From assembly GCA_965240325.2 (NCBI GenBank), contig OZ251230.1:2480001-2544000 (forward strand): 64,000 nt of DNA, read 5' to 3'. Position 1 is the first letter of the stretch. Every line of letters starts with the position of its first letter. The stretch comes from Rebecca billardiae RCC1528 (Eukaryota > Protista > Haptophyta). The notes beneath the pieces were generated by a model. That model worked only from the letters and a program-made list of their open reading frames with translations. It did not search any database and was not told where the DNA came from. Below are positions 1 to 64,000 of the stretch, piece by piece. Made by a program: the position numbers and the translations under genes.

Positions 1-3000
1 GGCGCAGTGTCGGAGCCACCCGGCCGCGCCCGGCAGCCGGCGCAGCTGCGGCCGTGGCGGGCACGCTGTGGCCGGAGCGCTCGGCGGCGAGCTCTGCAGT
101 TGAGCGCAGCGCGGCGCCGCTCGGCTGGTGTGGGCGCGAGCGCTCGGGGCGGGGCGCGCCGGCGGCGGCGAGGGCGGCGAGGGTGCTGCACGCTGGGGCG
201 GCGGCGCCGCCCGCGCCGCCGCCCTGCGCGCGCGGGCTCGGAGGCGCGGCGATGCGCGCGCGGCAGCCCTCGCCCTGCGCGCAGCTGCCGTGGCCGTCGC
301 CGCCCGGTGCCGATGTGGCGGCGGCGTCGGCGCGATCAGCCTTTGGAGCTCCGCCGGGTGCACGCCGCGGTTGCCCCCGCCGCGGCCTCGCGCGCCCGAC
401 CGAGCTCTCCAGCCGCAGCGCGAAGCTGTTGGTGGGCGCGATGGCGCGCGCCGCGCCGCGCGCCGCGGCGGCCGACTCGCGCCGGAGCGACTTCAGGTCC
501 GCTTCGAGCAGCTTGACGACCATGTCTCTTAACGCGTGGTACAGCCGCACGGTGGGCGGCGGCGGCTGCTGCGCGCGCGAGAGCGCCTCGCGCAGCAGCC
601 GCGCGCCCAGGAGCACCAGCGCGCCCGCCAGCGCGATCACGCCCACCGCCGCCGGGAGCGGAAGGCCAGTCGGCGTGTGAGCTCCGTCGGCGCGCGCCGC
701 GGCGCCGTGCCCGGCCTCTCCGCCCGACGGCGCCGCGCTGAAGAGTCCGACGGCGACGGCGAGCTGAACGAAGAGCGTCGAGCACAAGCTCTGCGCCAGC
801 AGCGCGCGCTGCCCCGCCTGCTCCGCCGCCATCAGCACCGCCGCCAGCACCGAGTGCTCGTCGGCCAGCAGCCACAGCAGGCTGGCGCACACTTCCGCAG
901 CACTGCTCCGCGGCGGCCGGCGCGGCACCTCGAAGGCGGCGCGCTCGGGCAAGCGCGGGCGCTCGTTCGGGGCGGCGAAGCGCACCACGCCGCTTGTTGC
1001 GAGGGCCCCGCTGTCGCCCGGTGTCGACGGCGGTCGCCGCACCTTGGCCGTGGGCTCGACGCGCAGCGCGGGCCCAGGGGCCGCGAAGCCGGCGCGGCGC
1101 GCGTCCGCCCCCGCCACCTCCGCCTCCGCCTCCGCCGCCGCCGCCGCCGCCGCCGCCGTCGCCGGTTCAATCCTCGGCTGCACCTCCGTGCCCTCCTCCT
1201 CCTCCTCCTCCTCCTCGCTCGTGTCTCCGCACTCGTCGTCCAGGCTCGGGCTTGCGCGGGGCGAGAGCGGCCCACCGACCCTCCGCTCGCGCACGGGCGT
1301 GCCAACGGCCGTCAAGTCGTCGTCGTCACACCTGCCGCCGTCCGGAGCGGTCAGGCTTGGGCACCCGCGGGGAGAGTAGAGAGAGGCGGTGGCATCGGCG
1401 CGGGCGCGCGCCTGCGTGCTGACGGTGAGCGCGCACTCGGGCGAGGGGGCAGCGGCGGGCGTGTCGCGCGAGGGCTCGATCCGCGCCGCCATCTCGTCCG
1501 CCGACCCCTCGCTCCGCGCCTCCTCCTCCTCCTCCTCCACTGCAGACGCGTGTAGGCTGGCGAGCTCGGCCGCGCGTGCGCCGAGCGCGGCTGCCGCGAC
1601 GGCGGCTGCGTGCTCTGAGCAGGGCGCGGCTTCGTCGGCTCGCGGGGCGGCGGCGTGGGGCGTGGCCATGGTGCCCACGACCGAGTGCAGCCTGGTGAGC
1701 ACGAACGAGCGCCGCGCCTCCGACTTGCGCACGAGCGTGCTCGAGTGCCGGCCGAGCAGGCGGCTGCTCCGGTCGTCAGGCGACGCGGACGCGCCCGCGC
1801 TCGCGCGCTCGGACTCGTACCAGCGGCGGTGCTTCCAGAGCGCGCGGCGGTCGTAGATCGCGGCGAGGAGGAGGAGGCAGCCGTTGAGCGCGACGAGGAG
1901 GTACACGGTCCGCGGCACGGTGCGCGCGGCGAGCGAGACCACCGCCGCAAACGCCACCTGCGCGAGGCTCTGGCTCGAGGACGCTGCCGCCGGCAGGAGG
2001 AGTGGCGTGGCGGCTGCCGCGTCGTCGTCTCGCTCGTCCGCGCCCGAGCCGGTGTCGACGTCGGGCGGGGGCATGACGCCGGCAAAGTCGGTGAGGTGGT
2101 CGCACGCGCAGAAGAGGAGCGGAAGACTCGCCAGGCCGCTCTGCGCCTCGCCCGCCTCGACGCCATCCTCGGGCGGCGGCGCGAGCGCGCACCCGTCGGC
2201 GCTCCAGCCGCCGCGCGCCGTTTCCCAGAAACGGCATTGCGCCGCCGCGAGCACGTCCGGCATGCCCACGCCGGCGCGCGGTGGCACGGCGATGAGCAGC
2301 GGCTCGGGCAGGCCCGAGACGTCGATCTCGCCGCCACCCGCCGCGCGCAGCGTCACGGAGAACACGTGCGTCAGCACCTCCGCCCCGCCCTCCACCGCGC
2401 CGTCCGCGCCGAGCGCGAGCGCTCCGTCGACGGACGCGCCAGACTTGAGGTCTCGCGCGACCGAGGTGAGCACGACGTCGACGCCGGCGGCGAGCGAGAG
2501 GTTGCGCAGGAAGGAGAGGGCCTCCGGGCGGACGAGCAGCCCCCCGTGCGCGTCCAGCGCCGGGATCCACCGCCCCGCCACCAGCGCGTCCGCGGTGGTG
2601 CGCACGGCCGTCACGTTGAGCGACACGCCTGGGTACTGTGTGGCCAGCTCGCCGGGCGCCGCGCCGGCCAGCGCGGCGGCACCCAGGCCGTCGAGCGCGG
2701 CGGTGGCGGCGTCGGCGAGGGCGTCGTCCTCGCGCGGGGAGAGGTCGATGCGCGCGCTCAGCACCGCGTCGACCGCGCCCGCCAGCGCTGCGCTCGCGCC
2801 CAGCGCCGCGCCCACCTCCGCCACGCCGCGCGCGAGCTCCGCGGCGTGCGCGAGCGCGGCCGCGGCGTCGCCGCCGTCGAGCGAGATTGGCGCGTCGAGC
2901 ACGGCGGCGAGCGACGCGACCGCCTGCGCGAGGCCGGACGGCTCGCGCGTCGTGATCGCGCCCGCTGCGATGGTGAGCTCGAGCAGCTCGTCGCGCGCCT

Positions 3001-3042
3001 GCCGCAGCTCCTCGCGGCTCAAGCTCCCCTCGATCGCAAGGC

Positions 3043-3076
<34 letters not shown>

Positions 3077-6000
3077 GAGCGGCGGCAGCGGCGGCAGAGC
3101 CGGCAGCGCCGGCCCCGATGTGTTCTGAGCAGGCGACGAGGCATTCGGCACGCCGCCGAGCTGGGCGGCATCGGCGTCGGGCTCGGCTTCGAGGCCGCCG
3201 CCGCGCCGGCTGCCGCCGCCAAACACGTCGCTCACCAGCCGCGCGAGCGCGTCGAGCAGCTGGTACGTCGCTGGCATGTCGGCGCGGGCGAGCGCGGCGC
3301 GCGCTTGCTCCAGCAACGAAGCGAGTGCCACCGGCGCCTCCTGCGTCCCGCCGAGCAGCAGAGGCGGCAGGACCGCGACGAGCGCGGACGCGCTCGCTGT
3401 CGCCGCCCACGCGTCGTGCACGCTCACGCGCACCGTGCTGTTCCCCGCGGGCAGCACCACGTCGAAGAGGAGCGGCGAGAGGCCGAGGGTGCGAAGGAGG
3501 CTCGGCGGTTGGGAGAGTGCTGCTACTCCAACCGCCGCAGCTCCCGTGCCGCCGCCGTCCGCGTGGTCGTTGGGGGTCGTCCGCTCGAAGGCGTAGCGCA
3601 GCGGCAGGTCGTCCGCGTCGTCGACCCAGCCGCTCGCGGACACGGCAAAGCGCGTGAGCAGCGCAACGCCCCTCGCGGGCTCGATCCCCACGCCGCCACC
3701 AAAGGGCGGGCGGTTCATGAGCACGCGGACGGAGGTGACCGCGGGCCGGTCGGCGCCCGAGACGGTGAGCTCGAACGCGTACTGGGCGCCGGGGGCGAGC
3801 GCGCCGCTGCGGAAGGCGAGGGTGGGGCCGGCCGCGCCCGTCGTCGTCACCGCCGCCGTGTCCGACAGATCGACCCCCGCGTCGCTCAGCGCGCCGCCCG
3901 CTCCCACGAGCAGCGCGCGCCACGCGTACTCGAAGCGCAGCACGCCGCGCGCCTGCAGCCGCGCCGACGCCTCGTCCAGCGCCGTCGAGACCACCAGCCT
4001 GTGCTCGGGCAGCTCGAAGGTGGGGCTGTACTTGGGGCGGCGCAGCGGCGCGAACGCGATGGCAGGCACCACGCCGGCGATGACGCGCACGCGCACCGAC
4101 GCCGCGGCGGACTCGGCGAAGCCGGCGCTCGACACGCGCACCTGCACTTCGTACTCGCCGAGCGGAAGCGAAAGTGGCGGCAGGGCGAGCGAGGGAAGAG
4201 CGGGCGTCGCGCCCGCCGCCGTCAGGTTGAGCGGCGCGCTGAGGGCGCTGCCCGAGTCCACGCCGCCGTCCGCGTCGGGCTCGAGCACGCGCGCGACGCT
4301 CCACTCGAACGCCAGCCCGTCGGAGCCGTCCGCCCGGTTCGGATCGGTCGAGGCCGAGGCGTCCACTGCGAATCTGTCTGCCGCGCCGACGATGCGGTCA
4401 CCGCCCGCGATGGTGGCGCGCAGGGGCAGCGTGCGCACCTCCACGCGCACGCTCGCGCTGCCAAAGGCTTGGGCCGCGCCCGCGCCCGCGCCGGGGTCGG
4501 TCGCCGTCATCTCGAGCTCGTACGTGTGCCCGGCGCTCAGCGAGAAGGGCGGCAGCACGAGCGAGCGCGCGGTCTCGTCGCTCAGCGCCGGGAGTCGGGC
4601 GCCGCCCGCCGGCGCGCCGGCGCCCGCCGTGGCCAGCACCGACGCGACGCGCCACGCAAAGGCCAGGGCGCCTTCCGCGGCGTGCTCGCCGGCGCTGCAG
4701 CCGGGCGGCTGTCGGATGCTCGCTTCGAGCACGAGCGGCTCGGTCGCCCACGTCGGCACCAGCGGCGGGCCAGCGATCGCAGCAAGCAGCGCGCGCGCGG
4801 ACGCGCGCTGCGCGCGGTGCCGCGCCGTCGCAGACGTGAGGCCGAGAAAGTTGGAGACGCGCAGCACAAAGCCCCACACGCGGCCGGCACTCGGCATGCG
4901 CACGGCCGCGACCATCGCGCCCGGCGGCAGCGCGCGCAGCTGCGCCTCCACCGCCGCCACCTCCGCCTCGGGCGCGCTCGTCACCGCCCGGTCGAGCGCC
5001 CACTCGAAGCTGAGCGGCTTCACGCCGCCGCCCGACGAGCTCGAGCCTTCGAGCCGCACTGTCTCGTTGGCGCACGCCGAGAGCGTCGCGGGCGCGCTGA
5101 GCACGGCGAGCGGCGTGGGGCACGGCGTGTCGCCGCACGGCGCGTCCACGTCGATGGCCGCCTGCAGGCCCGTGCCCACGTGCTCCGCCGCGCATGAGGG
5201 CGAGCATGCGCTGGGCATGAGCACGCCATCGCGCACGCGCACGCGCGCGCCGGGCGCGACGGCCGTGTCCGCGCTCAGCCTCACGACCAGCTCGGTGTCG
5301 GTCGCCCAGTAGCAGGAGGGCGGGGCGGCGGTCGTCGAGAGCGGCGGCGCGCCGGTGACGAGGGCGAGCGTCTCGTCGTCCAGCACGGCGGTGCACGGCT
5401 GCACGCCCGCCGCCATGCGCGCGCGGTCGGTCGGCTGCGTGTCAAACTCGAGGCGCAGCGCCGTCGCGCTGCCGTCAAACGCGGCGCGCACGAGGATCGG
5501 CGCGTGCAGCCCGATCTTGTTGAAGTACACGCCGCCCCCGGCGGCGGGCAGCGCGTGCTCGGGCGTGAACTGCTGCCCGTTCAGCGCCACGCGCACCTGC
5601 GACGCACCATCGGGCACGGCCACTGGCGTCTGCACGAGCAGCGCCCCGTCGCTGACCACGTCGGGCGGGACTGCCATCGGTCCAATCGACACGCGCAGCA
5701 GCGACAGCAGACCGGCTGGCCCCGCGCCGCCGAGTGCGCCAAACCCCGCGCCGCCGACGATGACAGCCACGCCCGCCAAGCCCGAGTTGGGCGAGCAGCT
5801 GTACACCGACGGCTCGGCGTAGAGATGGAAGACCGACCTCGACGCAGAGGTGCTACCGGCCCTCGCCCCGCCGACCGACAGCTCGAGAGCCACCGCGCGC
5901 GGCTCCTCGGCGGCGGGCGCGGCGGCGGGCAGCGTGCAGCGCGCGCGGCTTGTGCCGCCGATGGCCGGGAGCAGAGTGGCGGCGGCCGCGCACGCGAGGG

Positions 6001-9000
6001 GGTCGAGAGCGGGCAGCACGCAGCAGAGCTGGCCGTCGCCGTAGTCGGCGAAGCCCGCGCCGCTGAGCGTGACCACCGTCCCGCCGCGCACCGGGCCCGC
6101 AGGCGGGTCCAGCCCCTCCACCCGCACGCTGCCTGGGTCGTACAGCTCGACGCTCGGCGCGTCGAAGAGCGGGGGCACCGCGTACGCGCCGCCGTCGAGC
6201 GTGAGCCGCACCTCGTACGCGCCCGCGGCCAGCCCGATGCCGGTCGGCAGCGCGCACGCCGCCTCGCGCGCGGAGAGCACGGTCGCGGGCGTACTCGCGA
6301 GCGAGACAAACGCGCCGCCGGCACCGACGGGCTGCCCGAACGCGCAGCTGTCGCCACCGCCAGGCGTCGGCACAAAGGCAGCGCCCCGCAGCGTGAGGAG
6401 TGCGCCCGCGGCTCCGAGCGGCGCGCCGCGCGGCGTCACAGACTCGACAGTGGCGCGCAGCACTGGCGGCGGCGGGGGCATCGGCGGCGGTGACGGCGGT
6501 GGCGATGGTGTCGGCAAAGGCGGTGGGCTCGGCGGCGGAGACCAGGGCCGTGGGCTGGGCGTTGCGGACGATGGTGGTGGCGATGGCGGCGGGCTGGGCG
6601 GTGGGGTCGGCGGTGACGGCATTGGCGGTGGCGACGGCGGTGGCGATGGTGGCTGTGGGCTTGGTGGGATGGATGGCGGCGACGGGCTCGGCGGTGCGCT
6701 CGGAGGCGGGCTGGGTGGCGGCGGGCTTGGAGGAGGCGACGGCGCCGGGCCGGGCGGAGGGCTCGGTGGTGAGCGTGGGGCCGAGGTGGGTGGCGGCGAG
6801 GGCGGCGGCGAGGGCGGCGAGGGTGGCGGCAGAGGCTCAGTGCGAGGCGGTGGCGGTGGCGTCGGAGGCGGGCTGGGTGGCGGGCTGGGAGGTGGGCTCA
6901 GTGGTGGGTTCAGTGGTGGCGATGGCGGTGGCGACAGTGGTGGCGATGGCGGTGGCGACAGTGGTGGCGATGGCGGTGGCGACAGTGGTGGCGATGGCGG
7001 CGGCGACAGTGGTGGCGATGGCGGCGGCGATGGCGGCGGTGGGCGTGGCCGCGGCGACAGCGGTGGGCTCGATGGAGGGCTTGGTGGTGGACTCGGTGGC
7101 GGCGGGCTGGGTGGTGGCGACGGTGGCGGGCTTGGCGGCGACGACGGCGATGGCGACGGTGGCGGGCTCGGCGGCGGGCTCGGTGGGGGCGCAGGCGGCG
7201 GGCTCGGCGGCGGTGCTGGTGGCGGTGGGCTCGGCGGTGGGCTTGGGGGAGGCGATGGCGGTGGGCTGGGCGGCGGGCTCGGTGGCGGCGGGCTGGGAGG
7301 CGGGCTCGGAGGCGGACTTGGGGGCGGCACAGGTGGTGGCGAAGGTGGCGGCGACGGCGGCGGGCTTGGCGGCGGCGACGGCGGTGGCGACGGTGACGGC
7401 AAAGGCGGCGATGACGGAGGTGGCGACGGTGGCGGCATTGGCGGTGGCGACAGCGGGGGCGGGCTGGGCGGCGGAGACGGCGGTGGGCTCGGCGGAGGTG
7501 ACGGCGGTGAACTCGGCGTCGGCGGGACTGCGGGAGGCGATGGCGACGGGCTAGGCGGTGCGCTCGGAGGCGGGCTGGGTGGCGGCGGGCTTGGAGGAGG
7601 CGACGGCGCCGGGCCGGGCGGAGGGCTCGGTGGTGAGCGTGGGGCCGAGGTGGGTGGCGGCGAGGGCGGCGGCGAGGGCGGCGAGGGTGGCGGCAGAGGC
7701 TCAGTGCGAGGCGGTGGCGGTGGCGTCGGAGGCGGGCTCGGCTGCGGAGAAGGCGGCGGACTGGGCGGCAAGCTTGGCGGCGGTGATGGAGGCGGCGATG
7801 GTGGTGGGTTTGGTGGTGCGATCGGCGGCGGCGATGGTGGCGGTGGCGGTGGTGGGCTTCGTGACAGTGAGGGCGGAGAGCCGGGTGGCGGACTCGGCGG
7901 CAGGCTCGGTGGAGATAACGGTGGCGGCGGGCTCGGCGGTGCAGACGGCGGTGGGCTCAGTGGTGACCTCAGCGGTGAGGTTGGTGGCCCAACAGGTGGC
8001 GAGCTGGGCGGTGGCGACGGCGGTGGGGTTGGTGGCGACGATGGTGGTGACAACGGAGGTGGCGACGGCGTTGGTGATGGTGGCGGCGATGGAGGCGATG
8101 ATAATGGCGGTGGGCTCGGCAGCGGCGAGGGTGGCACGCTCGGCGTCGGCGACGAAAGTGGGGTTGGCGGCGGCGGAGGCGACGGCGGCGGGCTGGGCGG
8201 AGGCGACGGCGGTGGGCTCGGCGGTGGCGAAGGTGGTGACGATGGCAGGGGCGACGGCGGAGGGCTCGGCGGGGGCGAGGGCGGTGGTGATGGCGGTGGT
8301 GCGGGCGGTGGGCTGGGCGGTGGGCTGGGCGGTGGGCCGGGTGGTGGCGATGGTGGCGGGCTCGGTGCCGGGCTCGGTGGTAGGCTTGGTAGCGGCGAAG
8401 GTGGTGGGCTTGGCGGTGGTCGCGGAGGCGGGCTGGGCGGCGGGCTGGGCGACAGGCCGGGTGGCGGCGAAGGTGGCGGCGAGGGCAGCGGACTGTGCGG
8501 CGGGCTTGGTGGTGGACTCGGTGGTGGGTGTGGCGGCGGCGACGGCGGTGAGTGTGGCGGCGGCGACGGCGACAGGCTGGGTGGTGGGCTGGGTGGCCGC
8601 GACGGCGGTGGACTCGGCGGTGGCGATGGCTGCGGAGGCGATGGCGGCGGACTCAGGGGCGGCAAGGGCGGCGGGCTCGGCGGTGGCGATGGCGGCGGGC
8701 TCGACGGTGGGCTGGGGGGCGGCGACGGCGGAGGCGACGGTGGCGGGGGTGACGGTGGCGGTGACGGCGGTGCCGATCGCGGCGGGCCTGTCGGCGGCGA
8801 GGGCGGTGGGCTGGGTGGCGGCGATGGCGGTGGACTCGGTGGCGGTGACGGCGGCATGCTTGGCGGCGGTGATGGCAGCGGTGATGGCGGCGGGCTCGGC
8901 GGCGGTGACGGCGGTGGCGAGGGCGGCAGGCTCGGCGGCGGTGAGGGCGGAGGGCTGGGTGGCGTCGACGGCGGTGGACTCGGCGGCGGCAACGGCGGCT

Positions 9001-12000
9001 TGCTTGGCGGCGGTGATGGCGGTGGGCTTGGCGGCGGTGACGGCGGCGGTGACGGTGGTGGCGACGGCGGAGGCGACGGCGGTGGAGGCGATGGCGGCGG
9101 GCTCGGCGGCGAGCTCGGCGGCGGCGAGGGTTCAGGGCTCGGAGGCGGTGCTGGCGGCGGGCTCGGCGGGGGCGATGGTGGTGGGCTCGGCGGCGAGCTC
9201 GGCGGTGGGCTGGGAGGTGGGCTCGGTGGTGGCGACGGCGGAGGGCTTGGCGGGTGGCTGGGGGGCGGGCTGGGTGTTGGTGACGGTGGTGGAGACGGTG
9301 GCGGAGGTGAAGGCGGCGGGCTCGGCGGTGGTGATGGCGGTGGCGACGGCGGCGGTGACGGCGGCGGGCCCGGCGGCGGCGAGGGCGGAGGGCTCGGGGG
9401 CTGAGAGGGGGGCGGGCTCGGCGGGGGCGATGACGGTGGGCTCGTCGGCGGGCTCGGCGGAGGGCTCGGTGGTGGCGATGGCGGCGGCGGCGGCGGCGGG
9501 CTCAGCCGCGGGCTCGGTGGCGGACTCGGTGGCGGCGACGGTGGCGGGATTGGTGGTGGGCTCGGCGGCGGGCTCGGCGGAGGACATGGCGGCGGCGGCA
9601 ATGGCGGGGGCGAAGGCGGCGGGCTGGGCGGCGGTGAAGGCGGCGGCAGAGGCGAAGGGCTCGGCGGCGGGCTCGGCGGCGGGCTCGGCGGCGGGCTCGG
9701 TGGTGGCGTCGGCGGCGGGCTTGGCGGCGGACTCGGCGGCGGCGAGGGCGGCGGGCTCCGCGGCGGGCTCGGCGGCGGCGACGGCGGCGGGCTTGGCGGC
9801 GGCGACGGCGGCGGGGACGGCGGCGGGCTCGGCGGCGGGCTCGGCGGCGGGCTCGGCGGCGGCGACGGCGGCAGCAAGGGCGGAGGGCTTGGCGGCGGAA
9901 CCGGTGGTGGCGGCGAGGGCGGCGGTGAGGGCGGCAAACTCGGCGGCGGCGAGGGCGGAGGCGCGGGCGGCGGGCTTGGTGGTGGACTGGATGGCGGGCT
10001 TGGCGGGGGCGACGGTGGCGGGCTGGGCGGCGGGGATGGCGGCGGGGATGGTGGCGGCGGCGATGGTGGCGGCGAGGGCGGCGGCGTGGGCGGCGGGCTC
10101 GGCGGCGGCGAGGGCGGCGGTGCCGGCGGCGGGCTCGGCGGCGGGCGCGGCGGGGGCGACGGCGGAGGCGACGGCGGCGGGCTGGGCGGCGGGCTTGGCG
10201 GTGGCAATGGCGGTGGCGGCGACGGCGGCGGCGACGGCGGGGGCAACGGCGGCGGGCTTGGTGGCGGACTGGGCGGCGGCGGGGAGGGCGGTGGCGAGGG
10301 AGGCGGGCTGGGCGGTGGCGACGGCGGTGGGCTCGGCGGTGGGCTCGGCGGCGGAGAGGGCGGCGGGCTGGGCGGCGGGCTTGGCGGCGGAGATGGTGGC
10401 GGTGACGGCGGCGGTGACGGCGGTGGGCTCGGGGGCGGGCTCGGCGGCGGCGAGGGCGGGGGGTTGGGCGGTGGGCTGGGCGGAGGCGGCGACGGCGGCG
10501 GGCTGGGCGGCGGGCTGGGCGGCGGGCTCGGCGGCGGGCTCGGCGGCGGGCTCGACGGCGGGCTCGGTGGTGGGCTGGGCGGGGGCGGCGACGGCGGAGG
10601 TGACGGCGGCGGGCTCGGGGGCGGGCTCGGCGGCGGCGACGGCGGTACACTGGGCGGTGGGCTGGGCGGCGGAGACGGTGGAGGGCTCGGCGGCGGGCTG
10701 GGCGGCGGGCTGGGCGGAGGGCTCGGCGGCGGCGGAGATGGCGGTGGCGACGGTCGCGGTGATGGCGGCGGCGATGGCGGCGGCGCGGGCGGCGGGCTCG
10801 GCGGCGGGCTCGGCGGTGGGCTCGGCGGCGGAGAGGGCGGCGGTGACGGCGGTGGCGACGGCGGCGGGCTCGGGGGTGGGCTCGGCGGCGGCGATGGCGG
10901 AGGGCTGGGCGGTGGGCTCGGGGGCGGTGAGGGCGGCGGGCTGGGCGGCGGGCCGGGCGGCAGGCTCGGCGGAGGCAGCGGCGGTGGGCTCGGCGGCGAG
11001 CTGGGCGGGGGCGAAGGTGGCGGCGACGGTGGGAGCGAGGGCGGCGGGCTCGGCGGTGGCGCAGGTGGCGGCGATGGCGGCGGAGATGGCGGCGGGCTCG
11101 GCGGCGGGCTCGGCGGCGGGCTCGGTGGCGGCGACGGCGGCGGCGCTGGCGGCGGGCTGGGCGGCGGAGAGGGCGGTGGCGATGGCGGCGGCGCTGGTGG
11201 CGGAGACGGCGGCGGAGACGGCGGAGGCGAAGGCGGCGGCGACGGCGGTGGACTGGGCGGTGGGCTGCGCGGCGGGCTGGGCGGCGGCGGTGATGGAGGC
11301 GGGCTGGGTGGAGGGCTGGGCGGCGGGCTCGGCGGCGGGCTCGGCGGCGGCGGAGATGGCGGTGGCGACGGTGGCGGTGATGGTGGCGGTGATGGCGGCG
11401 GCGCGGGCGGCGGGCTCGGCGGTGGGCTCGGCGGTGGGCTCGGCGGCGGAGATGGCGGCGGTGACGGCGGTGGCGACGGCGGCGGGCTCGGGGGTGGGCT
11501 CGGCGGCGGCGATGGCGGAGGGCCGGGCGGTGGGCTGGGGGGAGGCGGCGACGGCGGCGGGCTGGGCGGCGGGCTGGGCGGCGGGCTGGGTGGTGGCGAT
11601 GGCGGAGGGCTGGGCGGCGGGCTCGGCGGTAGCGACGGTGGCAGCGAAGGGGGCGGGAATGGCGGCGGGCTCGGAGGTGGGCTCGGAGGCGGGCTCGGCG
11701 GCGGGCTCGGCGGCGGGCTCGGTGGAGGGCTCGGCGGTGGCGGAGATGGCGGTGGCGACGGTGGCGGGCTCGGAGGCGGCGATGGCGGCGGCGCCGGTGG
11801 CGGGGATGGCGGCGGGGACGGCGGCGGCATCGGCGGGGGGCTCGGCGGAGGCGATGGCGGCAGCGAAGGCGGTGGGCTCGGCGGCGGGCTCGGTGCCGGC
11901 GATGGTGGAGGGCTGGGCGGCGGGCTGGGTGTCGGCGGCGAGGGCGGCGGGCTTGGTGGCGGGCTGGGCGGTGGGCTGGGCGGTGGTGAAGGCGGAGGAC

Positions 12001-15000
12001 TGGGCGGCGGGCTCGGCGGCGGCGAAGGTGGCGGCGATGGCGGCGGCGATGGCGGCGGGCTTGGAGGCGGGCTTGGCGGCGGGCTCGGCGGTGGGCTAGG
12101 CGGCGGGCTCGGTGGTGGGCTGGGCGGGGGCGGCGACGGCGGCGGTGACGGCGGTGGCGACGGCGGCGGGCTCGGGGGTGGGCTCGGCGGCGGCGATGGC
12201 GGAGGGCCGGGCGGTGGGCTGGGGGGAGGCGGCGCCGGCGGCGGGCTGGGCGGCGGGCTGGGCGGCGGGCTGGGTGGTGGCGATGGCGGAGGGCTGGGCG
12301 GCGGGCTCGGCGGTGGCGACGGTGGCAGCGAAGGGGGCGGGAATGGCGGCGGGCTCGGAGGTGGGCTCGGAGGCGGGCTCGGCGGCGGGCTCGGCGGCGG
12401 GCTCGGTGGAGGGCTCGGCGGTGGCTGAGATGGCGGTGGCGACGGTGGCGGGCTCGGAGGCGGCGATGGCGGCGGCGCCGGTGGCGGGGATGGCGGCGGG
12501 GACGGCGGCGGCATCGGCGGGGGGCTCGGCGGAGGCGATGGCGGCAGCGAAGGCGGTGGGCTCGGCGGCGGGCTCGGTGCCGGCGATGGTGGAGGGCTGG
12601 GCGGCGGGCTGGGTGGCGGCGGCGAGGGCGGCGGGCTTGGTGGCGGGCTGGGCGGTGGGCTGGGCGGTGGTGAAGGCGGAGGACTGGGCGGCGGGCTCGG
12701 CGGCGGCGAAGGTGGCGGCGATGGCGGCGGCAATGGCGGCGGGCTTGGAGGCGGGCTTGGCGGCGGGCTCGGCGGTGGGCTAGGCGGCGGGCTCGGTGGT
12801 GGGCTGGGCGGGGGCGGCGACGGCGGAGGTGACGGCGGCGGGCTCGGTGGCGGCGAGGGCGGCGGCGCCGGGGGCGGGCTGGGTGGCGGGCTTGGCGGAG
12901 GCAAAGGCGGTGGCGACGGCGGCGGGGACGGCGGTGGCGTTGGTGGCGGCGACGGAGGCGGCGACGGCGGTGGACTGGGTGGGGGATTCGGCGGTGGGCT
13001 GGGCGAAGGCGGTGACGGAGGCAGGCTTGGCGGTGGGCTCGGCGGCGGACTGGGCGGTGGCGACGGCGGAGGGCTTGGAGGCGGGCTGGGCGGGGGCGAA
13101 GGTGGAGGCGACGGTGGCGGCGAGGGCGGCGGGCTGGGCGGCGGGCTGGGCGGTGGCGATGGCGGAGGGCTGGGTGGTGGGCTCGGCGGTGGCGACGGTG
13201 GCGGCGAAGGTGGCGGCGATGGCGGCGGGCTCGGAGGTGGGCTCGGAGGCGGGCTCGGCGGCGGGCTCGGCGGCGGGCTCGGTGGAGGGCTCGGCGGTGG
13301 CGGAGATGGCGGTGGCGACGGTGGCGGGCTCGGAGGCGGCGATGGCGGCGGCGCCGGTGGCGGGCATGGCGGCGGGGACGGCGGCGGCGAAGGCGGTGGT
13401 GAGGGTGGCGGCAACGGCGGCGGTGACGGCGGCGGGCTCGGGGGCGGGGAGGGCGGCGGCGATGGCGGAGGGCTGGGCGGAGGGCTGGGTGGCGGAGGCG
13501 AAGGCGGCGGGCTGGGCGGCGGGCTTGGCGGCGGGCTGGGCGGTGGCGACGGCGGCGGGCTCGGCGGCGGGCTCGGCGGCGGCGACGGCGGCGGCGACGG
13601 CGGCGGCGACGGCGGCGGGCTCGGCGGTGGCGAAGGCGGCGGGCTCGGTGGTGGGCTGGGCGGTGGGCTAGGCGGTGGGCTCGGCGGAGGCGGGGACGGC
13701 GGCGGTGAAGGCGGTCGTGACGGCGGCGGCGAAGGCGGCGGCGCCGGAGGCGGGCTGGGCGGCGGGCTGGGTGGCGGCGACGGCGGCGGGGACGGCGGGG
13801 AAAATGGCGGCGGCGAGGGCGGCGGGCTCGGCGGCGGGCTCGGCGGAGGCGACGGAGGCGGAGACGGCGGCGAGCTAGGGGGCGGGCTTGGTGGCGGCGA
13901 GGGCGGGGGGCTCGGCGGTGGGCTGGGCGGGGGCGGCGATGGAGGTGAACTAGGAGGCGGGCTTGGCGGCGGGCTTGGCGGTGGCGACGGCGGTGGGCTT
14001 GGTGGCGGACTTGGCGGTGGAGACGGGGGCGGCGAAGGCGGCGGCGATGGCGGCGGGCTCGGTGGCGGGGAGGGCGGCGGCGCCGGCGGAGGGCTGGGCG
14101 GCGGGCTCGGTGGCGGACTCGGCGGCGGCGACGGTGGCGGGCTCGGCGGCGGGCTCGGCGGCGGAGAGGGCGGCGGGCTCGGCGGTGGGCTCGGCGGTGG
14201 GCTCGGCGGCGGGCTGGGCGGCGGCGGAGATGGCGGCGGCGACGGTGGTGGGCTCGGTGGCGGCGATGGCGGCGGCGCAGGTGGTGGGCCGGGTGGCGGC
14301 GACGGCGGTGGACTCGGCGGTGGGGACGGCGGCGGCCCTGGCGGCGGTGATGGCGGCGGTGATGGCGGCGGGCTCGGCGGAGGCGATGGTGGCGGGCTCG
14401 GTGGCGGGCTCGGTGGTGGGCTTGGCGGCGGCGAGGGCGGGGGGCTGGGCGGGGGGCTGGGTGGTGGCGGCGACGGCGGCGGGCTAGGAGGCGGGCTCGG
14501 CGGCGGGCTTGGTGGAGGCGAAGGCGGCGGGCTGGGCGGCGGACTCGGCGGCGGGGACGGCGGCGGGGACGGTGGTGGCGACGGCGGCGGGCTTGGTGGC
14601 GGAGAAGGAGGCGGGCTCGGCGGCGGGCTCGGCGGCGGGCTCGGCGGCGGGCTGGGCGGAGGTGGTGACGGCGGCGGCGAAGGTGGTGGCGACGGCGGCG
14701 GCGAAGGCGGTGGCGATGGAGGCGGACTGGGCGGCGGGCTCGGGGGCGGTGAGGGCGGAGGCGACGGCGGCGGGGACGGCGGTGGGGATGGCGGCGGACT
14801 GGGCGATGGGCTCGGTGGCGGCGAGGGCGGGGGGCTGGGCGGGGGGCTTGGTGGTGGCGGCGAGGGCGGCGGGCTGGGCGGCGGGCTGGGCGGCGGGCTC
14901 GGTGGGGGCGAAGGCGGCGGACTGGGCGGCGGGCTCGGTGGCGGACTCGGCGGCGGCGACGGTGGCGGGCTCGGCGGCGGGCTCGGCGGCGGAGAGGGTG

Positions 15001-18000
15001 GCGGGCTCGGCGGTAGGCTCGGCGGTGGGCTCGGCGGCGGGCTGGGCGGCGGCGGAGATGGCGGCGGCGACGGTGGTGGGCTCGGTGGCGGCGATGGCGG
15101 CGGCGCAGGTGGTGGGCCGGGTGGCGGCGACGGCGGTGGACTTGGCGGTGGTGACGGCGGCGGCCCGCCTGGCGGCGGTGATGGCGGCGGTGACGGCGGC
15201 GGGCTCGGCGGAGGCGATGGTGGCGGGCTCGGTGGCGGGCTCGGTGGTGGCCTTGGCGGCGGCGAGGGCGGGGGGCTGGGCGGGGGGCTGGGTGGTGGCG
15301 GCGACGGCGGCGGGCTGGGCGGCGGGCTTGGCGGCGGGCTTGGTGGAGGCGAAGGCGGCAAGCTGGGCGGCGGACTCGGCGGCGGGGACGGCGGCGGGGA
15401 CGGTGGTGGCGACGGCGGCGGGCTCGGTGGCGGAGAAGGAGGCGGGCTCGGCGGCGGGCTCGGCGGCGGGCTCGGCGGCGGGCTGGGCGGAGGTGGTGAC
15501 GGCGGCGGCGACGGTGGTGGCGACGGCGGCGGCGAAGGCGGCGGCGATGGAGGCGGGCTGGGCGGCGGGCTCGGGGGCGGTGAGGGCGGAGGCGACGGCG
15601 GCGGGGACGGCGGTGGAGATGGCGGCGGGCTGGGCGGTGGGCTCGGTGGCGGTGAGGGCGGAGGGCTGGGCGGTGGGCTGGGTGGCCGCGGCGAGGGCGG
15701 CGGGCTTGGCGGCGGGCTCGGCGGTGGGCTCGGTGGGGGCGAAGGCGGCTGACTGGGCGGCGGGCTCGGTGGCGGACTCGGCGGCGGAGACGGTGGCGGG
15801 CTCGGCGGCGGGCTCGGCGGCGGAGAGGGCGGCGGGCTCGGCGGTGGGCTCGGCGGTGGGCTCGGCGGCGGGCTGGGCGGCGGCGGAGATGGCGGCGGCG
15901 ACGGTGGTGGGCTCGGTGGCGGCGATGGTGGCGGCGAGGGCGGTGGGCTGGGTGGCGGCGACGGCGGTGGACTCGGCGGTGGTGACGGCGGCGGCCCTGG
16001 CGGCGGTGATGGCAGCGGTGATGGCGGCGGGCTCGGCGGAGGCGATGGTGGCGGGCTCGGTGGCGGGCTCGGTGGTGGCTTTGGCGGCGGCGAGGGCGGG
16101 GGGCTGGGCGGGGGGCTGGGTGGTGGCGGCGACGGCGGCGGGCTGGGCGGCGGGCTTGGCGGCGGGCTTGGTGGAGGCGAAGGCGGCAAGCTGGGCGGCG
16201 GACTCGGCGGCGGGGACGGCGGCGGGGACGGTGGTGGCGACGGCGGCGGGCTTGGTGGCGGAGAAGGAGGCGGGCTCGGCGGCGGGCTCGGCGGCGGGCT
16301 CGGCGGCGGGCTGGGCGGAGGTGGTGTCGGCGGCGGCGAAGGTGGTGGCGACGGCGGCGGCGAAGGCGGTGGCGATGGAGGCGGACTGGGCGGCGGGCTC
16401 GGGGGCGGTGAGGGCGGAGGCGACGGCGGCGGGGACGGCGGTGGGGATGGCGGCGGACTGGGCGGTGGGCTCGGTGGCGGTGAGGGCGGAGGGCTGGGCG
16501 GTGGGCTGGGTGGAGGCGGCGAGGGCGGCGGGCTTGGCGGTGGGCTCGGCGGTGGGCTCGGTGGGGGCGAAGGCGGCGGACTGGGCGGCGGGCTCGGTGG
16601 CGGACTCGGCGGCGGAGACGGTGGCGGGCTCGGCGGCGGGCTCGGCGGCGGAGAGGGCGGCGGGCTCGGCGGTGGGCTCGGCGGTGGGCTCGGCGGCGGG
16701 CTGGGCGGCGGCGGAGATGGCGGCGGCGACGGTGGTGGGCTCGGTGGCGGCGATGGTGGCGGCGAGGGCGGTGGGCTGGGTGGCGGCGACGGCGGTGGAC
16801 TCGGCGGTGGTGACGGCGGCGGCCCTGGCGGCGGCCCTGGCGGCGGTGATGGCGGCGGGCTCGGCGGAGGCGATGGTGGCGGGCTCGGTGGCGGGCTCGG
16901 TGGTGGCTTTGGCGGCGGCGAGGGCGGGGGGCTGGGCGGGGGGCTGGGTGGTGGCGGCGACGGTGGCGGGCTAGGAGGCGGGCTGGGCGGCGGGCTTGGT
17001 GGAGGCGAAGGCGGCGGGCTGGGCGGCGGACTCGGCGGCGGGGACGGCGGCGGGGACGGTGGTGGCGACGGCGGCGGGCTTGGTGGCGGAGAAGGAGGCG
17101 GGCTCGGCGGCGGGCTCGGCGGCGGGCTCGGCGGCGGGCTCGGCGGCGGGCTGGGCGGAGGTGGTGACGGCGGCGGCGAAGGTGGTGGCGACGGCGGCGG
17201 CGAAGGCGGTGGCGATGGAGGCGGACTGGGCGGCGGGCTCGGGGGCGGTGAGGGCGGAGGCGACGGCGGCGGGGACGGCGGTGGGGATGGCGGCGGACTG
17301 GGCGGTGGGCTCGGTGGCGGTGAGGGCGGAGGGCTGGGCGGTGGGCTGGGTGGAGGCGGCGAGGGCGGCGGGCTTGGCGGTGGGCTCGGCGGTGGGCTCG
17401 GTGGGGGCGAAGGCGGCGGACTGGGCGGCGGGCTCGGTGGCGGACTCGGCGGCGGAGACGGTGGCGGGCTCGGCGGCGGGCTCGGCGGCGGAGAAGGCGG
17501 TGGGCTCGGCGGTAGGCTCGGCGGTGGGCTCGGCGGCGGGCTGGGCGGCGGCGGAGATGGCGGCGGCGACGGTGGTGGGCTCGGTGGCGGCGATGGTGGC
17601 GGCGAGGGCGGTGGGCTGGGTGGCGGCGACGGCGGTGGACTCGGCGGTGGGGACGGCGGCGGCCCTGGCGGCGGTGATGGCGGCGGTGATGGCGGCGGGC
17701 TCGGCGGAGGCGATGGTGGCGGGCTCGGTGGCGGGCTCGGTGGTGGCCTTGGCGGCGGCGAGGGCGGGGGGCTGGGCGGGGGGCTGGGTGGTGGCGGCGA
17801 CGGCGGCGGGCTAGGAGGCGGGCTGGGCGGCGGGCTTGGTGGAGGCGAAGGCGGCGGGCTGGGCGGCGGACTCGGCGGCGGGGACGGCGGCGGGGACGGT
17901 GGTGGCGACGGTGGCGGGCTTGGTGGCGGAGAAGGAGGCGGGCTCGGCGGCGGGCTCGGCGGCGGGCTCGGCGGCGGGCTGGGCGGAGGTGGTGACGGCG

Positions 18001-21000
18001 GCGGCGAAGGTGGTGGCGACGGCGGCGGCGAAGGCGGTGGCGATGGAGGCGGACTGGGCGGCGGGCTCGGGGGCGGTGAGGGCGGAGGCGACGGCGGCGG
18101 GGACGGCGGTGGGGATGGCGGCGGACTGGGCGGTGGGCTCGGTGGCGGTGAGGGCGGAGGGCTGGGCGGTGGGCTGGGTGGAGGCGGCGAGGGCGGCGGG
18201 CTTGGCGGCGGGCTCGGCGGTGGGCTCGGTGGGGGCGAAGGCGGCGGACTGGGCGGCGGGCTCGGTGGCGGACTCGGCGGCGGCGACGGTGGCGGGCTCG
18301 GCGGCGGGCTCGGCGGCGGAGAAGGCGGCGGGCTCGGCGGTAGGCTCGGCGATGGGCTCGGCGGCGGGCTGGGCGGCGGCGGAGATGGCGGCGGCGACGG
18401 TGGTGGGCTCGGTGGCGGCGATGGTGGCGGCGAGGGCGGTGGGCTGGGTGGCGGCGACGGCGGTGGACTCGGCGGTGGGGACGGCGGCGGCCCTGGCGGC
18501 AGCCCTGGCGGCGGTGATGGCGGCGGGCTCGGCGGAGGCGATGGTGGCGGGCTCGGTGGCGGGCTCGGTGGTGGCTTTGGCGGCGGCGAGGGCGGGGGGC
18601 TGGGCGGGGGGCTGGGTGGTGGCGGCGACGGCGGCGGGCTAGGCGGCGGGCTGGGCGGCGGGCTTGGTGGAGGCGAAGGCGGCGGGCTGGGCGGCGGACT
18701 CGGCGGCGGGGACGGCGGCGGGGACGGTGGTGGCGACGGCGGCGGGCTTGGTGGCGGAGAAGGAGGCGGGCTCGGCGGCGGGCTCGGCGGCGGGCTCGGC
18801 GGCGGGCTGGGCGGAGGTGGTGACGGCGGCGGCGAAGGTGGTGGCGACGGCGGCGGCGAAGGCGGTGGCGATGGAGGCGGGCTGGGCGGCGGGCTCGGGG
18901 GCGGTGAGGGCGGAGGCGACGGCGGCGGGGACGGCGGTGGGGATGGCGGCGGACTGGGCGGTGGGCTCGGTGGCGGTGAGGGCGGAGGGCTGGGCGGTGG
19001 GCTGGGTGGAGGCGGCGAGGGCGGCGGGCTTGGCGGCGGGCTCGGCGGTGGGCTCGGTGGGGGCGAAGGCGGCGGACTGGGCGGCGGGCTCGGTGGCGGA
19101 CTCGGCGGCGGCGACGGTGGCGGGCTCGGCGGCGGGCTCGGCGGCGGAGAGGGCGGCGGGCTCGGCGGTGGGCTCGGCGGTGGGCTCGGCGGTGGGCTCG
19201 GCGGCGGGCTGGGCGGCGGCGGAGATGGCGGCGGCGACGGTGGTGGGCTCGGTGGCGGCGATGGTGGCGGCGAGGGCGGTGGGCTGGGTGGCGGCGACGG
19301 CGGTGGACTCGGCGGTGGGGACGGCGGCGGCCCTGGCGGCGGTGATGGCGGCGGTGATGGCGGCGGGCTCGGCGGAGGCGATGGTGGCGGGCTCGGTGGC
19401 GGGCTCGGTGGTGGCTTTGGCGGCGGCGAGGGTGGGGGGCTGGGCGGGGGGCTGGGTGGTGGCGGCGAGGGCGGCGGGCTGGGCGGCGGGCTGGGCGGCG
19501 GGCTGGGCGGTGGCGACGGCGGCGGGCTCGGCGGCGGGCTCGGCGGCGGCGACGGCGGCGGGGTCGGCGGCGGCGACGGCGGCGGGCTCGGCGGTGGCGA
19601 AGGCGGCGGGCGCGGTGGTGGGCTGGGCGGTGGGCTCGGGGGTGGGCTCGGCGGCGGCGGGGACGGCGGCGGTGAAGGCGGTGGTGAAGGCGGTGGCGAA
19701 GGCGGCGGCGATGGAGGCGGGCTGGGCGGCGGGCTCGGGGGCGGTGAGGGCGGAGGCGACGGCGGCGGGGACGGCGGTGGGGATGGCGGCGGTCTGGGCG
19801 GTGGGCTCGGTGGCGGTGAGGGCGGAGGGCTGGGTGGTGGGCTGGGTGGCGGCGGCGAAGGCGGCGGGCTTGGCGGCGGGCTCGGCGGCGGGCTTGGCGG
19901 GGGCGAAGGCGGCGGACTGGGCGGCGGGCTCGGCGGCGGGCTCGGCGGTGGGCTCGGCGGCGGGCTCGGCGGCGGGCTCGGCGGCGGGCTGGGCGGAGGT
20001 GGAGACGGCGGCGGCGACGGTGGTGGTGACGGCGGTGGCGAAGGCGGCGGCGCTGGAGGCGGGCTGGGCGGCGGGCTGGGTGGCGGCGACGGCGGAGGCG
20101 ACGGCGGCGGGGACGGCGGCGGGGACGGCGGCGGGCTCGGTGGCGGGCTTGGCGGCGGCGAAGGCGGCGGGCTGGGCGGTGGGCTGGGTGGCGGTGGCGA
20201 CGGCGGCGGGCTGGGCGGCGGGCTTGGCGGCGGGCTCGGCGGTGGGCTCGGAGGCGGGCTCGGTGGCGGGCTCGGTGGTGGCGACGGTGGTGGCGACGGC
20301 GGCGGGCTTGGCGGTGGCGACGGCGGTGGGCTAGGCGGCGGCGAGGGTGGCGGGCTGGGCGGCGGCGATGGTGGTGGACTCGGCGGTGGAGGTGACGGTG
20401 GCGGGCTTGGAGGTGGGGAGGGCGGTGGACTTGGCGGCGGGCTGGGTGGAGGACTAGGCGGAGGTGATGGCGGCGGGCTCGGAGGTGGGCTCGGCGGAGG
20501 GCTGGGTGGCGGTGACGGTGGTGGCGACGGTGGTGGAGGTGACGGCGGCGGGCTGGGTGGCGGGCTTGGCGGCGGGCTCGGCGGTGGGCTCGGCGGCGGG
20601 CTCGGCGGCGGCGAAGGCGGAGGGCTCGGAGGCGGAGAAGGGGGCGGGCTCGGCGGGGGCGACGGCGGCGGGCTCGGAGGCGGGCTCGGTGGAGGGCTAG
20701 GCGGTGGCGATGGTGGTAGACTCGGCGGTGGAGGTGACGGTGGCGGACTTGGAGGTGGGGAGGGCGGTGGACTTGGCGGCGGGCTGGGTGGAGGACTAGG
20801 CGGAGGTGATGGCGGCGGGCTCGGAGGCGGGCTCGGCGGAGGGCTGGGTGGTGCTGACGGTGGTGGCGACGGCGGTGGAGGTGACGGCGGCGGGCTTGGC
20901 GGCGGGCTTGGCGGCGGGCTCGCCGGTGGGCTCGGAGGCGGGCTCGGTGGCGGGCTCGGTGGTGGCGACGGTGGTGGCGACGGCGGCGGGCTTGGCGGTG

Positions 21001-24000
21001 GCGACGGCGGTGGGCTAGGCGGCGGCGAGGGTGGCGGGCTGGGCGGCGGAGATGGTGGTGGACTCGGCGGTGGAGGTGACGGTGGCGGGCTTGGAGGTGG
21101 GGAGGGCGGTGGACTTGGCGGCGGGCTGGGTGGAGGACTAGGCGGAGGTGATGGCGGCGGGCTCGGAGGCGGGCTCGGCGGAGGGCTGGGTGGCGGTGCC
21201 GGTGGTGGCGACGGCGGTGGAGGTGACGGCGGCGGGCTGGGTGGCGGGCTTGGCGGCGGGCTCGGCGGTGGGCTCGGCGGCGGGCTCGGCGGCGGCGAAG
21301 GCGGAGGGCTCGGAGGCGGAGAAGGGGGCGGGCTCGGCGGGGGCGATGGCGGCGGGCTCGGAGGCGGGCTTGGCGGAGGGCTGGGCGGCGGCGATGGTGG
21401 CGGCGACGGCGGTGGAGGTGACGGCGGTGGGCTTGGCGGAGGCGATGGCGGCGGGCTCGGCGGCGGAGAAGGGGGCGGGCTCGGCGGGGGCGATGGCGGC
21501 GGGCTCGGAGGCGGGCTAGGCGGAGGGCTGGGCGGCGGTGATGGTGGCGGCGACGGCGGTGGTGGTGACGGCGGTGGGCTCGGCGGTGGCGATGGTGGCG
21601 GGCTCGGCGGCGGGCTTGGCGGCGGGCTCGGCGGCGGCGAAGGCGGAGGGCTGGGAGGCGGAGAAGGGGGCGGGCTCGGCGGGGGCGATGGCGGCGGGCT
21701 CGGAGGCGGGCTTGGCGGAGGGCTGGGCGGCGGCGATGGTGGCGGCGACGGCGGTGGTGGTGACGGCGGTGGGCTCGGCGGTGGCGATGGTGGCGGGCTC
21801 GGCGGCGGGCTCGGCGGCGGGCTTGGCGGGGGCGAGGGCGGAGGGCTCGGAGGCGGGCTCGGCGGAGGGCTGGGTGGTGGTGACGGTGGTGGCGACGGCG
21901 GTGGAGGTGACGGCGGCGGGCTGGGCGGCGGGCTTGGCGGCGGGCTCGGCGGTGGGCTCGGAGGCGGGCTCGGTGGCGGGCGCGGTGGTGGCGACGGTGG
22001 TGGCGACGGCGGCGGGCTTGGCGGTGGCGATGGCGGTGGGCTAGGCGGCAGCGAGGGTGGCGGGCTGGGCGGCGGCGATGGTGGTGGACTCGGCGGTGGA
22101 GGTGACGGTGGCGGGCTTGGCGGTGGGGGAGGGCGGTGGACTTGGCGGCGGGCTGGGTGGAGGACTAGGCGGGGGTGATGGCGGCGGGCTCGGAGGCGGG
22201 CTGGGTGGTGGGCTCGGCGGCGGCGACGGTGGCGGCGACGGTGGCGGAGGTGATGGCGGCGGGCTCGGCGGTGGCGATGGGGGCGGGCTCGGCGGCGGGC
22301 TCGGCGGCGGGCTCGGCGGCGGCGAAGGCGGAGGGCTCGGAGGCGGAGAAGGGGGCGGGCTCGGCGGGGGCGACGGCGGCGGGCTCGGAGGCGGGCTTGG
22401 CGGAGGGCTGGGCGGCGGCGATGGTGGCGGCGACGGCGGTGGAGGTGACGGCGATGGGCTCGGCGGTGGCGATGGCGGCGGGCTTGGCGGCGGGCTCGGC
22501 GGCGGGCTCGGCGGCGGCGACGGCGGAGGGCTCGGTGGTGGGCTGGGAGGAGGGCTCGGCGGCGGCGAGGGCGGAGGGCTCGGCGGTGGGCTGGGTGGCG
22601 GGCTAGGTGGCGGTGACGGCGGTGGCGACGGCGGTGGAGGTGACGGCGGCGGGCTCGGCGGTGGCGATGGTGGCGGGCTGGGCGGCGGCGAGGGTGGCGG
22701 GCTGGGCGGCGGCGATGGTGGTGGACTCGGCGGTGGAGGTGACGGTGGCGGGCTTGGAGGTGGTGAGGGCGGAGGGCTCGGCGGCGGGCATGGCGGCGGC
22801 GAAGGCGGCGGCCTCGGGGGCGGCGAGGGCGGCGGGCTCGGCGGCGGCGAGGGCGGCGGGCTTGGTGGCGGGTTTGGTGGTGGGCTGGGAGGCGGCGACG
22901 GCGGCGGGACCGGTGGCGGTGGTGACGGCGGCGGTGACGGCGGCGGTGACGGCGGCGGTGACGGCGGCGGTGATGGCGGCGGGCTCGGCGGCGGCGACGG
23001 CGGTGGACTCGGAGGCGGGCTTGGCGGCGGCGGGCTCGGTGGTGGCGACGGTGGTGGGCTGGGCGGTGGAGACGGCGGTGGCGATGGTGGCGGAGGTGAC
23101 GGCGGCGGTGACGGTGGCGGCGACGGCGGCGGCGGGCTCGGAGGCGGGCTCGGTGGTGGGCTGGGCGGTGGAGACGGCGGTGGCGATGGTGGCGGAGGTG
23201 ACGGCGGCGGTGACGGCGGCGGAGACGGCGGTGGCGACGGCGGCGGGCTCGGGGGCGGGCTCGGAGGCGGTGACGGTGGTGGACTCGGCGGCGGGCTGGG
23301 AGGTGAGTTGGGCGGTGGCGACGGGGGTGGGCTCGGCGGTGCGCTTGGCGGCGGCGGGCTGGGCGGTGGAGACGGTGGTGGAGACGGCGGCGGCGAGGGT
23401 GGTGGGCTCGGGGGCGGCGAAGGCGGCGGCGAGGGCGGTGGCGAGGGTGGCGGCGAAGGCGGAGGTGACGGCGGCGGGCTCGGGGGCGGTGATGGCGGTG
23501 GCGATGGCGGCGGAGGGCTTGGCGGTGGCGACGGCGGCGGGCCGGGCGGCGGTGACGGCGGCGGCGATGGCGGCGGGCTGGGAGGTGGCGAAGGCGGCGG
23601 CGATGGTGGAGGGCTCGGCGGCGGCGACGGCGGCGGTGAAGGTGGTGGGCTCGGGGGCGGAGACGGCGGCGGCGACGGTGGCGGTGGGCTCGGTGGCGGC
23701 GAGGGCGGCGGGCTTGGGGGCGGCGGCGGCGGCAGCTCGATCGAAGGCAGGTTGTCTCCCATGTCTGACGCTGACGTGCCGCGCGCCACCGAGTCCCCGG
23801 TGCCAAGCTTGCCGGCCGTCCCAGCTCCCCAGCTGTGTCAGGCGAGGGCGGCGCGCCCAGCGTGGCGCGGCGCGTGGGGAGGCGCATGGTCCGCTCGGTG
23901 TCTGCACTCGGGCGGCGCGGCGGCGGGCGGCCGTGGCGCGTGCGCCCGAGGAGCGTGTGCGCGCGTGCGCGCGCACCACTTAAGGCCCTCCGTGTCCAGC

Positions 24001-25887
24001 ACCGCGCACGTGTGGTCGTACCCGCACGCGAAAAGCGAGACAGTCCGGCCGGTGCCCAGCCGGACTGGGAGGAGCGCGTCGCCCATCTCGCCCGCGCTCC
24101 CGCCGCGCGTCAAGCCGTCGCCCGCCCCGTTCTCGCCGCTCGCGCCGTCGCCCCAGCTGCGCGCGCGGTGAGCCACAGGAGCGGGACGCGGGCAGGCGGG
24201 CGGGCGGTCGGGCGGGCGGGCCTGTCAGCCAGGCGCACACGGGCGCTCCAGCAGGCCATGCCGGAGCAGGCGCTCGGGGGCTTGCGGGCGCGTGCAGCGA
24301 GGCCCGCGTCTGCCTCCGCCCGTGGCGGGCAGCGCGGTGGGGAGGCAGTACATCGGCCGAGCGCGTGTCGCGCGGCTTGCAGCGCACCATTTGATCTCCC
24401 CGCTTGTGAGCAGCGCGCACGAGTGGTCGCTGCCTACCGACAGCGCCGACGGGACGAGGCCGGCGCCCAAGCCGCCGTCGAGCGCGGTCGGAGACGTCTG
24501 GGCAGTTGTGCTCCCGGTGCCGAGACGGCCGTTCCCGCCCTGCCCCCAGCACTTGACTGAGTCGTCGGCCAGCCGCAGGCAGGTGTGGACGTCCCCAACC
24601 GCAACCTCGACCGCGCTGCCGCCCACGACGACGTACGGCAGGTTTGTCCCCATCGTGCTCGCCACATCGCCCTTGTTGGTGGTCGTGCCGTCGCCCAGCT
24701 GCCCGGCGTTGTTCCGGCCCCAGCTGCGCACGCACGCGCGCCGCACGCGTGCCGCGTGGGCCGGGGCGGCGACTCCGCTCGGCTCGGCTCCGAGGCGACG
24801 GGCGCGGAGGGGCGGCGCCGCGGCGTGCGCTGGCGCGCACCACTTGAGGAGGGCGTCCGTGAAGACGACGCAGCCATGGAAGCCGATGTGAACACTCCAC
24901 TGGCTGATGGCTGTGGCTGTGCCGAGGTCAATGTGGCCGCCTGGTGCCCAGAGGTCTGAAGTGGACTCGTACCCGAGCATGCCGTAGTCACCGCGGCCCC
25001 AGCACTGGATCCCCGTGACGCTCGAGATCGTCGAGCGCACGCACGTGTAGTAGTACCCACACCGCACCTCGTGCACGGTCGCGCCTGCTCCAAAGTCGAT
25101 CGCTGGCAGGGTGTCGCCCATCGCGCGGCCAACGCCGTCCCCGGCGTTCACCGTGTCGCCTGTGCCGAGCTGGCCCTGCGCGTTCGTGCCCCAGCTGCGG
25201 CGCGAGCGGCGAGAGCGGAGCACGCGGGCGCGCGGGCGCGTGGGGCGGGCGCGGACCGGGGGTGCGAGCGCGTCAGATGCGTGCCGGGAGCGAGAGCCCG
25301 TGCGGCGGTCGCAGGCAGGCGGCAGGGCGCAGGCGCTCGCCAGCCAGGGGCACGCGGGGCTCGCAGCGTGGCGGCTCACGCCTCGCCGCGCACCATCTGA
25401 CGGTCGAGTCCGACAGCAGCGCGCACGAGTGCTGCCAGCTCGCGGAGACGCTCGTCGCCGTGGTCCCGCTCGGCAGTTGGATGAACGGCAGGCTGAGACC
25501 AAGCTCGCCCGCATTGTCGCCGCGGTGGGCGGTGTCGTCGTAGCCAAGGCGACCGCCGCCGCCGCCGAAGCTGCGGTGGGCGATGCGCGAGCGCGGGCGC
25601 GCGCCGCGTCGGCTCGGCGCGGGCCACCCCTCGCGCGTACGAGGGGTGGGGCGGCGCGGCGCGTGCGCGCAACCGGTCGCCGAGTGGGCGGGCGGGATCA
25701 CGCGGGCGGGCGAGCGAGTGGTTCGCGGGGCGCACCACTTGATCTGGCCAACGGCGTAGAGCAGGCACGTGTGAACCCTGCCGATTGTGATGGCTGTTGG
25801 CGTGCCAGCGCCGCCTATGCTCACCAGCGCGCCCGGGTGCAGCCCTGGGACGACGAGGGCGAGCACGAGGGCGAGCCCGATGGCCAT
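1..25887 (-). CDS. Giant polycystin-1-like surface glycoprotein (signal peptide - RCC1-like propeller - (SPPP)n rod - IPT/TIG x3 - REJ - GPS - TM); 3' end lies outside the window
   Basis: Manual translation. Exons 25887-25736, 25570-25394, 25194-24841, 24723-24388, 24156-23977 and 23832-<1, with five GT..AG introns. Scanning by eye found no in-frame stop from ~22124 to position 1. One extra G in the run at 22125-22129 shifts the frame. About 25,000 coding nt in the window (>8,300 aa). N-terminus MAIGLALVLALVVPG is signal-peptide-like. Confidence 0.85.
1856..2236 (-). other. GPS autoproteolysis motif followed by the first transmembrane helix
   Basis: CRFWETARGGWSADGC...LLCACDHLTDFA (canonical HL|T site at ~2090-2098), then TVYLLVALNGCLLLLAAIY. 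A second hydrophobic helix, AAVGVIALAGALVLLGA, lies at ~600-655. Confidence 0.85.
3585..5110 (-). other. REJ (receptor for egg jelly / PKD1) domain
   Basis: Motifs LEGSSSSGGGVKPLSFEW, IAGGDRIVG...VDASASTDPN...LAFEWS and MNRPPFGGGVGIEPARGVALLTRFAVSASGWVDDADDLPLRYAF are typical of REJ modules. Confidence 0.85.
5520..6460 (-). other. Three IPT/TIG Ig-like domains of the giant protein
   Basis: Translated motifs VESVTPRGAPLGAAGALLTLRGAAF, VEGLDPPAGPVRGGTVVTLSGAGF and PSVYSCSPNSGLAGVAVIVGGAGFG...VRVALNGQQF match the IPT/TIG pattern. Confidence 0.75.
6466..23733 (-). repeat. Coding (Ser-Pro3-4)n extensin/HRGP-like repeat, ~17.3 kb (~5,750 aa), with higher-order units
   Basis: The minus strand reads CCG/CCC/AGC/TCG codons giving SPPP(P) throughout. 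Higher-order periods of ~684 nt (12097/12781), ~828-840 nt (16971/17811/18639) and ~342 nt (20453/20795/21137) are visible from marker motifs. Confidence 0.95.
23740..25820 (-). other. Seven RCC1/BLIP-II-like repeats (N-terminal beta-propeller head of the giant protein)
   Basis: The spliced translation gives seven H(T/S/G)C...C(W/F)G....G.LG-type units, e.g. HSCALLSDSTVRCWGTNAQGQLGTGD, HTCLRLADDSVKCWGQGGNGRLGTGS, HTCAVLDTEGLKCWGAGTAGKLGTGD. Confidence 0.85.
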
Positions 25888-26616
25888 GCTCGCAGGCTGC
25901 GGCTCGCAGCGCCTCGCGGCCCTCGAGGCTTCTTTCCCCTGTTGTAATCCAATACGGCGGCGGTATCATATGGGCAAGGACAGTGAGGACGGTGAGCCAA
26001 TTTCGACCACGAACCGACATCGTCATCGGCTTAATTGCTAAGAGGGGTTCATTAAACTTCATACTGGCAGTCTGACACCGGATGAGTACATGTATCGGGT
26101 TTGTGCCCCCATTGATTTGGATTACTTTCAACCCTCCAATGACCGCGGCGGTTGCGCGGGTTGTCGCAGATTCGCAGAGAATCGCGCGCAGAATCCCGCA
26201 CTCCTTACCCAGATATTGTGCAGATTGATCCATTCGAATACGAGGGTACTCACAATTGAGAGTGAGAGTCTGAGACGAACCGCGGCCCGCATCTTTTGAT
26301 GAGCAATTAGACTAAAGGGTCATTTCACTATAATTGTCAGGCAGCGCCATCGTGCGACGACGCCCACGGCCCACGTGCGCGAGCGCGTTGCGACATTCCC
26401 CGCGACGGGGTCGCCGTCCCCAGCCGCTCCGACGCGCTCTTGGGGTCCGCGCGGGCCCTCAGCACCCGCTAAGAACCCATCCTACTCGTCTGACGGCGCC
26501 GGCAGCCTCGCCGCGTTCAGAATGTTACAACAGATTGTGATTCGAGCCTGCCTGAGTGCACTGGCCGCGGCACTCGCATGACAGGTCCAGCGGCGCCCTG
26601 TGGGCACGCGAGCCAA

Positions 26617-27710
26617 CGGATATCCCACTGCGATCCTATCCCATAGGATTCAATCCTATGGCATAGGATGGCCCCAGGGACGCCACTCAGCAGACGACAT
26701 TTTCTCATGTTGCCGAATGGTACGACTGCACCTAGGGGTCGGTAGCAGTGTCGCCACCATCCGCCAGAGCGAGCTTGTTGTGATTTTCGACCACCACCGC
26801 ATGTTTTGGGCTCCACGGATGGAGCGCGTGAAGCCGTCGCGGTCGTTGCCGCCTTGCGACTCCACGGTGGCAACGCCGACCAACATGTGGCACTTGTGAT
26901 GACACCCAGCTTGATGCTCACACATCGTGGTTCACTGTGTTCGACCGGAGCCGTACGAGGTTCAATCACAATGCGTTTTGGTCCTCGCCAAGCATGGCAT
27001 TGTACGTCGCGCCGGGGCTGCGCGCACAAGCCGCTGCGGGTCGCTCGCGTCGTCAGGTGGTTGCGATCGAGCATCGGCACGCATGTAGAGCAAGCCTCGG
27101 AGGTAGCCGGAACATCTTGCCATGTCGCGTGCGTGGATGGTATCGCACCTGTAGACACGCCATGCGTGTGCCGCAGTCGATTTACGCGACGCTCGACCCG
27201 CACGCTCTTGGATTCGTGGGCTAGTGGTCCACAAGGACGGCCGCCACCATCGTGGGAGGTCCGTGGCCGCACGCACGATGGCGGTTGCCCTCTCTTCGCC
27301 CCGCCCCAGAATGGTGTGCCACGGGCAGCAACGCGCCTGGCGGCGTGGGCGGCGGTGCGGGCGGCAGCGCGGGCATCCGGTGCGAGCACTCGCCTGCGCC
27401 GTCCGTGCCCAGGGTCGCCGCTCGGCTGCCAGGGGCGAGCAACTGACGCTGTCATGCCGATCCTATGTAGCCGTCCCTGGCGCGGATCCTATGGCATAGG
27501 ATCGCGCGCGCGCGCGCGGTCGCGCGCGCGCGCGCGCGACCGCCGTGGCAGTGGCGGCAGGCGGAGATGGTGTGTGTCGACAGCCGGTGGAGTTGTGTGT
27601 ACGATATAGCAACACCGATGATCGTATGCGCAGAACTGAGCCGCTGGCGCTCTGGTGAACTCATCCTATGCCATAGGATCAGAGTCCTATCTGTTGCAGT
27701 GGGATATCCG
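26617..27710. mobile_element. Non-autonomous DNA transposon with 15-bp TIRs, 4-bp TSD and palindromic subterminal motifs
   Basis: TIR CGGATATCCCACTGC (26617-26631) / GCAGTGGGATATCCG (27696-27710), flanked by CCAA on both sides. The palindrome ATCCTATnnCATAGGAT occurs at 26633, 26653, 27486 and 27663. Confidence 0.8.
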
Positions 27711-28310
27711 CCAAGAGGCGCAGCGAGTCCAGTGCGGCTGCAGTACAGGCCGAGCGCGAGCGCCGAGTCCCAGCCGCGTGCGCGCCGGGCCGCTGGCGCC
27801 GGGCTCGCCCGCGGGGGAGAAGGCGCCGCTGCAGCGCTCCGCCTTATTCTGCCGCATCACGCGATCCGCCGGCAGGAAGACCTGACTTGCGCCCAGTTTT
27901 GACAAAAACGATGGATTTTCAACTCCGCGCGCTCTGGGCAACGACCTGACAGTTATAATGACTCGGCCCTTTATTAGAGTGATATCGATCCGCTATTCAG
28001 AATAATAATGTATGTACAGTGTACTATATTTAAGAGACGCACACAGCAGCCACACGGAATACAGCCGCTCCGCAGGTCTGCAGGCGAGCAGTACTGGTCT
28101 GCCATTCATATGGCAATGTTGGAGCGAGTCGTAGCAGCAACTTATTGCTTGGGCAAACGACAGTGGCGCCACCCGTTCACGGTTCAGGCGCCCGCTGTCG
28201 GGTCGGATCTGGGGGTTGGCCCGCGGCGCTCGCGGAAACATTTCAATTGAAATCACCGCCTTCTAATGGCCCTGTAACGGCCGGCGGGTCGCTCTGCGAC
28301 ACCGCCAACA

Positions 28311-29065
28311 GAAACAACAGTGGAAACCCGGGGACTTTGTCCCCGCGCCCCTATCGCGGGCTCTGGCGCGCGAACGCTTTGTCACTACTGGATCCCCGAG
28401 GTGGAGAGCGGCGCTCCGTGCACCAACAAAGACATCCCCAGCCGCATGTTGCCACTCGACACCTCGTCTCGCCTCGCGCGGAGCCAACTTGTGGTGTGCG
28501 GGAGCCACCCGTAGCACACTGGGCCGTGTAGCGACGCGTGTGGCGGGTCAACAGTGCATCGCGAAGGCGTCGTACGCGCAATCCGTTGAGTACATACTCA
28601 TGTCTGTCCCATGGCACGTCATGCACCGCCTGTCGACACCTCGTCTCGCTTCGCGCGGAGCCAACTTGTGGTGTGCGGGAGCTACCCGAAGCACAGGCTG
28701 TGCTGCACGCGGCGCGTCGCGAGTCGGGAGTGCATCGGCGCACGCGGCGGCGCACGACGTGCCATGGGACAGACATGAGTATGTACTCAACGGATTGCGC
28801 GTGCGACGCCTTCGCGATGCACTGTTGACCCGCCACGCGCGTCGCTACACGGCCCAGTGTGCTACGGGTGGCTCCCGCACACCACAAGTTGGCTCCGCGC
28901 GAGGCGAGACGAGGTGTCGAGTGGCAACATGCGGCTGGGGATGTCTTTGTTGGTGCACGGAGCGCCGCTCTCCACCTCGGGGAGCCAGTAGTGACAAAGC
29001 GTTCGCGCGCCAGAGCCCGCGATAGGGGCGCGGGGACAAAGTCCCCGGGTTTCCACTGTCGTTTC
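28311..29065. repeat. Foldback / long inverted repeat (310-bp arms, 135-bp spacer)
   Basis: 28311-28620 is a near-perfect reverse complement of 28756-29065. The spacer holds a third copy of an arm segment (28634-28695 ~ 28457-28517). Degenerate outer IR extends to ~28239/29135. Confidence 0.9.
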
Positions 29066-29395
29066 CGCCGCACCCCTCGCCTAGCGAGGGGTGCTCGACC
29101 GTTACGGGAGATTAGATGCACCTGAATTGAAATGGCTTATATTCGTCCGGCTGCGCGCCGGTAAAGTGGCCCTGCCAGTGGCGTGCGCGGCCTCGCCTCG
29201 CGTGCGCGCCAGTGAAGACGAAGGCTGGGCGACGGCGCGCGAGGCGGGTACGTCTGGTCGGTCGCACACTCGCACCTACTGACCCCTTCTGACGCCTCAT
29301 GGCTCGCCTCCGTACTGTAGCCTCTTCTGCGCCCCGGAGTAGTACGTACCGGGCCGTCCGGGGCCGGGCGCCGCTGACTCAGTTTACGCTATATG

Positions 29396-32300
29396 TGTCA
29401 AAGGAATCGCCAATCTACAGTGATTTCCAATTTCCAATCCAACATTTTACTCGCAGTCACACAGTGGCGGCGCGACCGCTGCGGCGGCGCTCGCACAAAA
29501 TCCTCCAAAATCAACCTGAACCTCATCCTAAAATACAGCAGGACAGCATGGCTGGCGGCGGCATCTCGAAGTATTCCAGATGATTCTGAATGAACGCGGA
29601 AACATGAGCCGAGCACCACGAACTAGCTGTGCTCTCCACCGCAAACAAGAGCCGAAGCCGTCGACCGACCTCGCGACCGTCAAGCCTCGAGACGCGTTCC
29701 CTGACATGCTAGCACGGTGCTGGGAGAACTTGGGCAAGGATGGAGACGACGAGAACAGCGGCAAGGACGTGAACGGCCATCAGCCCGCCCCAGTTGCTCC
29801 CCTCATTGGGTTGAAGCCAGGCGTGGCAGAGCGCGCGGCAATGCCGCGCGGCTCATCGGCGATCGCGCGCAAGCGCACGCCAGACTACCTCGCCGCTGCC
29901 CTGAGGGGCATGCAGGCTGAGAAGAACCGGCAAGGCGAGAAGCTCACGCTTCTCCGCAAGCCCATCTCCAGCGCTTACGGGCCTGGCAACACCGCTGACC
30001 TGTACTCAGGCAGCCACGCGTCGAGTGCGATCGCACCGCGTGTTGACCGGATTCATGCCGAGTCAATCAAGGATCACCTTGAGGAGGAGGTTCGCGCACA
30101 GCGCGGTGAGGAGGAGCGTTGCCGCTCGCATCCCCCGCCATCGCGCCACTCCATCCGCACGCACGTCGTTGCGCAGGGGATCTCAACAACTACCGCCCGG
30201 GACTTGGCGCCCGCAAGCGCGGCTGAGCGCGAGGCCGAGTGCCCGCAGCTCAAGGAGTGCCTTGCTACCTCCGAGTCATCGAACGAGGTCACCAAGCGTT
30301 CCGGGGCAGATGCAGCGCTCGACGCTGCTGCCGCCGATGCCGCTTTGACCGTCGAGGCCCTCGAGCCTGCCGACGCTGCTCCGCGTGCTGGCCATCTGGC
30401 CGCCGCCTGTGACAGCGCAGGTCGTGACACCGCCGCAGCCAGTCTGCAGCCTCGCGCGCATGACACTGTGTCTGAGTCTGACCGATCGAACGAGGACATT
30501 AGCACCGATGAGTGCGACGCAAACGACCTGTATGGTCTGGCAGAGCAAACTATGCTCCAAGATGCTACGACACGTGACTCTGTCACAGCGAGCTCAAGCA
30601 TCAAGTCAGCGGCCGCATTTATTATTGATGCGCCTGACCCAAACAAATACGTTTACCCCAAAATTACCAGCCTCACGATGGCTTCCGAAGCCGAGCTGCT
30701 CGCCACGAGCGACACAAGCAGCCGCGAGATGACCGCCGCAGAGACGGCAGAGTCCTCGTCTGGCACGTATCGACTCGCGTCGAACGTAGGAAGCGCATGC
30801 GATGCAGGGGGGGCATCATACACCTGCTTGACGGCAAAGCCGCAGCAAAACCAAGTTGGCGAGCGCGACGCGCGTGCGCATGCATCAGCTGCGTCAGCCA
30901 TCACAACGCCACACTCTTGCAAGGAAGAGTATTCCGCCGAAGCTGCCGCGGATGCACATGCATCACCGCTGGACAGAACGAGCGTGAAGAAGCCCAAAGA
31001 AGGCACCACAGCCTCGACGAGGGTCACTCCTCGCTCGAAGGTAGAGCGCGAATCGCCACAGAGCGCGCGCGACACATCGACCAATGCACTTGAGTCGAAG
31101 AAACGTGACTGGATAGTCATCGAAGGAGGAGTCACAGACTCTAATCCAACCAAGAAGGAACGTGTGTTCATGGCACGCGAATCCTCGGCAGGAGTGGATA
31201 CACCCGCCACACACAAGCTGACACAGTCGGCTCTGAAATCCAAGCGCGCGGTACACAGCGCGATACGGGATGCACTCGCAGAAGTGAGCACCTACTACAA
31301 GGGCAAATCCTCAGATGTCACACCTGACATAATGGAGCCCAAGGATAGCAAGCTATCCGGCTTTCAACTCATTGCCAAAGACAAATGGGTGAAAGACGCA
31401 GCCAAAATCGATCCATACAAGGCTGACAACGCTGACGCCAACAAGATCGGATCGGTCTACGATCGATCTGCGGCAGCGATATTCAAGCAGCTGAAGGACT
31501 CTATCGAGCCTCAGTTATTCGCCTATCTGGAATCGAAGCTGCACATCAGCGATCCGACCAAGAACTACTTGGATCTGGCGCTGCTGCTACAGATATTTGA
31601 GCGCGAGCTCAAGATCACAACTATGTCCGAACTCAGGGATGAATTCCTGAAGTTATACCCGACAAAGGTGTCGCCCATTGGCGCATCGGACATTATCAAG
31701 AAATCCGTCGAGCAAGTCCGCTCATCTCGATATGGGAATCTGGACGATGCTACGATGTTGGTCTTCAAGCTGTATAACAGCATGCACGACCATCCCCAAG
31801 TCTACGAGTCAGTTATCTCGCACTTCGGAGCGCTCACGCCCGAGCAATGTGTGGATAACACTGACCAGATAATGGCCCAGATGGAAGATGCCTACAAACG
31901 GCACGGCTCAATGAAGCTACTCCATCAGAACAATACCAAGGGGAGAGAGACCGAAAATTATTCCAAGATACGCCAAAATGCTGATTATCAGCAAGGCACG
32001 CGGCGACGCGGTGACTTTGAGGGCGCCGAAGTCTTCGCCGCTCAGGCCCAAAAGGCTCCAGCCAATGGCGAGAGCGGGCCGAATATCTCGGACACCGGCA
32101 AACGGTGCACTCACTGTGGTCTCAAGAACCATACTGCCCAGCAGTGTTGGAATCTCCACCCAGAGCTACGCCCCAAGGCCAACAATTACAACAAAGGCAA
32201 AAACAAGGGAGCCAACAAATTTCCCAAGGAGCGTATCCATTTCCTGGATGTTCCTGCTCCGGATGCCTATGATTAAATATCAAGGCAGGGCATAGCCCAA

Positions 32301-32852
32301 TAACAAGGTCCAAGATCAAGGCCAAAGAGTGAACATATGGTGCAAATAAGCCCAGGACTGACTCGGGTTACCCAAAACCGTCACACGGAAGTCCCAGCAC
32401 ATGACCCGTATCCTGGCATTGGCAACCATTACTGACTCCAATTCACTCATGCACACAGATGCACAAACAATACCAAGCCCAAAATCACTCATAATCCAAG
32501 CTTAGTCCTCACAGACGAGCGCATATTGGATTGAGGGGGGGTGTCAAAGGAATCGCCAATCTACAGTGATTTCCAATTTCCAATCCAACATTTTACTCGC
32601 AGTCACACAGTGGCGGCGCGACCGCTGCGGCGGCGCTCGCACAAAATCCTCCAAAATCAACCTGAACCTCATCCTAAAATACAGCAGGACAGCATGGCTG
32701 GCGGCGGCATCTCGAAGTATTCCAGATGATTCTGAATGAACGCGGAAACATGAGCCGAGCACCACGAACTAGCTGTGCTCTCCACCGCAAACAAGAGCCG
32801 AAGCCGTCGACCGACCTCGCGACCGTCAAGCCTCGAGACGCGTTCCCTGACA
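29396..32852 (+). mobile_element. Gag-only (non-autonomous) Copia-like LTR retrotransposon
   Basis: Two apparently identical 311-bp LTRs (29396-29706, 32542-32852) with TGTCA...TGACA ends, 5-bp TSD ATATG (29391-29395, 32853-32857) and a purine tract GAGGGGGGG just before the 3' LTR. One internal ORF; no pol motifs seen. Confidence 0.92.
29580..32276 (+). CDS. gag: Gag-like protein with C-terminal CCHC zinc knuckle
   Basis: 898-aa ORF (alternative ATG at 29706 at the LTR edge). CTHCGLKNHTAQQCWNLHPELRP is Cx2Cx4Hx4C plus the Copia-type W..HP tail. Long low-complexity N-terminal half. Confidence 0.85.
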   Translation: MILNERGNMSRAPRTSCALHRKQEPKPSTDLATVKPRDAFPDMLARCWENLGKDGDDENSGKDVNGHQPAPVAPLIGLKPGVAERAAMPRGSSAIARKRTPDYLAAALRGMQAEKNRQGEKLTLLRKPISSAYGPGNTADLYSGSHASSAIAPRVDRIHAESIKDHLEEEVRAQRGEEERCRSHPPPSRHSIRTHVVAQGISTTTARDLAPASAAEREAECPQLKECLATSESSNEVTKRSGADAALDAAAADAALTVEALEPADAAPRAGHLAAACDSAGRDTAAASLQPRAHDTVSESDRSNEDISTDECDANDLYGLAEQTMLQDATTRDSVTASSSIKSAAAFIIDAPDPNKYVYPKITSLTMASEAELLATSDTSSREMTAAETAESSSGTYRLASNVGSACDAGGASYTCLTAKPQQNQVGERDARAHASAASAITTPHSCKEEYSAEAAADAHASPLDRTSVKKPKEGTTASTRVTPRSKVERESPQSARDTSTNALESKKRDWIVIEGGVTDSNPTKKERVFMARESSAGVDTPATHKLTQSALKSKRAVHSAIRDALAEVSTYYKGKSSDVTPDIMEPKDSKLSGFQLIAKDKWVKDAAKIDPYKADNADANKIGSVYDRSAAAIFKQLKDSIEPQLFAYLESKLHISDPTKNYLDLALLLQIFERELKITTMSELRDEFLKLYPTKVSPIGASDIIKKSVEQVRSSRYGNLDDATMLVFKLYNSMHDHPQVYESVISHFGALTPEQCVDNTDQIMAQMEDAYKRHGSMKLLHQNNTKGRETENYSKIRQNADYQQGTRRRGDFEGAEVFAAQAQKAPANGESGPNISDTGKRCTHCGLKNHTAQQCWNLHPELRPKANNYNKGKNKGANKFPKERIHFLDVPAPDAYD

Positions 32853-33406
32853 ATATGTTTTAACGTGCTGCACACTTGGTTAAGGCGTGATTGACGCCAT
32901 CCAACACTGCACAAAGACACCGCCACAAAACAGACTGGCGCAGGCAGGTGAGGGGCGCGTTGCCGCACCTCGTCGAGGCGGCCACTTTGCAGCAAGCGGC
33001 CGCCCCCGCGCTCGGAGGCTGCACGCGCCGCGTCGAGAGCGCGCTCTGACACCACACGGGGAGGCGGTGCTGTGCACCTGGATGTCGTATGGCCAGCCGC
33101 ACCTCGAGAGCGCAGCCGCGCCAAACACCTGCCTGCGCTGTGAGCGACGCCGCGTCGATCGACTGATGTCTGATCGAGCCCCAGCCGAATATTCCCGAAT
33201 TAAATAAGGTCGGACGACTACTTGACAGAGAAGTGGAACAGTAGCAGATGATGTTTAGATGCGCGCGGACCCGCGGGCGCGCCGACCGCGCCGGACACTG
33301 CCCGCGCCGGTTAGTTACAGCATGACTAACCAGTACTGAGCCGGTGACTCACGGGTCGCCTGCGCCCTGCGGCCAACGGTGGGGTCAAGTATTAGTAGTA
33401 TGATAA

Positions 33407-35152
33407 TGACCGCGTTCCGCGGTCCTTCCGTAGAACCAACGTAGTTAGGGGCCCGCGGTGCAACCTCCGTCGGCTGCTGTCGATCGGTCTGACACTCTGA
33501 CTGACATGGCGGGCCGAGGACTCGGTCGCCGCGGGCCGCGCGGCGGGAAGCGCGGCCGCCGCGGGGCCGGGCGCGCGCGCGCGCAGGGCGAGAGGCGCCG
33601 CGCGGCGCGCGGGCCGGCGCCGTGCGGGCGTGCGGGCGCACCTGCTTGAGGTGCTCGCGCTGCGCCATGCGCTCGACGACGGGCCGCTGGTCGCTCAGCC
33701 GGCGCGCTGCGTGCCGGCAGAGCGAGAGCGCGCGCCACTCGGCCAGCGGGCACTGCCCGTGCCCCGCGGCCCCGGTGCGCTGCGCAGCCGCGCACCGCAC
33801 GGATCGCCAGAGGTGAGAGGCGAGACCGAGCGGAGCTCGGAGTGGAACGAGGCGAGCGGCGCGTCGCGCCTGCCGCCGCGCGTGCGCGCCTGCTCCACCG
33901 CGCCGCGCCGTGCTCGCCCGCCGCCTCCTCGTCCGCCACGTCGGCCTCGAAGCCACGGCAGCGGCGGCGGCCAGCGCGGCAGTGCGGCGTGCCGTCGCGG
34001 CACGCTCCCGTCATCACTCCTCAAGCGACGAGCTCGCGTAGTGCTCCGGACTCGGCTCGCCCTTCGCTCCTCCTCGAGCGACGAACGCGCCTGCAGGTAG
34101 GTTGTTGGGCGCGCGCCGACTCGGCGTGACTCGGCCACGCGGCCCGGCGCCTTACGGACGACAGACCGGTGGGCGCGCTCGGTGAGAGCGGAGTGCGAGG
34201 GCCGGGCGAGACGGAGTAGACGCGGGGCCTGCGAGGCGACAGGCGCGCTCGGGGAGAGCAGAGTGCGAGGGCGAGAGGCAGCGGCCGGCCGGCCCCCGCC
34301 ACCACCTCGCGCACCGCGGCGTACTGCGGCGGCACGCGCACGCACGCGGTCCCCGGTCCGACCGAGTCAAGGGCTCCAGTTCCACGCGTCGCGGTCGCGC
34401 CGGCGCGTCACCGGCGCGAGTCGTCAAGGGCCTTGCCCCATAGTGCAATTTCGTCTGCGTGCTGTATATTCGTATCACGAATACCCTACTATGGGGGTAT
34501 GGAGTGTCGGATCATCTTTTCCGATCTGCAGTGCGCCCTCTACTACGGTAGCTTGAGTCGGGCTTCCGCGGGAACCATGTCCATTTACGACCATGCACGT
34601 TCAACCGCAGTATCGTCGGAAGATTGAACGGGAACCGCCCCTTGGTAGAATACCCTGCTACTGTAGGACCACCGTGCACATATGCACTTTTAAAAAACAC
34701 GTCCGGCCCTGGGTCCGGTTGGTCCCGGGCTGGCGACCAAGTTTTGTTCCGTATGAATATTTACAACAAATCGCAGCTAGATATTTATCATTCACTGAGA
34801 CCCAGATATACTGACAAAGGCACGCCCAGGCTCACGTCCGTCCATCAACATATGCGGAATGGCGTGGGCGCGCTTATTTCGTCACTAACTATATAGCGTA
34901 GTAACGGTAGTTGCTAATGCAGAGCACTATGGCATTAGTCAGTCTATGGGCCTGACAACGTACCCCTCGTCGAAAAAGCGATCGAAAACTCACCCTCCAA
35001 CACCCCTCAAAATCGTCCCCCGTCCCCTTTTCTTTGATCTGCAATAAAAGATGATCTTTTTGCATGATGACAACGTAGTGACGAGGGCCCCCGGCGGGGC
35101 TCCATCCACGCTACGCGCTCGCCCTACACGGGCCTACACCAGCGGGCCATAA
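33407..35152 (-). mobile_element. Helentron/Helitron2-like non-autonomous element, copy 1, with gene-like fragments
   Basis: Shares both ends with 61937-63660. Terminal hairpin GACCGCG-TTC-CGCGGTC (33408-33424) and subterminal GGCCCGCGGTGCA (~33450), which is the imperfect inverse of the far end (..CACCAGCGGGCCATA). AT-rich flanks, no TSD. Confidence 0.6.
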
Positions 35153-35310
35153 ATATACTACTATTATATATTAACGACGTGGTATGCAACGGGCAGGCGT
35201 CAGAGTCAGCAAGCTGTAGCAGCAGATCGAGCAGCAGAGACAAACACCAGGATCAGCGCTCCTCGCCGTCGTCCCCCCCCCTCATAGTCGCCCATCACTC
35301 CATCGCCAGC

Positions 35311-37294
35311 AAACTTTTCTGAGGATAGCGCACCAGCAATTTCCCTTGACCGCCATCCGGGCCGAAGTGGCGCAAAATGGCGGATGCCCCGTTTGGGCGC
35401 CCTTCCGCGCCTTCGAGCGGCACGTGCGCGTCGGGAAGTGCGCCGAAGCGTATCCGGAGCATGCTCCATCGACGCGTCGCACTGTTGGGCCCTCGCATGC
35501 GAGCCCATGCCAACGTCTGAGTGCGCCTCGCTGCGCACGGTACAGCTTGACGGTACACGGCACGATTCGGGCCGCGAGCAGCCTCGTGCGCGCGACCGAG
35601 CCAGAGGTGGTCGTCACGAGTAGCACGAGTGGCGGCACACGCGCGGGTCTGGTCGTTGCCGAATATCTGACGCACCAATCGACCTCGCCCAGCGCTATCT
35701 GCTCGTTTGTGCACGTGTTGGAAAGGATGAGCAGCTGCCTGCAAACGCCGAGCGCACAGATGAGGCGTGGGCGAGCGAAGGGGCGGCGAGGGCCGGCGCG
35801 TGCGCGCGCGTAAATTCGAGCCTCCCCATACGCATCGAAACACACCACACTCGCTCGTCGAGCTGCACATGGGCATCGGTGCGCGCGCGCCAACGCGGCG
35901 CGCCGTGCGCGCGCCTGGAGGCTGCACACGTGCTCGCGCGCGCAGGCGTGCGTGATGGACCGAGGAGGTCGCGCGAGCATGCGCGATGTGTCTGGATGAA
36001 GCGTGTAAGAGGTGGAGGCTGCGCTCCGCACGCGCTCCGCCACCGTGCACCGCGCTGCCCCTCGTCCACGCGATCGCCGCCGAGCCCAGATTCAAACGCG
36101 CGCGAGCCTGCGAGCGCGCCTCCGAGCAGCAGTCGCAGCTATCGTGTCGAAGGCGTGGCGAGAGGCAGATGTGCATGGCAAGTAGCGCCATGGTGGTGCC
36201 CATCACGCGCACACACTCGCGCACGCTCGCTGCACCACCTCGTCGCGCCCACGTGCAGCGCGCGGGGCGCGCTTCGCGCCCGAAGCAGCTGCCGAGCGGC
36301 TGCTGCGCGCGGCGCGCGCGGCGAGTAGGGCTCAGCCAATGGTCCGAGGGCGAGCCTGCCGAGCGTCGTGCGTGGCGCGCACGGACCTAGTACAACGCCG
36401 CGTACCACTCGCTGCCACCATAGGGCCCGTGCCGGCGAGCTGTGGCCGCAGCAGACACCCAAAAGCTGCCTAACAGTCATCGTTGCACAGCCGACGAGCG
36501 CGCGGCGCGCGCGTCCGCCACCGTGATGAGCACGGACGAGCGCGCGCGCCCGTGTCGTAGCTCAGATGGGGTCCCCCAATCGCACGCACCACCGCGCTGC
36601 CACGTCTTCGACCATCTTGTGTCACCATGTGGCCGCTCGCCGCTCGCGCCGAGCGGTTGGCGGCGCAGCTGCACGACCGGCAAACAGTCAGCGCGCGGCA
36701 AGGGTGGAGTCCGGCGAGGGTCGGCCGGACTGTCCGGCGCCACCAAGGTGGACCACGTGGTGGTCACCGACGCGCTCGTCCCCACGCTCGAGGCCATGGA
36801 GGCCGCCCAGGAGGAGAACTACTCACTGCAACTGCCTGTGCGCTGCCTTTGGAGTGGCTCCTTTGCGCGCGCACGCAGCGCCAACGAGCGAAAGCGTTTA
36901 GCGGGACCTAGTCCGGGGCTCAAGGGTACCATCATCAAAGAATGGAATGCGTGCAAAGGTCCCGCTAAACAAATTTTGTGTCGCCCGTGCCGCGCGCGCG
37001 CGAGCACGGCCAATGCGGCTCCTTGCACATCTGCTGCAGATCGGCTCGTGCTCGGCGAGCGCGGCGAGGAGGAAGGTGCGCGCTCGCGATCTGGCGCACC
37101 TGGGGGCCCTCGCGGCCTCCGAGCAGAAAGAGCGCGTCGAGCGCCGCGGCGCAGGTCGCACGGTCGCGATCTCGCGAGAGCGGTCGTGCGAGGATGGGCC
37201 GCGCCATGGCGCGTTTCAGCCTCCGAACGCGGCCTCCGTGAAATCCGGATGGCGGTCAAGGGAAATTGCTGGTGCGCTATCCTCAGAAAAGTTT
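35311..37294. mobile_element. ~2-kb TIR element with perfect 50-bp terminal inverted repeats
   Basis: 35311-35360 AAACTTTTCTGAGGATAGCGCACCAGCAATTTCCCTTGACCGCCATCCGG is the exact reverse complement of 37245-37294. No TSD or transposase recognised. Confidence 0.8.
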
Positions 37295-37295
37295 A

Positions 37296-37298
<3 letters not shown>

Positions 37299-37368
<70 letters not shown>
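37299..37368. repeat. (TA)n microsatellite
   Basis: Pure AT dinucleotide run of ~70 nt. Confidence 0.98.
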
Positions 37369-37371
<3 letters not shown>

Positions 37372-38306
37372 AGCGCAAGATTTCGGAAAAGATGTCGTTA
37401 CGGGCCCCCCCCTGCACCCGCCCGCTCGCGGAAATTCAGCATGGCGACGCGCGGCGCGCTGAAGGGCGGGGAGCGTGCGCGCGCAGTCCCAGACTACCCC
37501 GACGAATTTCCCCGAGCGTCTCCCCATCGATCCAAGACACCCCGCCCTGCCCACAGCTCGAGATCGGAACAGGTGCAGTTGAGGTCGCGTGCCGCGCGGG
37601 CGGCTCGGGCGCCAGTGCGCACCTTTTTTTATGGATGGCCACAGAACACCCTTCTTCCTCGGTGAGGAGGCCATGCACGGCAGCCACAGGTGCGTATGCA
37701 TTCGACTGAAGCCTGATCCGTAGCCGGCTGCTGCTCCGAGCACGCACGCCGCTCGAGTTTGGAGCTGCGCGGCACTAGCACTTCTCCGAGGCGATGATGC
37801 CAGGCGTATGGGGTCAGATCACTGCGATGGCGCGCGAGGAGGGCGGCGACTAGGCGTCGCCGCCAGGCGATAACGGCGGAAGTTGTTGCGGCCCCGCCTC
37901 TCGCGGCCCCGCCTGCAGCACTCCGCTTACGGCGTTCGTGTCCACCGCCCAGATCGAGCCCTCAGAGCGGATGCGGCTCGACGCCTCACACGGCGGGTGC
38001 AACCTGCAGCGCCGCCCCGCATGACCCAGCTGCCCGCGCGGCAGCTGCCGAGACCACGTGCCCGCGGCTCGACCCCTCCGTGTTGACCGCCGCCGTGTCA
38101 CTACCGCCGCCTGGCCGTGCCGACTGCCCGCTGCCCACACCCTTCCACCTCCCTGCTGCCCGTGCAAGCCGGAGCTCGCCACCAGCTGCCCGCACTCGTC
38201 GACGAGACGCCGATCGCTGGCCCGGCCCATTGCTCATCGCCCGCCGCCCGCACGTCCGCGCCGCGGCGCCCGCCGCACGGCACGCAGCTCTCGGCGGCAA
38301 GCATTG

Positions 38307-38692
38307 CTGCCCTGGACGGCAGCGCCGACCTGCTCGCGATCCACGTTGCCGAACTGTCGGAGGCGAACGTGCGCAAGAGCTGTGAGCTGAGCGCCGTGCC
38401 GAGACTCGAGAAGCAGCTGCACGCGGAGCGCGCTGCAGCAGCCGAACGGACGGCGGCGGCCGCCGAGACGATGGCTGCACTTAGGGTGCTGCTCGGCGTG
38501 GCCGAGGCCAAGTGGCGCGCAGCCTCGGCCGATGCCGCCGCGAGCAAGCCTGCTCGGCAAACCGCTGCGTTCGCGCTTGCCGCTGCTGCTCGGCGTGAGG
38601 CGCGCGCGCACGTGGCCGAGCGCGCTGCCGCGCGCGAGGAAGGCGCGGAGGAGCTTGGGCGGCTCGAAGCGGACCTGGCTCCTGCGCACGAG
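38307..38692 (+). pseudogene. Coiled-coil coding fragment inside the CACAG element
   Basis: LAIHVAELSEANVRKSCELSAVPRLEKQLHAERAAAAERT...EELGRLEADL has gene-like codon usage and ends at a possible GAG|GT donor. No clear start. Confidence 0.35.
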
Positions 38693-39334
38693 GTGACACG
38701 TGCGGGGTGCGGGCGCGCGTCCCAGGCGCGTGCAAGCTCGAGCTCGCGCGCGAAGGACTCGGCGCCAAGCCTCCGCGCACGAGAGCGCGGCGGAGGCGGT
38801 GGCGGCGGTGCGGCAGCGGCGCACGAGCAGCGAGCAGCCGCGCCATCCAGTCGGACGAGCAGTGATGAAGTGCTTCAAAGCTCGGAGTCGGATTCACCGT
38901 TCACGTCGGTCACGGCCTGCCACGCAGCTGTCGGACTGAGTCCCGGTCCCGGTCATCGTCCGGCGCTGAGTCGTGACTCGTGGCAGCAGCCGCGCCCGGC
39001 GGCGCTGGCGCGCGCCGGCCCGGGCCGGCGGCGGCTCACGGGTAGCAGTCGCCTGACCATGTTAGAGTCGTGTTATCGACGACCAGTAGGACCGTACGTC
39101 GTGAGAGTCATCGCGGAGGCTGCTGAGTCAGCTGCGCCCGACCCGCTCCGCGCGCCTCCGGTCAGCCTCCGCGCCCGCGGCCGCCTCCGCCGCGCGGGGC
39201 CGGCCGATCGGGCACGGTCAGCCGCGCGTAGTCCGCGAAATTTCAACTTGAATCTTGATTCGTCCGCGACCGGTCCGCGAGTAACCGGCGGTAGTGTGAG
39301 CCGTGCTGACTGCGTGACGCCGCGGCCGGGCCCG

Positions 39335-39432
39335 GGCGCGCGGGTGCCAGTAGCTATACTATAGATACTAGCTAGGCCCCGGGTGCCAGTAGCTACTGGC
39401 ACCCGGGCGGTAGCTACTGGCACCCGCGCGCC
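39335..39432. repeat. Nested palindrome cassette
   Basis: A perfect 22-bp IR (39335-39356 / 39411-39432) encloses a perfect 30-bp palindrome CCCGGGTGCCAGTAGCTACTGGCACCCGGG (39378-39407). Confidence 0.85.
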
Positions 39433-40978
39433 ACCGGTGACCCGCCCTGCCGCGGCCGCTGTCAGGCCGCTGCCCGATTGACCCGGCGGCGAGTGAGAGT
39501 CCCCGTCAGCTCTCATGATGGCCTCACGCGAGGATCGCGCCGGTACGGACCGCTGCGACGACTGGTGGCGCGCGCCGACTTCTGTCTGTCTCGTGCAGCG
39601 AGCGAGCCGCGGCGCCGGCGGCAGCGGCGGCAGCCGTCGCGCCGCCGACTGCTGCGCTGGCTGCTGCGGCGGCGGCGGAGCTTCAACGGCGGCGAGCCGC
39701 GCGGCCCGCGCGGTCCGGGCACAGAGCGGCTGTGACACGGGATGCCGGACCGTCCCGCCGAGCGGCAACGGTCGTCACGGGCTGCACGTTGGGCTCGGAC
39801 ACGGCCGTGGTGAGGTTGACGAGCGCAAGTACGACCTCGCCGTTGTGCATGAACTTGAGCGAGATGACCGCGCTGAACGAGCAGACCAAGTCTGTTCGGC
39901 ACGCCTCGCCGCGCGTGCGTCGAGGCCGAGGAAGGCTGGGTTCTCAGGAACGGTACTGCAGGCGACGGTGCACGCCGAGCGGACGTTCTGCTCCACCACC
40001 TCCATACCGCCGAGCGCGACGAACTCGGGCGCACACAGTGCCTCGCGCAGGAACGCAGCAGTCAAGCCGCTTGCCGCCTGCCGGTCACGTCGCCGAGTCA
40101 CGCCGCAGCCGCTCATGAATCTTGCGCACCTGCGCGACGAAGAGGGCGGCGCTGCACGCGGACATGCAGATAGCGAGGTGCGCGACGTGCAACGCGTTCA
40201 TCGCCGTCGCCAGAGCGCTACCAGACCCACACATCGCCTGCCATGCCGCCTCGACCGCCTCGCGCGAGCTCCACAAACAGTGCGCTTCTGCCGCGCGAGC
40301 ACGCTCTGCTGTGTGATCTGGTTGGTGTACCGGTGAAAATGCATCGAGGGGCCCTTCGTATGCGGCATTAGACCTCGCACGTCCTTCTCCCCGCCCTTCT
40401 TTCACGCCAAGTGTCTGCGCGCGCGGCGATCCGCGGCGGCGGGCAGATGCGGCCACATGCAGGCGAGCGGCAGAAAGGGCGCGCGTGCATGGTGAACGCG
40501 TCAGATGCAGGATACGTGATGCGCATTTTGGGCATCTACACTCCGATCCCGCCCATCGCCACTTATTCGCCAGACCCGCATCTCCAAGGGGCTCGGCGCT
40601 GTGCGCGCCTCCGCGCGCGCGAATGTTCAAATCATGGCCGCGCGTGCAAACGGGGTGCAGGTGGACGATGGATGCGGCGGAGCGATTCCTGCGCCGCGCC
40701 GCAAATGCGGGGAACTGTATTGCGCAGCTGAAGCGCACGCACCATCGCGGCCCAGCCAAGCCGCTCGGTCCCAGGCCGACGCCAGCTGGCGACGTTCGTC
40801 GCGCGATGGGCGATTTCGACGACATCGCGAAGCGCTCGACCAATTCGCCTCCGGCCGTCCGCCGGCCGCGTCCAACTGCCGGCGAGGGAGCCGGGTCGGC
40901 AGTTATCGCATTTTTTTAATGGGTTCGCCGAATTAGCTTACGGTCGTGGCTGGCGGGCGATCCTGCGCTGTGATATAT

Positions 40979-41442
<464 letters not shown>

Positions 41443-41749
41443 CGCCTGCTACGGGAGCGGGGCATATATACTATATAGGCATAATATTTAGACGCGGCGG
41501 TTCATAAGGGGGCTAATGCGCACTGCCTCCGCGTCTGCTGTGCCATATGACATGCCTATGGCAGTTCGATAGTATTGAAATTGTCAGCAGGAATTAAGTG
41601 TAGTCAGTAACCAGAGTCCAGACGACCAGACAGTAACCGCGGCCGGGGCCGCGCGCGTCTGGCAATTATCGGAGCCGAGCGAACAGAGTAAATGAGTCGT
41701 CGTGCCTGCAGCACGCGTCGGCCAGGTTTCACACTGCGAGTGGTCACCG

Positions 41750-43219
41750 TCATGGTCCGCCGCAGGGCTGCAGGCGCGGCAGCTTCGCGACGAGCGTCGG
41801 CATGGTCATCAGCTCCACCTCCGAGGCGCTCACGCCGTGGCCGAGCGCGCCCGACAGCGCGCCACACGAGTGCACGCAGCCGTCCGCCGCCACGAAGAGC
41901 GCATGGACGTCGCCGAGCGAGCAGCGGACGATGTGCGCGTGCGCGAGGGTGTGCGCGCGCTCGGGCGAGGCCGTCGCCGCGTGCGTCTGCTGCCCCAGCC
42001 CGAGCACGCCCCACCTGTTGTACCCGAACGTGTGCACGCGCCCGTCGGCGTCAATCACCGCGCTCGCATAGTGCGAGCCGGCGCACGCGCGCACGGCGCG
42101 CACGTCCGCCAGCGCGTCGATGCGCTTGGGCACGAGCTGGGAGCACTCGTCGTCGTGGCCGAGGCAGCCGCACCACCCGGCCCCGAACGAGTGCACGCCG
42201 CCCGTGGCGTCGACCACCAGGTTGTGGAAGACGCCCGCGCTCACGTGCACGACGCGCACGCCCGCGAGCGCGGTGACGAGCCGCGGCGTGCTGTGATGCT
42301 GCTCGTCGCCGAGGCCGAGGCGGCCTTCGCTGCCGTCGCCGCAGGAGTACACCTCGCCGGAGGCCGAGAGCAGCAGCGTGTGCACGCACCCCGCGGCCAG
42401 GCCGCCCACGGGCACGCCGTCCAGCGCCTCGACGCGCGCGGGCTCCCGTCGTTCGGCAATGTCGCCGTGGCCGAGCTGGCCCTCGTCGTTGTCGCCCCAG
42501 CTGTACGCGACGCCCGCGGCGCTGAGGGCGAGGCTGTGGTAGGCGCCGGCGGCGATGTGCACCATCGCATCGCCGGCCAGCGAGTCGACGCGCTTGAACG
42601 AGCGCTGCGTGTCCGTGCTGCCGAGGCCCAGCTGGCCGCGGTCGTTGTGGCCGCACGCGTACACGGCGCCGCCGTCGCTCAGCACGAGCAGGTGCTGCCA
42701 GCCGGCGGCCACCGCGCAGACGCGCACGCCCGAGAGCGAGGCGACGAGCGTCGGGGCGAGCACGGCGCGCAGCTCGGGGTGCCCGAGCGCGTCGACCGGC
42801 ACGAAGCGCCCGGTGCTCGCGCCCGAGCTGTCGTACTCCGTGACCTCGCCGCACGTGTGCAGCCCGCCGCGCGCGTCGACAAACGCGCTCATCGAGCCCC
42901 GGCCGAGGCCGCCAACGGTGGCCACGAGCGAGTGCTCGCGCGCGAGCTCGAGCACGCGCTCGCGTGCGAGCAGCCGCTCCGTCCACGAGCACACGTTGGG
43001 CGGCAGCTCGACCCGCAGCAGTCGCGCGTGGCCGCGAACGATCGCTCGCCTGCGCAGCGCGTACTCGACCGCCGAGCGGCCGCCGGACTTGCCGCGGAAG
43101 ATGCTCGAGGTCGCGTTCGCACTCGCGAGGTCTTGCGTGTGCTGCAGGCACGCGGCGATCCGCTCGATCACCTCGGGCGGAAGGTCGCGTAGCGTGACGT
43201 TGGATAGGGGGGTGGTCAT
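41750..43219 (-). CDS. F-box protein with RCC1 (UVR8-like) repeats
   Basis: 489-aa ORF. N-terminal LRDLPPEVIERIAACL is an F-box motif. Repeats include AAGWQHLLVLSDGGAVYACGHNDRGQLGLG and AAGAYHSLALSAAGVAYSWGDNDEGQLGHGD. Confidence 0.9.
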   Translation of the reverse strand: MTTPLSNVTLRDLPPEVIERIAACLQHTQDLASANATSSIFRGKSGGRSAVEYALRRRAIVRGHARLLRVELPPNVCSWTERLLARERVLELAREHSLVATVGGLGRGSMSAFVDARGGLHTCGEVTEYDSSGASTGRFVPVDALGHPELRAVLAPTLVASLSGVRVCAVAAGWQHLLVLSDGGAVYACGHNDRGQLGLGSTDTQRSFKRVDSLAGDAMVHIAAGAYHSLALSAAGVAYSWGDNDEGQLGHGDIAERREPARVEALDGVPVGGLAAGCVHTLLLSASGEVYSCGDGSEGRLGLGDEQHHSTPRLVTALAGVRVVHVSAGVFHNLVVDATGGVHSFGAGWCGCLGHDDECSQLVPKRIDALADVRAVRACAGSHYASAVIDADGRVHTFGYNRWGVLGLGQQTHAATASPERAHTLAHAHIVRCSLGDVHALFVAADGCVHSCGALSGALGHGVSASEVELMTMPTLVAKLPRLQPCGGP

Positions 43220-44489
43220 TGGTATGGGGGTGGAGAGGAGAGTGGATTGTCTCCAATTGGCGAAGCGGGGTTTTTACACCGCGCGGCCTTCGCACACGAG
43301 CGGGAAGCACAGCTTTCTGTAGCTGGCCGTCAACTTCGATTCACTGACGGGTCCGGAATGCAGATCTGCAATACGCGACCTCATAAGAGTACGCAAATCC
43401 GCCGGTCGCAATAACGACGCACGGGAGCCGAATCGACCAAAACAAAATGGGAATGGAATCTCCTCCCTTGGAGCCCCCTGCGAGGTCGAGATCTCTACTA
43501 ACAGATCTCCTCATCTCCTTCTAAAAACGGCGTTCGCGACTTCATTTCCGACGCATGAGCACGGCGATGAAACTCACATTTGTAAGTGATTTGTAAGCGG
43601 TTAAGGCGAAAAGTCCAAAATTTCAAGCTCACAATCGAATTTGCGATTTGGTCCTTTCGCGCGCAAACCCTTTGGTCATGAGTCAAATGAGCTTGATGCA
43701 AGAGTGGGTGTGAAGGGTGTGGTGGTTGACAGTGAAACGTCGGTAATGAGCACTATTGTACACTTACTAAACAATAACATTACTATCAGAACAACCAATC
43801 TAACAGCCAATCTAACATCCACGAAAAATGACCACTAAAGTTCGCAAGCTCGGGAGCCCCCCCAGTGCTACGACGAGTGGCCATGTCTTCCAGCGCCTCG
43901 CGTTCGCGAGGCGTGCCCGAAACAGCTACACACTCACCGGTGCCCTGGGGCACCGGCGCAACCCGCATCCAACACTCCGCATATCGCAGACACGACATAT
44001 CCACCCGCGCTTGCACACGCACGCCCCCCCCCCGCCTGCTTGCTGACCATGAAAGGACTGGCCCCGGGTGCGGACGCCAAGCGCATGCTCATCCCGACAC
44101 GACGGCGAACACCTGCGGTGTGCCTGTGCGGAGGCACTGGGGAGCGACACGCGGAGTGTGGGCCGCCCTCCTTCCTGAGCAGCGCCCGGCCCTCAGGTGG
44201 AGACCGCGCCCGTCCCGGCCTCCCCGCGGCGGCCGCGAGCCCCCCCCCCCCCCCCCCCCTTTTCCCCATCCTGCCCGTTTCGCGACAAACCCCTCTCCCC
44301 CCGAAACGCACGACGGGCCGCCGTGGTCCGGGGGACCGGCGGGGCCACTCCGGACCTGGGTTTTGAAATTTGATTTCAACCCCGCGCGCCGAAATGCCTT
44401 TGGCACCAGCACCGACCTCGCTCGCACCGCAGTGCTTCCGCACCCGCCCCCCGGCCCTCCGCAGCCCCGCGCCCGCCACACCGGCCACC

Positions 44490-45594
44490 ATGCCCCCTTA
44501 CCAGCACGGCTTTTTCCGCGACCGTCTCAACAGCAGGAGCGCCTTGAGCTTCTTCCCCTCTTCCAACAACTTCGAGCGCGGGCTGCAGGTGGAACGGCCG
44601 AGCACCCCCACCGCCAGGCGGGATGCGGGCCAGCAGATGTGCACGACGATGATCAAGCTGAGCGCGCGCTGCCTGAGCGACGTGGCGCCCAACTCGCAAG
44701 GCGGGCGACTGCTCTCAGGACTCACCCAGGACCCCAAAGGCAATAAGCACGTTTTCTCCTTCACCGGCTCGGTGCTCGAGAACATGACCATCTGCCGCCG
44801 CCTGGCCACCAGCCTGTGCATGCCGAACATTCTCACGGCGTGCACCACGGAGCTCACGCAGGAGATGCTCGCGCTGTCGGCGGCCGACCTCGCAACCCAG
44901 GCGAAGGACGTGTCCCTCACGCTCCCGGTTAGCCCCACGATGACGCTCGTGCAGTTTCACAGGGCCCTCTACGAGCAGATCGTGCCCGACATCAACAAGT
45001 ACGTGACCAACGGTGAGCACGTCGAGACCAACATCTACTCCGGCGGTGTGAACCTGATCTTCCTCCGCCTGCGTTTCATGCCCATCGACCCCGAGCACCC
45101 CATCTTCTTCGCGCCGCTCAAGCCGAGCCGCCGCATCGCCGGCGCCGCCCGCGTCCCACACAACCTGTGGGGCGTGCCGCCCGCGCCGCCTGTGCCGCCC
45201 GCGCCGCCCGCCGCTGCGCGCCGCCCTGCTCCTCAGCCGGCCGACCAACAGGCGGCGGACCCCGCCGGCCCGGAGGCGGAGGAGCCCGAGGGGGAGGGTT
45301 CGGACGATGCCATCCCGCCACCCCAGCCACCAACCGCGGCCGCGCCGTCGGACGGGCCCGAGGTGCAACAGGCCAGGCCGGCGCTCGGGGAGTCCAACTA
45401 CCGCCTGGTCCTGCCCCCCCGGCGCCGCGGCAGCCGGCAAGCGCGCGGCGACCGAGCCGTCCACGCCGGCGGAGGAGGATGGGCCCTCCTCCGCTGGCGG
45501 GAGCGACGCCAAGCCGGCCAAGCAGGCTCGCACCGCGTCCCTCGGCGACCCCCCCCGTGACCTGGCTGCCGCCGCGCCGCAGTCGCTGGCGTAG
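44490..45594 (+). CDS. Hypothetical protein (possibly retroelement ORF), frameshifted at a C7 run near 45414-45420
   Basis: ATG in GCCACC context, strong C-ending codon bias, globular N-half then a Pro/Ala tail. Removing one C joins ORF 44370-45560 to the frame of 45307-45594. Confidence 0.5.
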
Positions 45595-45654
45595 AGCCGC
45601 GCGCGGCGCTGGCGCGCCAGACGCGCCCGGTTGGGCAGCGCAGGCACCCTCAGC

Positions 45655-45775
45655 GGCCAGGACGACGACTTCCTCAACGGCAAGGGCGACGACTTCCTCT
45701 GCGGCCAGGGCGACGACTTCCTCAACGGCAAGGACGACGACTTCCTCAACGGCAAGGGCGACTACTCCCTCAACT
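45655..45775 (+). repeat. 24-bp tandem minisatellite (~5 copies)
   Basis: Unit approximately GACGACTTCCTCAACGGCAAGGGC. Confidence 0.9.
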
Positions 45776-45930
45776 CGGCAAGGCCACTAGGCCGCGCACA
45801 CCGGCCCGGGCGACCACATCCACTACCTGCACTACGGCATCAACTTGAACAGCCTCGGACGACGACGACACGGGCAACTACATGATGACCAAGGCCGACG
45901 ACGACTGCAAAACAGCGGCATCCCCGGGCG

Positions 45931-46325
45931 CCTACTACCTCAGTGACCGTGTGATCAGCATCGGTTACGACGACTCCCTCACCCGCGGCCAACGCGCTCC
46001 GACATCCTCCATTAACTCCATTCAGTACTTCGACAGACGAATCAGGAGAGCTGCGCCCTCGTGCCTGTGTCTTTAAATCATAGAATTGGTCCTACTACCT
46101 CAGTGACCGTGTGATCAGCATCGGTTACGACGACTCCCTCACCCGCGGCCAACGCGCTCCGACATCCTCCATTAACTCCATTCAGTACTTCGACAGACGA
46201 ATCAGGAGAGCTGCGCCCTCGTGCCTGTGTCTTTAAATCATAGAATTGGTCCACCAGTACCACTACAGACGAATCAGGAGAGCTGCGCCCTCGTGCCTGT
46301 GTCTTTAAATCATAGAATTGGTCCA
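45931..46325 (+). repeat. 160-bp tandem duplication plus a third 5'-truncated copy
   Basis: 45931-46090 = 46091-46250; the last ~60 nt are repeated again at 46266-46325. All copies end ...AAATCATAGAATTGGT(C). Confidence 0.92.
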
Positions 46326-47057
46326 GACCTCAGGATTTGGGAAACTCGGAAAATGAGAGAAATTCAAAACCCGCCGCGTGCGCCCGCCACAGCCATCCGC
46401 CGCGAGGCGCCGCCCGCTGCCGCGCCGCCTCGGTCGTAGACGTGCACGCGGCGATGGCGCACGCGGTCGGGCAGAGGCATAGGGCCTTTCTGCGCCGCCC
46501 TGCGCCGGGCGACTCGCGTCTGACCATCTTCTCGGCGCCTTGAGCCCGCACGGGCGTGTGCGCCGCCTCTCGGCTTCAGCCGTGCTCAGTCGTCCCCGCA
46601 AAGTATGCGCGCGCTGAGCGCAACCCGAGGCGCGCATCCCAGGACGGCGTGAGCCATGTGACAGTACGGTCGTGGGCGCACGCCATGGTGCCCAGCGGCT
46701 TCACGTGCGTGCCTCTTCGCTGCCTCGGCAGGCAAGGCGCGGCATGTCTCTGGCTGAATGTGGCGGCGGCACACGCTCGCGCTCGCGCGGGCCTGCAGCT
46801 GACCGTCGAGGTGCGAGGGCGCGAAGCGCTGCGCCACGCGCAAGCGACAGTAGTTCACCGCTTCGCTACCGCCCCGCTGCGTCCCATCGGAAGATCTACT
46901 GGACTTCGCGCGGCCTCGCCCTGGCGGCGGAAGGCGAGAGCGAGGTGGCGGCGGGAGCGTCCGCCCCAGCGCGCGCCAACCTGACGAAACCCTTAACGTG
47001 CACGCCAGTGGGCCGCCCACTGGCGTGCACGTTAAGGATAATCCTGAGGTCTGGACC
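46320..47057. mobile_element. MITE-like element with 18-bp TIRs and a subterminal 22-bp-stem hairpin
   Basis: GGTCCAGACCTCAGGATT (46320-46337) / AATCCTGAGGTCTGGACC (47040-47057); perfect hairpin at 46991-47037. No TSD identified. Confidence 0.7.
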
Positions 47058-47864
47058 GGTTGGGAAGAATCGCAAGGTGCATCATGGGCCGCACATCTTG
47101 AAATGGCGGCGTGCGTGATCGCAATGGGCAGCCGTGGGGCGTGCGTGAGCCGCGAGCACGGGCACGACTCTTGCGCGACAAAAGCCGTCATGCGCACCTC
47201 GGCGGGGGCGACGACCGAGGAGGGCGCCTTCTTGGCGGCGGCTCGGTCCGTCCGGGAGCGCGCGCGCATGCGCACGCGCAAACCGTATTCATATCAAAAC
47301 GCTCCTGCAGATGACACAGGGGTACAGCGGTATACGCCCTGCGTCAGCGGGTACCGGAGGACTCCCTCTAGCATTCGACTACCCTTGCAGCTGCGCTCCC
47401 GGGCCAGTCGCCAGACAGTGGCATCGGCGGCCAGAAGATACGTTATTGCATGCTGACTCAGCACGGCGGTATTCTAGCTCAAGCTGTGCCTGCGGCCTGG
47501 CAGCCAACAGCACCGCTGGAGTGCGGCGGACCCCCTGCGGGCCAGCGCGCACTCCGACCGTACCCGTGGCCGTGGAGTGGTAACACACGGTGACGCCTGA
47601 CGGTCAGGCCCGGCCCGCGGCGGCCGCCCCGGCCCGCCCCGCCGGCCGGGGCGGTCCGGACGGACTCTCACTCATCTCACGGACACGGAGCCTCCGCGGA
47701 CTGCTCCAGCTCGGCAGGCCGTAGTAGTTATTAACGACCGTAGCAACACTATAGATATAGGTTCGCATTCCTGACTGCGCCGTATTGCTGTCAGATAAGA
47801 CCGCTGATGCTGACACTGATGATGACTCAGCAGCCTCTGGGCCTCACCATGCGCTCCTCATTAG

Positions 47865-50207
47865 TCATTGTGACGAATCTTCAGCCTCAAGGCGCGCGAG
47901 CACGGCGCGCGCGTGCTGCTGCTTCGCCTCGAGCTCGCGGCGCAGCTGCGCGACGGACTCGGCCGTGGGGAGCGCGGCGGCGGCCTGCCGCGGCGTCGCG
48001 CCGCCCGACGGTGGCGCCGAGCCCGCCATCGCGTCGGAGCAGAAGGAATCGGAGTAAGAGTGGTCGCCCGCGCCCTCGGCCGCGCTGCCCGCGCCGGCGC
48101 CGCCGTCCGCGGCGCCGCCTGCTGCTGCCGTCGCGCCGGCAGGCGCACGGCGCGGGGGCGTGGAGTCCGGCTCGGTGGCGGTCGGCTCCGCGCCGCGCCC
48201 GCCTCCCGGGGTCGCCCCCACGCCACCCGGCACGAGCTCGAGCGGCAGCGCCGGCAGCACAGCCCGCGCGCTCCGCGCGGCGGGCGCGCACCGCGCACCG
48301 CGCCCAGCCAGTGCGCCGTGCGCGCCGCTCTCCGCTCCGAGCTCGAGCGCGTCTCGCAGCGCGGGGCCAAGCAGCGGGCGCGCCGCCTCGCCCTCCACGC
48401 GGGCGGGGGGCAGCGGGCTCGCGCCGCCGGCCTCGGGGGCCTCGGCCGCGGCCTCCGCCAGCGGCTCCAGCGCCGCGCTCAGCGCGCCCAGCTCCGCCGC
48501 CGCCACCTCCTCCCACGCGCTCAGCAGCCGCTCAGCCGATAGCCGCGCGCGCAGCAGCAGATCAAACTCCGCATCGTCCGCGCCCTCCGCCTGCGCGACT
48601 CGGTCGGCGCGGAGCTCGGCGCGCTGGCGCGCGCAGAGGCTGGCGAGCTCGCGCGAGAGGGCGCGCGACGCCGCGCGGAGCGATGCGGCGCGCTGCTCGA
48701 TCGCCACGCCGCCGCCGCCACCGCTGCTGCTGTCGGCATCGGCCGCGCCGCGCGCGCGCGCGCCGTCGGCGACGAGTGCGCGCACGCGCGCGTGCAGCCG
48801 CTGGCGCGCGGCAGCCTGCGAGTCGCCCCGCGCCAGCGTGGCTTGGATCTGGTCGCGCACGTCGAACTCGGCGCCCACGACCTCGGCCGAGCTCAGCGCC
48901 CGCCTGCTCGCCTCAAAGCTCGCCTCCTCCTCCACCGCGGCCGCGCCGCTGTCGGACGCACCCCAAGGCGGCCACGGCCCGCCGCGCCGCCCCGCGGGCG
49001 CGCGCCGCGGGCTGGGCGAGTCCTCGTCGACCGAGCGAGCGGCTGCCGACGCGGCGACGGAGGGGGCGGGCGAGCGCGCGGCCGCGTGCTCGTGCCTCGC
49101 GCCGCCGCCGATGTCGGAGGCAGTGCGCAGGCTGGCCGCAGCGCTGCTGGAGCTCGTCGAGTCCCCAGCCGCGCCGCCGCCGCCGCCGCTGCTGCCGCTG
49201 TCGCCGTCGACGCGCAACCGCGGCGCGCCGCCGCGGCGGCGCGCGGCCGGGCTCGGCTCAGAGCTACTCGAGCCGCGCGCCGGCCAACGCCGCCCGCCCG
49301 CGCCGCGCACGGGCGACGCGTCGCTCACCACGCCCGCCTCCGAGCTGAGCGCGCCGCCCTCCAGCCCGCTCTCCAGCCCGGTATCTGATGCCAGCCCGGT
49401 ATCTGATGCCTCCTCACTCACGGCAGCCGCGGAGCTCGAGGCCCAGCCACCAGCCCGGAGCTCGCGCAGCAGCGCCTTGCTGGCGCCGGGTGGGAAGAGG
49501 GTGCTCAGCGTCGGGGGCGGCTCGTCGAGGAACGAGCCGCCGCGCAGCCCGAACGGCGGCTCGTCCACGAACGACGCGCCCGCTTCGGCGCCGTCGGCTG
49601 TGTCGGCGGCAGGCGCGACGGAAGCAGGCGCGGGCGCAGACGCGGCCGCGTGAATGCCGCTCGGCGGCGAGCCCAGCGAGGGCGCGCGCTCGTCGGCTGC
49701 GCCCGGCGCTGCGGCAGCGGGCGCAGACGCTGGAGTTGGCACGCCCCCCGAGCGCGCCCCGGACCCCGGCGCGCCCTCCGCGACCAGCTCGCGCCGCGGC
49801 CGCGCCAGCAGCCGCTCGACCGGCGCGCGCACCGCGTCGGCCGCCGCGTCGCGCGCGCGCGCGGTGAGCCGGAAGTCGGCGTGCATCGCGTCCACGCGCT
49901 GGAGGGCAGCTCGCTCGGCGTCGAGCATCACATGCACATGCGCAGCGAGCAGCGCCTCGCGCTCCTCGTCGAACTGCCTGCGCTGCGCGTGGAGCGCGGC
50001 CGCCACGCGCTCACGCACGGCGAGCTCGCGCGCGTCGATTGCGCCGAGCTGCTCGCGCGCGGCGTTGAGGTCGGCGTCTACCTCGGCGACGCGATGCTCG
50101 AGTCGGAGGCGCTGCTGCTGCTCGAGCGTCACCAGCTGCAGGTTGTGCTGAAGAGCGTCGGCGAGGAACTGTGGGGTCGCGCGGCGGCGCTGCGCTGCCG
50201 GCGCCAT
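47865..50207 (-). CDS. Hypothetical coiled-coil / low-complexity protein
   Basis: 780-aa ATG-initiated ORF with heptad-like segments (LEQQQRLRLEHRVAEVDADLNAAREQL; VAQLRRELEAKQQHARAVLARLE) separated by disordered Ala/Ser/Pro stretches. Confidence 0.65.
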   Translation of the reverse strand: MAPAAQRRRATPQFLADALQHNLQLVTLEQQQRLRLEHRVAEVDADLNAAREQLGAIDARELAVRERVAAALHAQRRQFDEEREALLAAHVHVMLDAERAALQRVDAMHADFRLTARARDAAADAVRAPVERLLARPRRELVAEGAPGSGARSGGVPTPASAPAAAAPGAADERAPSLGSPPSGIHAAASAPAPASVAPAADTADGAEAGASFVDEPPFGLRGGSFLDEPPPTLSTLFPPGASKALLRELRAGGWASSSAAAVSEEASDTGLASDTGLESGLEGGALSSEAGVVSDASPVRGAGGRRWPARGSSSSEPSPAARRRGGAPRLRVDGDSGSSGGGGGAAGDSTSSSSAAASLRTASDIGGGARHEHAAARSPAPSVAASAAARSVDEDSPSPRRAPAGRRGGPWPPWGASDSGAAAVEEEASFEASRRALSSAEVVGAEFDVRDQIQATLARGDSQAAARQRLHARVRALVADGARARGAADADSSSGGGGGVAIEQRAASLRAASRALSRELASLCARQRAELRADRVAQAEGADDAEFDLLLRARLSAERLLSAWEEVAAAELGALSAALEPLAEAAAEAPEAGGASPLPPARVEGEAARPLLGPALRDALELGAESGAHGALAGRGARCAPAARSARAVLPALPLELVPGGVGATPGGGRGAEPTATEPDSTPPRRAPAGATAAAGGAADGGAGAGSAAEGAGDHSYSDSFCSDAMAGSAPPSGGATPRQAAAALPTAESVAQLRRELEAKQQHARAVLARLEAEDSSQ

Positions 50208-51795
50208 GGCCGGCAGAAAATAATGAGTACGATGCGCCGATGCGTGACGATCTTTGAACTTTTGAAAAATATACCCGGCCCATCATCAGGCCCCACCCGT
50301 CCCAGAAAGCCCGTGAGCCCGTCCCGGCTCAGCGGGCTCATGAGGTTCCATGGAGGGTCATGAGCTCCCGACACAGTGCGCGCAGGTGCGCCTCGAGGCG
50401 AGATGAGCACCAAGGCCCGTCACAGCGCCCGTCGCGCGCGCTTGACTGCGGCGGCTGAGATGGCTGGAGCGGCGGCGTGTTGCGCTCATCCTCAGTGCAC
50501 ACGTGTAAGCGACCTTCGGCGCAGCAGACATGTGCCGCCTTGGGCCCTCCTCCGCCTGCTAGCGCGGCTCGACTGCAACGGTCGCCAAAGCCAAGCATTG
50601 CCTACTGAGTCCGCTTCTGCCCGCGACACGCGCTCGAATGGCGCCTTCAGCGCGCGCGCATTGGAAACATATACACTGGCCCTCTCTCCAGACAGCGCGC
50701 GCCTGGCTCCTGCAGCCTACTCTGTGCGATGAAGCGGTGGCGTAGGCGCCTGCCGGCCTGTTGTTGAAACGCACCCGCTCGGCTAGTGAGAATGGGCGCA
50801 GAAGACGCCGGGAAGCCGAGACATGAGCGCCGGAAGGGTTTCTGAGGTACTACCAGACCAGCCCACCTGACGCGCCGTCGCACAGCCCTCGCCTACGCGC
50901 ACGCGCACGACCAGAGCGAAGCTGCCCGCGCGGCGGACGGCCATTTCTTTTCAAATGTTTTCGCTGAGTCAGCGGCCGGCCCCCGACGGAGCTTGACGTA
51001 GTGGGCTGGGACGGGTGGGACGATTGAACGACGAATAAATCAATTCCGACTACGGCGCTCCTTGCAGGGCTGCAGGGCTGCGGCGCGGTGCGCCGGCGCG
51101 GCGCGCCAGCGCCCGTCGTGGCCCTCGCAGCCCGGCAAGTAGCATTGACGCTTATCAGCAGCTGCTTCATTCCGACCGTATTATTGCTTGAGCTGCGGGC
51201 CGGCCCGTCGCACTGACTCGGACTCGCTACTCTCTAGTACTAGCAGTCATACTAAGTAATAAGTATCATACTACTCGTCTCTACTGACTACTCAGTCTAC
51301 TGCCGCCTGCATGACGACCGTTATAAGTGACTTAGCTATTCGTCAGTATTCTGGCTTGCTGCGGAGTGACTACATATCTAGCTGCTTATGGCACCGATAT
51401 ATATATATATAACGATTTAGTCTGGACAGTAAGCCACGTACTACCGTACGTCTACATCAGACTACGTCTATTCTGGCGTGCGGCCTCGCAGGTGTTACTC
51501 TATCTACACAGTAGCGCTATTCAGCTCGGGAGACTCTACCCGGACCTCAGCGACCTACAGCCCTAGTACGGCTACAGGCATTCGCGGGCAATAAGAAGTC
51601 AGAGATCTCGCGGCTATATAGTTATAATAATATAGTCTCACGGTTTCTTAGCCGTTCGGTAGCCCGAGCCCTACGGAATCTCTGTTTCTTATACGGCAGG
51701 TGACTCGGCTGCATGGTCCGCTAGTGGTTCGGAGACTTCGGCCGTCAGGCGGGCGGCCAATAATTAAAGACGTAGTTACAGAGCGCGCTTAAATA

Positions 51796-51796
<1 letters not shown>

Positions 51797-51854
<58 letters not shown>

Positions 51855-51898
51855 TATTATGTGTGTGTGTGAGTGTGTGTACTCTGTGTGTGTGTGTG

Positions 51899-51944
<46 letters not shown>

Positions 51945-51953
51945 GGGGTTCAA

Positions 51954-52048
<95 letters not shown>
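51797..52048. repeat. Compound microsatellite (ATT)n-(GT)n-(TA)n
   Basis: (ATT)n at ~51797-51860, (GT)n at ~51860-51941 and (TA)n at ~51956-52048. Confidence 0.97.
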
Positions 52049-52049
<1 letters not shown>

Positions 52050-52103
52050 TTACTAATATATACTTAATAGGGTCCCATAGCAATAGCTATATATAGTGAT
52101 CTA

Positions 52104-53048
52104 TCAGAGTCCGGTAACTCGTACATGACACTTGCTGCTGTTGTCCGCAAAGGGCGCAACCTCCTGATTGAACCTCTGCCGGAGCCACAGCACCTCGGCC
52201 TTCGCGCCGGTCACGTTGGTCAGGTCGCTGGGCCACTTGAAGCGCGATGCTTGCCCCGGGTCGATTAGCGGCGGCTTCTTGCTGCAGCAGTGGCACCCGC
52301 CCATCAGCTCGCACATCGGCGCCTCCCTCTTAGCAACCAGCTCGGCCAGCTGCGGTCTGTCCTTGAACAGCCCCGAGCACGAGAGGGCGAACGATTTCCT
52401 CGGCGTGCCGAGCCGTCGGCTGAGCGTCTGCCGCCAGCTCGGGTCCAGCTCGCCACCCTGCGCCTCGAAGGCGAGCATACAACGCTCCACGTCCTCCATC
52501 ATGCGGTAGGTGCGCACCCAGCAGTCCGCCTGCAAGTCCGGCAACGAGTGGGCCATGCGCAGGGACATCAGCCCGCCAAGGACGCACGTGTAGCGCTCGA
52601 AACCGAGCTGCGGGTCCACGCCCTGCGCGTACACCGCGCGCGCGGTGCTGTTCGCGAAGCGCTTCACCCAGCTATGCAGCGCGCCGTTCCCGGCGCGGCC
52701 ATACGAGTAGAGTGAGGCGTGATAGCTGCACGGGTCGCGGTAGCTTATGACGACGAAAGCGCGCTTTCGGTCGGCGAGCGTTGAGGTTTCGAACTCGTGG
52801 CGCATCTCGAACCTGCCCTTCCCCACCAGCCTGGGGAGGAGGCCCCTGAGCATCGAGCCGCCCGTCTTGGGCATGTGATTGAGCAGCAGAACCTCGCGCC
52901 CGGTGAAGGCGAGGTCCTCGCTCGGCTCTGCGCTGGCGGGCGCGTAGTAGCAGTCCGTGCCGAGCCCCGCAATTGCAAGCAGCACGAGGTGGCGCGGGCG
53001 CAAGAGCGCGATGTGTGCGAAGCCCGCCGCCCGGCCGATGCGCGCCAT
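52104..53048 (-). CDS. Type II membrane sulfotransferase
   Basis: 5'-PSB motif LNHMPKTGGS and 3'-PB motif VVISYRDPCSYHASLYSY; hydrophobic anchor after ATG 53048. The upstream part of ORF 52104-53153 lies in a MITE. Confidence 0.82.
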   Translation of the reverse strand: MARIGRAAGFAHIALLRPRHLVLLAIAGLGTDCYYAPASAEPSEDLAFTGREVLLLNHMPKTGGSMLRGLLPRLVGKGRFEMRHEFETSTLADRKRAFVVISYRDPCSYHASLYSYGRAGNGALHSWVKRFANSTARAVYAQGVDPQLGFERYTCVLGGLMSLRMAHSLPDLQADCWVRTYRMMEDVERCMLAFEAQGGELDPSWRQTLSRRLGTPRKSFALSCSGLFKDRPQLAELVAKREAPMCELMGGCHCCSKKPPLIDPGQASRFKWPSDLTNVTGAKAEVLWLRQRFNQEVAPFADNSSKCHVRVTGL

Positions 53049-53085
53049 CACAGCGTGGGGACGTGAGTCGTGACGATACTGTGTA

Positions 53086-53718
53086 CAGGGGGGGCCAGAT
53101 GAAGTTTCCCACTTCGGAAGGGAAGCCATGGCGGGCGTGAATGCCCGTCCCAACGCGATCTAAGGCCCCAGCGCCACGGCCCGGTCACTGGGGCGTGGCG
53201 TAGGCAGGTCGGCGTCGCCGTACGAGCGCGTGCGCGTTAGTGACAGCTTCCCTTCCGACTTTTCGACCACTCTCACGTCCACGTCCACGACCCCGTACGA
53301 CCGGCGCGCCGGTGAGGTTGCGCATGAGAAGGATGGGCAGGTAGCGGCCAGGATCACCGTTCTGACGGTCATACTGCCCTCTGGGGCATGCATTGCGACG
53401 GTGCATGCCTGGCAATGGTCCATCTGACCCTACAAGCCGTGGATCTGACGAGCAAGGTTGGCTGCGCGGTAGTCGTGCGACCGCCGTCCGACACGGCTGC
53501 CGTGCGAATACGTTTGGCGTGTGCGCGCCTGTCAACGGCAGGGTGATCAACGACCGGCATGGCTAGCAAGCTGATCAGGACTAGTAACAACCTTGTCTGG
53601 GACCACGTCACGCCATTTGGCGACCTCGCCACCGCTCAATGCCCGTCCAGAGGCACGGACGTGCCGCACTACCTGGCCAGCCACCGCCAAAGTGGGGCCC
53701 ACCATCTGGACCCCCCTG
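53086..53718. mobile_element. Tc1/mariner-type MITE
   Basis: TA|CAGGGGGGGCCAGATG ... CATCTGGACCCCCCTG|TA; imperfect TIR of ~30 bp and TA TSD. Confidence 0.8.
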
Positions 53719-54153
53719 TACGCTTATTAACGCGTACTTCTCGTCATCACGATACGGGGGGGGCATACTGTACTGGCGTGCTCTTGCGTCTGAGGTCATG
53801 GGTTCAAAACCAGTTTCCAGGTCTCTCTTCGGAGAGCGTGCGATGAAGGATGGCGCGGCAACCTGCCACCGTGAGCCTTACGCACGTTAAAACAAATAAA
53901 CTGTAGTATAATAAGTGTCGAGTCTGAAACGCTCGAGCTCCAGACGGCCAAGGTGCGCAAGCTCGGTGCGCGCGCGTTGGCGGGCGCGGCGCGGTCGGAC
54001 ACGGGCGCGGGGAGGGGAACGCGGACTGTGTTTACATCCGCGGAGCCGCTGGCAAGCGCGCCGGACAGCGAGCGGGTGCACCCGACCAAATGCCCGCCCT
54101 CCACTTGGTTCACAATGCCGTCACACGGCTCACGTCGTTGATGGATGGCGGCT

Positions 54154-54413
54154 CAAGGGGTCTTACAAATAACCCACTGGGGAGGAAGCCCCCAGTGCGA
54201 GCTCGGTCCCATGCTCTGTACCCCGCGGTTCTGAAGTCCGGTGATTTCGCAGGCTTCAGCGGTGATTTGCTAGCCGAAACGCCTATTCTGAACGATCTCC
54301 GGACAAAAAGCCACTGTGGCCAGGCTTCCAAAACACCGGACTCTGGAACCGCGGGGTACGGAGCATGGGTCCACTTGCCTTCCTCCCCAGTGGATTTTTA
54401 ATGAGTCTCCTTG
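54154..54413. mobile_element. P-superfamily-like foldback MITE
   Basis: CAAGG...CCTTG termini, 7-bp TSD GGCGGCT (54147-54153, 54414-54420) and long imperfect inverted arms (e.g. CCCATGCTCTGTACCCCGCGGTTC / GAACCGCGGGGTACGGAGCATGGG). Confidence 0.72.
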
Positions 54414-54752
54414 GGCGGCTCCCCATGCTGAGCTGAGAGTTCGAGCTCTTGCGAAAAGTGCGCGCGGAATAATGGGTGGAATTCCCATTTTCTGGCGCAC
54501 TTCCGCACTGGGGAGGCGGAAAAGCGCCATTTAATACGAAAACAAGCTAATGAAAAGGCATTTATTATTAAAGAAATATAAGCGCGCACGCAGTGCCAAG
54601 AAATTTTTTCGGCGGTGTAGTATGCGAATCACCATAGATCTGCGTACGCGGCGTCCCGAGCACCCTCGGGACTCAGCTGCGGCTCGGCCTGCGCACGCTC
54701 AGCAAGCTCGCGTGCGGCAGCCTTTCCCTTGCCCCGCCTCGAGCAAGACTCA

Positions 54753-55552
54753 CTATGAGGATCGACGTATGAGTGAGCGTGTGCCGCCGAAAGCTGCTGT
54801 CCGACAGCCACCCGCGGCTGCAGCCGCTGGCCGCGGTGCCTGGCCTCGGCGCGGGCCCCGCAGGCCTCCTCCTCCTGCGCGCCTCCTCCAGGCGTTTGGG
54901 CCGCCGCCGCCTTGGCCGCCTCGTCCTCGTCGATCAGCTGAACGGCGGGAGTGATGTCTGTGCTCAGCTGACTGCGACTTGACGAGCGAGGCGACGAGCG
55001 ACAGCAGCCCGATGACCAAGCCGACGAGCTCGTCGTACGAGCCGTCACGCGTGCGCTCGTGCTGTGTCTGAGCTGGCTCGCGCTCGTACGCCGACCAGGC
55101 TTTGCTCGGACTGAACGCGTCTGCTCGGGCGTCTTTGCGTGTGCGCTTGGGCGGCCGCGGGCCGTCATCTGGTCCGACCGCGCGCAGCTCGAGCTCGGAA
55201 GCGTTGAGCTGCTCCACGGTCGACTCGCTTTCTGCCTCAGGCTCGACCACGGCAGCAGGCCCCGCAGCAGCCGCCTGATAGCATCGGCAGGGGCCCCTGC
55301 GCCACCCGCCGCCGTCCGCACATCGGCCAGCTTGGCGCACACGCGCTGGACCACGGCCTCGCCGCGCTTGACGCGGATGTGGTGCCAGGTCGTCGTGTCA
55401 ATCGCTTGGCGATTGGCAACGGGTGCGGGCACCTCGATCACGACAACGCCTGTCGCGTAGGCTGTGTAGCGATGACCGTCCACGACTCCGTCGCGGGTGG
55501 ACGGCGCCATGCACCGGCACGCCATCGCGGCCGTGGGCGTAAGTGAATTCAT
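54753..55552 (-). pseudogene. Frameshifted gene-like fragment of unknown family
   Basis: Coding-like text alternates between ORFs 54629-55552 (DGHRYTAYATGVVVIEVP...) and 54753-55340 (...DELVGLVIGLLSLVASLVKSQ). Confidence 0.35.
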
Positions 55553-56055
55553 GATGAATTGTTTTTGAATTCACTAATTCGCCCAGGCCGCTACATCGAA
55601 CTCGAGCACGGACAATGTTACAACCGCGATCTTTTGACTGTATGAATGGGGCGCCGCCCCATGCTCAAATCCGAAGAGAACGAAGTTGTAACATTGCCTG
55701 GTCCCTAGATACTATGCTGTCCGGGTCCAGTCCGGGGCGGATCTGAGCAGCCGGATTTTCCGCCCGGATAGGCCAGAAAATGGGATTTTTACCCTAATCC
55801 GCGGATCTTTTTTTTTTCGCACAACCTGGGCCGCTGGGCGGGCGCCGTTTCAAACTCGACAGATAATGTGGCCCCCCTGTATGTAACGCCTAACGAGTAA
55901 CGGCGGTCCCAGGTAGCCTACTGGCTGTCTGGTTCGGCGTCAATAACGACTACATATACGATATGCCGAAGTCGTGTCACGAATTAAGCAGCTGTTTACA
56001 GGCGCTGTTATATATATATATATATCTGATATATACCGTCGTAGCTACAAGTTAA

Positions 56056-58433
56056 GGGGGTCCATCAGATTAAATTGAGTTTTGATTTCTTTTCTTTTCC
56101 TTTTCAGAACTTGTTCGGCGTGTTTTCGCGATCGGCAGATTCCAAATCCGCGCTCGGCTGGCCCCGGCGCGGGAGCGGAGCTCTGAACGGGGTCGGCGAG
56201 GCTGATGGCCCTCGTCGACGGCCGTCCGCTCGCCGTTGGGCGCGCCCACCTCGGCGCAGGCGCCTCGCCGAGCGGCTGGGCGGCTGCGGACAGGTAGCCA
56301 TGCTTCGTGTGGACCGGGCTCTCGCTGGGAGTCGCTGGTCAGTCGACGCTCGTGCTTCATGATTTGAATATGCGTGCTCAACGTGTGCTGCCCGCGACCA
56401 AGGAGCGCGTCCTAGGAGCACGTGCAGGCGAGCAACGCGGAGACGAACATGCGCAACGCGGTGGGATGGGCATCGGCAACGACTCGACGCTGTCTCCTTC
56501 CCCACCCGACGCTGCCTTCTCGCCCTCGGACGTGCCCGCGACGCCTCTGCTGCAAGGGCCAGCTACCGCTGACCAACTTGCGGACCGCTGTGCCGGGCAT
56601 GACGAGGTCCAGGGCGCGGCAGATGATGATGCACGCGTGCCCATGGATGTGTGCGACCCGCCCGAGGTCCCCGCCGGCACCGCCGATGGGCTCGCCTCCT
56701 CCGCGGACGGCCTCTGCTGTGTGCAACCGTGCAGGCCCGAGCTACGGCCTGACGTCAACGTCAGCGCGCAGCAGCTCGAGGAGACGGCGGTGGCGGCGCG
56801 CGCCATCCACGTGCTGCAGCCCTTGGCCGGTCGGCTCGTGGCCGGCACTCGCCCGCGGTACGCATCGGTGCTCAACTTCATGCTCCTCGACCTCCTCCGC
56901 ACGCTCATGGACCTCATGCTCGAGAACTTGAAGAAGCACAAGCCGTTGGTCAGAGTGTTCACCCCTGCGTGCGCCCAGACCGCGCGCGACGGTGGGACGA
57001 AGAAGCCCAAGGCACTCGCGCTCGTCTGCGCGGATGCGCTCGGCATCTCGGCGCGCCACGACTCGCCGCTGCTGGAGGTGATCGGCATCTGGCTGATGAC
57101 CGTGCACAGGTGGTGGAAGGCCAGGAACAAGGACATGGAGCGCATCCTGAGCCGGAAGCAGGGCGCGTCGGCGGCGGAGAGGAAGGCGGAGCTGGATGCC
57201 GACGACACGTCGCTGGGCGCCGGCGACGACAGCTGCCCCTTCCGCGACCTCTACTCGCCCCCCGACGCCGGCGCGCCGCGCGCGTCCGCAGCAGGCCGCG
57301 TGCAGGTGCCGCTGCACGAGCAGCGCGTGACTCCTGCTGAGCACGCGATCATCTTGGAGCAGCAGGTGCGCCTGACGGAGCAGCAGGTGGAGCTGGACTC
57401 GTCGCGCAAGGCGACCGCGCGCGCCGTCGCCGACGCTGCGCGCGCCAGCTTGCGCGCCGACGCATCCGAGCGCAGCGCGCGGGGGGGCACAGATCGCGCT
57501 GCGGCCGAGCGGGCTGCCATGGCTGCCGACTGCGTGCAGTTCGAGCGCGAGAGGAGAGCGGCGGAGCTCGAGGGCGAGCGCGCGGCGAAGCGCGCGCAGT
57601 CCGCCGCAGTACCGGTGGACCGGTGACGGCCTCGCGTGGGCTGGGGGACCAACGGCGACGACGCCGGTGACACAGAGCACGGGCACGGAAGTCGCCGGAC
57701 GGACGCGGCAAGCTCGGCGGCGGCGATCGCACGCAAGCGTCGATGGCGGAGGACTCTCTCACGACTATGGGGATGGTGGCATGCTCAGAGGTGCGCTTGG
57801 TAGTGTGCTTCGGCACGCAGCCCGCCGCCCGCATCAGGTCCGGCCGGGCCTGCTGCGGCACGGTTTGAGTGGCATGAGCCCGCCGTCTCCGCGCGGCGGC
57901 GCGGCCTATTCGGATGACCCAGCACGAATAGTGAACAAGGTACCCCCATATTGACACCACCCTGAATATATATTTAAAACTCACCCGCACTGTATAATAA
58001 ACGGGTAGGTAAGCGCATATACGTGATGGGTACGTGTCTATAATTAAGTGGGTAACATGCTCGATCTTGGAGTAGTTTTTCACCGACCTCTAAGCACACT
58101 CATCGTGCCTACTAAAATTTAGCGCAAGTCCACCTTAATTTTGTTGGGGCGGGTTGCAACGGTTATGAATAAGTGATTTCGACGATATACCGTCATTTAG
58201 CCGCCATAACAAGTCGTTGACGTTTGGCTGAATCTGTATGTGACACAGTGGTGCAGCTGGCGTGCGCGCACGACCGCGCGACGGCACGCGGAGTCGGTTT
58301 TGGGTGCTTCTGACGGCTGGGCTGGGTTCCGGGACATATTTGTGGGTGCCTCCGCAAGCGCAACGCTCGTCAGACACCTAAATCGCATGGTTGTCGAAAA
58401 TCACAATTCAGTGGGCTGCTGTCATGGACCCCC
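56056..58433. mobile_element. Possible TIR element (Harbinger- or Kolobok-like ends) carrying one ORF
   Basis: GGGGGTCCAT at 56056 and ATGGACCCCC ending at 58433. Flanks TTAA / TATT form only an imperfect TSD. Confidence 0.45.
56369..57626 (+). CDS. Hypothetical protein with helical core and C-terminal coiled coil
   Basis: Gene-like codon usage in ORF 56307-57626 (RYASVLNFMLLDLLRTLMDLMLENLKKHK...IGIWLMTVHRWWKARN). Start uncertain; no family recognised. Confidence 0.5.
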
Positions 58434-58566
58434 TATTGACAAGTATTTGAAGTAAGCTATAGTACATAGTGGATGTACAGTACTAGTGATATGTTAATAC
58501 CGGCCCGCCAACCGGCGTACAACACCGCATTGGCGTCGCTGATGGAGCTGTTCATGACCTCATGGC

Positions 58567-59982
58567 TCATGATGCGGTCGCCCCTCTGAGTCCGTGCGCC
58601 TGAGTCTGAGACGGAGTGCGCTGCCACGCCCACGACCAGGCGGAGCCTGACCGTGAGCTAGCGGCGCCGCGGCTGATTCGGCGCGCGTGCTGCATCGCGC
58701 GGCGCAGCGAGGAGTGCACCGCGCCGCCCGGATCGACGCGCACGATTTCTTCCGTGAGCTCACGCCCGCAGCGCGCGATGGTGTACTCGACCGCGGGCGA
58801 GCCCTCGGGCGGGCCGGCGCCGTGCCCGGCCAGCCCTCGCCTGGCGAACGGCCACCACGGCTGCGCTTTGGACATGCGCTCGAGCTTCTTCTCGAAGCCG
58901 AGCGCACTGTCCAGCCAGCCCTGGCTGCGCAGCAGCGTCGCGGTCGTCACATGCTGCTGGAAGAAGTACGGCCACATGAAGAGCATCAGGTTGAACAAGG
59001 CCCACGGCACGATCAGCACGAATAAAAAGATGTACTCGTTCCGGTAGACTGCCTCTGTGCTGAGCGGCGCGAACCAAGTGCCGCTCTCGGGCGCGTGCGG
59101 GTTGGTGGCGTGCGCGTAGATCATCGCGCAGGTGAAGAACTGCAGCGCCAGCCCGAAGTTCATCGCGTTGTCCAGCAGCGTCGGGTAGTTCTTCTTCGGC
59201 ACCTCCGCCGCCAGCACGTACTGGAAGGCCACCGACGTGAGCAGCAGCGTGAGTGCGACCGCGCACCGGTCGGCGACGTCGTGGCGGTCGATGAGCACGA
59301 CGTTGGCGTTCATCACCACGATCACGCAGAACGGCACGAGCAGGTGCACGCGGTACCAGTACGAGTTGCGCGCCGCCTCGATCACCACGAAGCACTTGTG
59401 GTACGCGCGGCCGGACGTCGCGACCAGCCCGGGCGCGGCCACGCCTGGGATGACCAGCATGGGCGCCTGCGTGTTGTAGACCTCCCACCGGCCCGCGCGC
59501 GACTTGATCAGGCTGGCGCGCCCAGGGTACGGCACGAACTCGACCTCGCTCGTGTCCCTGTACGTGGCCAGGTGGATGGCGAGCAGCTGGTTGTCGAACG
59601 GGAACGCCTGCAGCTCGAGGCTCTCCGCCAGCTCGGCGCGATACTTGCGGAACTGGTGCATCACGCCGTTGGCGGGGTCGATGCAGATCGTGAGGTCGCT
59701 CACCACCTCGATGTACCCCGCGACGTTGGAGATGTACAGGTTCGGCTTCCAGCACCCGGTGATGAGCTCGTTGAGCTTGTCCGAGCCGCGCTTGGGCGAG
59801 CCGGCGGCCGCGTACTGCTCGGCAAACCCCCTCGCGCGCCATGTGAACTTGAGGTCGAGCTCGACGCTGAAGGCCTCCTGCGAGTCGTTCACGGTGTTCA
59901 GCGTCAGCTCGAAGCTCACACCCACCCGGGCCGGCTCGCTCGGCCCGGGCTCCGGTGCCGGCGACTTCTTCGCGGCGAGCAT
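58567..59982 (-). CDS. Cys-less (Pro-loop) pentameric ligand-gated ion channel, ELIC/GLIC-like
   Basis: WKPNLYISN loop A, LQAFPFDNQLL Pro-loop without flanking Cys, four TM helices, M2 DRCAVALTLLLTSVAF and M2-M3 loop VPKKNYPTLLD. ATG at 59982; the upstream ORF extension is MITE-derived. Confidence 0.9.
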   Translation of the reverse strand: MLAAKKSPAPEPGPSEPARVGVSFELTLNTVNDSQEAFSVELDLKFTWRARGFAEQYAAAGSPKRGSDKLNELITGCWKPNLYISNVAGYIEVVSDLTICIDPANGVMHQFRKYRAELAESLELQAFPFDNQLLAIHLATYRDTSEVEFVPYPGRASLIKSRAGRWEVYNTQAPMLVIPGVAAPGLVATSGRAYHKCFVVIEAARNSYWYRVHLLVPFCVIVVMNANVVLIDRHDVADRCAVALTLLLTSVAFQYVLAAEVPKKNYPTLLDNAMNFGLALQFFTCAMIYAHATNPHAPESGTWFAPLSTEAVYRNEYIFLFVLIVPWALFNLMLFMWPYFFQQHVTTATLLRSQGWLDSALGFEKKLERMSKAQPWWPFARRGLAGHGAGPPEGSPAVEYTIARCGRELTEEIVRVDPGGAVHSSLRRAMQHARRISRGAASSRSGSAWSWAWQRTPSQTQAHGLRGATAS

Positions 59983-60022
59983 TGCCGCGCAAACGCCCGC
60001 TGATGAATAAGTGGGACGCCAC

Positions 60023-60472
60023 CAGGGCTCCAAGACGGTACACCGGACACCGGTAAATACCGTACCGAGGTGCGTACCGGTGCGTACCGGTATCGGGTAT
60101 GCACCGCCACAAACTGCCGCGCACCGGTGAGAGTCCGGGAGGGGTCGTGTGCGCCCGGACCACAGCACCCGCGAGTACGGAGTACGCGGAGCTGTCACTT
60201 GTCAGTGTCCGAGGTCGGAGTCACTGCTGGCACTCTCAGGGGAGGCGCCAATACGCCGCCGATTTCGTCCAATAATTGGGCTGTTTCTATATCATATATA
60301 ATCAGTAAAATAATAGGCCCAAAATTTTTCTTCGCCTCGGGCTGGCGGGGCCCCGGGGGGGACACCCCCCGGACCCCCCCGGCCCCCGCGCGCGCACCGG
60401 TGTACCGGTACACCGGCGCCTGCGGCGCCGGTGCACCGGTACGCGTACCGAGCACCGGATCTTTGAGCCCTG
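60023..60472. mobile_element. hAT-type MITE in a divergent intergenic (putative bidirectional promoter) region
   Basis: TIR CAGGGCTCCAAGA / TCTTTGAGCCCTG, perfect 8-bp TSD GACGCCAC (60015-60022, 60473-60480) and subterminal ACCGGT-rich repeats. Confidence 0.92.
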
Positions 60473-60634
60473 GACGCCACGGCAATGGCTGGCCCTTCAC
60501 CGTCGTCACTGTGCATTCCCTCTTAGCAGAGGCCCCAATCAAATTTACAGCGGTCAAAGCCGCCCGATTTGGCGATCATAATTTGCATCGCCATGCACGA
60601 TGGCCGCGGCACCTTTCGCGCCAAGGCTCAGGCG

Positions 60635-61858
60635 ATGCTTCCGGCGCTCGCGCTTTGGTCCACGCTCATCGGCGTGCAGAGCAGGTCGGCGCCCTGTACG
60701 GGGGTTGAATTTCGCCTGGTCAACATCCACGTCGGGAAAAGTGCGGCTCAGCGACCGCCGCACACGCGCCGGGCGTGCAACTTCGCGCGGGCTGACCTTG
60801 CGCATGCGGGCTGCGCGTCGGTGCTGTGCCGTGTTGCCTCCCCCGCAGCCGGTGGTTCCACACTGCAGACATACCTCAAACACACGCGCGTCCGAAACGT
60901 GCGAACGGTGCACGTAAAGCCTGTCGACATGAGCCGGGCGCTGTGCTCTCTGCGCGCGCTGGAGGACAGGAGGGTGGTTGTGGGGCTGCGTGATCCCGTC
61001 GAGCGGGTAGTGAGCGCCTTCAACTGGCGGCACATCGACGGCGGAGGGCAGGTCTACCGCTTCAAGAATCGGCCGACTGGGCTCTTCGAGCCCGTCCTGT
61101 ACGGTTGCTTCGCTCGCGTGGACGCGTTTGCGCGCGCCCTCGTGCACGCGGACGCCCCGTCCGCCAGCTGCCTCGAGACCGCCGAGACGGCCATCGACCC
61201 GAGCCGATGGAAGCAGAGGCTCGTAAGCCTGCACGTGGGGATGGGCTACCGGTACCACATGCCTGCCGAGGCGCTGGACTTCATCACGACGAACGCGACC
61301 TCGTACGCGGTGCGCTTTGACCGGCTCGACGACGACGCACGCGGCCTCGTGCGCTGGCTGAACGGCACGCGCTTCTGGCCACCGGACAATCTGACCGACC
61401 CGGACAGCCTCGCGCAGGTCGTGCCGAGGAGGCGAGCGGCGGACTTCCCGCGGAAGCATGACCGGATCGAGGACGAGGCCACGTCGTTCGCGCTCGCGAA
61501 GAAGCTGGTCGACGAATACGAGGTGGTAGCGCGGCTGCTGTGCGCGAGCGTGAACGCGCGAGCGGTGCCTTCACAGTTTGGCCGGCTTCGGCTCCTTGAC
61601 TGTGCCACCTCGCCGCCGCGGATGGAGCTCGTGCCGCTCGCGACGCCGCAGCGAGCCTACAACGCCTCGGACAAGCGGTCGCAACCGGGGCCCAGCGCGA
61701 GAGCGACGAGCGTCGGTGCCGGCGGCGGCAGGGCCCGCGATGCTGTGGCCGCAGTGGCGGTAGATGTCAACACATCAGTGCCGTCGACAGCAGGCCGCAC
61801 GACACTCGGCAGCGCCGCAGCGCGCACGGCCACCGCCACCGGCACCGGGCAAACCTGA
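60635..61858 (+). CDS. Sulfotransferase (family 2-like) with one 108-nt in-frame intron
   Basis: Signal-like MLPALALWSTLIGV (alternative ATG at 60593). Removing intron 60741-60848 (GTGCGG..CCGCAG) restores IHVGKTGGST; 3'-PB motif VVVGLRDPVERVVSAFNW. Confidence 0.85.
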   Translation: MLPALALWSTLIGVQSRSAPCTGVEFRLVNIHVGKSAAQRPPHTRRACNFARADLAHAGCASVLCRVASPAAGGSTLQTYLKHTRVRNVRTVHVKPVDMSRALCSLRALEDRRVVVGLRDPVERVVSAFNWRHIDGGGQVYRFKNRPTGLFEPVLYGCFARVDAFARALVHADAPSASCLETAETAIDPSRWKQRLVSLHVGMGYRYHMPAEALDFITTNATSYAVRFDRLDDDARGLVRWLNGTRFWPPDNLTDPDSLAQVVPRRRAADFPRKHDRIEDEATSFALAKKLVDEYEVVARLLCASVNARAVPSQFGRLRLLDCATSPPRMELVPLATPQRAYNASDKRSQPGPSARATSVGAGGGRARDAVAAVAVDVNTSVPSTAGRTTLGSAAARTATATGTGQT

Positions 61859-61936
61859 TCTGAGTGATAATCATCCATGGCGCGCGATATGAAATTTCAG
61901 AAGATCCGGAATATATATATATATATATATATATGA

Positions 61937-63660
61937 TGACCGCGTTCCGCGGTCTTTTTCCGTAGAACGAACGTATAGTTCGGGGCCCGCGGTGCACCCT
62001 CCGTCGGCTGCTGTCTCAGTCTGACATGTGTAAGTGTAACAGTTCGCCTGAGCTGCCACCGCCAACTCAGTCACTGCCGCCCACCGGGCCGGCGGGCCGA
62101 TGAGGACTGTCGCCGCGGGCCGCCGCGGGGACTAGCGGCCGGCGCGCGCGCGCAGGCAGGGCGAGGCCGAGAGGCGCTGGCGCGGCGCGAGCCGGCGCAT
62201 GCGCGCGAGCGGGCGCACCTGCTTGAGGTACTCGCCCTGCGCCATGCGCTCGACGACGGGCCGCTGGTCGCTCAGCCGGCGCGCCTCGTGCCGGCAGAGC
62301 GAGAGCGCGCGCCACTGCTGGCCCCGGCCTGCCGGCTGCGCAGCCGCGCACCAAGACCGACCGAGCGGAGCTCGGGGCGGTGGAACGAGGCGAGCGGCGC
62401 GTCGCGCCTGCCGCCGCGCGTGCGCGCCTGCTCCACCGCGCCGCCGTGCTCGCCCGCCGCCTCCTCCGCCGCGTCGGCCTCGAAGACGGCGGCTGCCAGC
62501 GGCAGGCTGAGCCGCGCGCGCTCACTCAGTGAGTCACTCACACTGTGAGTCACACCCGCGGTCGCCTCGACGGCCATCTATCCACAGCTGCTCGAGCTGC
62601 TGAAGGGCGCCGCGACGATGGCGGCGCGGGCGCCCAGCGCGTCCGTTGCCGCGTCGCTCAGCTCGTCGAGCTCGGCGCCGCACTTCGCCAGCTTGGCGCC
62701 TAGCGCCTCCGCGTGTCACGTGCTCGTGCACGTCAGCCTGCTGATACGCCGCCGCCCATCGGCACTTCTGGCATCTGCGCGCGCAGCTGCTGCAGCTCGA
62801 CGGCGGAGTCGTCGCGGCTGGCGGCGAGGGTGCGCACCGCGTCGATTGCCGAGGCCTGCAGCCCGGTGATCGCCGCGTCGACGCGCGCGGCGATTTCCCC
62901 ACGCAGCTCCTCGCGCCACGTGGCCGCCGCTCGCGTGCAGGCAGCTGGGCGCCGCTGCGCGACCCAGGAACCGGCGCGCGTCGCAAGGCACTCCCTTGGA
63001 CAGGCTCCGCAGTTGACGACCTCTTTCACCTCGGCACGTGCCTTAAGTAGCTCTCTGATCAAGAGTGCCTTGCGTGCCGGGTAGCTCTCTGATCAGTAGG
63101 TTACGACGCGGTGGATTCATTCTCCTGATGGCTCATTGATGAATACCATTTGTCGTCACGAAGCGGTGGATTCGTTCTCCTGATGGCTCCTTGATGAATA
63201 CCATTTGTCAGATGGCGACGATCAGGTAACGAGTGGTAAAGAGTCCGGTCATACGCGACCCGCTTCCTCTGCAATCCCAGCTTTCGGCATACGCGGGTAC
63301 TACGATACATTATGGCCCGCGGTGAAGATAAATACGATGAGAGTCGTTGCGGCGGCGAGGCCATATTTATTTATTACTATGGTCACACATGAACGAGAGG
63401 CTACCCACAATTACCCTGCCTGGCGCACTTGGGCGTGGGTTTCGTTGATTCCTCTGTTCACTATTCAAGACGGCGGACGCGCCCTTTTTCGACGCTAATG
63501 CACCTGTAAGGGAGTCTCAAAATCGAAACTCGGTCTCCTCCAGCCCTAAAAAATCGCCCCCCGTCCCTTTTTTCTTGATCAAAGATCTTTTTGAAACGTG
63601 GTTCGGGCCCGCTGGTGCGGGCTCCACGCTGCGCGCTCCGCCCTGCACCGCGGGCCATAA
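61937..63660 (-). mobile_element. Helentron/Helitron2-like non-autonomous element, copy 2
   Basis: Same terminal hairpin and subterminal GGCCCGCGGTGCA (~61984), which is the exact inverse of TGCACCGCGGGCC (63644-63656). An extra IR at ~63605 forms an end stem-loop. Adjacent to (TA)n at 61911-61934. Confidence 0.62.
63047..63209 (+). repeat. Short internal tandem duplications (34-bp and 55-bp periods)
   Basis: GTAGCTCTCTGATCA at 63047 and 63081; GCGGTGGATTC.TTCTCCTGATGGCTC.TTGATGAATACCATTTGTC at 63108 and 63163. Confidence 0.85.
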
Positions 63661-64000
63661 TATATAGATGATCATCTGACCAAGTCGGATGATCATCCCT
63701 GTGACTACAGACTAGCACGGAGCGGGACGTCGATGCGGCTGGCGGCGGCCGACGCGGCGTGTCGCGTGACCGAGTCCGAGTCGGAGCTTGTCGAGTGACA
63801 CCGTTGGCGTCACCGTGTCCATGACGTCCGTGTCCGTGACCGACGGCGACGGCGACGCCCGCGCCGACGGTGACCGGATGTCGGATGACGGAGTCGGAGT
63901 ACGCGTACCGGTCTTAGGTCCGTCTCACAATTCGGACGATGACACGGAGAGTGACAATGGTAGGTGCGGTGACACGCACTAGAATTATTATCGCGGCGGA

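What the first reader, a model, noticed from the sequence alone, without database searches (positions are those of the whole stretch)
1..25887. Hidden >8,300-aa polycystin-1-like receptor with a beta-propeller head on a micron-scale polyproline stalk
Seen: one minus-strand gene, absent as such from the ORF track, joins a signal peptide, 7 RCC1/BLIP-II-like repeats, ~5,750 residues of SPPP(P), three IPT/TIG domains, REJ, an intact GPS (HL|T) motif and TM helices. Known: REJ+GPS+TM defines PKD1/REJ-type receptors. SPn repeats are hydroxylated and glycosylated into rigid polyproline-II rods in green-algal HRGPs (agglutinin shafts; the PKD-like axial protein of Chlamydomonas mastigonemes). Inference: at ~0.31 nm per residue the rod would be ~1.8 micrometres long. 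It could hold a binding head far from the cell and couple contact or pull to a GPS-cleaved membrane module, as a flagellar-hair axis, adhesion/prey-capture filament or gamete-recognition fibre. I do not know of this head-rod-REJ-GPS combination being described.
Basis: partly seen in the sequence, partly recalled or inferred. Interest (0 to 1): 0.9.

Follow-up and report, generated by a model that had tools for sequence, protein, structure and literature searches.

The report
Giant proline-rod REJ/GAIN surface protein gene
A very GC-rich alga, probably a pavlovophyte haptophyte rather than a green alga, has a gene for a surface protein of over 8,300 residues: a propeller-shaped head on a Ser-Pro-Pro-Pro rod that could reach about 1.8 micrometres, anchored by a self-cleaving polycystin-type base; as assembled, one extra base breaks its reading frame, and no expression data exist.

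Summary
On the minus strand lie a start codon with a signal peptide and a seven-bladed RCC1-type propeller in six exons with five GT-AG introns. A 5,750-residue Ser-Pro3(4) tract follows, then TIG domains, a REJ domain, a GAIN domain with an HL|T cleavage motif, and three membrane helices. The frame is still open at the window's left edge.

Four corrections:
- The frame is broken once: one extra C in a C5 run (+ strand 22125-22129). Three sister repeat copies have C4 and stay in frame, so this is a homopolymer error or a very recent lesion.
- The closest named relatives are from Diacronema lutheri and Pavlovales sp., so this is probably a haptophyte.
- No PLAT or PKD-channel domain was found here or in complete relatives. 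Only the ectodomain is polycystin-1-like.
- Only one TIG passes Pfam's cut-off.

The rod-plus-base design is conserved: one uninterrupted D. lutheri ORF carries a signal peptide, about 1,900 residues of SPPP and the same base, which GenBank's model truncates.

This scan had already found paralogues elsewhere in the same genome. The closest published analogue is Chlamydomonas MST3/Mstax. I rate it a new variant of a known kind. Function, glycosylation and transcription are untested.

The parts
25822..25887 (-). Start codon and predicted signal peptide (22 residues, hydrophobic core)
   Evidence: First ATG after an upstream in-frame stop. The sequence was read directly. GC content drops to 0.58 upstream of the gene.
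25736..25887 (-). Head exon 1: signal peptide plus the closing strands of the propeller
   Evidence: Donor G|GTGCGC at 25735.
25394..25570 (-). Head exon 2: one RCC1 blade
   Evidence: Pfam RCC1_2 at 1e-4. The splice sites were read directly.
24841..25194 (-). Head exon 3: two RCC1 blades
   Evidence: Pfam RCC1 at 4e-7 and WD40_RLD at 1.6e-7.
24388..24723 (-). Head exon 4: two RCC1 blades
   Evidence: Pfam RCC1 at 4.5e-13. PDB matches to HERC2 RLD at 2.4e-19 and UVR8 at 4.4e-19.
23977..24156 (-). Head exon 5: one RCC1 blade
   Evidence: Pfam RCC1 at 9e-4.
23733..23832 (-). Start of the giant exon 6: first half of blade 7, running straight into the rod
   Evidence: Acceptor ACAG|C at 23833. The translation runs from the blade motif directly into poly-Pro.
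6490..23732 (-). Ser-Pro3(4) rod of 5,750 residues (73% Pro, 23% Ser, no Tyr, 5 Lys)
   Evidence: Period-12 DNA identity is only about 70%.
22125..22129 (-). Frameshift site: a C5 run on the coding strand where three sister repeat copies have C4
   Evidence: No intron-like signals lie in 20500-23730. The upstream frame stops at 22041-22043.
14090..19300 (-). Zone of 828/840-nt higher-order repeats at 96-99.5% identity. This is the part of the rod whose copy number depends most on the assembly.
   Evidence: Smaller such zones lie at about 11490-12800 and 20290-21300.
5510..6409 (-). Three Ig-like IPT/TIG-type units directly after the rod
   Evidence: Pfam TIG scores 27.2 bits for the third unit and 19.7 bits (below cut-off) for the second. 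The first is not detected but aligns colinearly with the TIG region of P0001.
3341..4555 (-). REJ domain
   Evidence: Pfam PF02010 at 1.8e-32, profile positions 40-421 of 452. HMMER finds 1,275 relatives.
2078..3016 (-). GAIN domain (five helices plus a beta sandwich) ending in the GPS motif. The predicted cleavage between Leu and Thr falls at 2093|2092.
   Evidence: Pfam GPS at 5.4e-6. The AlphaFold model has pLDDT 73-89 here. The top Foldseek matches are BAI2/BAI3/latrophilin GAIN domains, E 2e-8. The family profile matches adhesion-GPCR GPS regions.
1850..1918 (-). Membrane helix 1
   Evidence: Hydropathy scan. It aligns with TM1 of the relatives.
596..805 (-). Membrane helices 2 and 3 (740-805 and 596-664), preceded by the conserved D/E-H-S-x-L motif
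2..595 (-). Cytoplasmic tail. The reading frame is still open at the window edge, so the 3' end of the gene lies outside the window.
   Evidence: Complete relatives continue with a calmodulin-like EF-hand pair and two more helices.

Best explanation
This is one gene of a pavlovophyte (haptophyte) family of stalked surface proteins.

The design:
- A signal peptide sends the protein into the secretory path.
- A disulfide-stapled seven-bladed RCC1-type propeller forms the distal binding head.
- About 5,750 residues of Ser-Pro3 form an extended polyproline-II rod, up to about 1.8 micrometres long.
- TIG domains, a REJ domain and a GAIN domain form the membrane-proximal base.
- The GAIN domain cleaves itself at HL|T, and the two halves stay attached non-covalently.
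- Membrane helices hold the protein in the plasma or flagellar membrane: three are seen here and five in complete relatives.

The most likely working mode is a long-reach tether. The head binds a particle, surface or partner cell far from the membrane. Pull along the rod loads the GAIN domain. The signal is then passed to the helices, and in relatives to a cytoplasmic IQ motif and a calmodulin-like EF-hand pair. Alternatively the outer part is shed.

Shown: the gene model, the domain identities, the GAIN fold, and conservation of the rod-plus-base design in relatives.
Inferred: hydroxylation and glycosylation, rigidity, cleavage, location, force sensing and ligand.

The single extra base at 22125-22129 is most simply an assembly homopolymer error. 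If it is real, this copy is a freshly broken paralogue.
For: Gene model:
- Five introns have identical GTGCGC donors and splice in frame.
- The frame is open from 22129 to 2, with GC3 of 0.87-0.96.

Domains:
- RCC1, REJ at 1.8e-32, TIG and GPS.
- The GAIN model matches BAI and latrophilin GAIN domains.
- There is one Cys pair per blade, seven in all, and a signal peptide. Both fit an extracellular head.

Selection on the rod peptide:
- 112 different 12-mers encode SPPP, six Ser codons from both codon families are used, and only 3.8% of residues are neither Ser nor Pro.

The frameshift looks like a one-base insertion:
- Three sister copies at 95-97% identity have one C fewer and are in frame.
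- No intron-like signals lie nearby.

Conserved design:
- The base is 38% identical over 1,069 aligned positions to P0001.
- D. lutheri L002 is a single 5,921-codon stop-free frame, about 5,880 residues from its first Met: signal peptide, about 1,900 aa of SPPP, then the same base.
- L001 and L003 are Pro-rich in frame up to their contig edges.

Cytoplasmic Ca2+ parts in relatives:
- An IQ-like motif and a calmodulin-like EF-hand pair.

Precedent:
- A rod of several hundred nanometres on a polycystin-type anchor exists in Chlamydomonas MST3/Mstax (PMC11015965; 10.1101/2024.12.24.630281).
- Haptophytes carry ExAD-like GT47 genes (PMC5371791).
Against: - The frame is broken as assembled, and no reads of this genome could be found to check it.
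- There is no transcript or protein evidence for this gene.
- 44% of the rod lies in repeat copies at least 95% identical, so its length may be over- or under-assembled.
- The 3' end is outside the window.
- The IQ motif conserved in eight relatives is not recognisable here. An acidic, Ala-rich insertion of about 300 aa takes its place.
- The membrane part could not be modelled with confidence (pLDDT under 50) and matches no solved polycystin.
- Hyp-glycosylation has not been shown in haptophytes.
- Nothing here points to a ligand or a location.
Confidence: 0.6

Rival explanations
1. The frameshift is real. The locus is then a recently inactivated paralogue, or makes only a secreted propeller with a 536-residue Ser-Pro tail. 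The rod-plus-base part has no signal peptide of its own and would not be made.
For: The sequence as given has the extra C. The family has many paralogues in this genome (earlier notes, unchecked), so losing one copy would cost little. No reads were available to contradict the base call.
Against: Downstream of the shift, 7,376 codons are free of stops. They include 2,136 non-repetitive codons with strong codon periodicity and conserved domains, so any lesion must be very young. A single extra base in a G/C homopolymer within 80-85% GC repeats is a typical assembly error.
Confidence: 0.2
2. The protein is the axis or whole shaft of a flagellar or haptonemal hair, a haptophyte counterpart of the Chlamydomonas mastigoneme core MST3/Mstax, rather than a general cell-surface tether.
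For: It is the same size class as MST3 (8,572 aa) and follows the same logic: signal peptide, Ser-Pro-rich polyproline, a membrane anchor of polycystin ancestry, and a long cytoplasmic part (PMC11015965; 10.1101/2024.12.24.630281). From my own knowledge, not checked here: pavlovophyte long flagella carry fine non-tubular hairs.
Against: The tract has none of MST3's MST1-binding repeat pattern, only SPPP units. There is no C-type lectin and no PKD2-like domain. The family carries several head types and rod lengths (unchecked notes), which fits a receptor repertoire better than one structural hair. No localisation data exist.
Confidence: 0.2
3. It is a structural coat or mucilage protein: a membrane-anchored extensin-like polymer that builds the cell covering. 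GAIN cleavage would serve only to release it, and no signalling would be involved.
For: Ser-Pro3-4 is the extensin repeat (PMC4769139). GAIN cleavage allows shedding. The IQ motif is lost in this copy.
Against: There is no Tyr in 5,750 residues, so the Tyr cross-link motifs of network extensins are absent. A folded propeller head sits at the far end, and the REJ/GAIN/multi-helix base with EF-hands is conserved in relatives. These are costly features for a filler protein.
Confidence: 0.15
4. The rod length is largely an assembly artefact: over-expansion or mis-joining in a repeat. The real protein would be much shorter.
For: 7.6 kb of the tract lies in 342-840-nt higher-order copies at 95-99.5% identity. 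One indel is already present.
Against: 56% of the tract is only 74-90% identical to any other part, and the longest exact repeat is 327 nt. Even with every higher-order zone collapsed to one copy, more than about 3,200 residues (about 1 micrometre) remain. Relatives in an independent PacBio assembly also have about 1,900 residues (PMC8379373).
Confidence: 0.12

Closest known systems
Chlamydomonas reinhardtii MST3 / Mstax (Cre06.g309951), the mastigoneme axial protein
   Same: A giant (8,572 aa) secreted protein. It has a signal peptide, a Ser-Pro-rich region that forms a glycosylated polyproline-II helix, globular domains, a rod hundreds of nanometres long, a membrane domain of polycystin ancestry and a long cytoplasmic tail. 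Six further Chlamydomonas proteins combine heads (LRR, SRCR, SEA) with poly-Pro regions and partial PKD2-like domains (PMC11015965; 10.1101/2024.12.24.630281).
   Different: MST3's anchor is a PKD2-like channel subunit completed by SIP. Here the anchor is REJ + GAIN/GPS + a few helices, with no PKD-channel or PLAT hit. MST3's shaft is 34-42 complex Hyp repeats wrapped by MST1. Here it is plain SPPP, about 13 times longer than MST3's own Ser-Hyp segment. The heads differ (C-type lectins against an RCC1 propeller). The lineages differ too: green alga against a probable haptophyte.
Polycystin-1 family and sea-urchin REJ proteins (PKD1, PKD1L1-3, PKDREJ, suREJ1-3)
   Same: A REJ domain followed by a GAIN domain with an HL|T GPS motif directly before the first membrane helix, with a large modular ectodomain containing Ig-like domains.
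   Different: There is no PLAT domain after TM1, no 6-TM channel-like domain and no match to solved polycystin chains. Relatives have five helices, with an IQ motif and a calmodulin-like EF pair in the loops. The Ser-Pro rod and the RCC1 head have no counterpart in these proteins.
Adhesion GPCRs (latrophilin, BAI, GPR126 and others)
   Same: They are the best structural and profile matches for the GAIN/GPS part. They share the concept of a long adhesive ectodomain that transmits pull to an autoproteolysed GAIN domain.
   Different: There is no secretin-type 7-TM domain here. Only three helices are seen, five in relatives, and they have no detectable similarity.
Extensins and green-algal HRGPs (for example the Chlamydomonas sexual agglutinins, recalled from memory)
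   Same: Ser-Pro3-4 repeats, and in the agglutinins a globular head on a polyproline shaft attached to the flagellar surface.
   Different: There is no Tyr cross-link motif (0 Tyr). The tract is tens of times longer than in plant extensins. The membrane anchor is integral and carries a GAIN domain. Hyp-arabinosylation is unproven in haptophytes; only an ExAD-like GT47 is reported (PMC5371791).
TLP-4 glycofibrils from pond water (CryoSeek II)
   Same: A fibril whose only protein is a linear chain of tetrapeptide repeats containing Pro and Ser/Thr, held straight by its glycan coat. Its source organism is unknown (PMC11725842).
   Different: TLP-4's repeat is P-S/T-x-x with a dihydroxyproline. 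No head or anchor is known for it, and no link to this gene has been shown.

Membership tests
Polycystin-1 / REJ receptor family | REJ domain (PF02010) | tested here: met
   1.8e-32, 112.9 bits against a cut-off of 25, profile positions 40-421 of 452.
Polycystin-1 / REJ receptor family | GAIN domain with a GPS motif (HL|T) directly before the first membrane helix | tested here: met
   Pfam GPS scores 27.3 bits against a cut-off of 22.5, and the motif C-x-C-D-H-L-T is present. The model matches GAIN domains at E 2e-8. TM1 lies about 55 residues further on. Cleavage itself was not tested.
Polycystin-1 / REJ receptor family | PLAT/LH2 domain in the first cytoplasmic loop | tested here: not met
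   There is no PLAT hit at E up to 1 in the 700 residues after the GPS. Complete relatives P0001, P0003-P0006, P0012 and L002 have none either.
Polycystin-1 / REJ receptor family | Eleven helices, the last six forming a PKD-channel-like domain (PF08016) | tested here: inconclusive
   The window holds three helices and no PKD_channel hit, but the 3' end of the gene lies outside it. Complete relatives have five helices and no PKD_channel hit.
Polycystin-1 / REJ receptor family | Similarity of the first membrane helices to those of PKD1 | tested here: inconclusive
   No PDB polycystin match was found by sequence or by profile. Models of the membrane part have pLDDT under 50, so no fold comparison is valid. 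The Atlas search gave no usable hit.
Adhesion GPCRs | Secretin-like 7-TM domain after the GAIN domain | tested here: not met
   There is no 7tm_2 hit, and only 3 helices (5 in relatives) are present.
MST3/Mstax-type mastigoneme axis | Repeats of long Hyp runs with (X-X-P)n that bind MST1 | tested here: not met
   The tract decomposes into SPPP (1,090 units) and SPPPP (78 units). Long Pro runs are almost absent.
MST3/Mstax-type mastigoneme axis | PKD2-like membrane domain lacking S1, and C-type lectin domains | tested here: not met
   There is no PKD_channel or Lectin_C hit in the window's protein. The part beyond the window is unseen, but complete relatives lack both.
RCC1-like seven-bladed propellers | Seven RCC1 repeats closing into one propeller | tested here: met
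   The spliced 434-aa head has seven blade motifs, and the N-terminal strands are placed to close the last blade. Pfam RCC1 and WD40_RLD hit the head exons. HERC2 and UVR8 match at about 1e-19. The fold itself was not modelled, because the spliced sequence has no reference.
Extensin-type HRGPs | Ser-Pro3-5 repeats | tested here: met
Extensin-type HRGPs | Tyr-containing cross-link motifs | tested here: not met
   There is no Tyr in the 5,750 residues.
Extensin-type HRGPs | Prolines hydroxylated and O-arabinosylated, serines galactosylated | not testable with these tools
   This needs chemistry on the protein. The only indirect hint is the ExAD-like GT47 genes reported in haptophytes (PMC5371791).
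Pavlovophyte stalked TIG-REJ-GAIN family (unnamed; D. lutheri KAG8459354 and KAG8462819, Pavlovales sp. KAJ1635852) | Colinear TIG - linker - REJ - GAIN/GPS - TM1 - conserved TM2/TM3 pair | tested here: met
   38% identity over 1,069 aligned positions, and 33% over the GAIN part, to P0001. Alignment A1 has invariant GPS cysteines, H-L-T, and H/R/L positions before and in TM2.
Pavlovophyte stalked TIG-REJ-GAIN family (unnamed; D. lutheri KAG8459354 and KAG8462819, Pavlovales sp. KAJ1635852) | Pro-rich stalk upstream of the base in the same frame | tested here: met
   This gene has it. So do L002 with about 1,900 aa, L003 with at least 575 aa, and L001 with at least 280 aa.
Pavlovophyte stalked TIG-REJ-GAIN family (unnamed; D. 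lutheri KAG8459354 and KAG8462819, Pavlovales sp. KAJ1635852) | IQ-like motif after TM1; calmodulin-like EF-hand pair and TM4-5 at the C-terminus | tested here: inconclusive
   The IQ-like motif is present in eight relatives but not recognisable here. The EF-hands and TM4-5 would lie beyond the window edge.

The most novel reading that the evidence does not exclude
Pavlovophyte haptophytes carry a whole repertoire of micrometre-long 'antenna' proteins. Interchangeable binding heads sit on glycosylated Ser-Pro3 rods, and each rod is wired to a self-cleaving GAIN/REJ base with its own Ca2+/calmodulin-type switch. On this reading these proteins are the so far unidentified fine hairs or contact sensors of the flagellum, haptonema or cell surface. 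The pairing of a hydroxyproline-type rod with a polycystin-type anchor would then have arisen independently of, or long before, the Chlamydomonas mastigoneme. That would make it a general eukaryotic way to sense force or contact at a distance.
Probability: 0.15. Interest if true: 0.85.

Novelty: new variant of a known kind. Interest (0 to 1): 0.62.

Why it matters
If this gene is expressed, it gives a concrete molecular candidate for long surface filaments in haptophytes, a major group of marine algae whose surface receptors are almost unknown.

It would show that joining a polyproline rod to a polycystin-type anchor is not confined to the mastigoneme of green algae.

It also offers a very simple natural test object for two open questions. 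One is how GAIN and REJ modules read mechanical load. The other is how long a single glycosylated polyproline chain can be: about 1.8 micrometres, a third of the roughly 5-micrometre cell.

In practical terms, it shows that gene callers cut off such genes. The GenBank model of the D. lutheri relative lacks its signal peptide and about 1,900 residues of rod.

Tried and rejected
- **Reads.** The one run search found only runs holding 5-7% of the sampled words. Laying four of them gave only pieces of about 60 nt at about 90% identity inside the low-complexity tract, from other organisms. The frameshift, tract length and transcription therefore could not be tested.
- **An intron to repair the frame.** No GT[GA][CA]G donor and no GCAG acceptor lie anywhere in 20500-23730. 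Rejected.
- **In-frame introns hidden in the base.** GC3 stays at 0.87-0.96 throughout, so no long intron is evident. Short ones cannot be excluded.
- **PLAT, PKD channel or EF-hand in the last 700 residues.** None at E up to 1.
- **PDB by sequence for the whole base.** No hit at E up to 0.1.
- **Fold of the membrane part.** It was modelled twice, from this gene and from the complete base of D. lutheri P0012. Both models had pLDDT under 50 outside the GAIN domain and EF-hands. I ran no fold search on the second model because the result would be meaningless.
- **ESM Atlas search with the base of P0012.** No usable hit.
- **Search for annotated full-length giants (4,400-14,000 aa) sharing the REJ part.** It timed out once and then found none.
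- **BLIP-II as the closest head.** It is not among the 30 PDB matches. HERC2 and UVR8 are the best.
- **Top 150 REJ relatives.** None carries a long Ser-Pro tract as annotated. The three loci I opened show that gene calling removes these tracts.
- **Literature.** Searches for this layout in haptophytes found no paper.
- **The spliced head.** It was not folded or searched as a whole, because it has no single reference and I did not type it.

Full report
**What is in the sequence**

Positions 1-26,000 are 73-86% G+C, with a strong G-over-C skew on the + strand between about 6,000 and 24,000. The flanks to the right are 57-66% G+C. On the minus strand, one frame has no stop codon from 24,109 to 2: 8,036 codons, of which 4,030 are Pro and 1,385 Ser. 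The mechanical ORF list misses it because the tract holds no start codon.

**The head**

Reading all three minus frames between 21,900 and 26,400 shows RCC1-like blade motifs jumping between frames. The segments are joined by five introns of 117-231 nt. All have the donor G|GTGCGC and a CAG|C acceptor. All sit in phase 2, inside the codon of the same conserved Cys.

The exons are 25887-25736, 25570-25394, 25194-24841, 24723-24388, 24156-23977, and 23832 onwards. The first 1,302 nt splice in frame to 434 residues. These comprise a 22-residue hydrophobic signal peptide, seven blades and a direct run into poly-Pro.

Each blade has one Cys pair (C-x9-C, once C-x12-C). This pattern suits an extracellular, disulfide-stapled propeller. 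Pfam finds RCC1, RCC1_2 and WD40_RLD on the exons. The best solved relatives are the HERC2 RCC1-like domain and UVR8, at about 1e-19. BLIP-II is not among them.

**The rod**

The Ser-Pro tract has 536 residues in one frame (23,732 to about 22,130) and 5,214 in the next (to 6,490), 5,750 in all. It holds 4,193 Pro, 1,336 Ser, no Tyr and five Lys. It decomposes into 1,090 SPPP and 78 SPPPP units.

The tract is not a simple DNA repeat:
- Identity at a lag of 12 nt is only about 70%.
- 112 different 12-mers encode SPPP.
- All four Pro codons and all six Ser codons are used, from both Ser codon families.
- The longest exact repeat is 327 nt.

So the peptide has been conserved, not the DNA. That argues for selection and against a trivial assembly artefact.

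On top of this lie younger higher-order repeats of 342/684 and 828/840 nt. About 44% of the tract (chiefly 14,090-19,300) has a copy elsewhere that is at least 95% identical. The rest is only 74-90% identical to anything else. Copy number in those zones depends on the assembly. Even with each zone collapsed to one copy, more than about 3,200 residues would remain.

**The frameshift**

The two tract frames differ by one base. On the coding strand the sequence reads C-C-C-T, then five C, then A-C-C at + strand 22125-22129. Three sister copies of the same higher-order repeat, 95-97% identical over about 140 nt, have four C at this spot and are in frame. There is no intron-like donor or acceptor anywhere in 20,500-23,730.

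Read literally, the head product ends at a stop at 22,041-22,043. The 7,376 codons that follow would then lack a signal peptide. Those codons are free of stops and include 2,136 well-conserved non-repetitive codons. An extra base in a G/C homopolymer is therefore best explained as an assembly error, or else as a very young mutation.

I could not test this. No public run holds this genome, and the runs found carried only short low-complexity look-alikes.

**The base**

The 2,136 residues after the rod (window 6409-2) show the following:
- One TIG above Pfam's cut-off, one just below it, and a third supported only by colinear alignment to a relative.
- A REJ domain at 1.8e-32.
- A short poly-Pro linker.
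- A GAIN domain ending in the GPS motif with H-L-T.

An AlphaFold model built on nine family sequences is confident (pLDDT 73-89) for five helices plus a beta sandwich. Its best Foldseek matches are the GAIN domains of BAI2, BAI3 and latrophilin (E 2e-8 to 6e-7). A family profile hits only adhesion-GPCR GPS regions in the PDB.

Three hydrophobic helices follow. The frame is still open at position 2, and GC3 stays at 0.87-0.96 all the way. The gene therefore continues beyond the window.

No PLAT, PKD-channel or EF-hand domain is found in the window. No solved polycystin matches. The membrane part could not be modelled with confidence.

**Relatives and organism**

An exhaustive HMMER search found 1,275 REJ relatives, the best about 38-41% identical. 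The closest named ones are Diacronema lutheri KAG8459354 and KAG8462819 and Pavlovales sp. CCMP2436 KAJ1635852. More distant relatives include a pelagophyte.

Together with the very high G+C (D. lutheri: 73%; PMC8379373), this points to a pavlovophyte haptophyte, not a green alga.

Complete relatives share the order TIG - REJ - GAIN/GPS - TM1 - IQ-like motif - TM2/TM3 - calmodulin-like EF-hand pair - TM4/TM5. They have no PLAT or channel domain. In the present gene the IQ-like motif is not recognisable. An acidic, Ala-rich insertion of about 300 residues fills that loop.

**The rod belongs to the family**

The D. lutheri locus L002 has a single stop-free frame of 5,921 codons, about 5,880 residues from its first Met. 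It starts with a Met and signal peptide and runs through about 1,900 residues of SPPP. A small domain and a second Pro-rich linker follow, and it ends with the same base. The GenBank model begins only after the rod.

Two metagenomic relatives (L001, L003) are Pro-rich in frame up to the ends of their contigs. Rod and base in one reading frame are thus seen in independent assemblies. This is the best available support for the one-gene reading here.

None of the top 150 relatives shows a long Ser-Pro tract as annotated. A search for annotated giants found none. This fits systematic truncation by gene callers.

**Earlier findings of this scan**

Notes on other pieces of the same genome describe paralogues with RCC1, LRR or FG-GAP heads, rods of 2,500-11,200 residues and the same kind of base. 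I did not see those sequences.

I did test three of their claims myself: the haptophyte assignment, the overlooked D. lutheri gene, and the five-helix base with calmodulin-type motifs in relatives. The scan had therefore found this family before, on other DNA.

**How it most likely works**

- *Shown:* a secreted propeller head, a very long Ser-Pro3 tract, a REJ-GAIN base and membrane helices, all in one transcription unit by sequence logic.
- *From established knowledge:* Ser-Pro3-4 tracts form extended polyproline-II helices of about 0.31 nm per residue. In plants and green algae they are hydroxylated and glycosylated into stiff rods. In the Chlamydomonas mastigoneme such helices span hundreds of nanometres (PMC11015965). 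GAIN domains cleave at HL|T and stay assembled until force or ligand separates them.
- *Inferred:* the head binds something up to about 1.8 micrometres from the membrane. This is about a third of the roughly 5-micrometre cell (PMC8379373). Pull along the rod then loads the GAIN domain, and the base signals or sheds.

The predicted topology puts the IQ motif and the EF-hands of relatives on the cytoplasmic side. That is consistent with a Ca2+-linked output.

The lack of Tyr argues against a cross-linked wall network. Whether haptophytes hydroxylate and arabinosylate such tracts is unknown. An ExAD-like GT47 has been reported in two haptophytes (PMC5371791).

**Comparison with what is known**

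The closest published system is Chlamydomonas MST3/Mstax. It has 8,572 residues: a signal peptide, a Ser-Hyp segment, lectin domains, 34-42 Hyp repeats and a PKD2-like membrane domain. Six further Chlamydomonas proteins join heads and poly-Pro regions to partial PKD2-like domains (PMC11015965; 10.1101/2024.12.24.630281).

The present protein works on the same design principle, but it is not a member of that family. Its repeat type, head and anchor all differ.

It shares REJ and GAIN/GPS with polycystin-1 and the sea-urchin REJ proteins. It fails the PLAT test, and no channel part is seen. I therefore call it a REJ/GAIN-type protein with a polycystin-1-like ectodomain, not a polycystin-1 homologue in full.

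I found no paper describing this layout in haptophytes.

**Verdict**

- It is a new variant of a known kind.
- It is interesting mainly as one of the longer members of an unannotated haptophyte family; the scan's notes list paralogues with rods of up to about 11,200 residues.
- Its expression, modification, location and function are all still open.

Noticed in passing
window 23833-25735 (-): All five head introns sit in phase 2 inside the codon of the same conserved Cys of the RCC1 repeat, and all share the donor GTGCGC. Two exons hold two blades each, as if an intron had been lost between them. This suggests that blades and introns were duplicated together.
   Followed up: partly
L002 4051-21813 (Diacronema lutheri JAGTXO010000041.1, reversed): The GenBank model KAG8459354.1 (3,751 aa) starts at locus position 10001. 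The same frame is open from 4051, and it encodes a Met, a signal peptide and about 1,900 residues of SPPP upstream. The public annotation is therefore truncated by roughly 1,950 residues.
   Followed up: yes
window 41753-43273 (-): A separate 507-residue ORF holds a canonical RCC1-like domain (Pfam WD40_RLD 8e-87, six RCC1 repeats) behind an F-box-like N-terminus. It has no signal peptide and no Cys pairs. It is probably an ordinary cytoplasmic RCC1-like protein, unrelated to the head.
   Followed up: partly
window 58570-60201 (-): A 544-residue ORF gives a weak hit to the ligand-binding domain of Cys-loop neurotransmitter-gated channels (E 1.4e-4, below Pfam's cut-off).
   Followed up: no
window 1-26000 against 26001-64000: The giant gene is 73-86% G+C, and 77% even in its non-repetitive domains, with GC3 about 0.9. 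The rest of the window is mostly 57-66%. A second very GC-rich island (0.80) lies at 48001-50000, where an 805-residue ORF has no Pfam hit.
   Followed up: no
alignment A1, loop between TM1 and TM2 (window about 860-1850): Eight relatives carry an IQ-type motif (hydrophobic-Q-x3-R/K-G-x3-R/K) after TM1. Complete relatives also carry a calmodulin-like EF-hand pair, which suggests an in-built Ca2+ switch. This gene has an acidic, Ala-rich insertion of about 300 residues where the motif would be.
   Followed up: partly
L001 and L003 (Logan contigs of SRR30664515): One sequencing run of unknown origin holds at least two different family members (P0001, P0004). Both have Pro-rich stalks cut off by the contig ends, and their C-terminal parts look frame-shifted compared with the D. 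lutheri proteins.
   Followed up: partly
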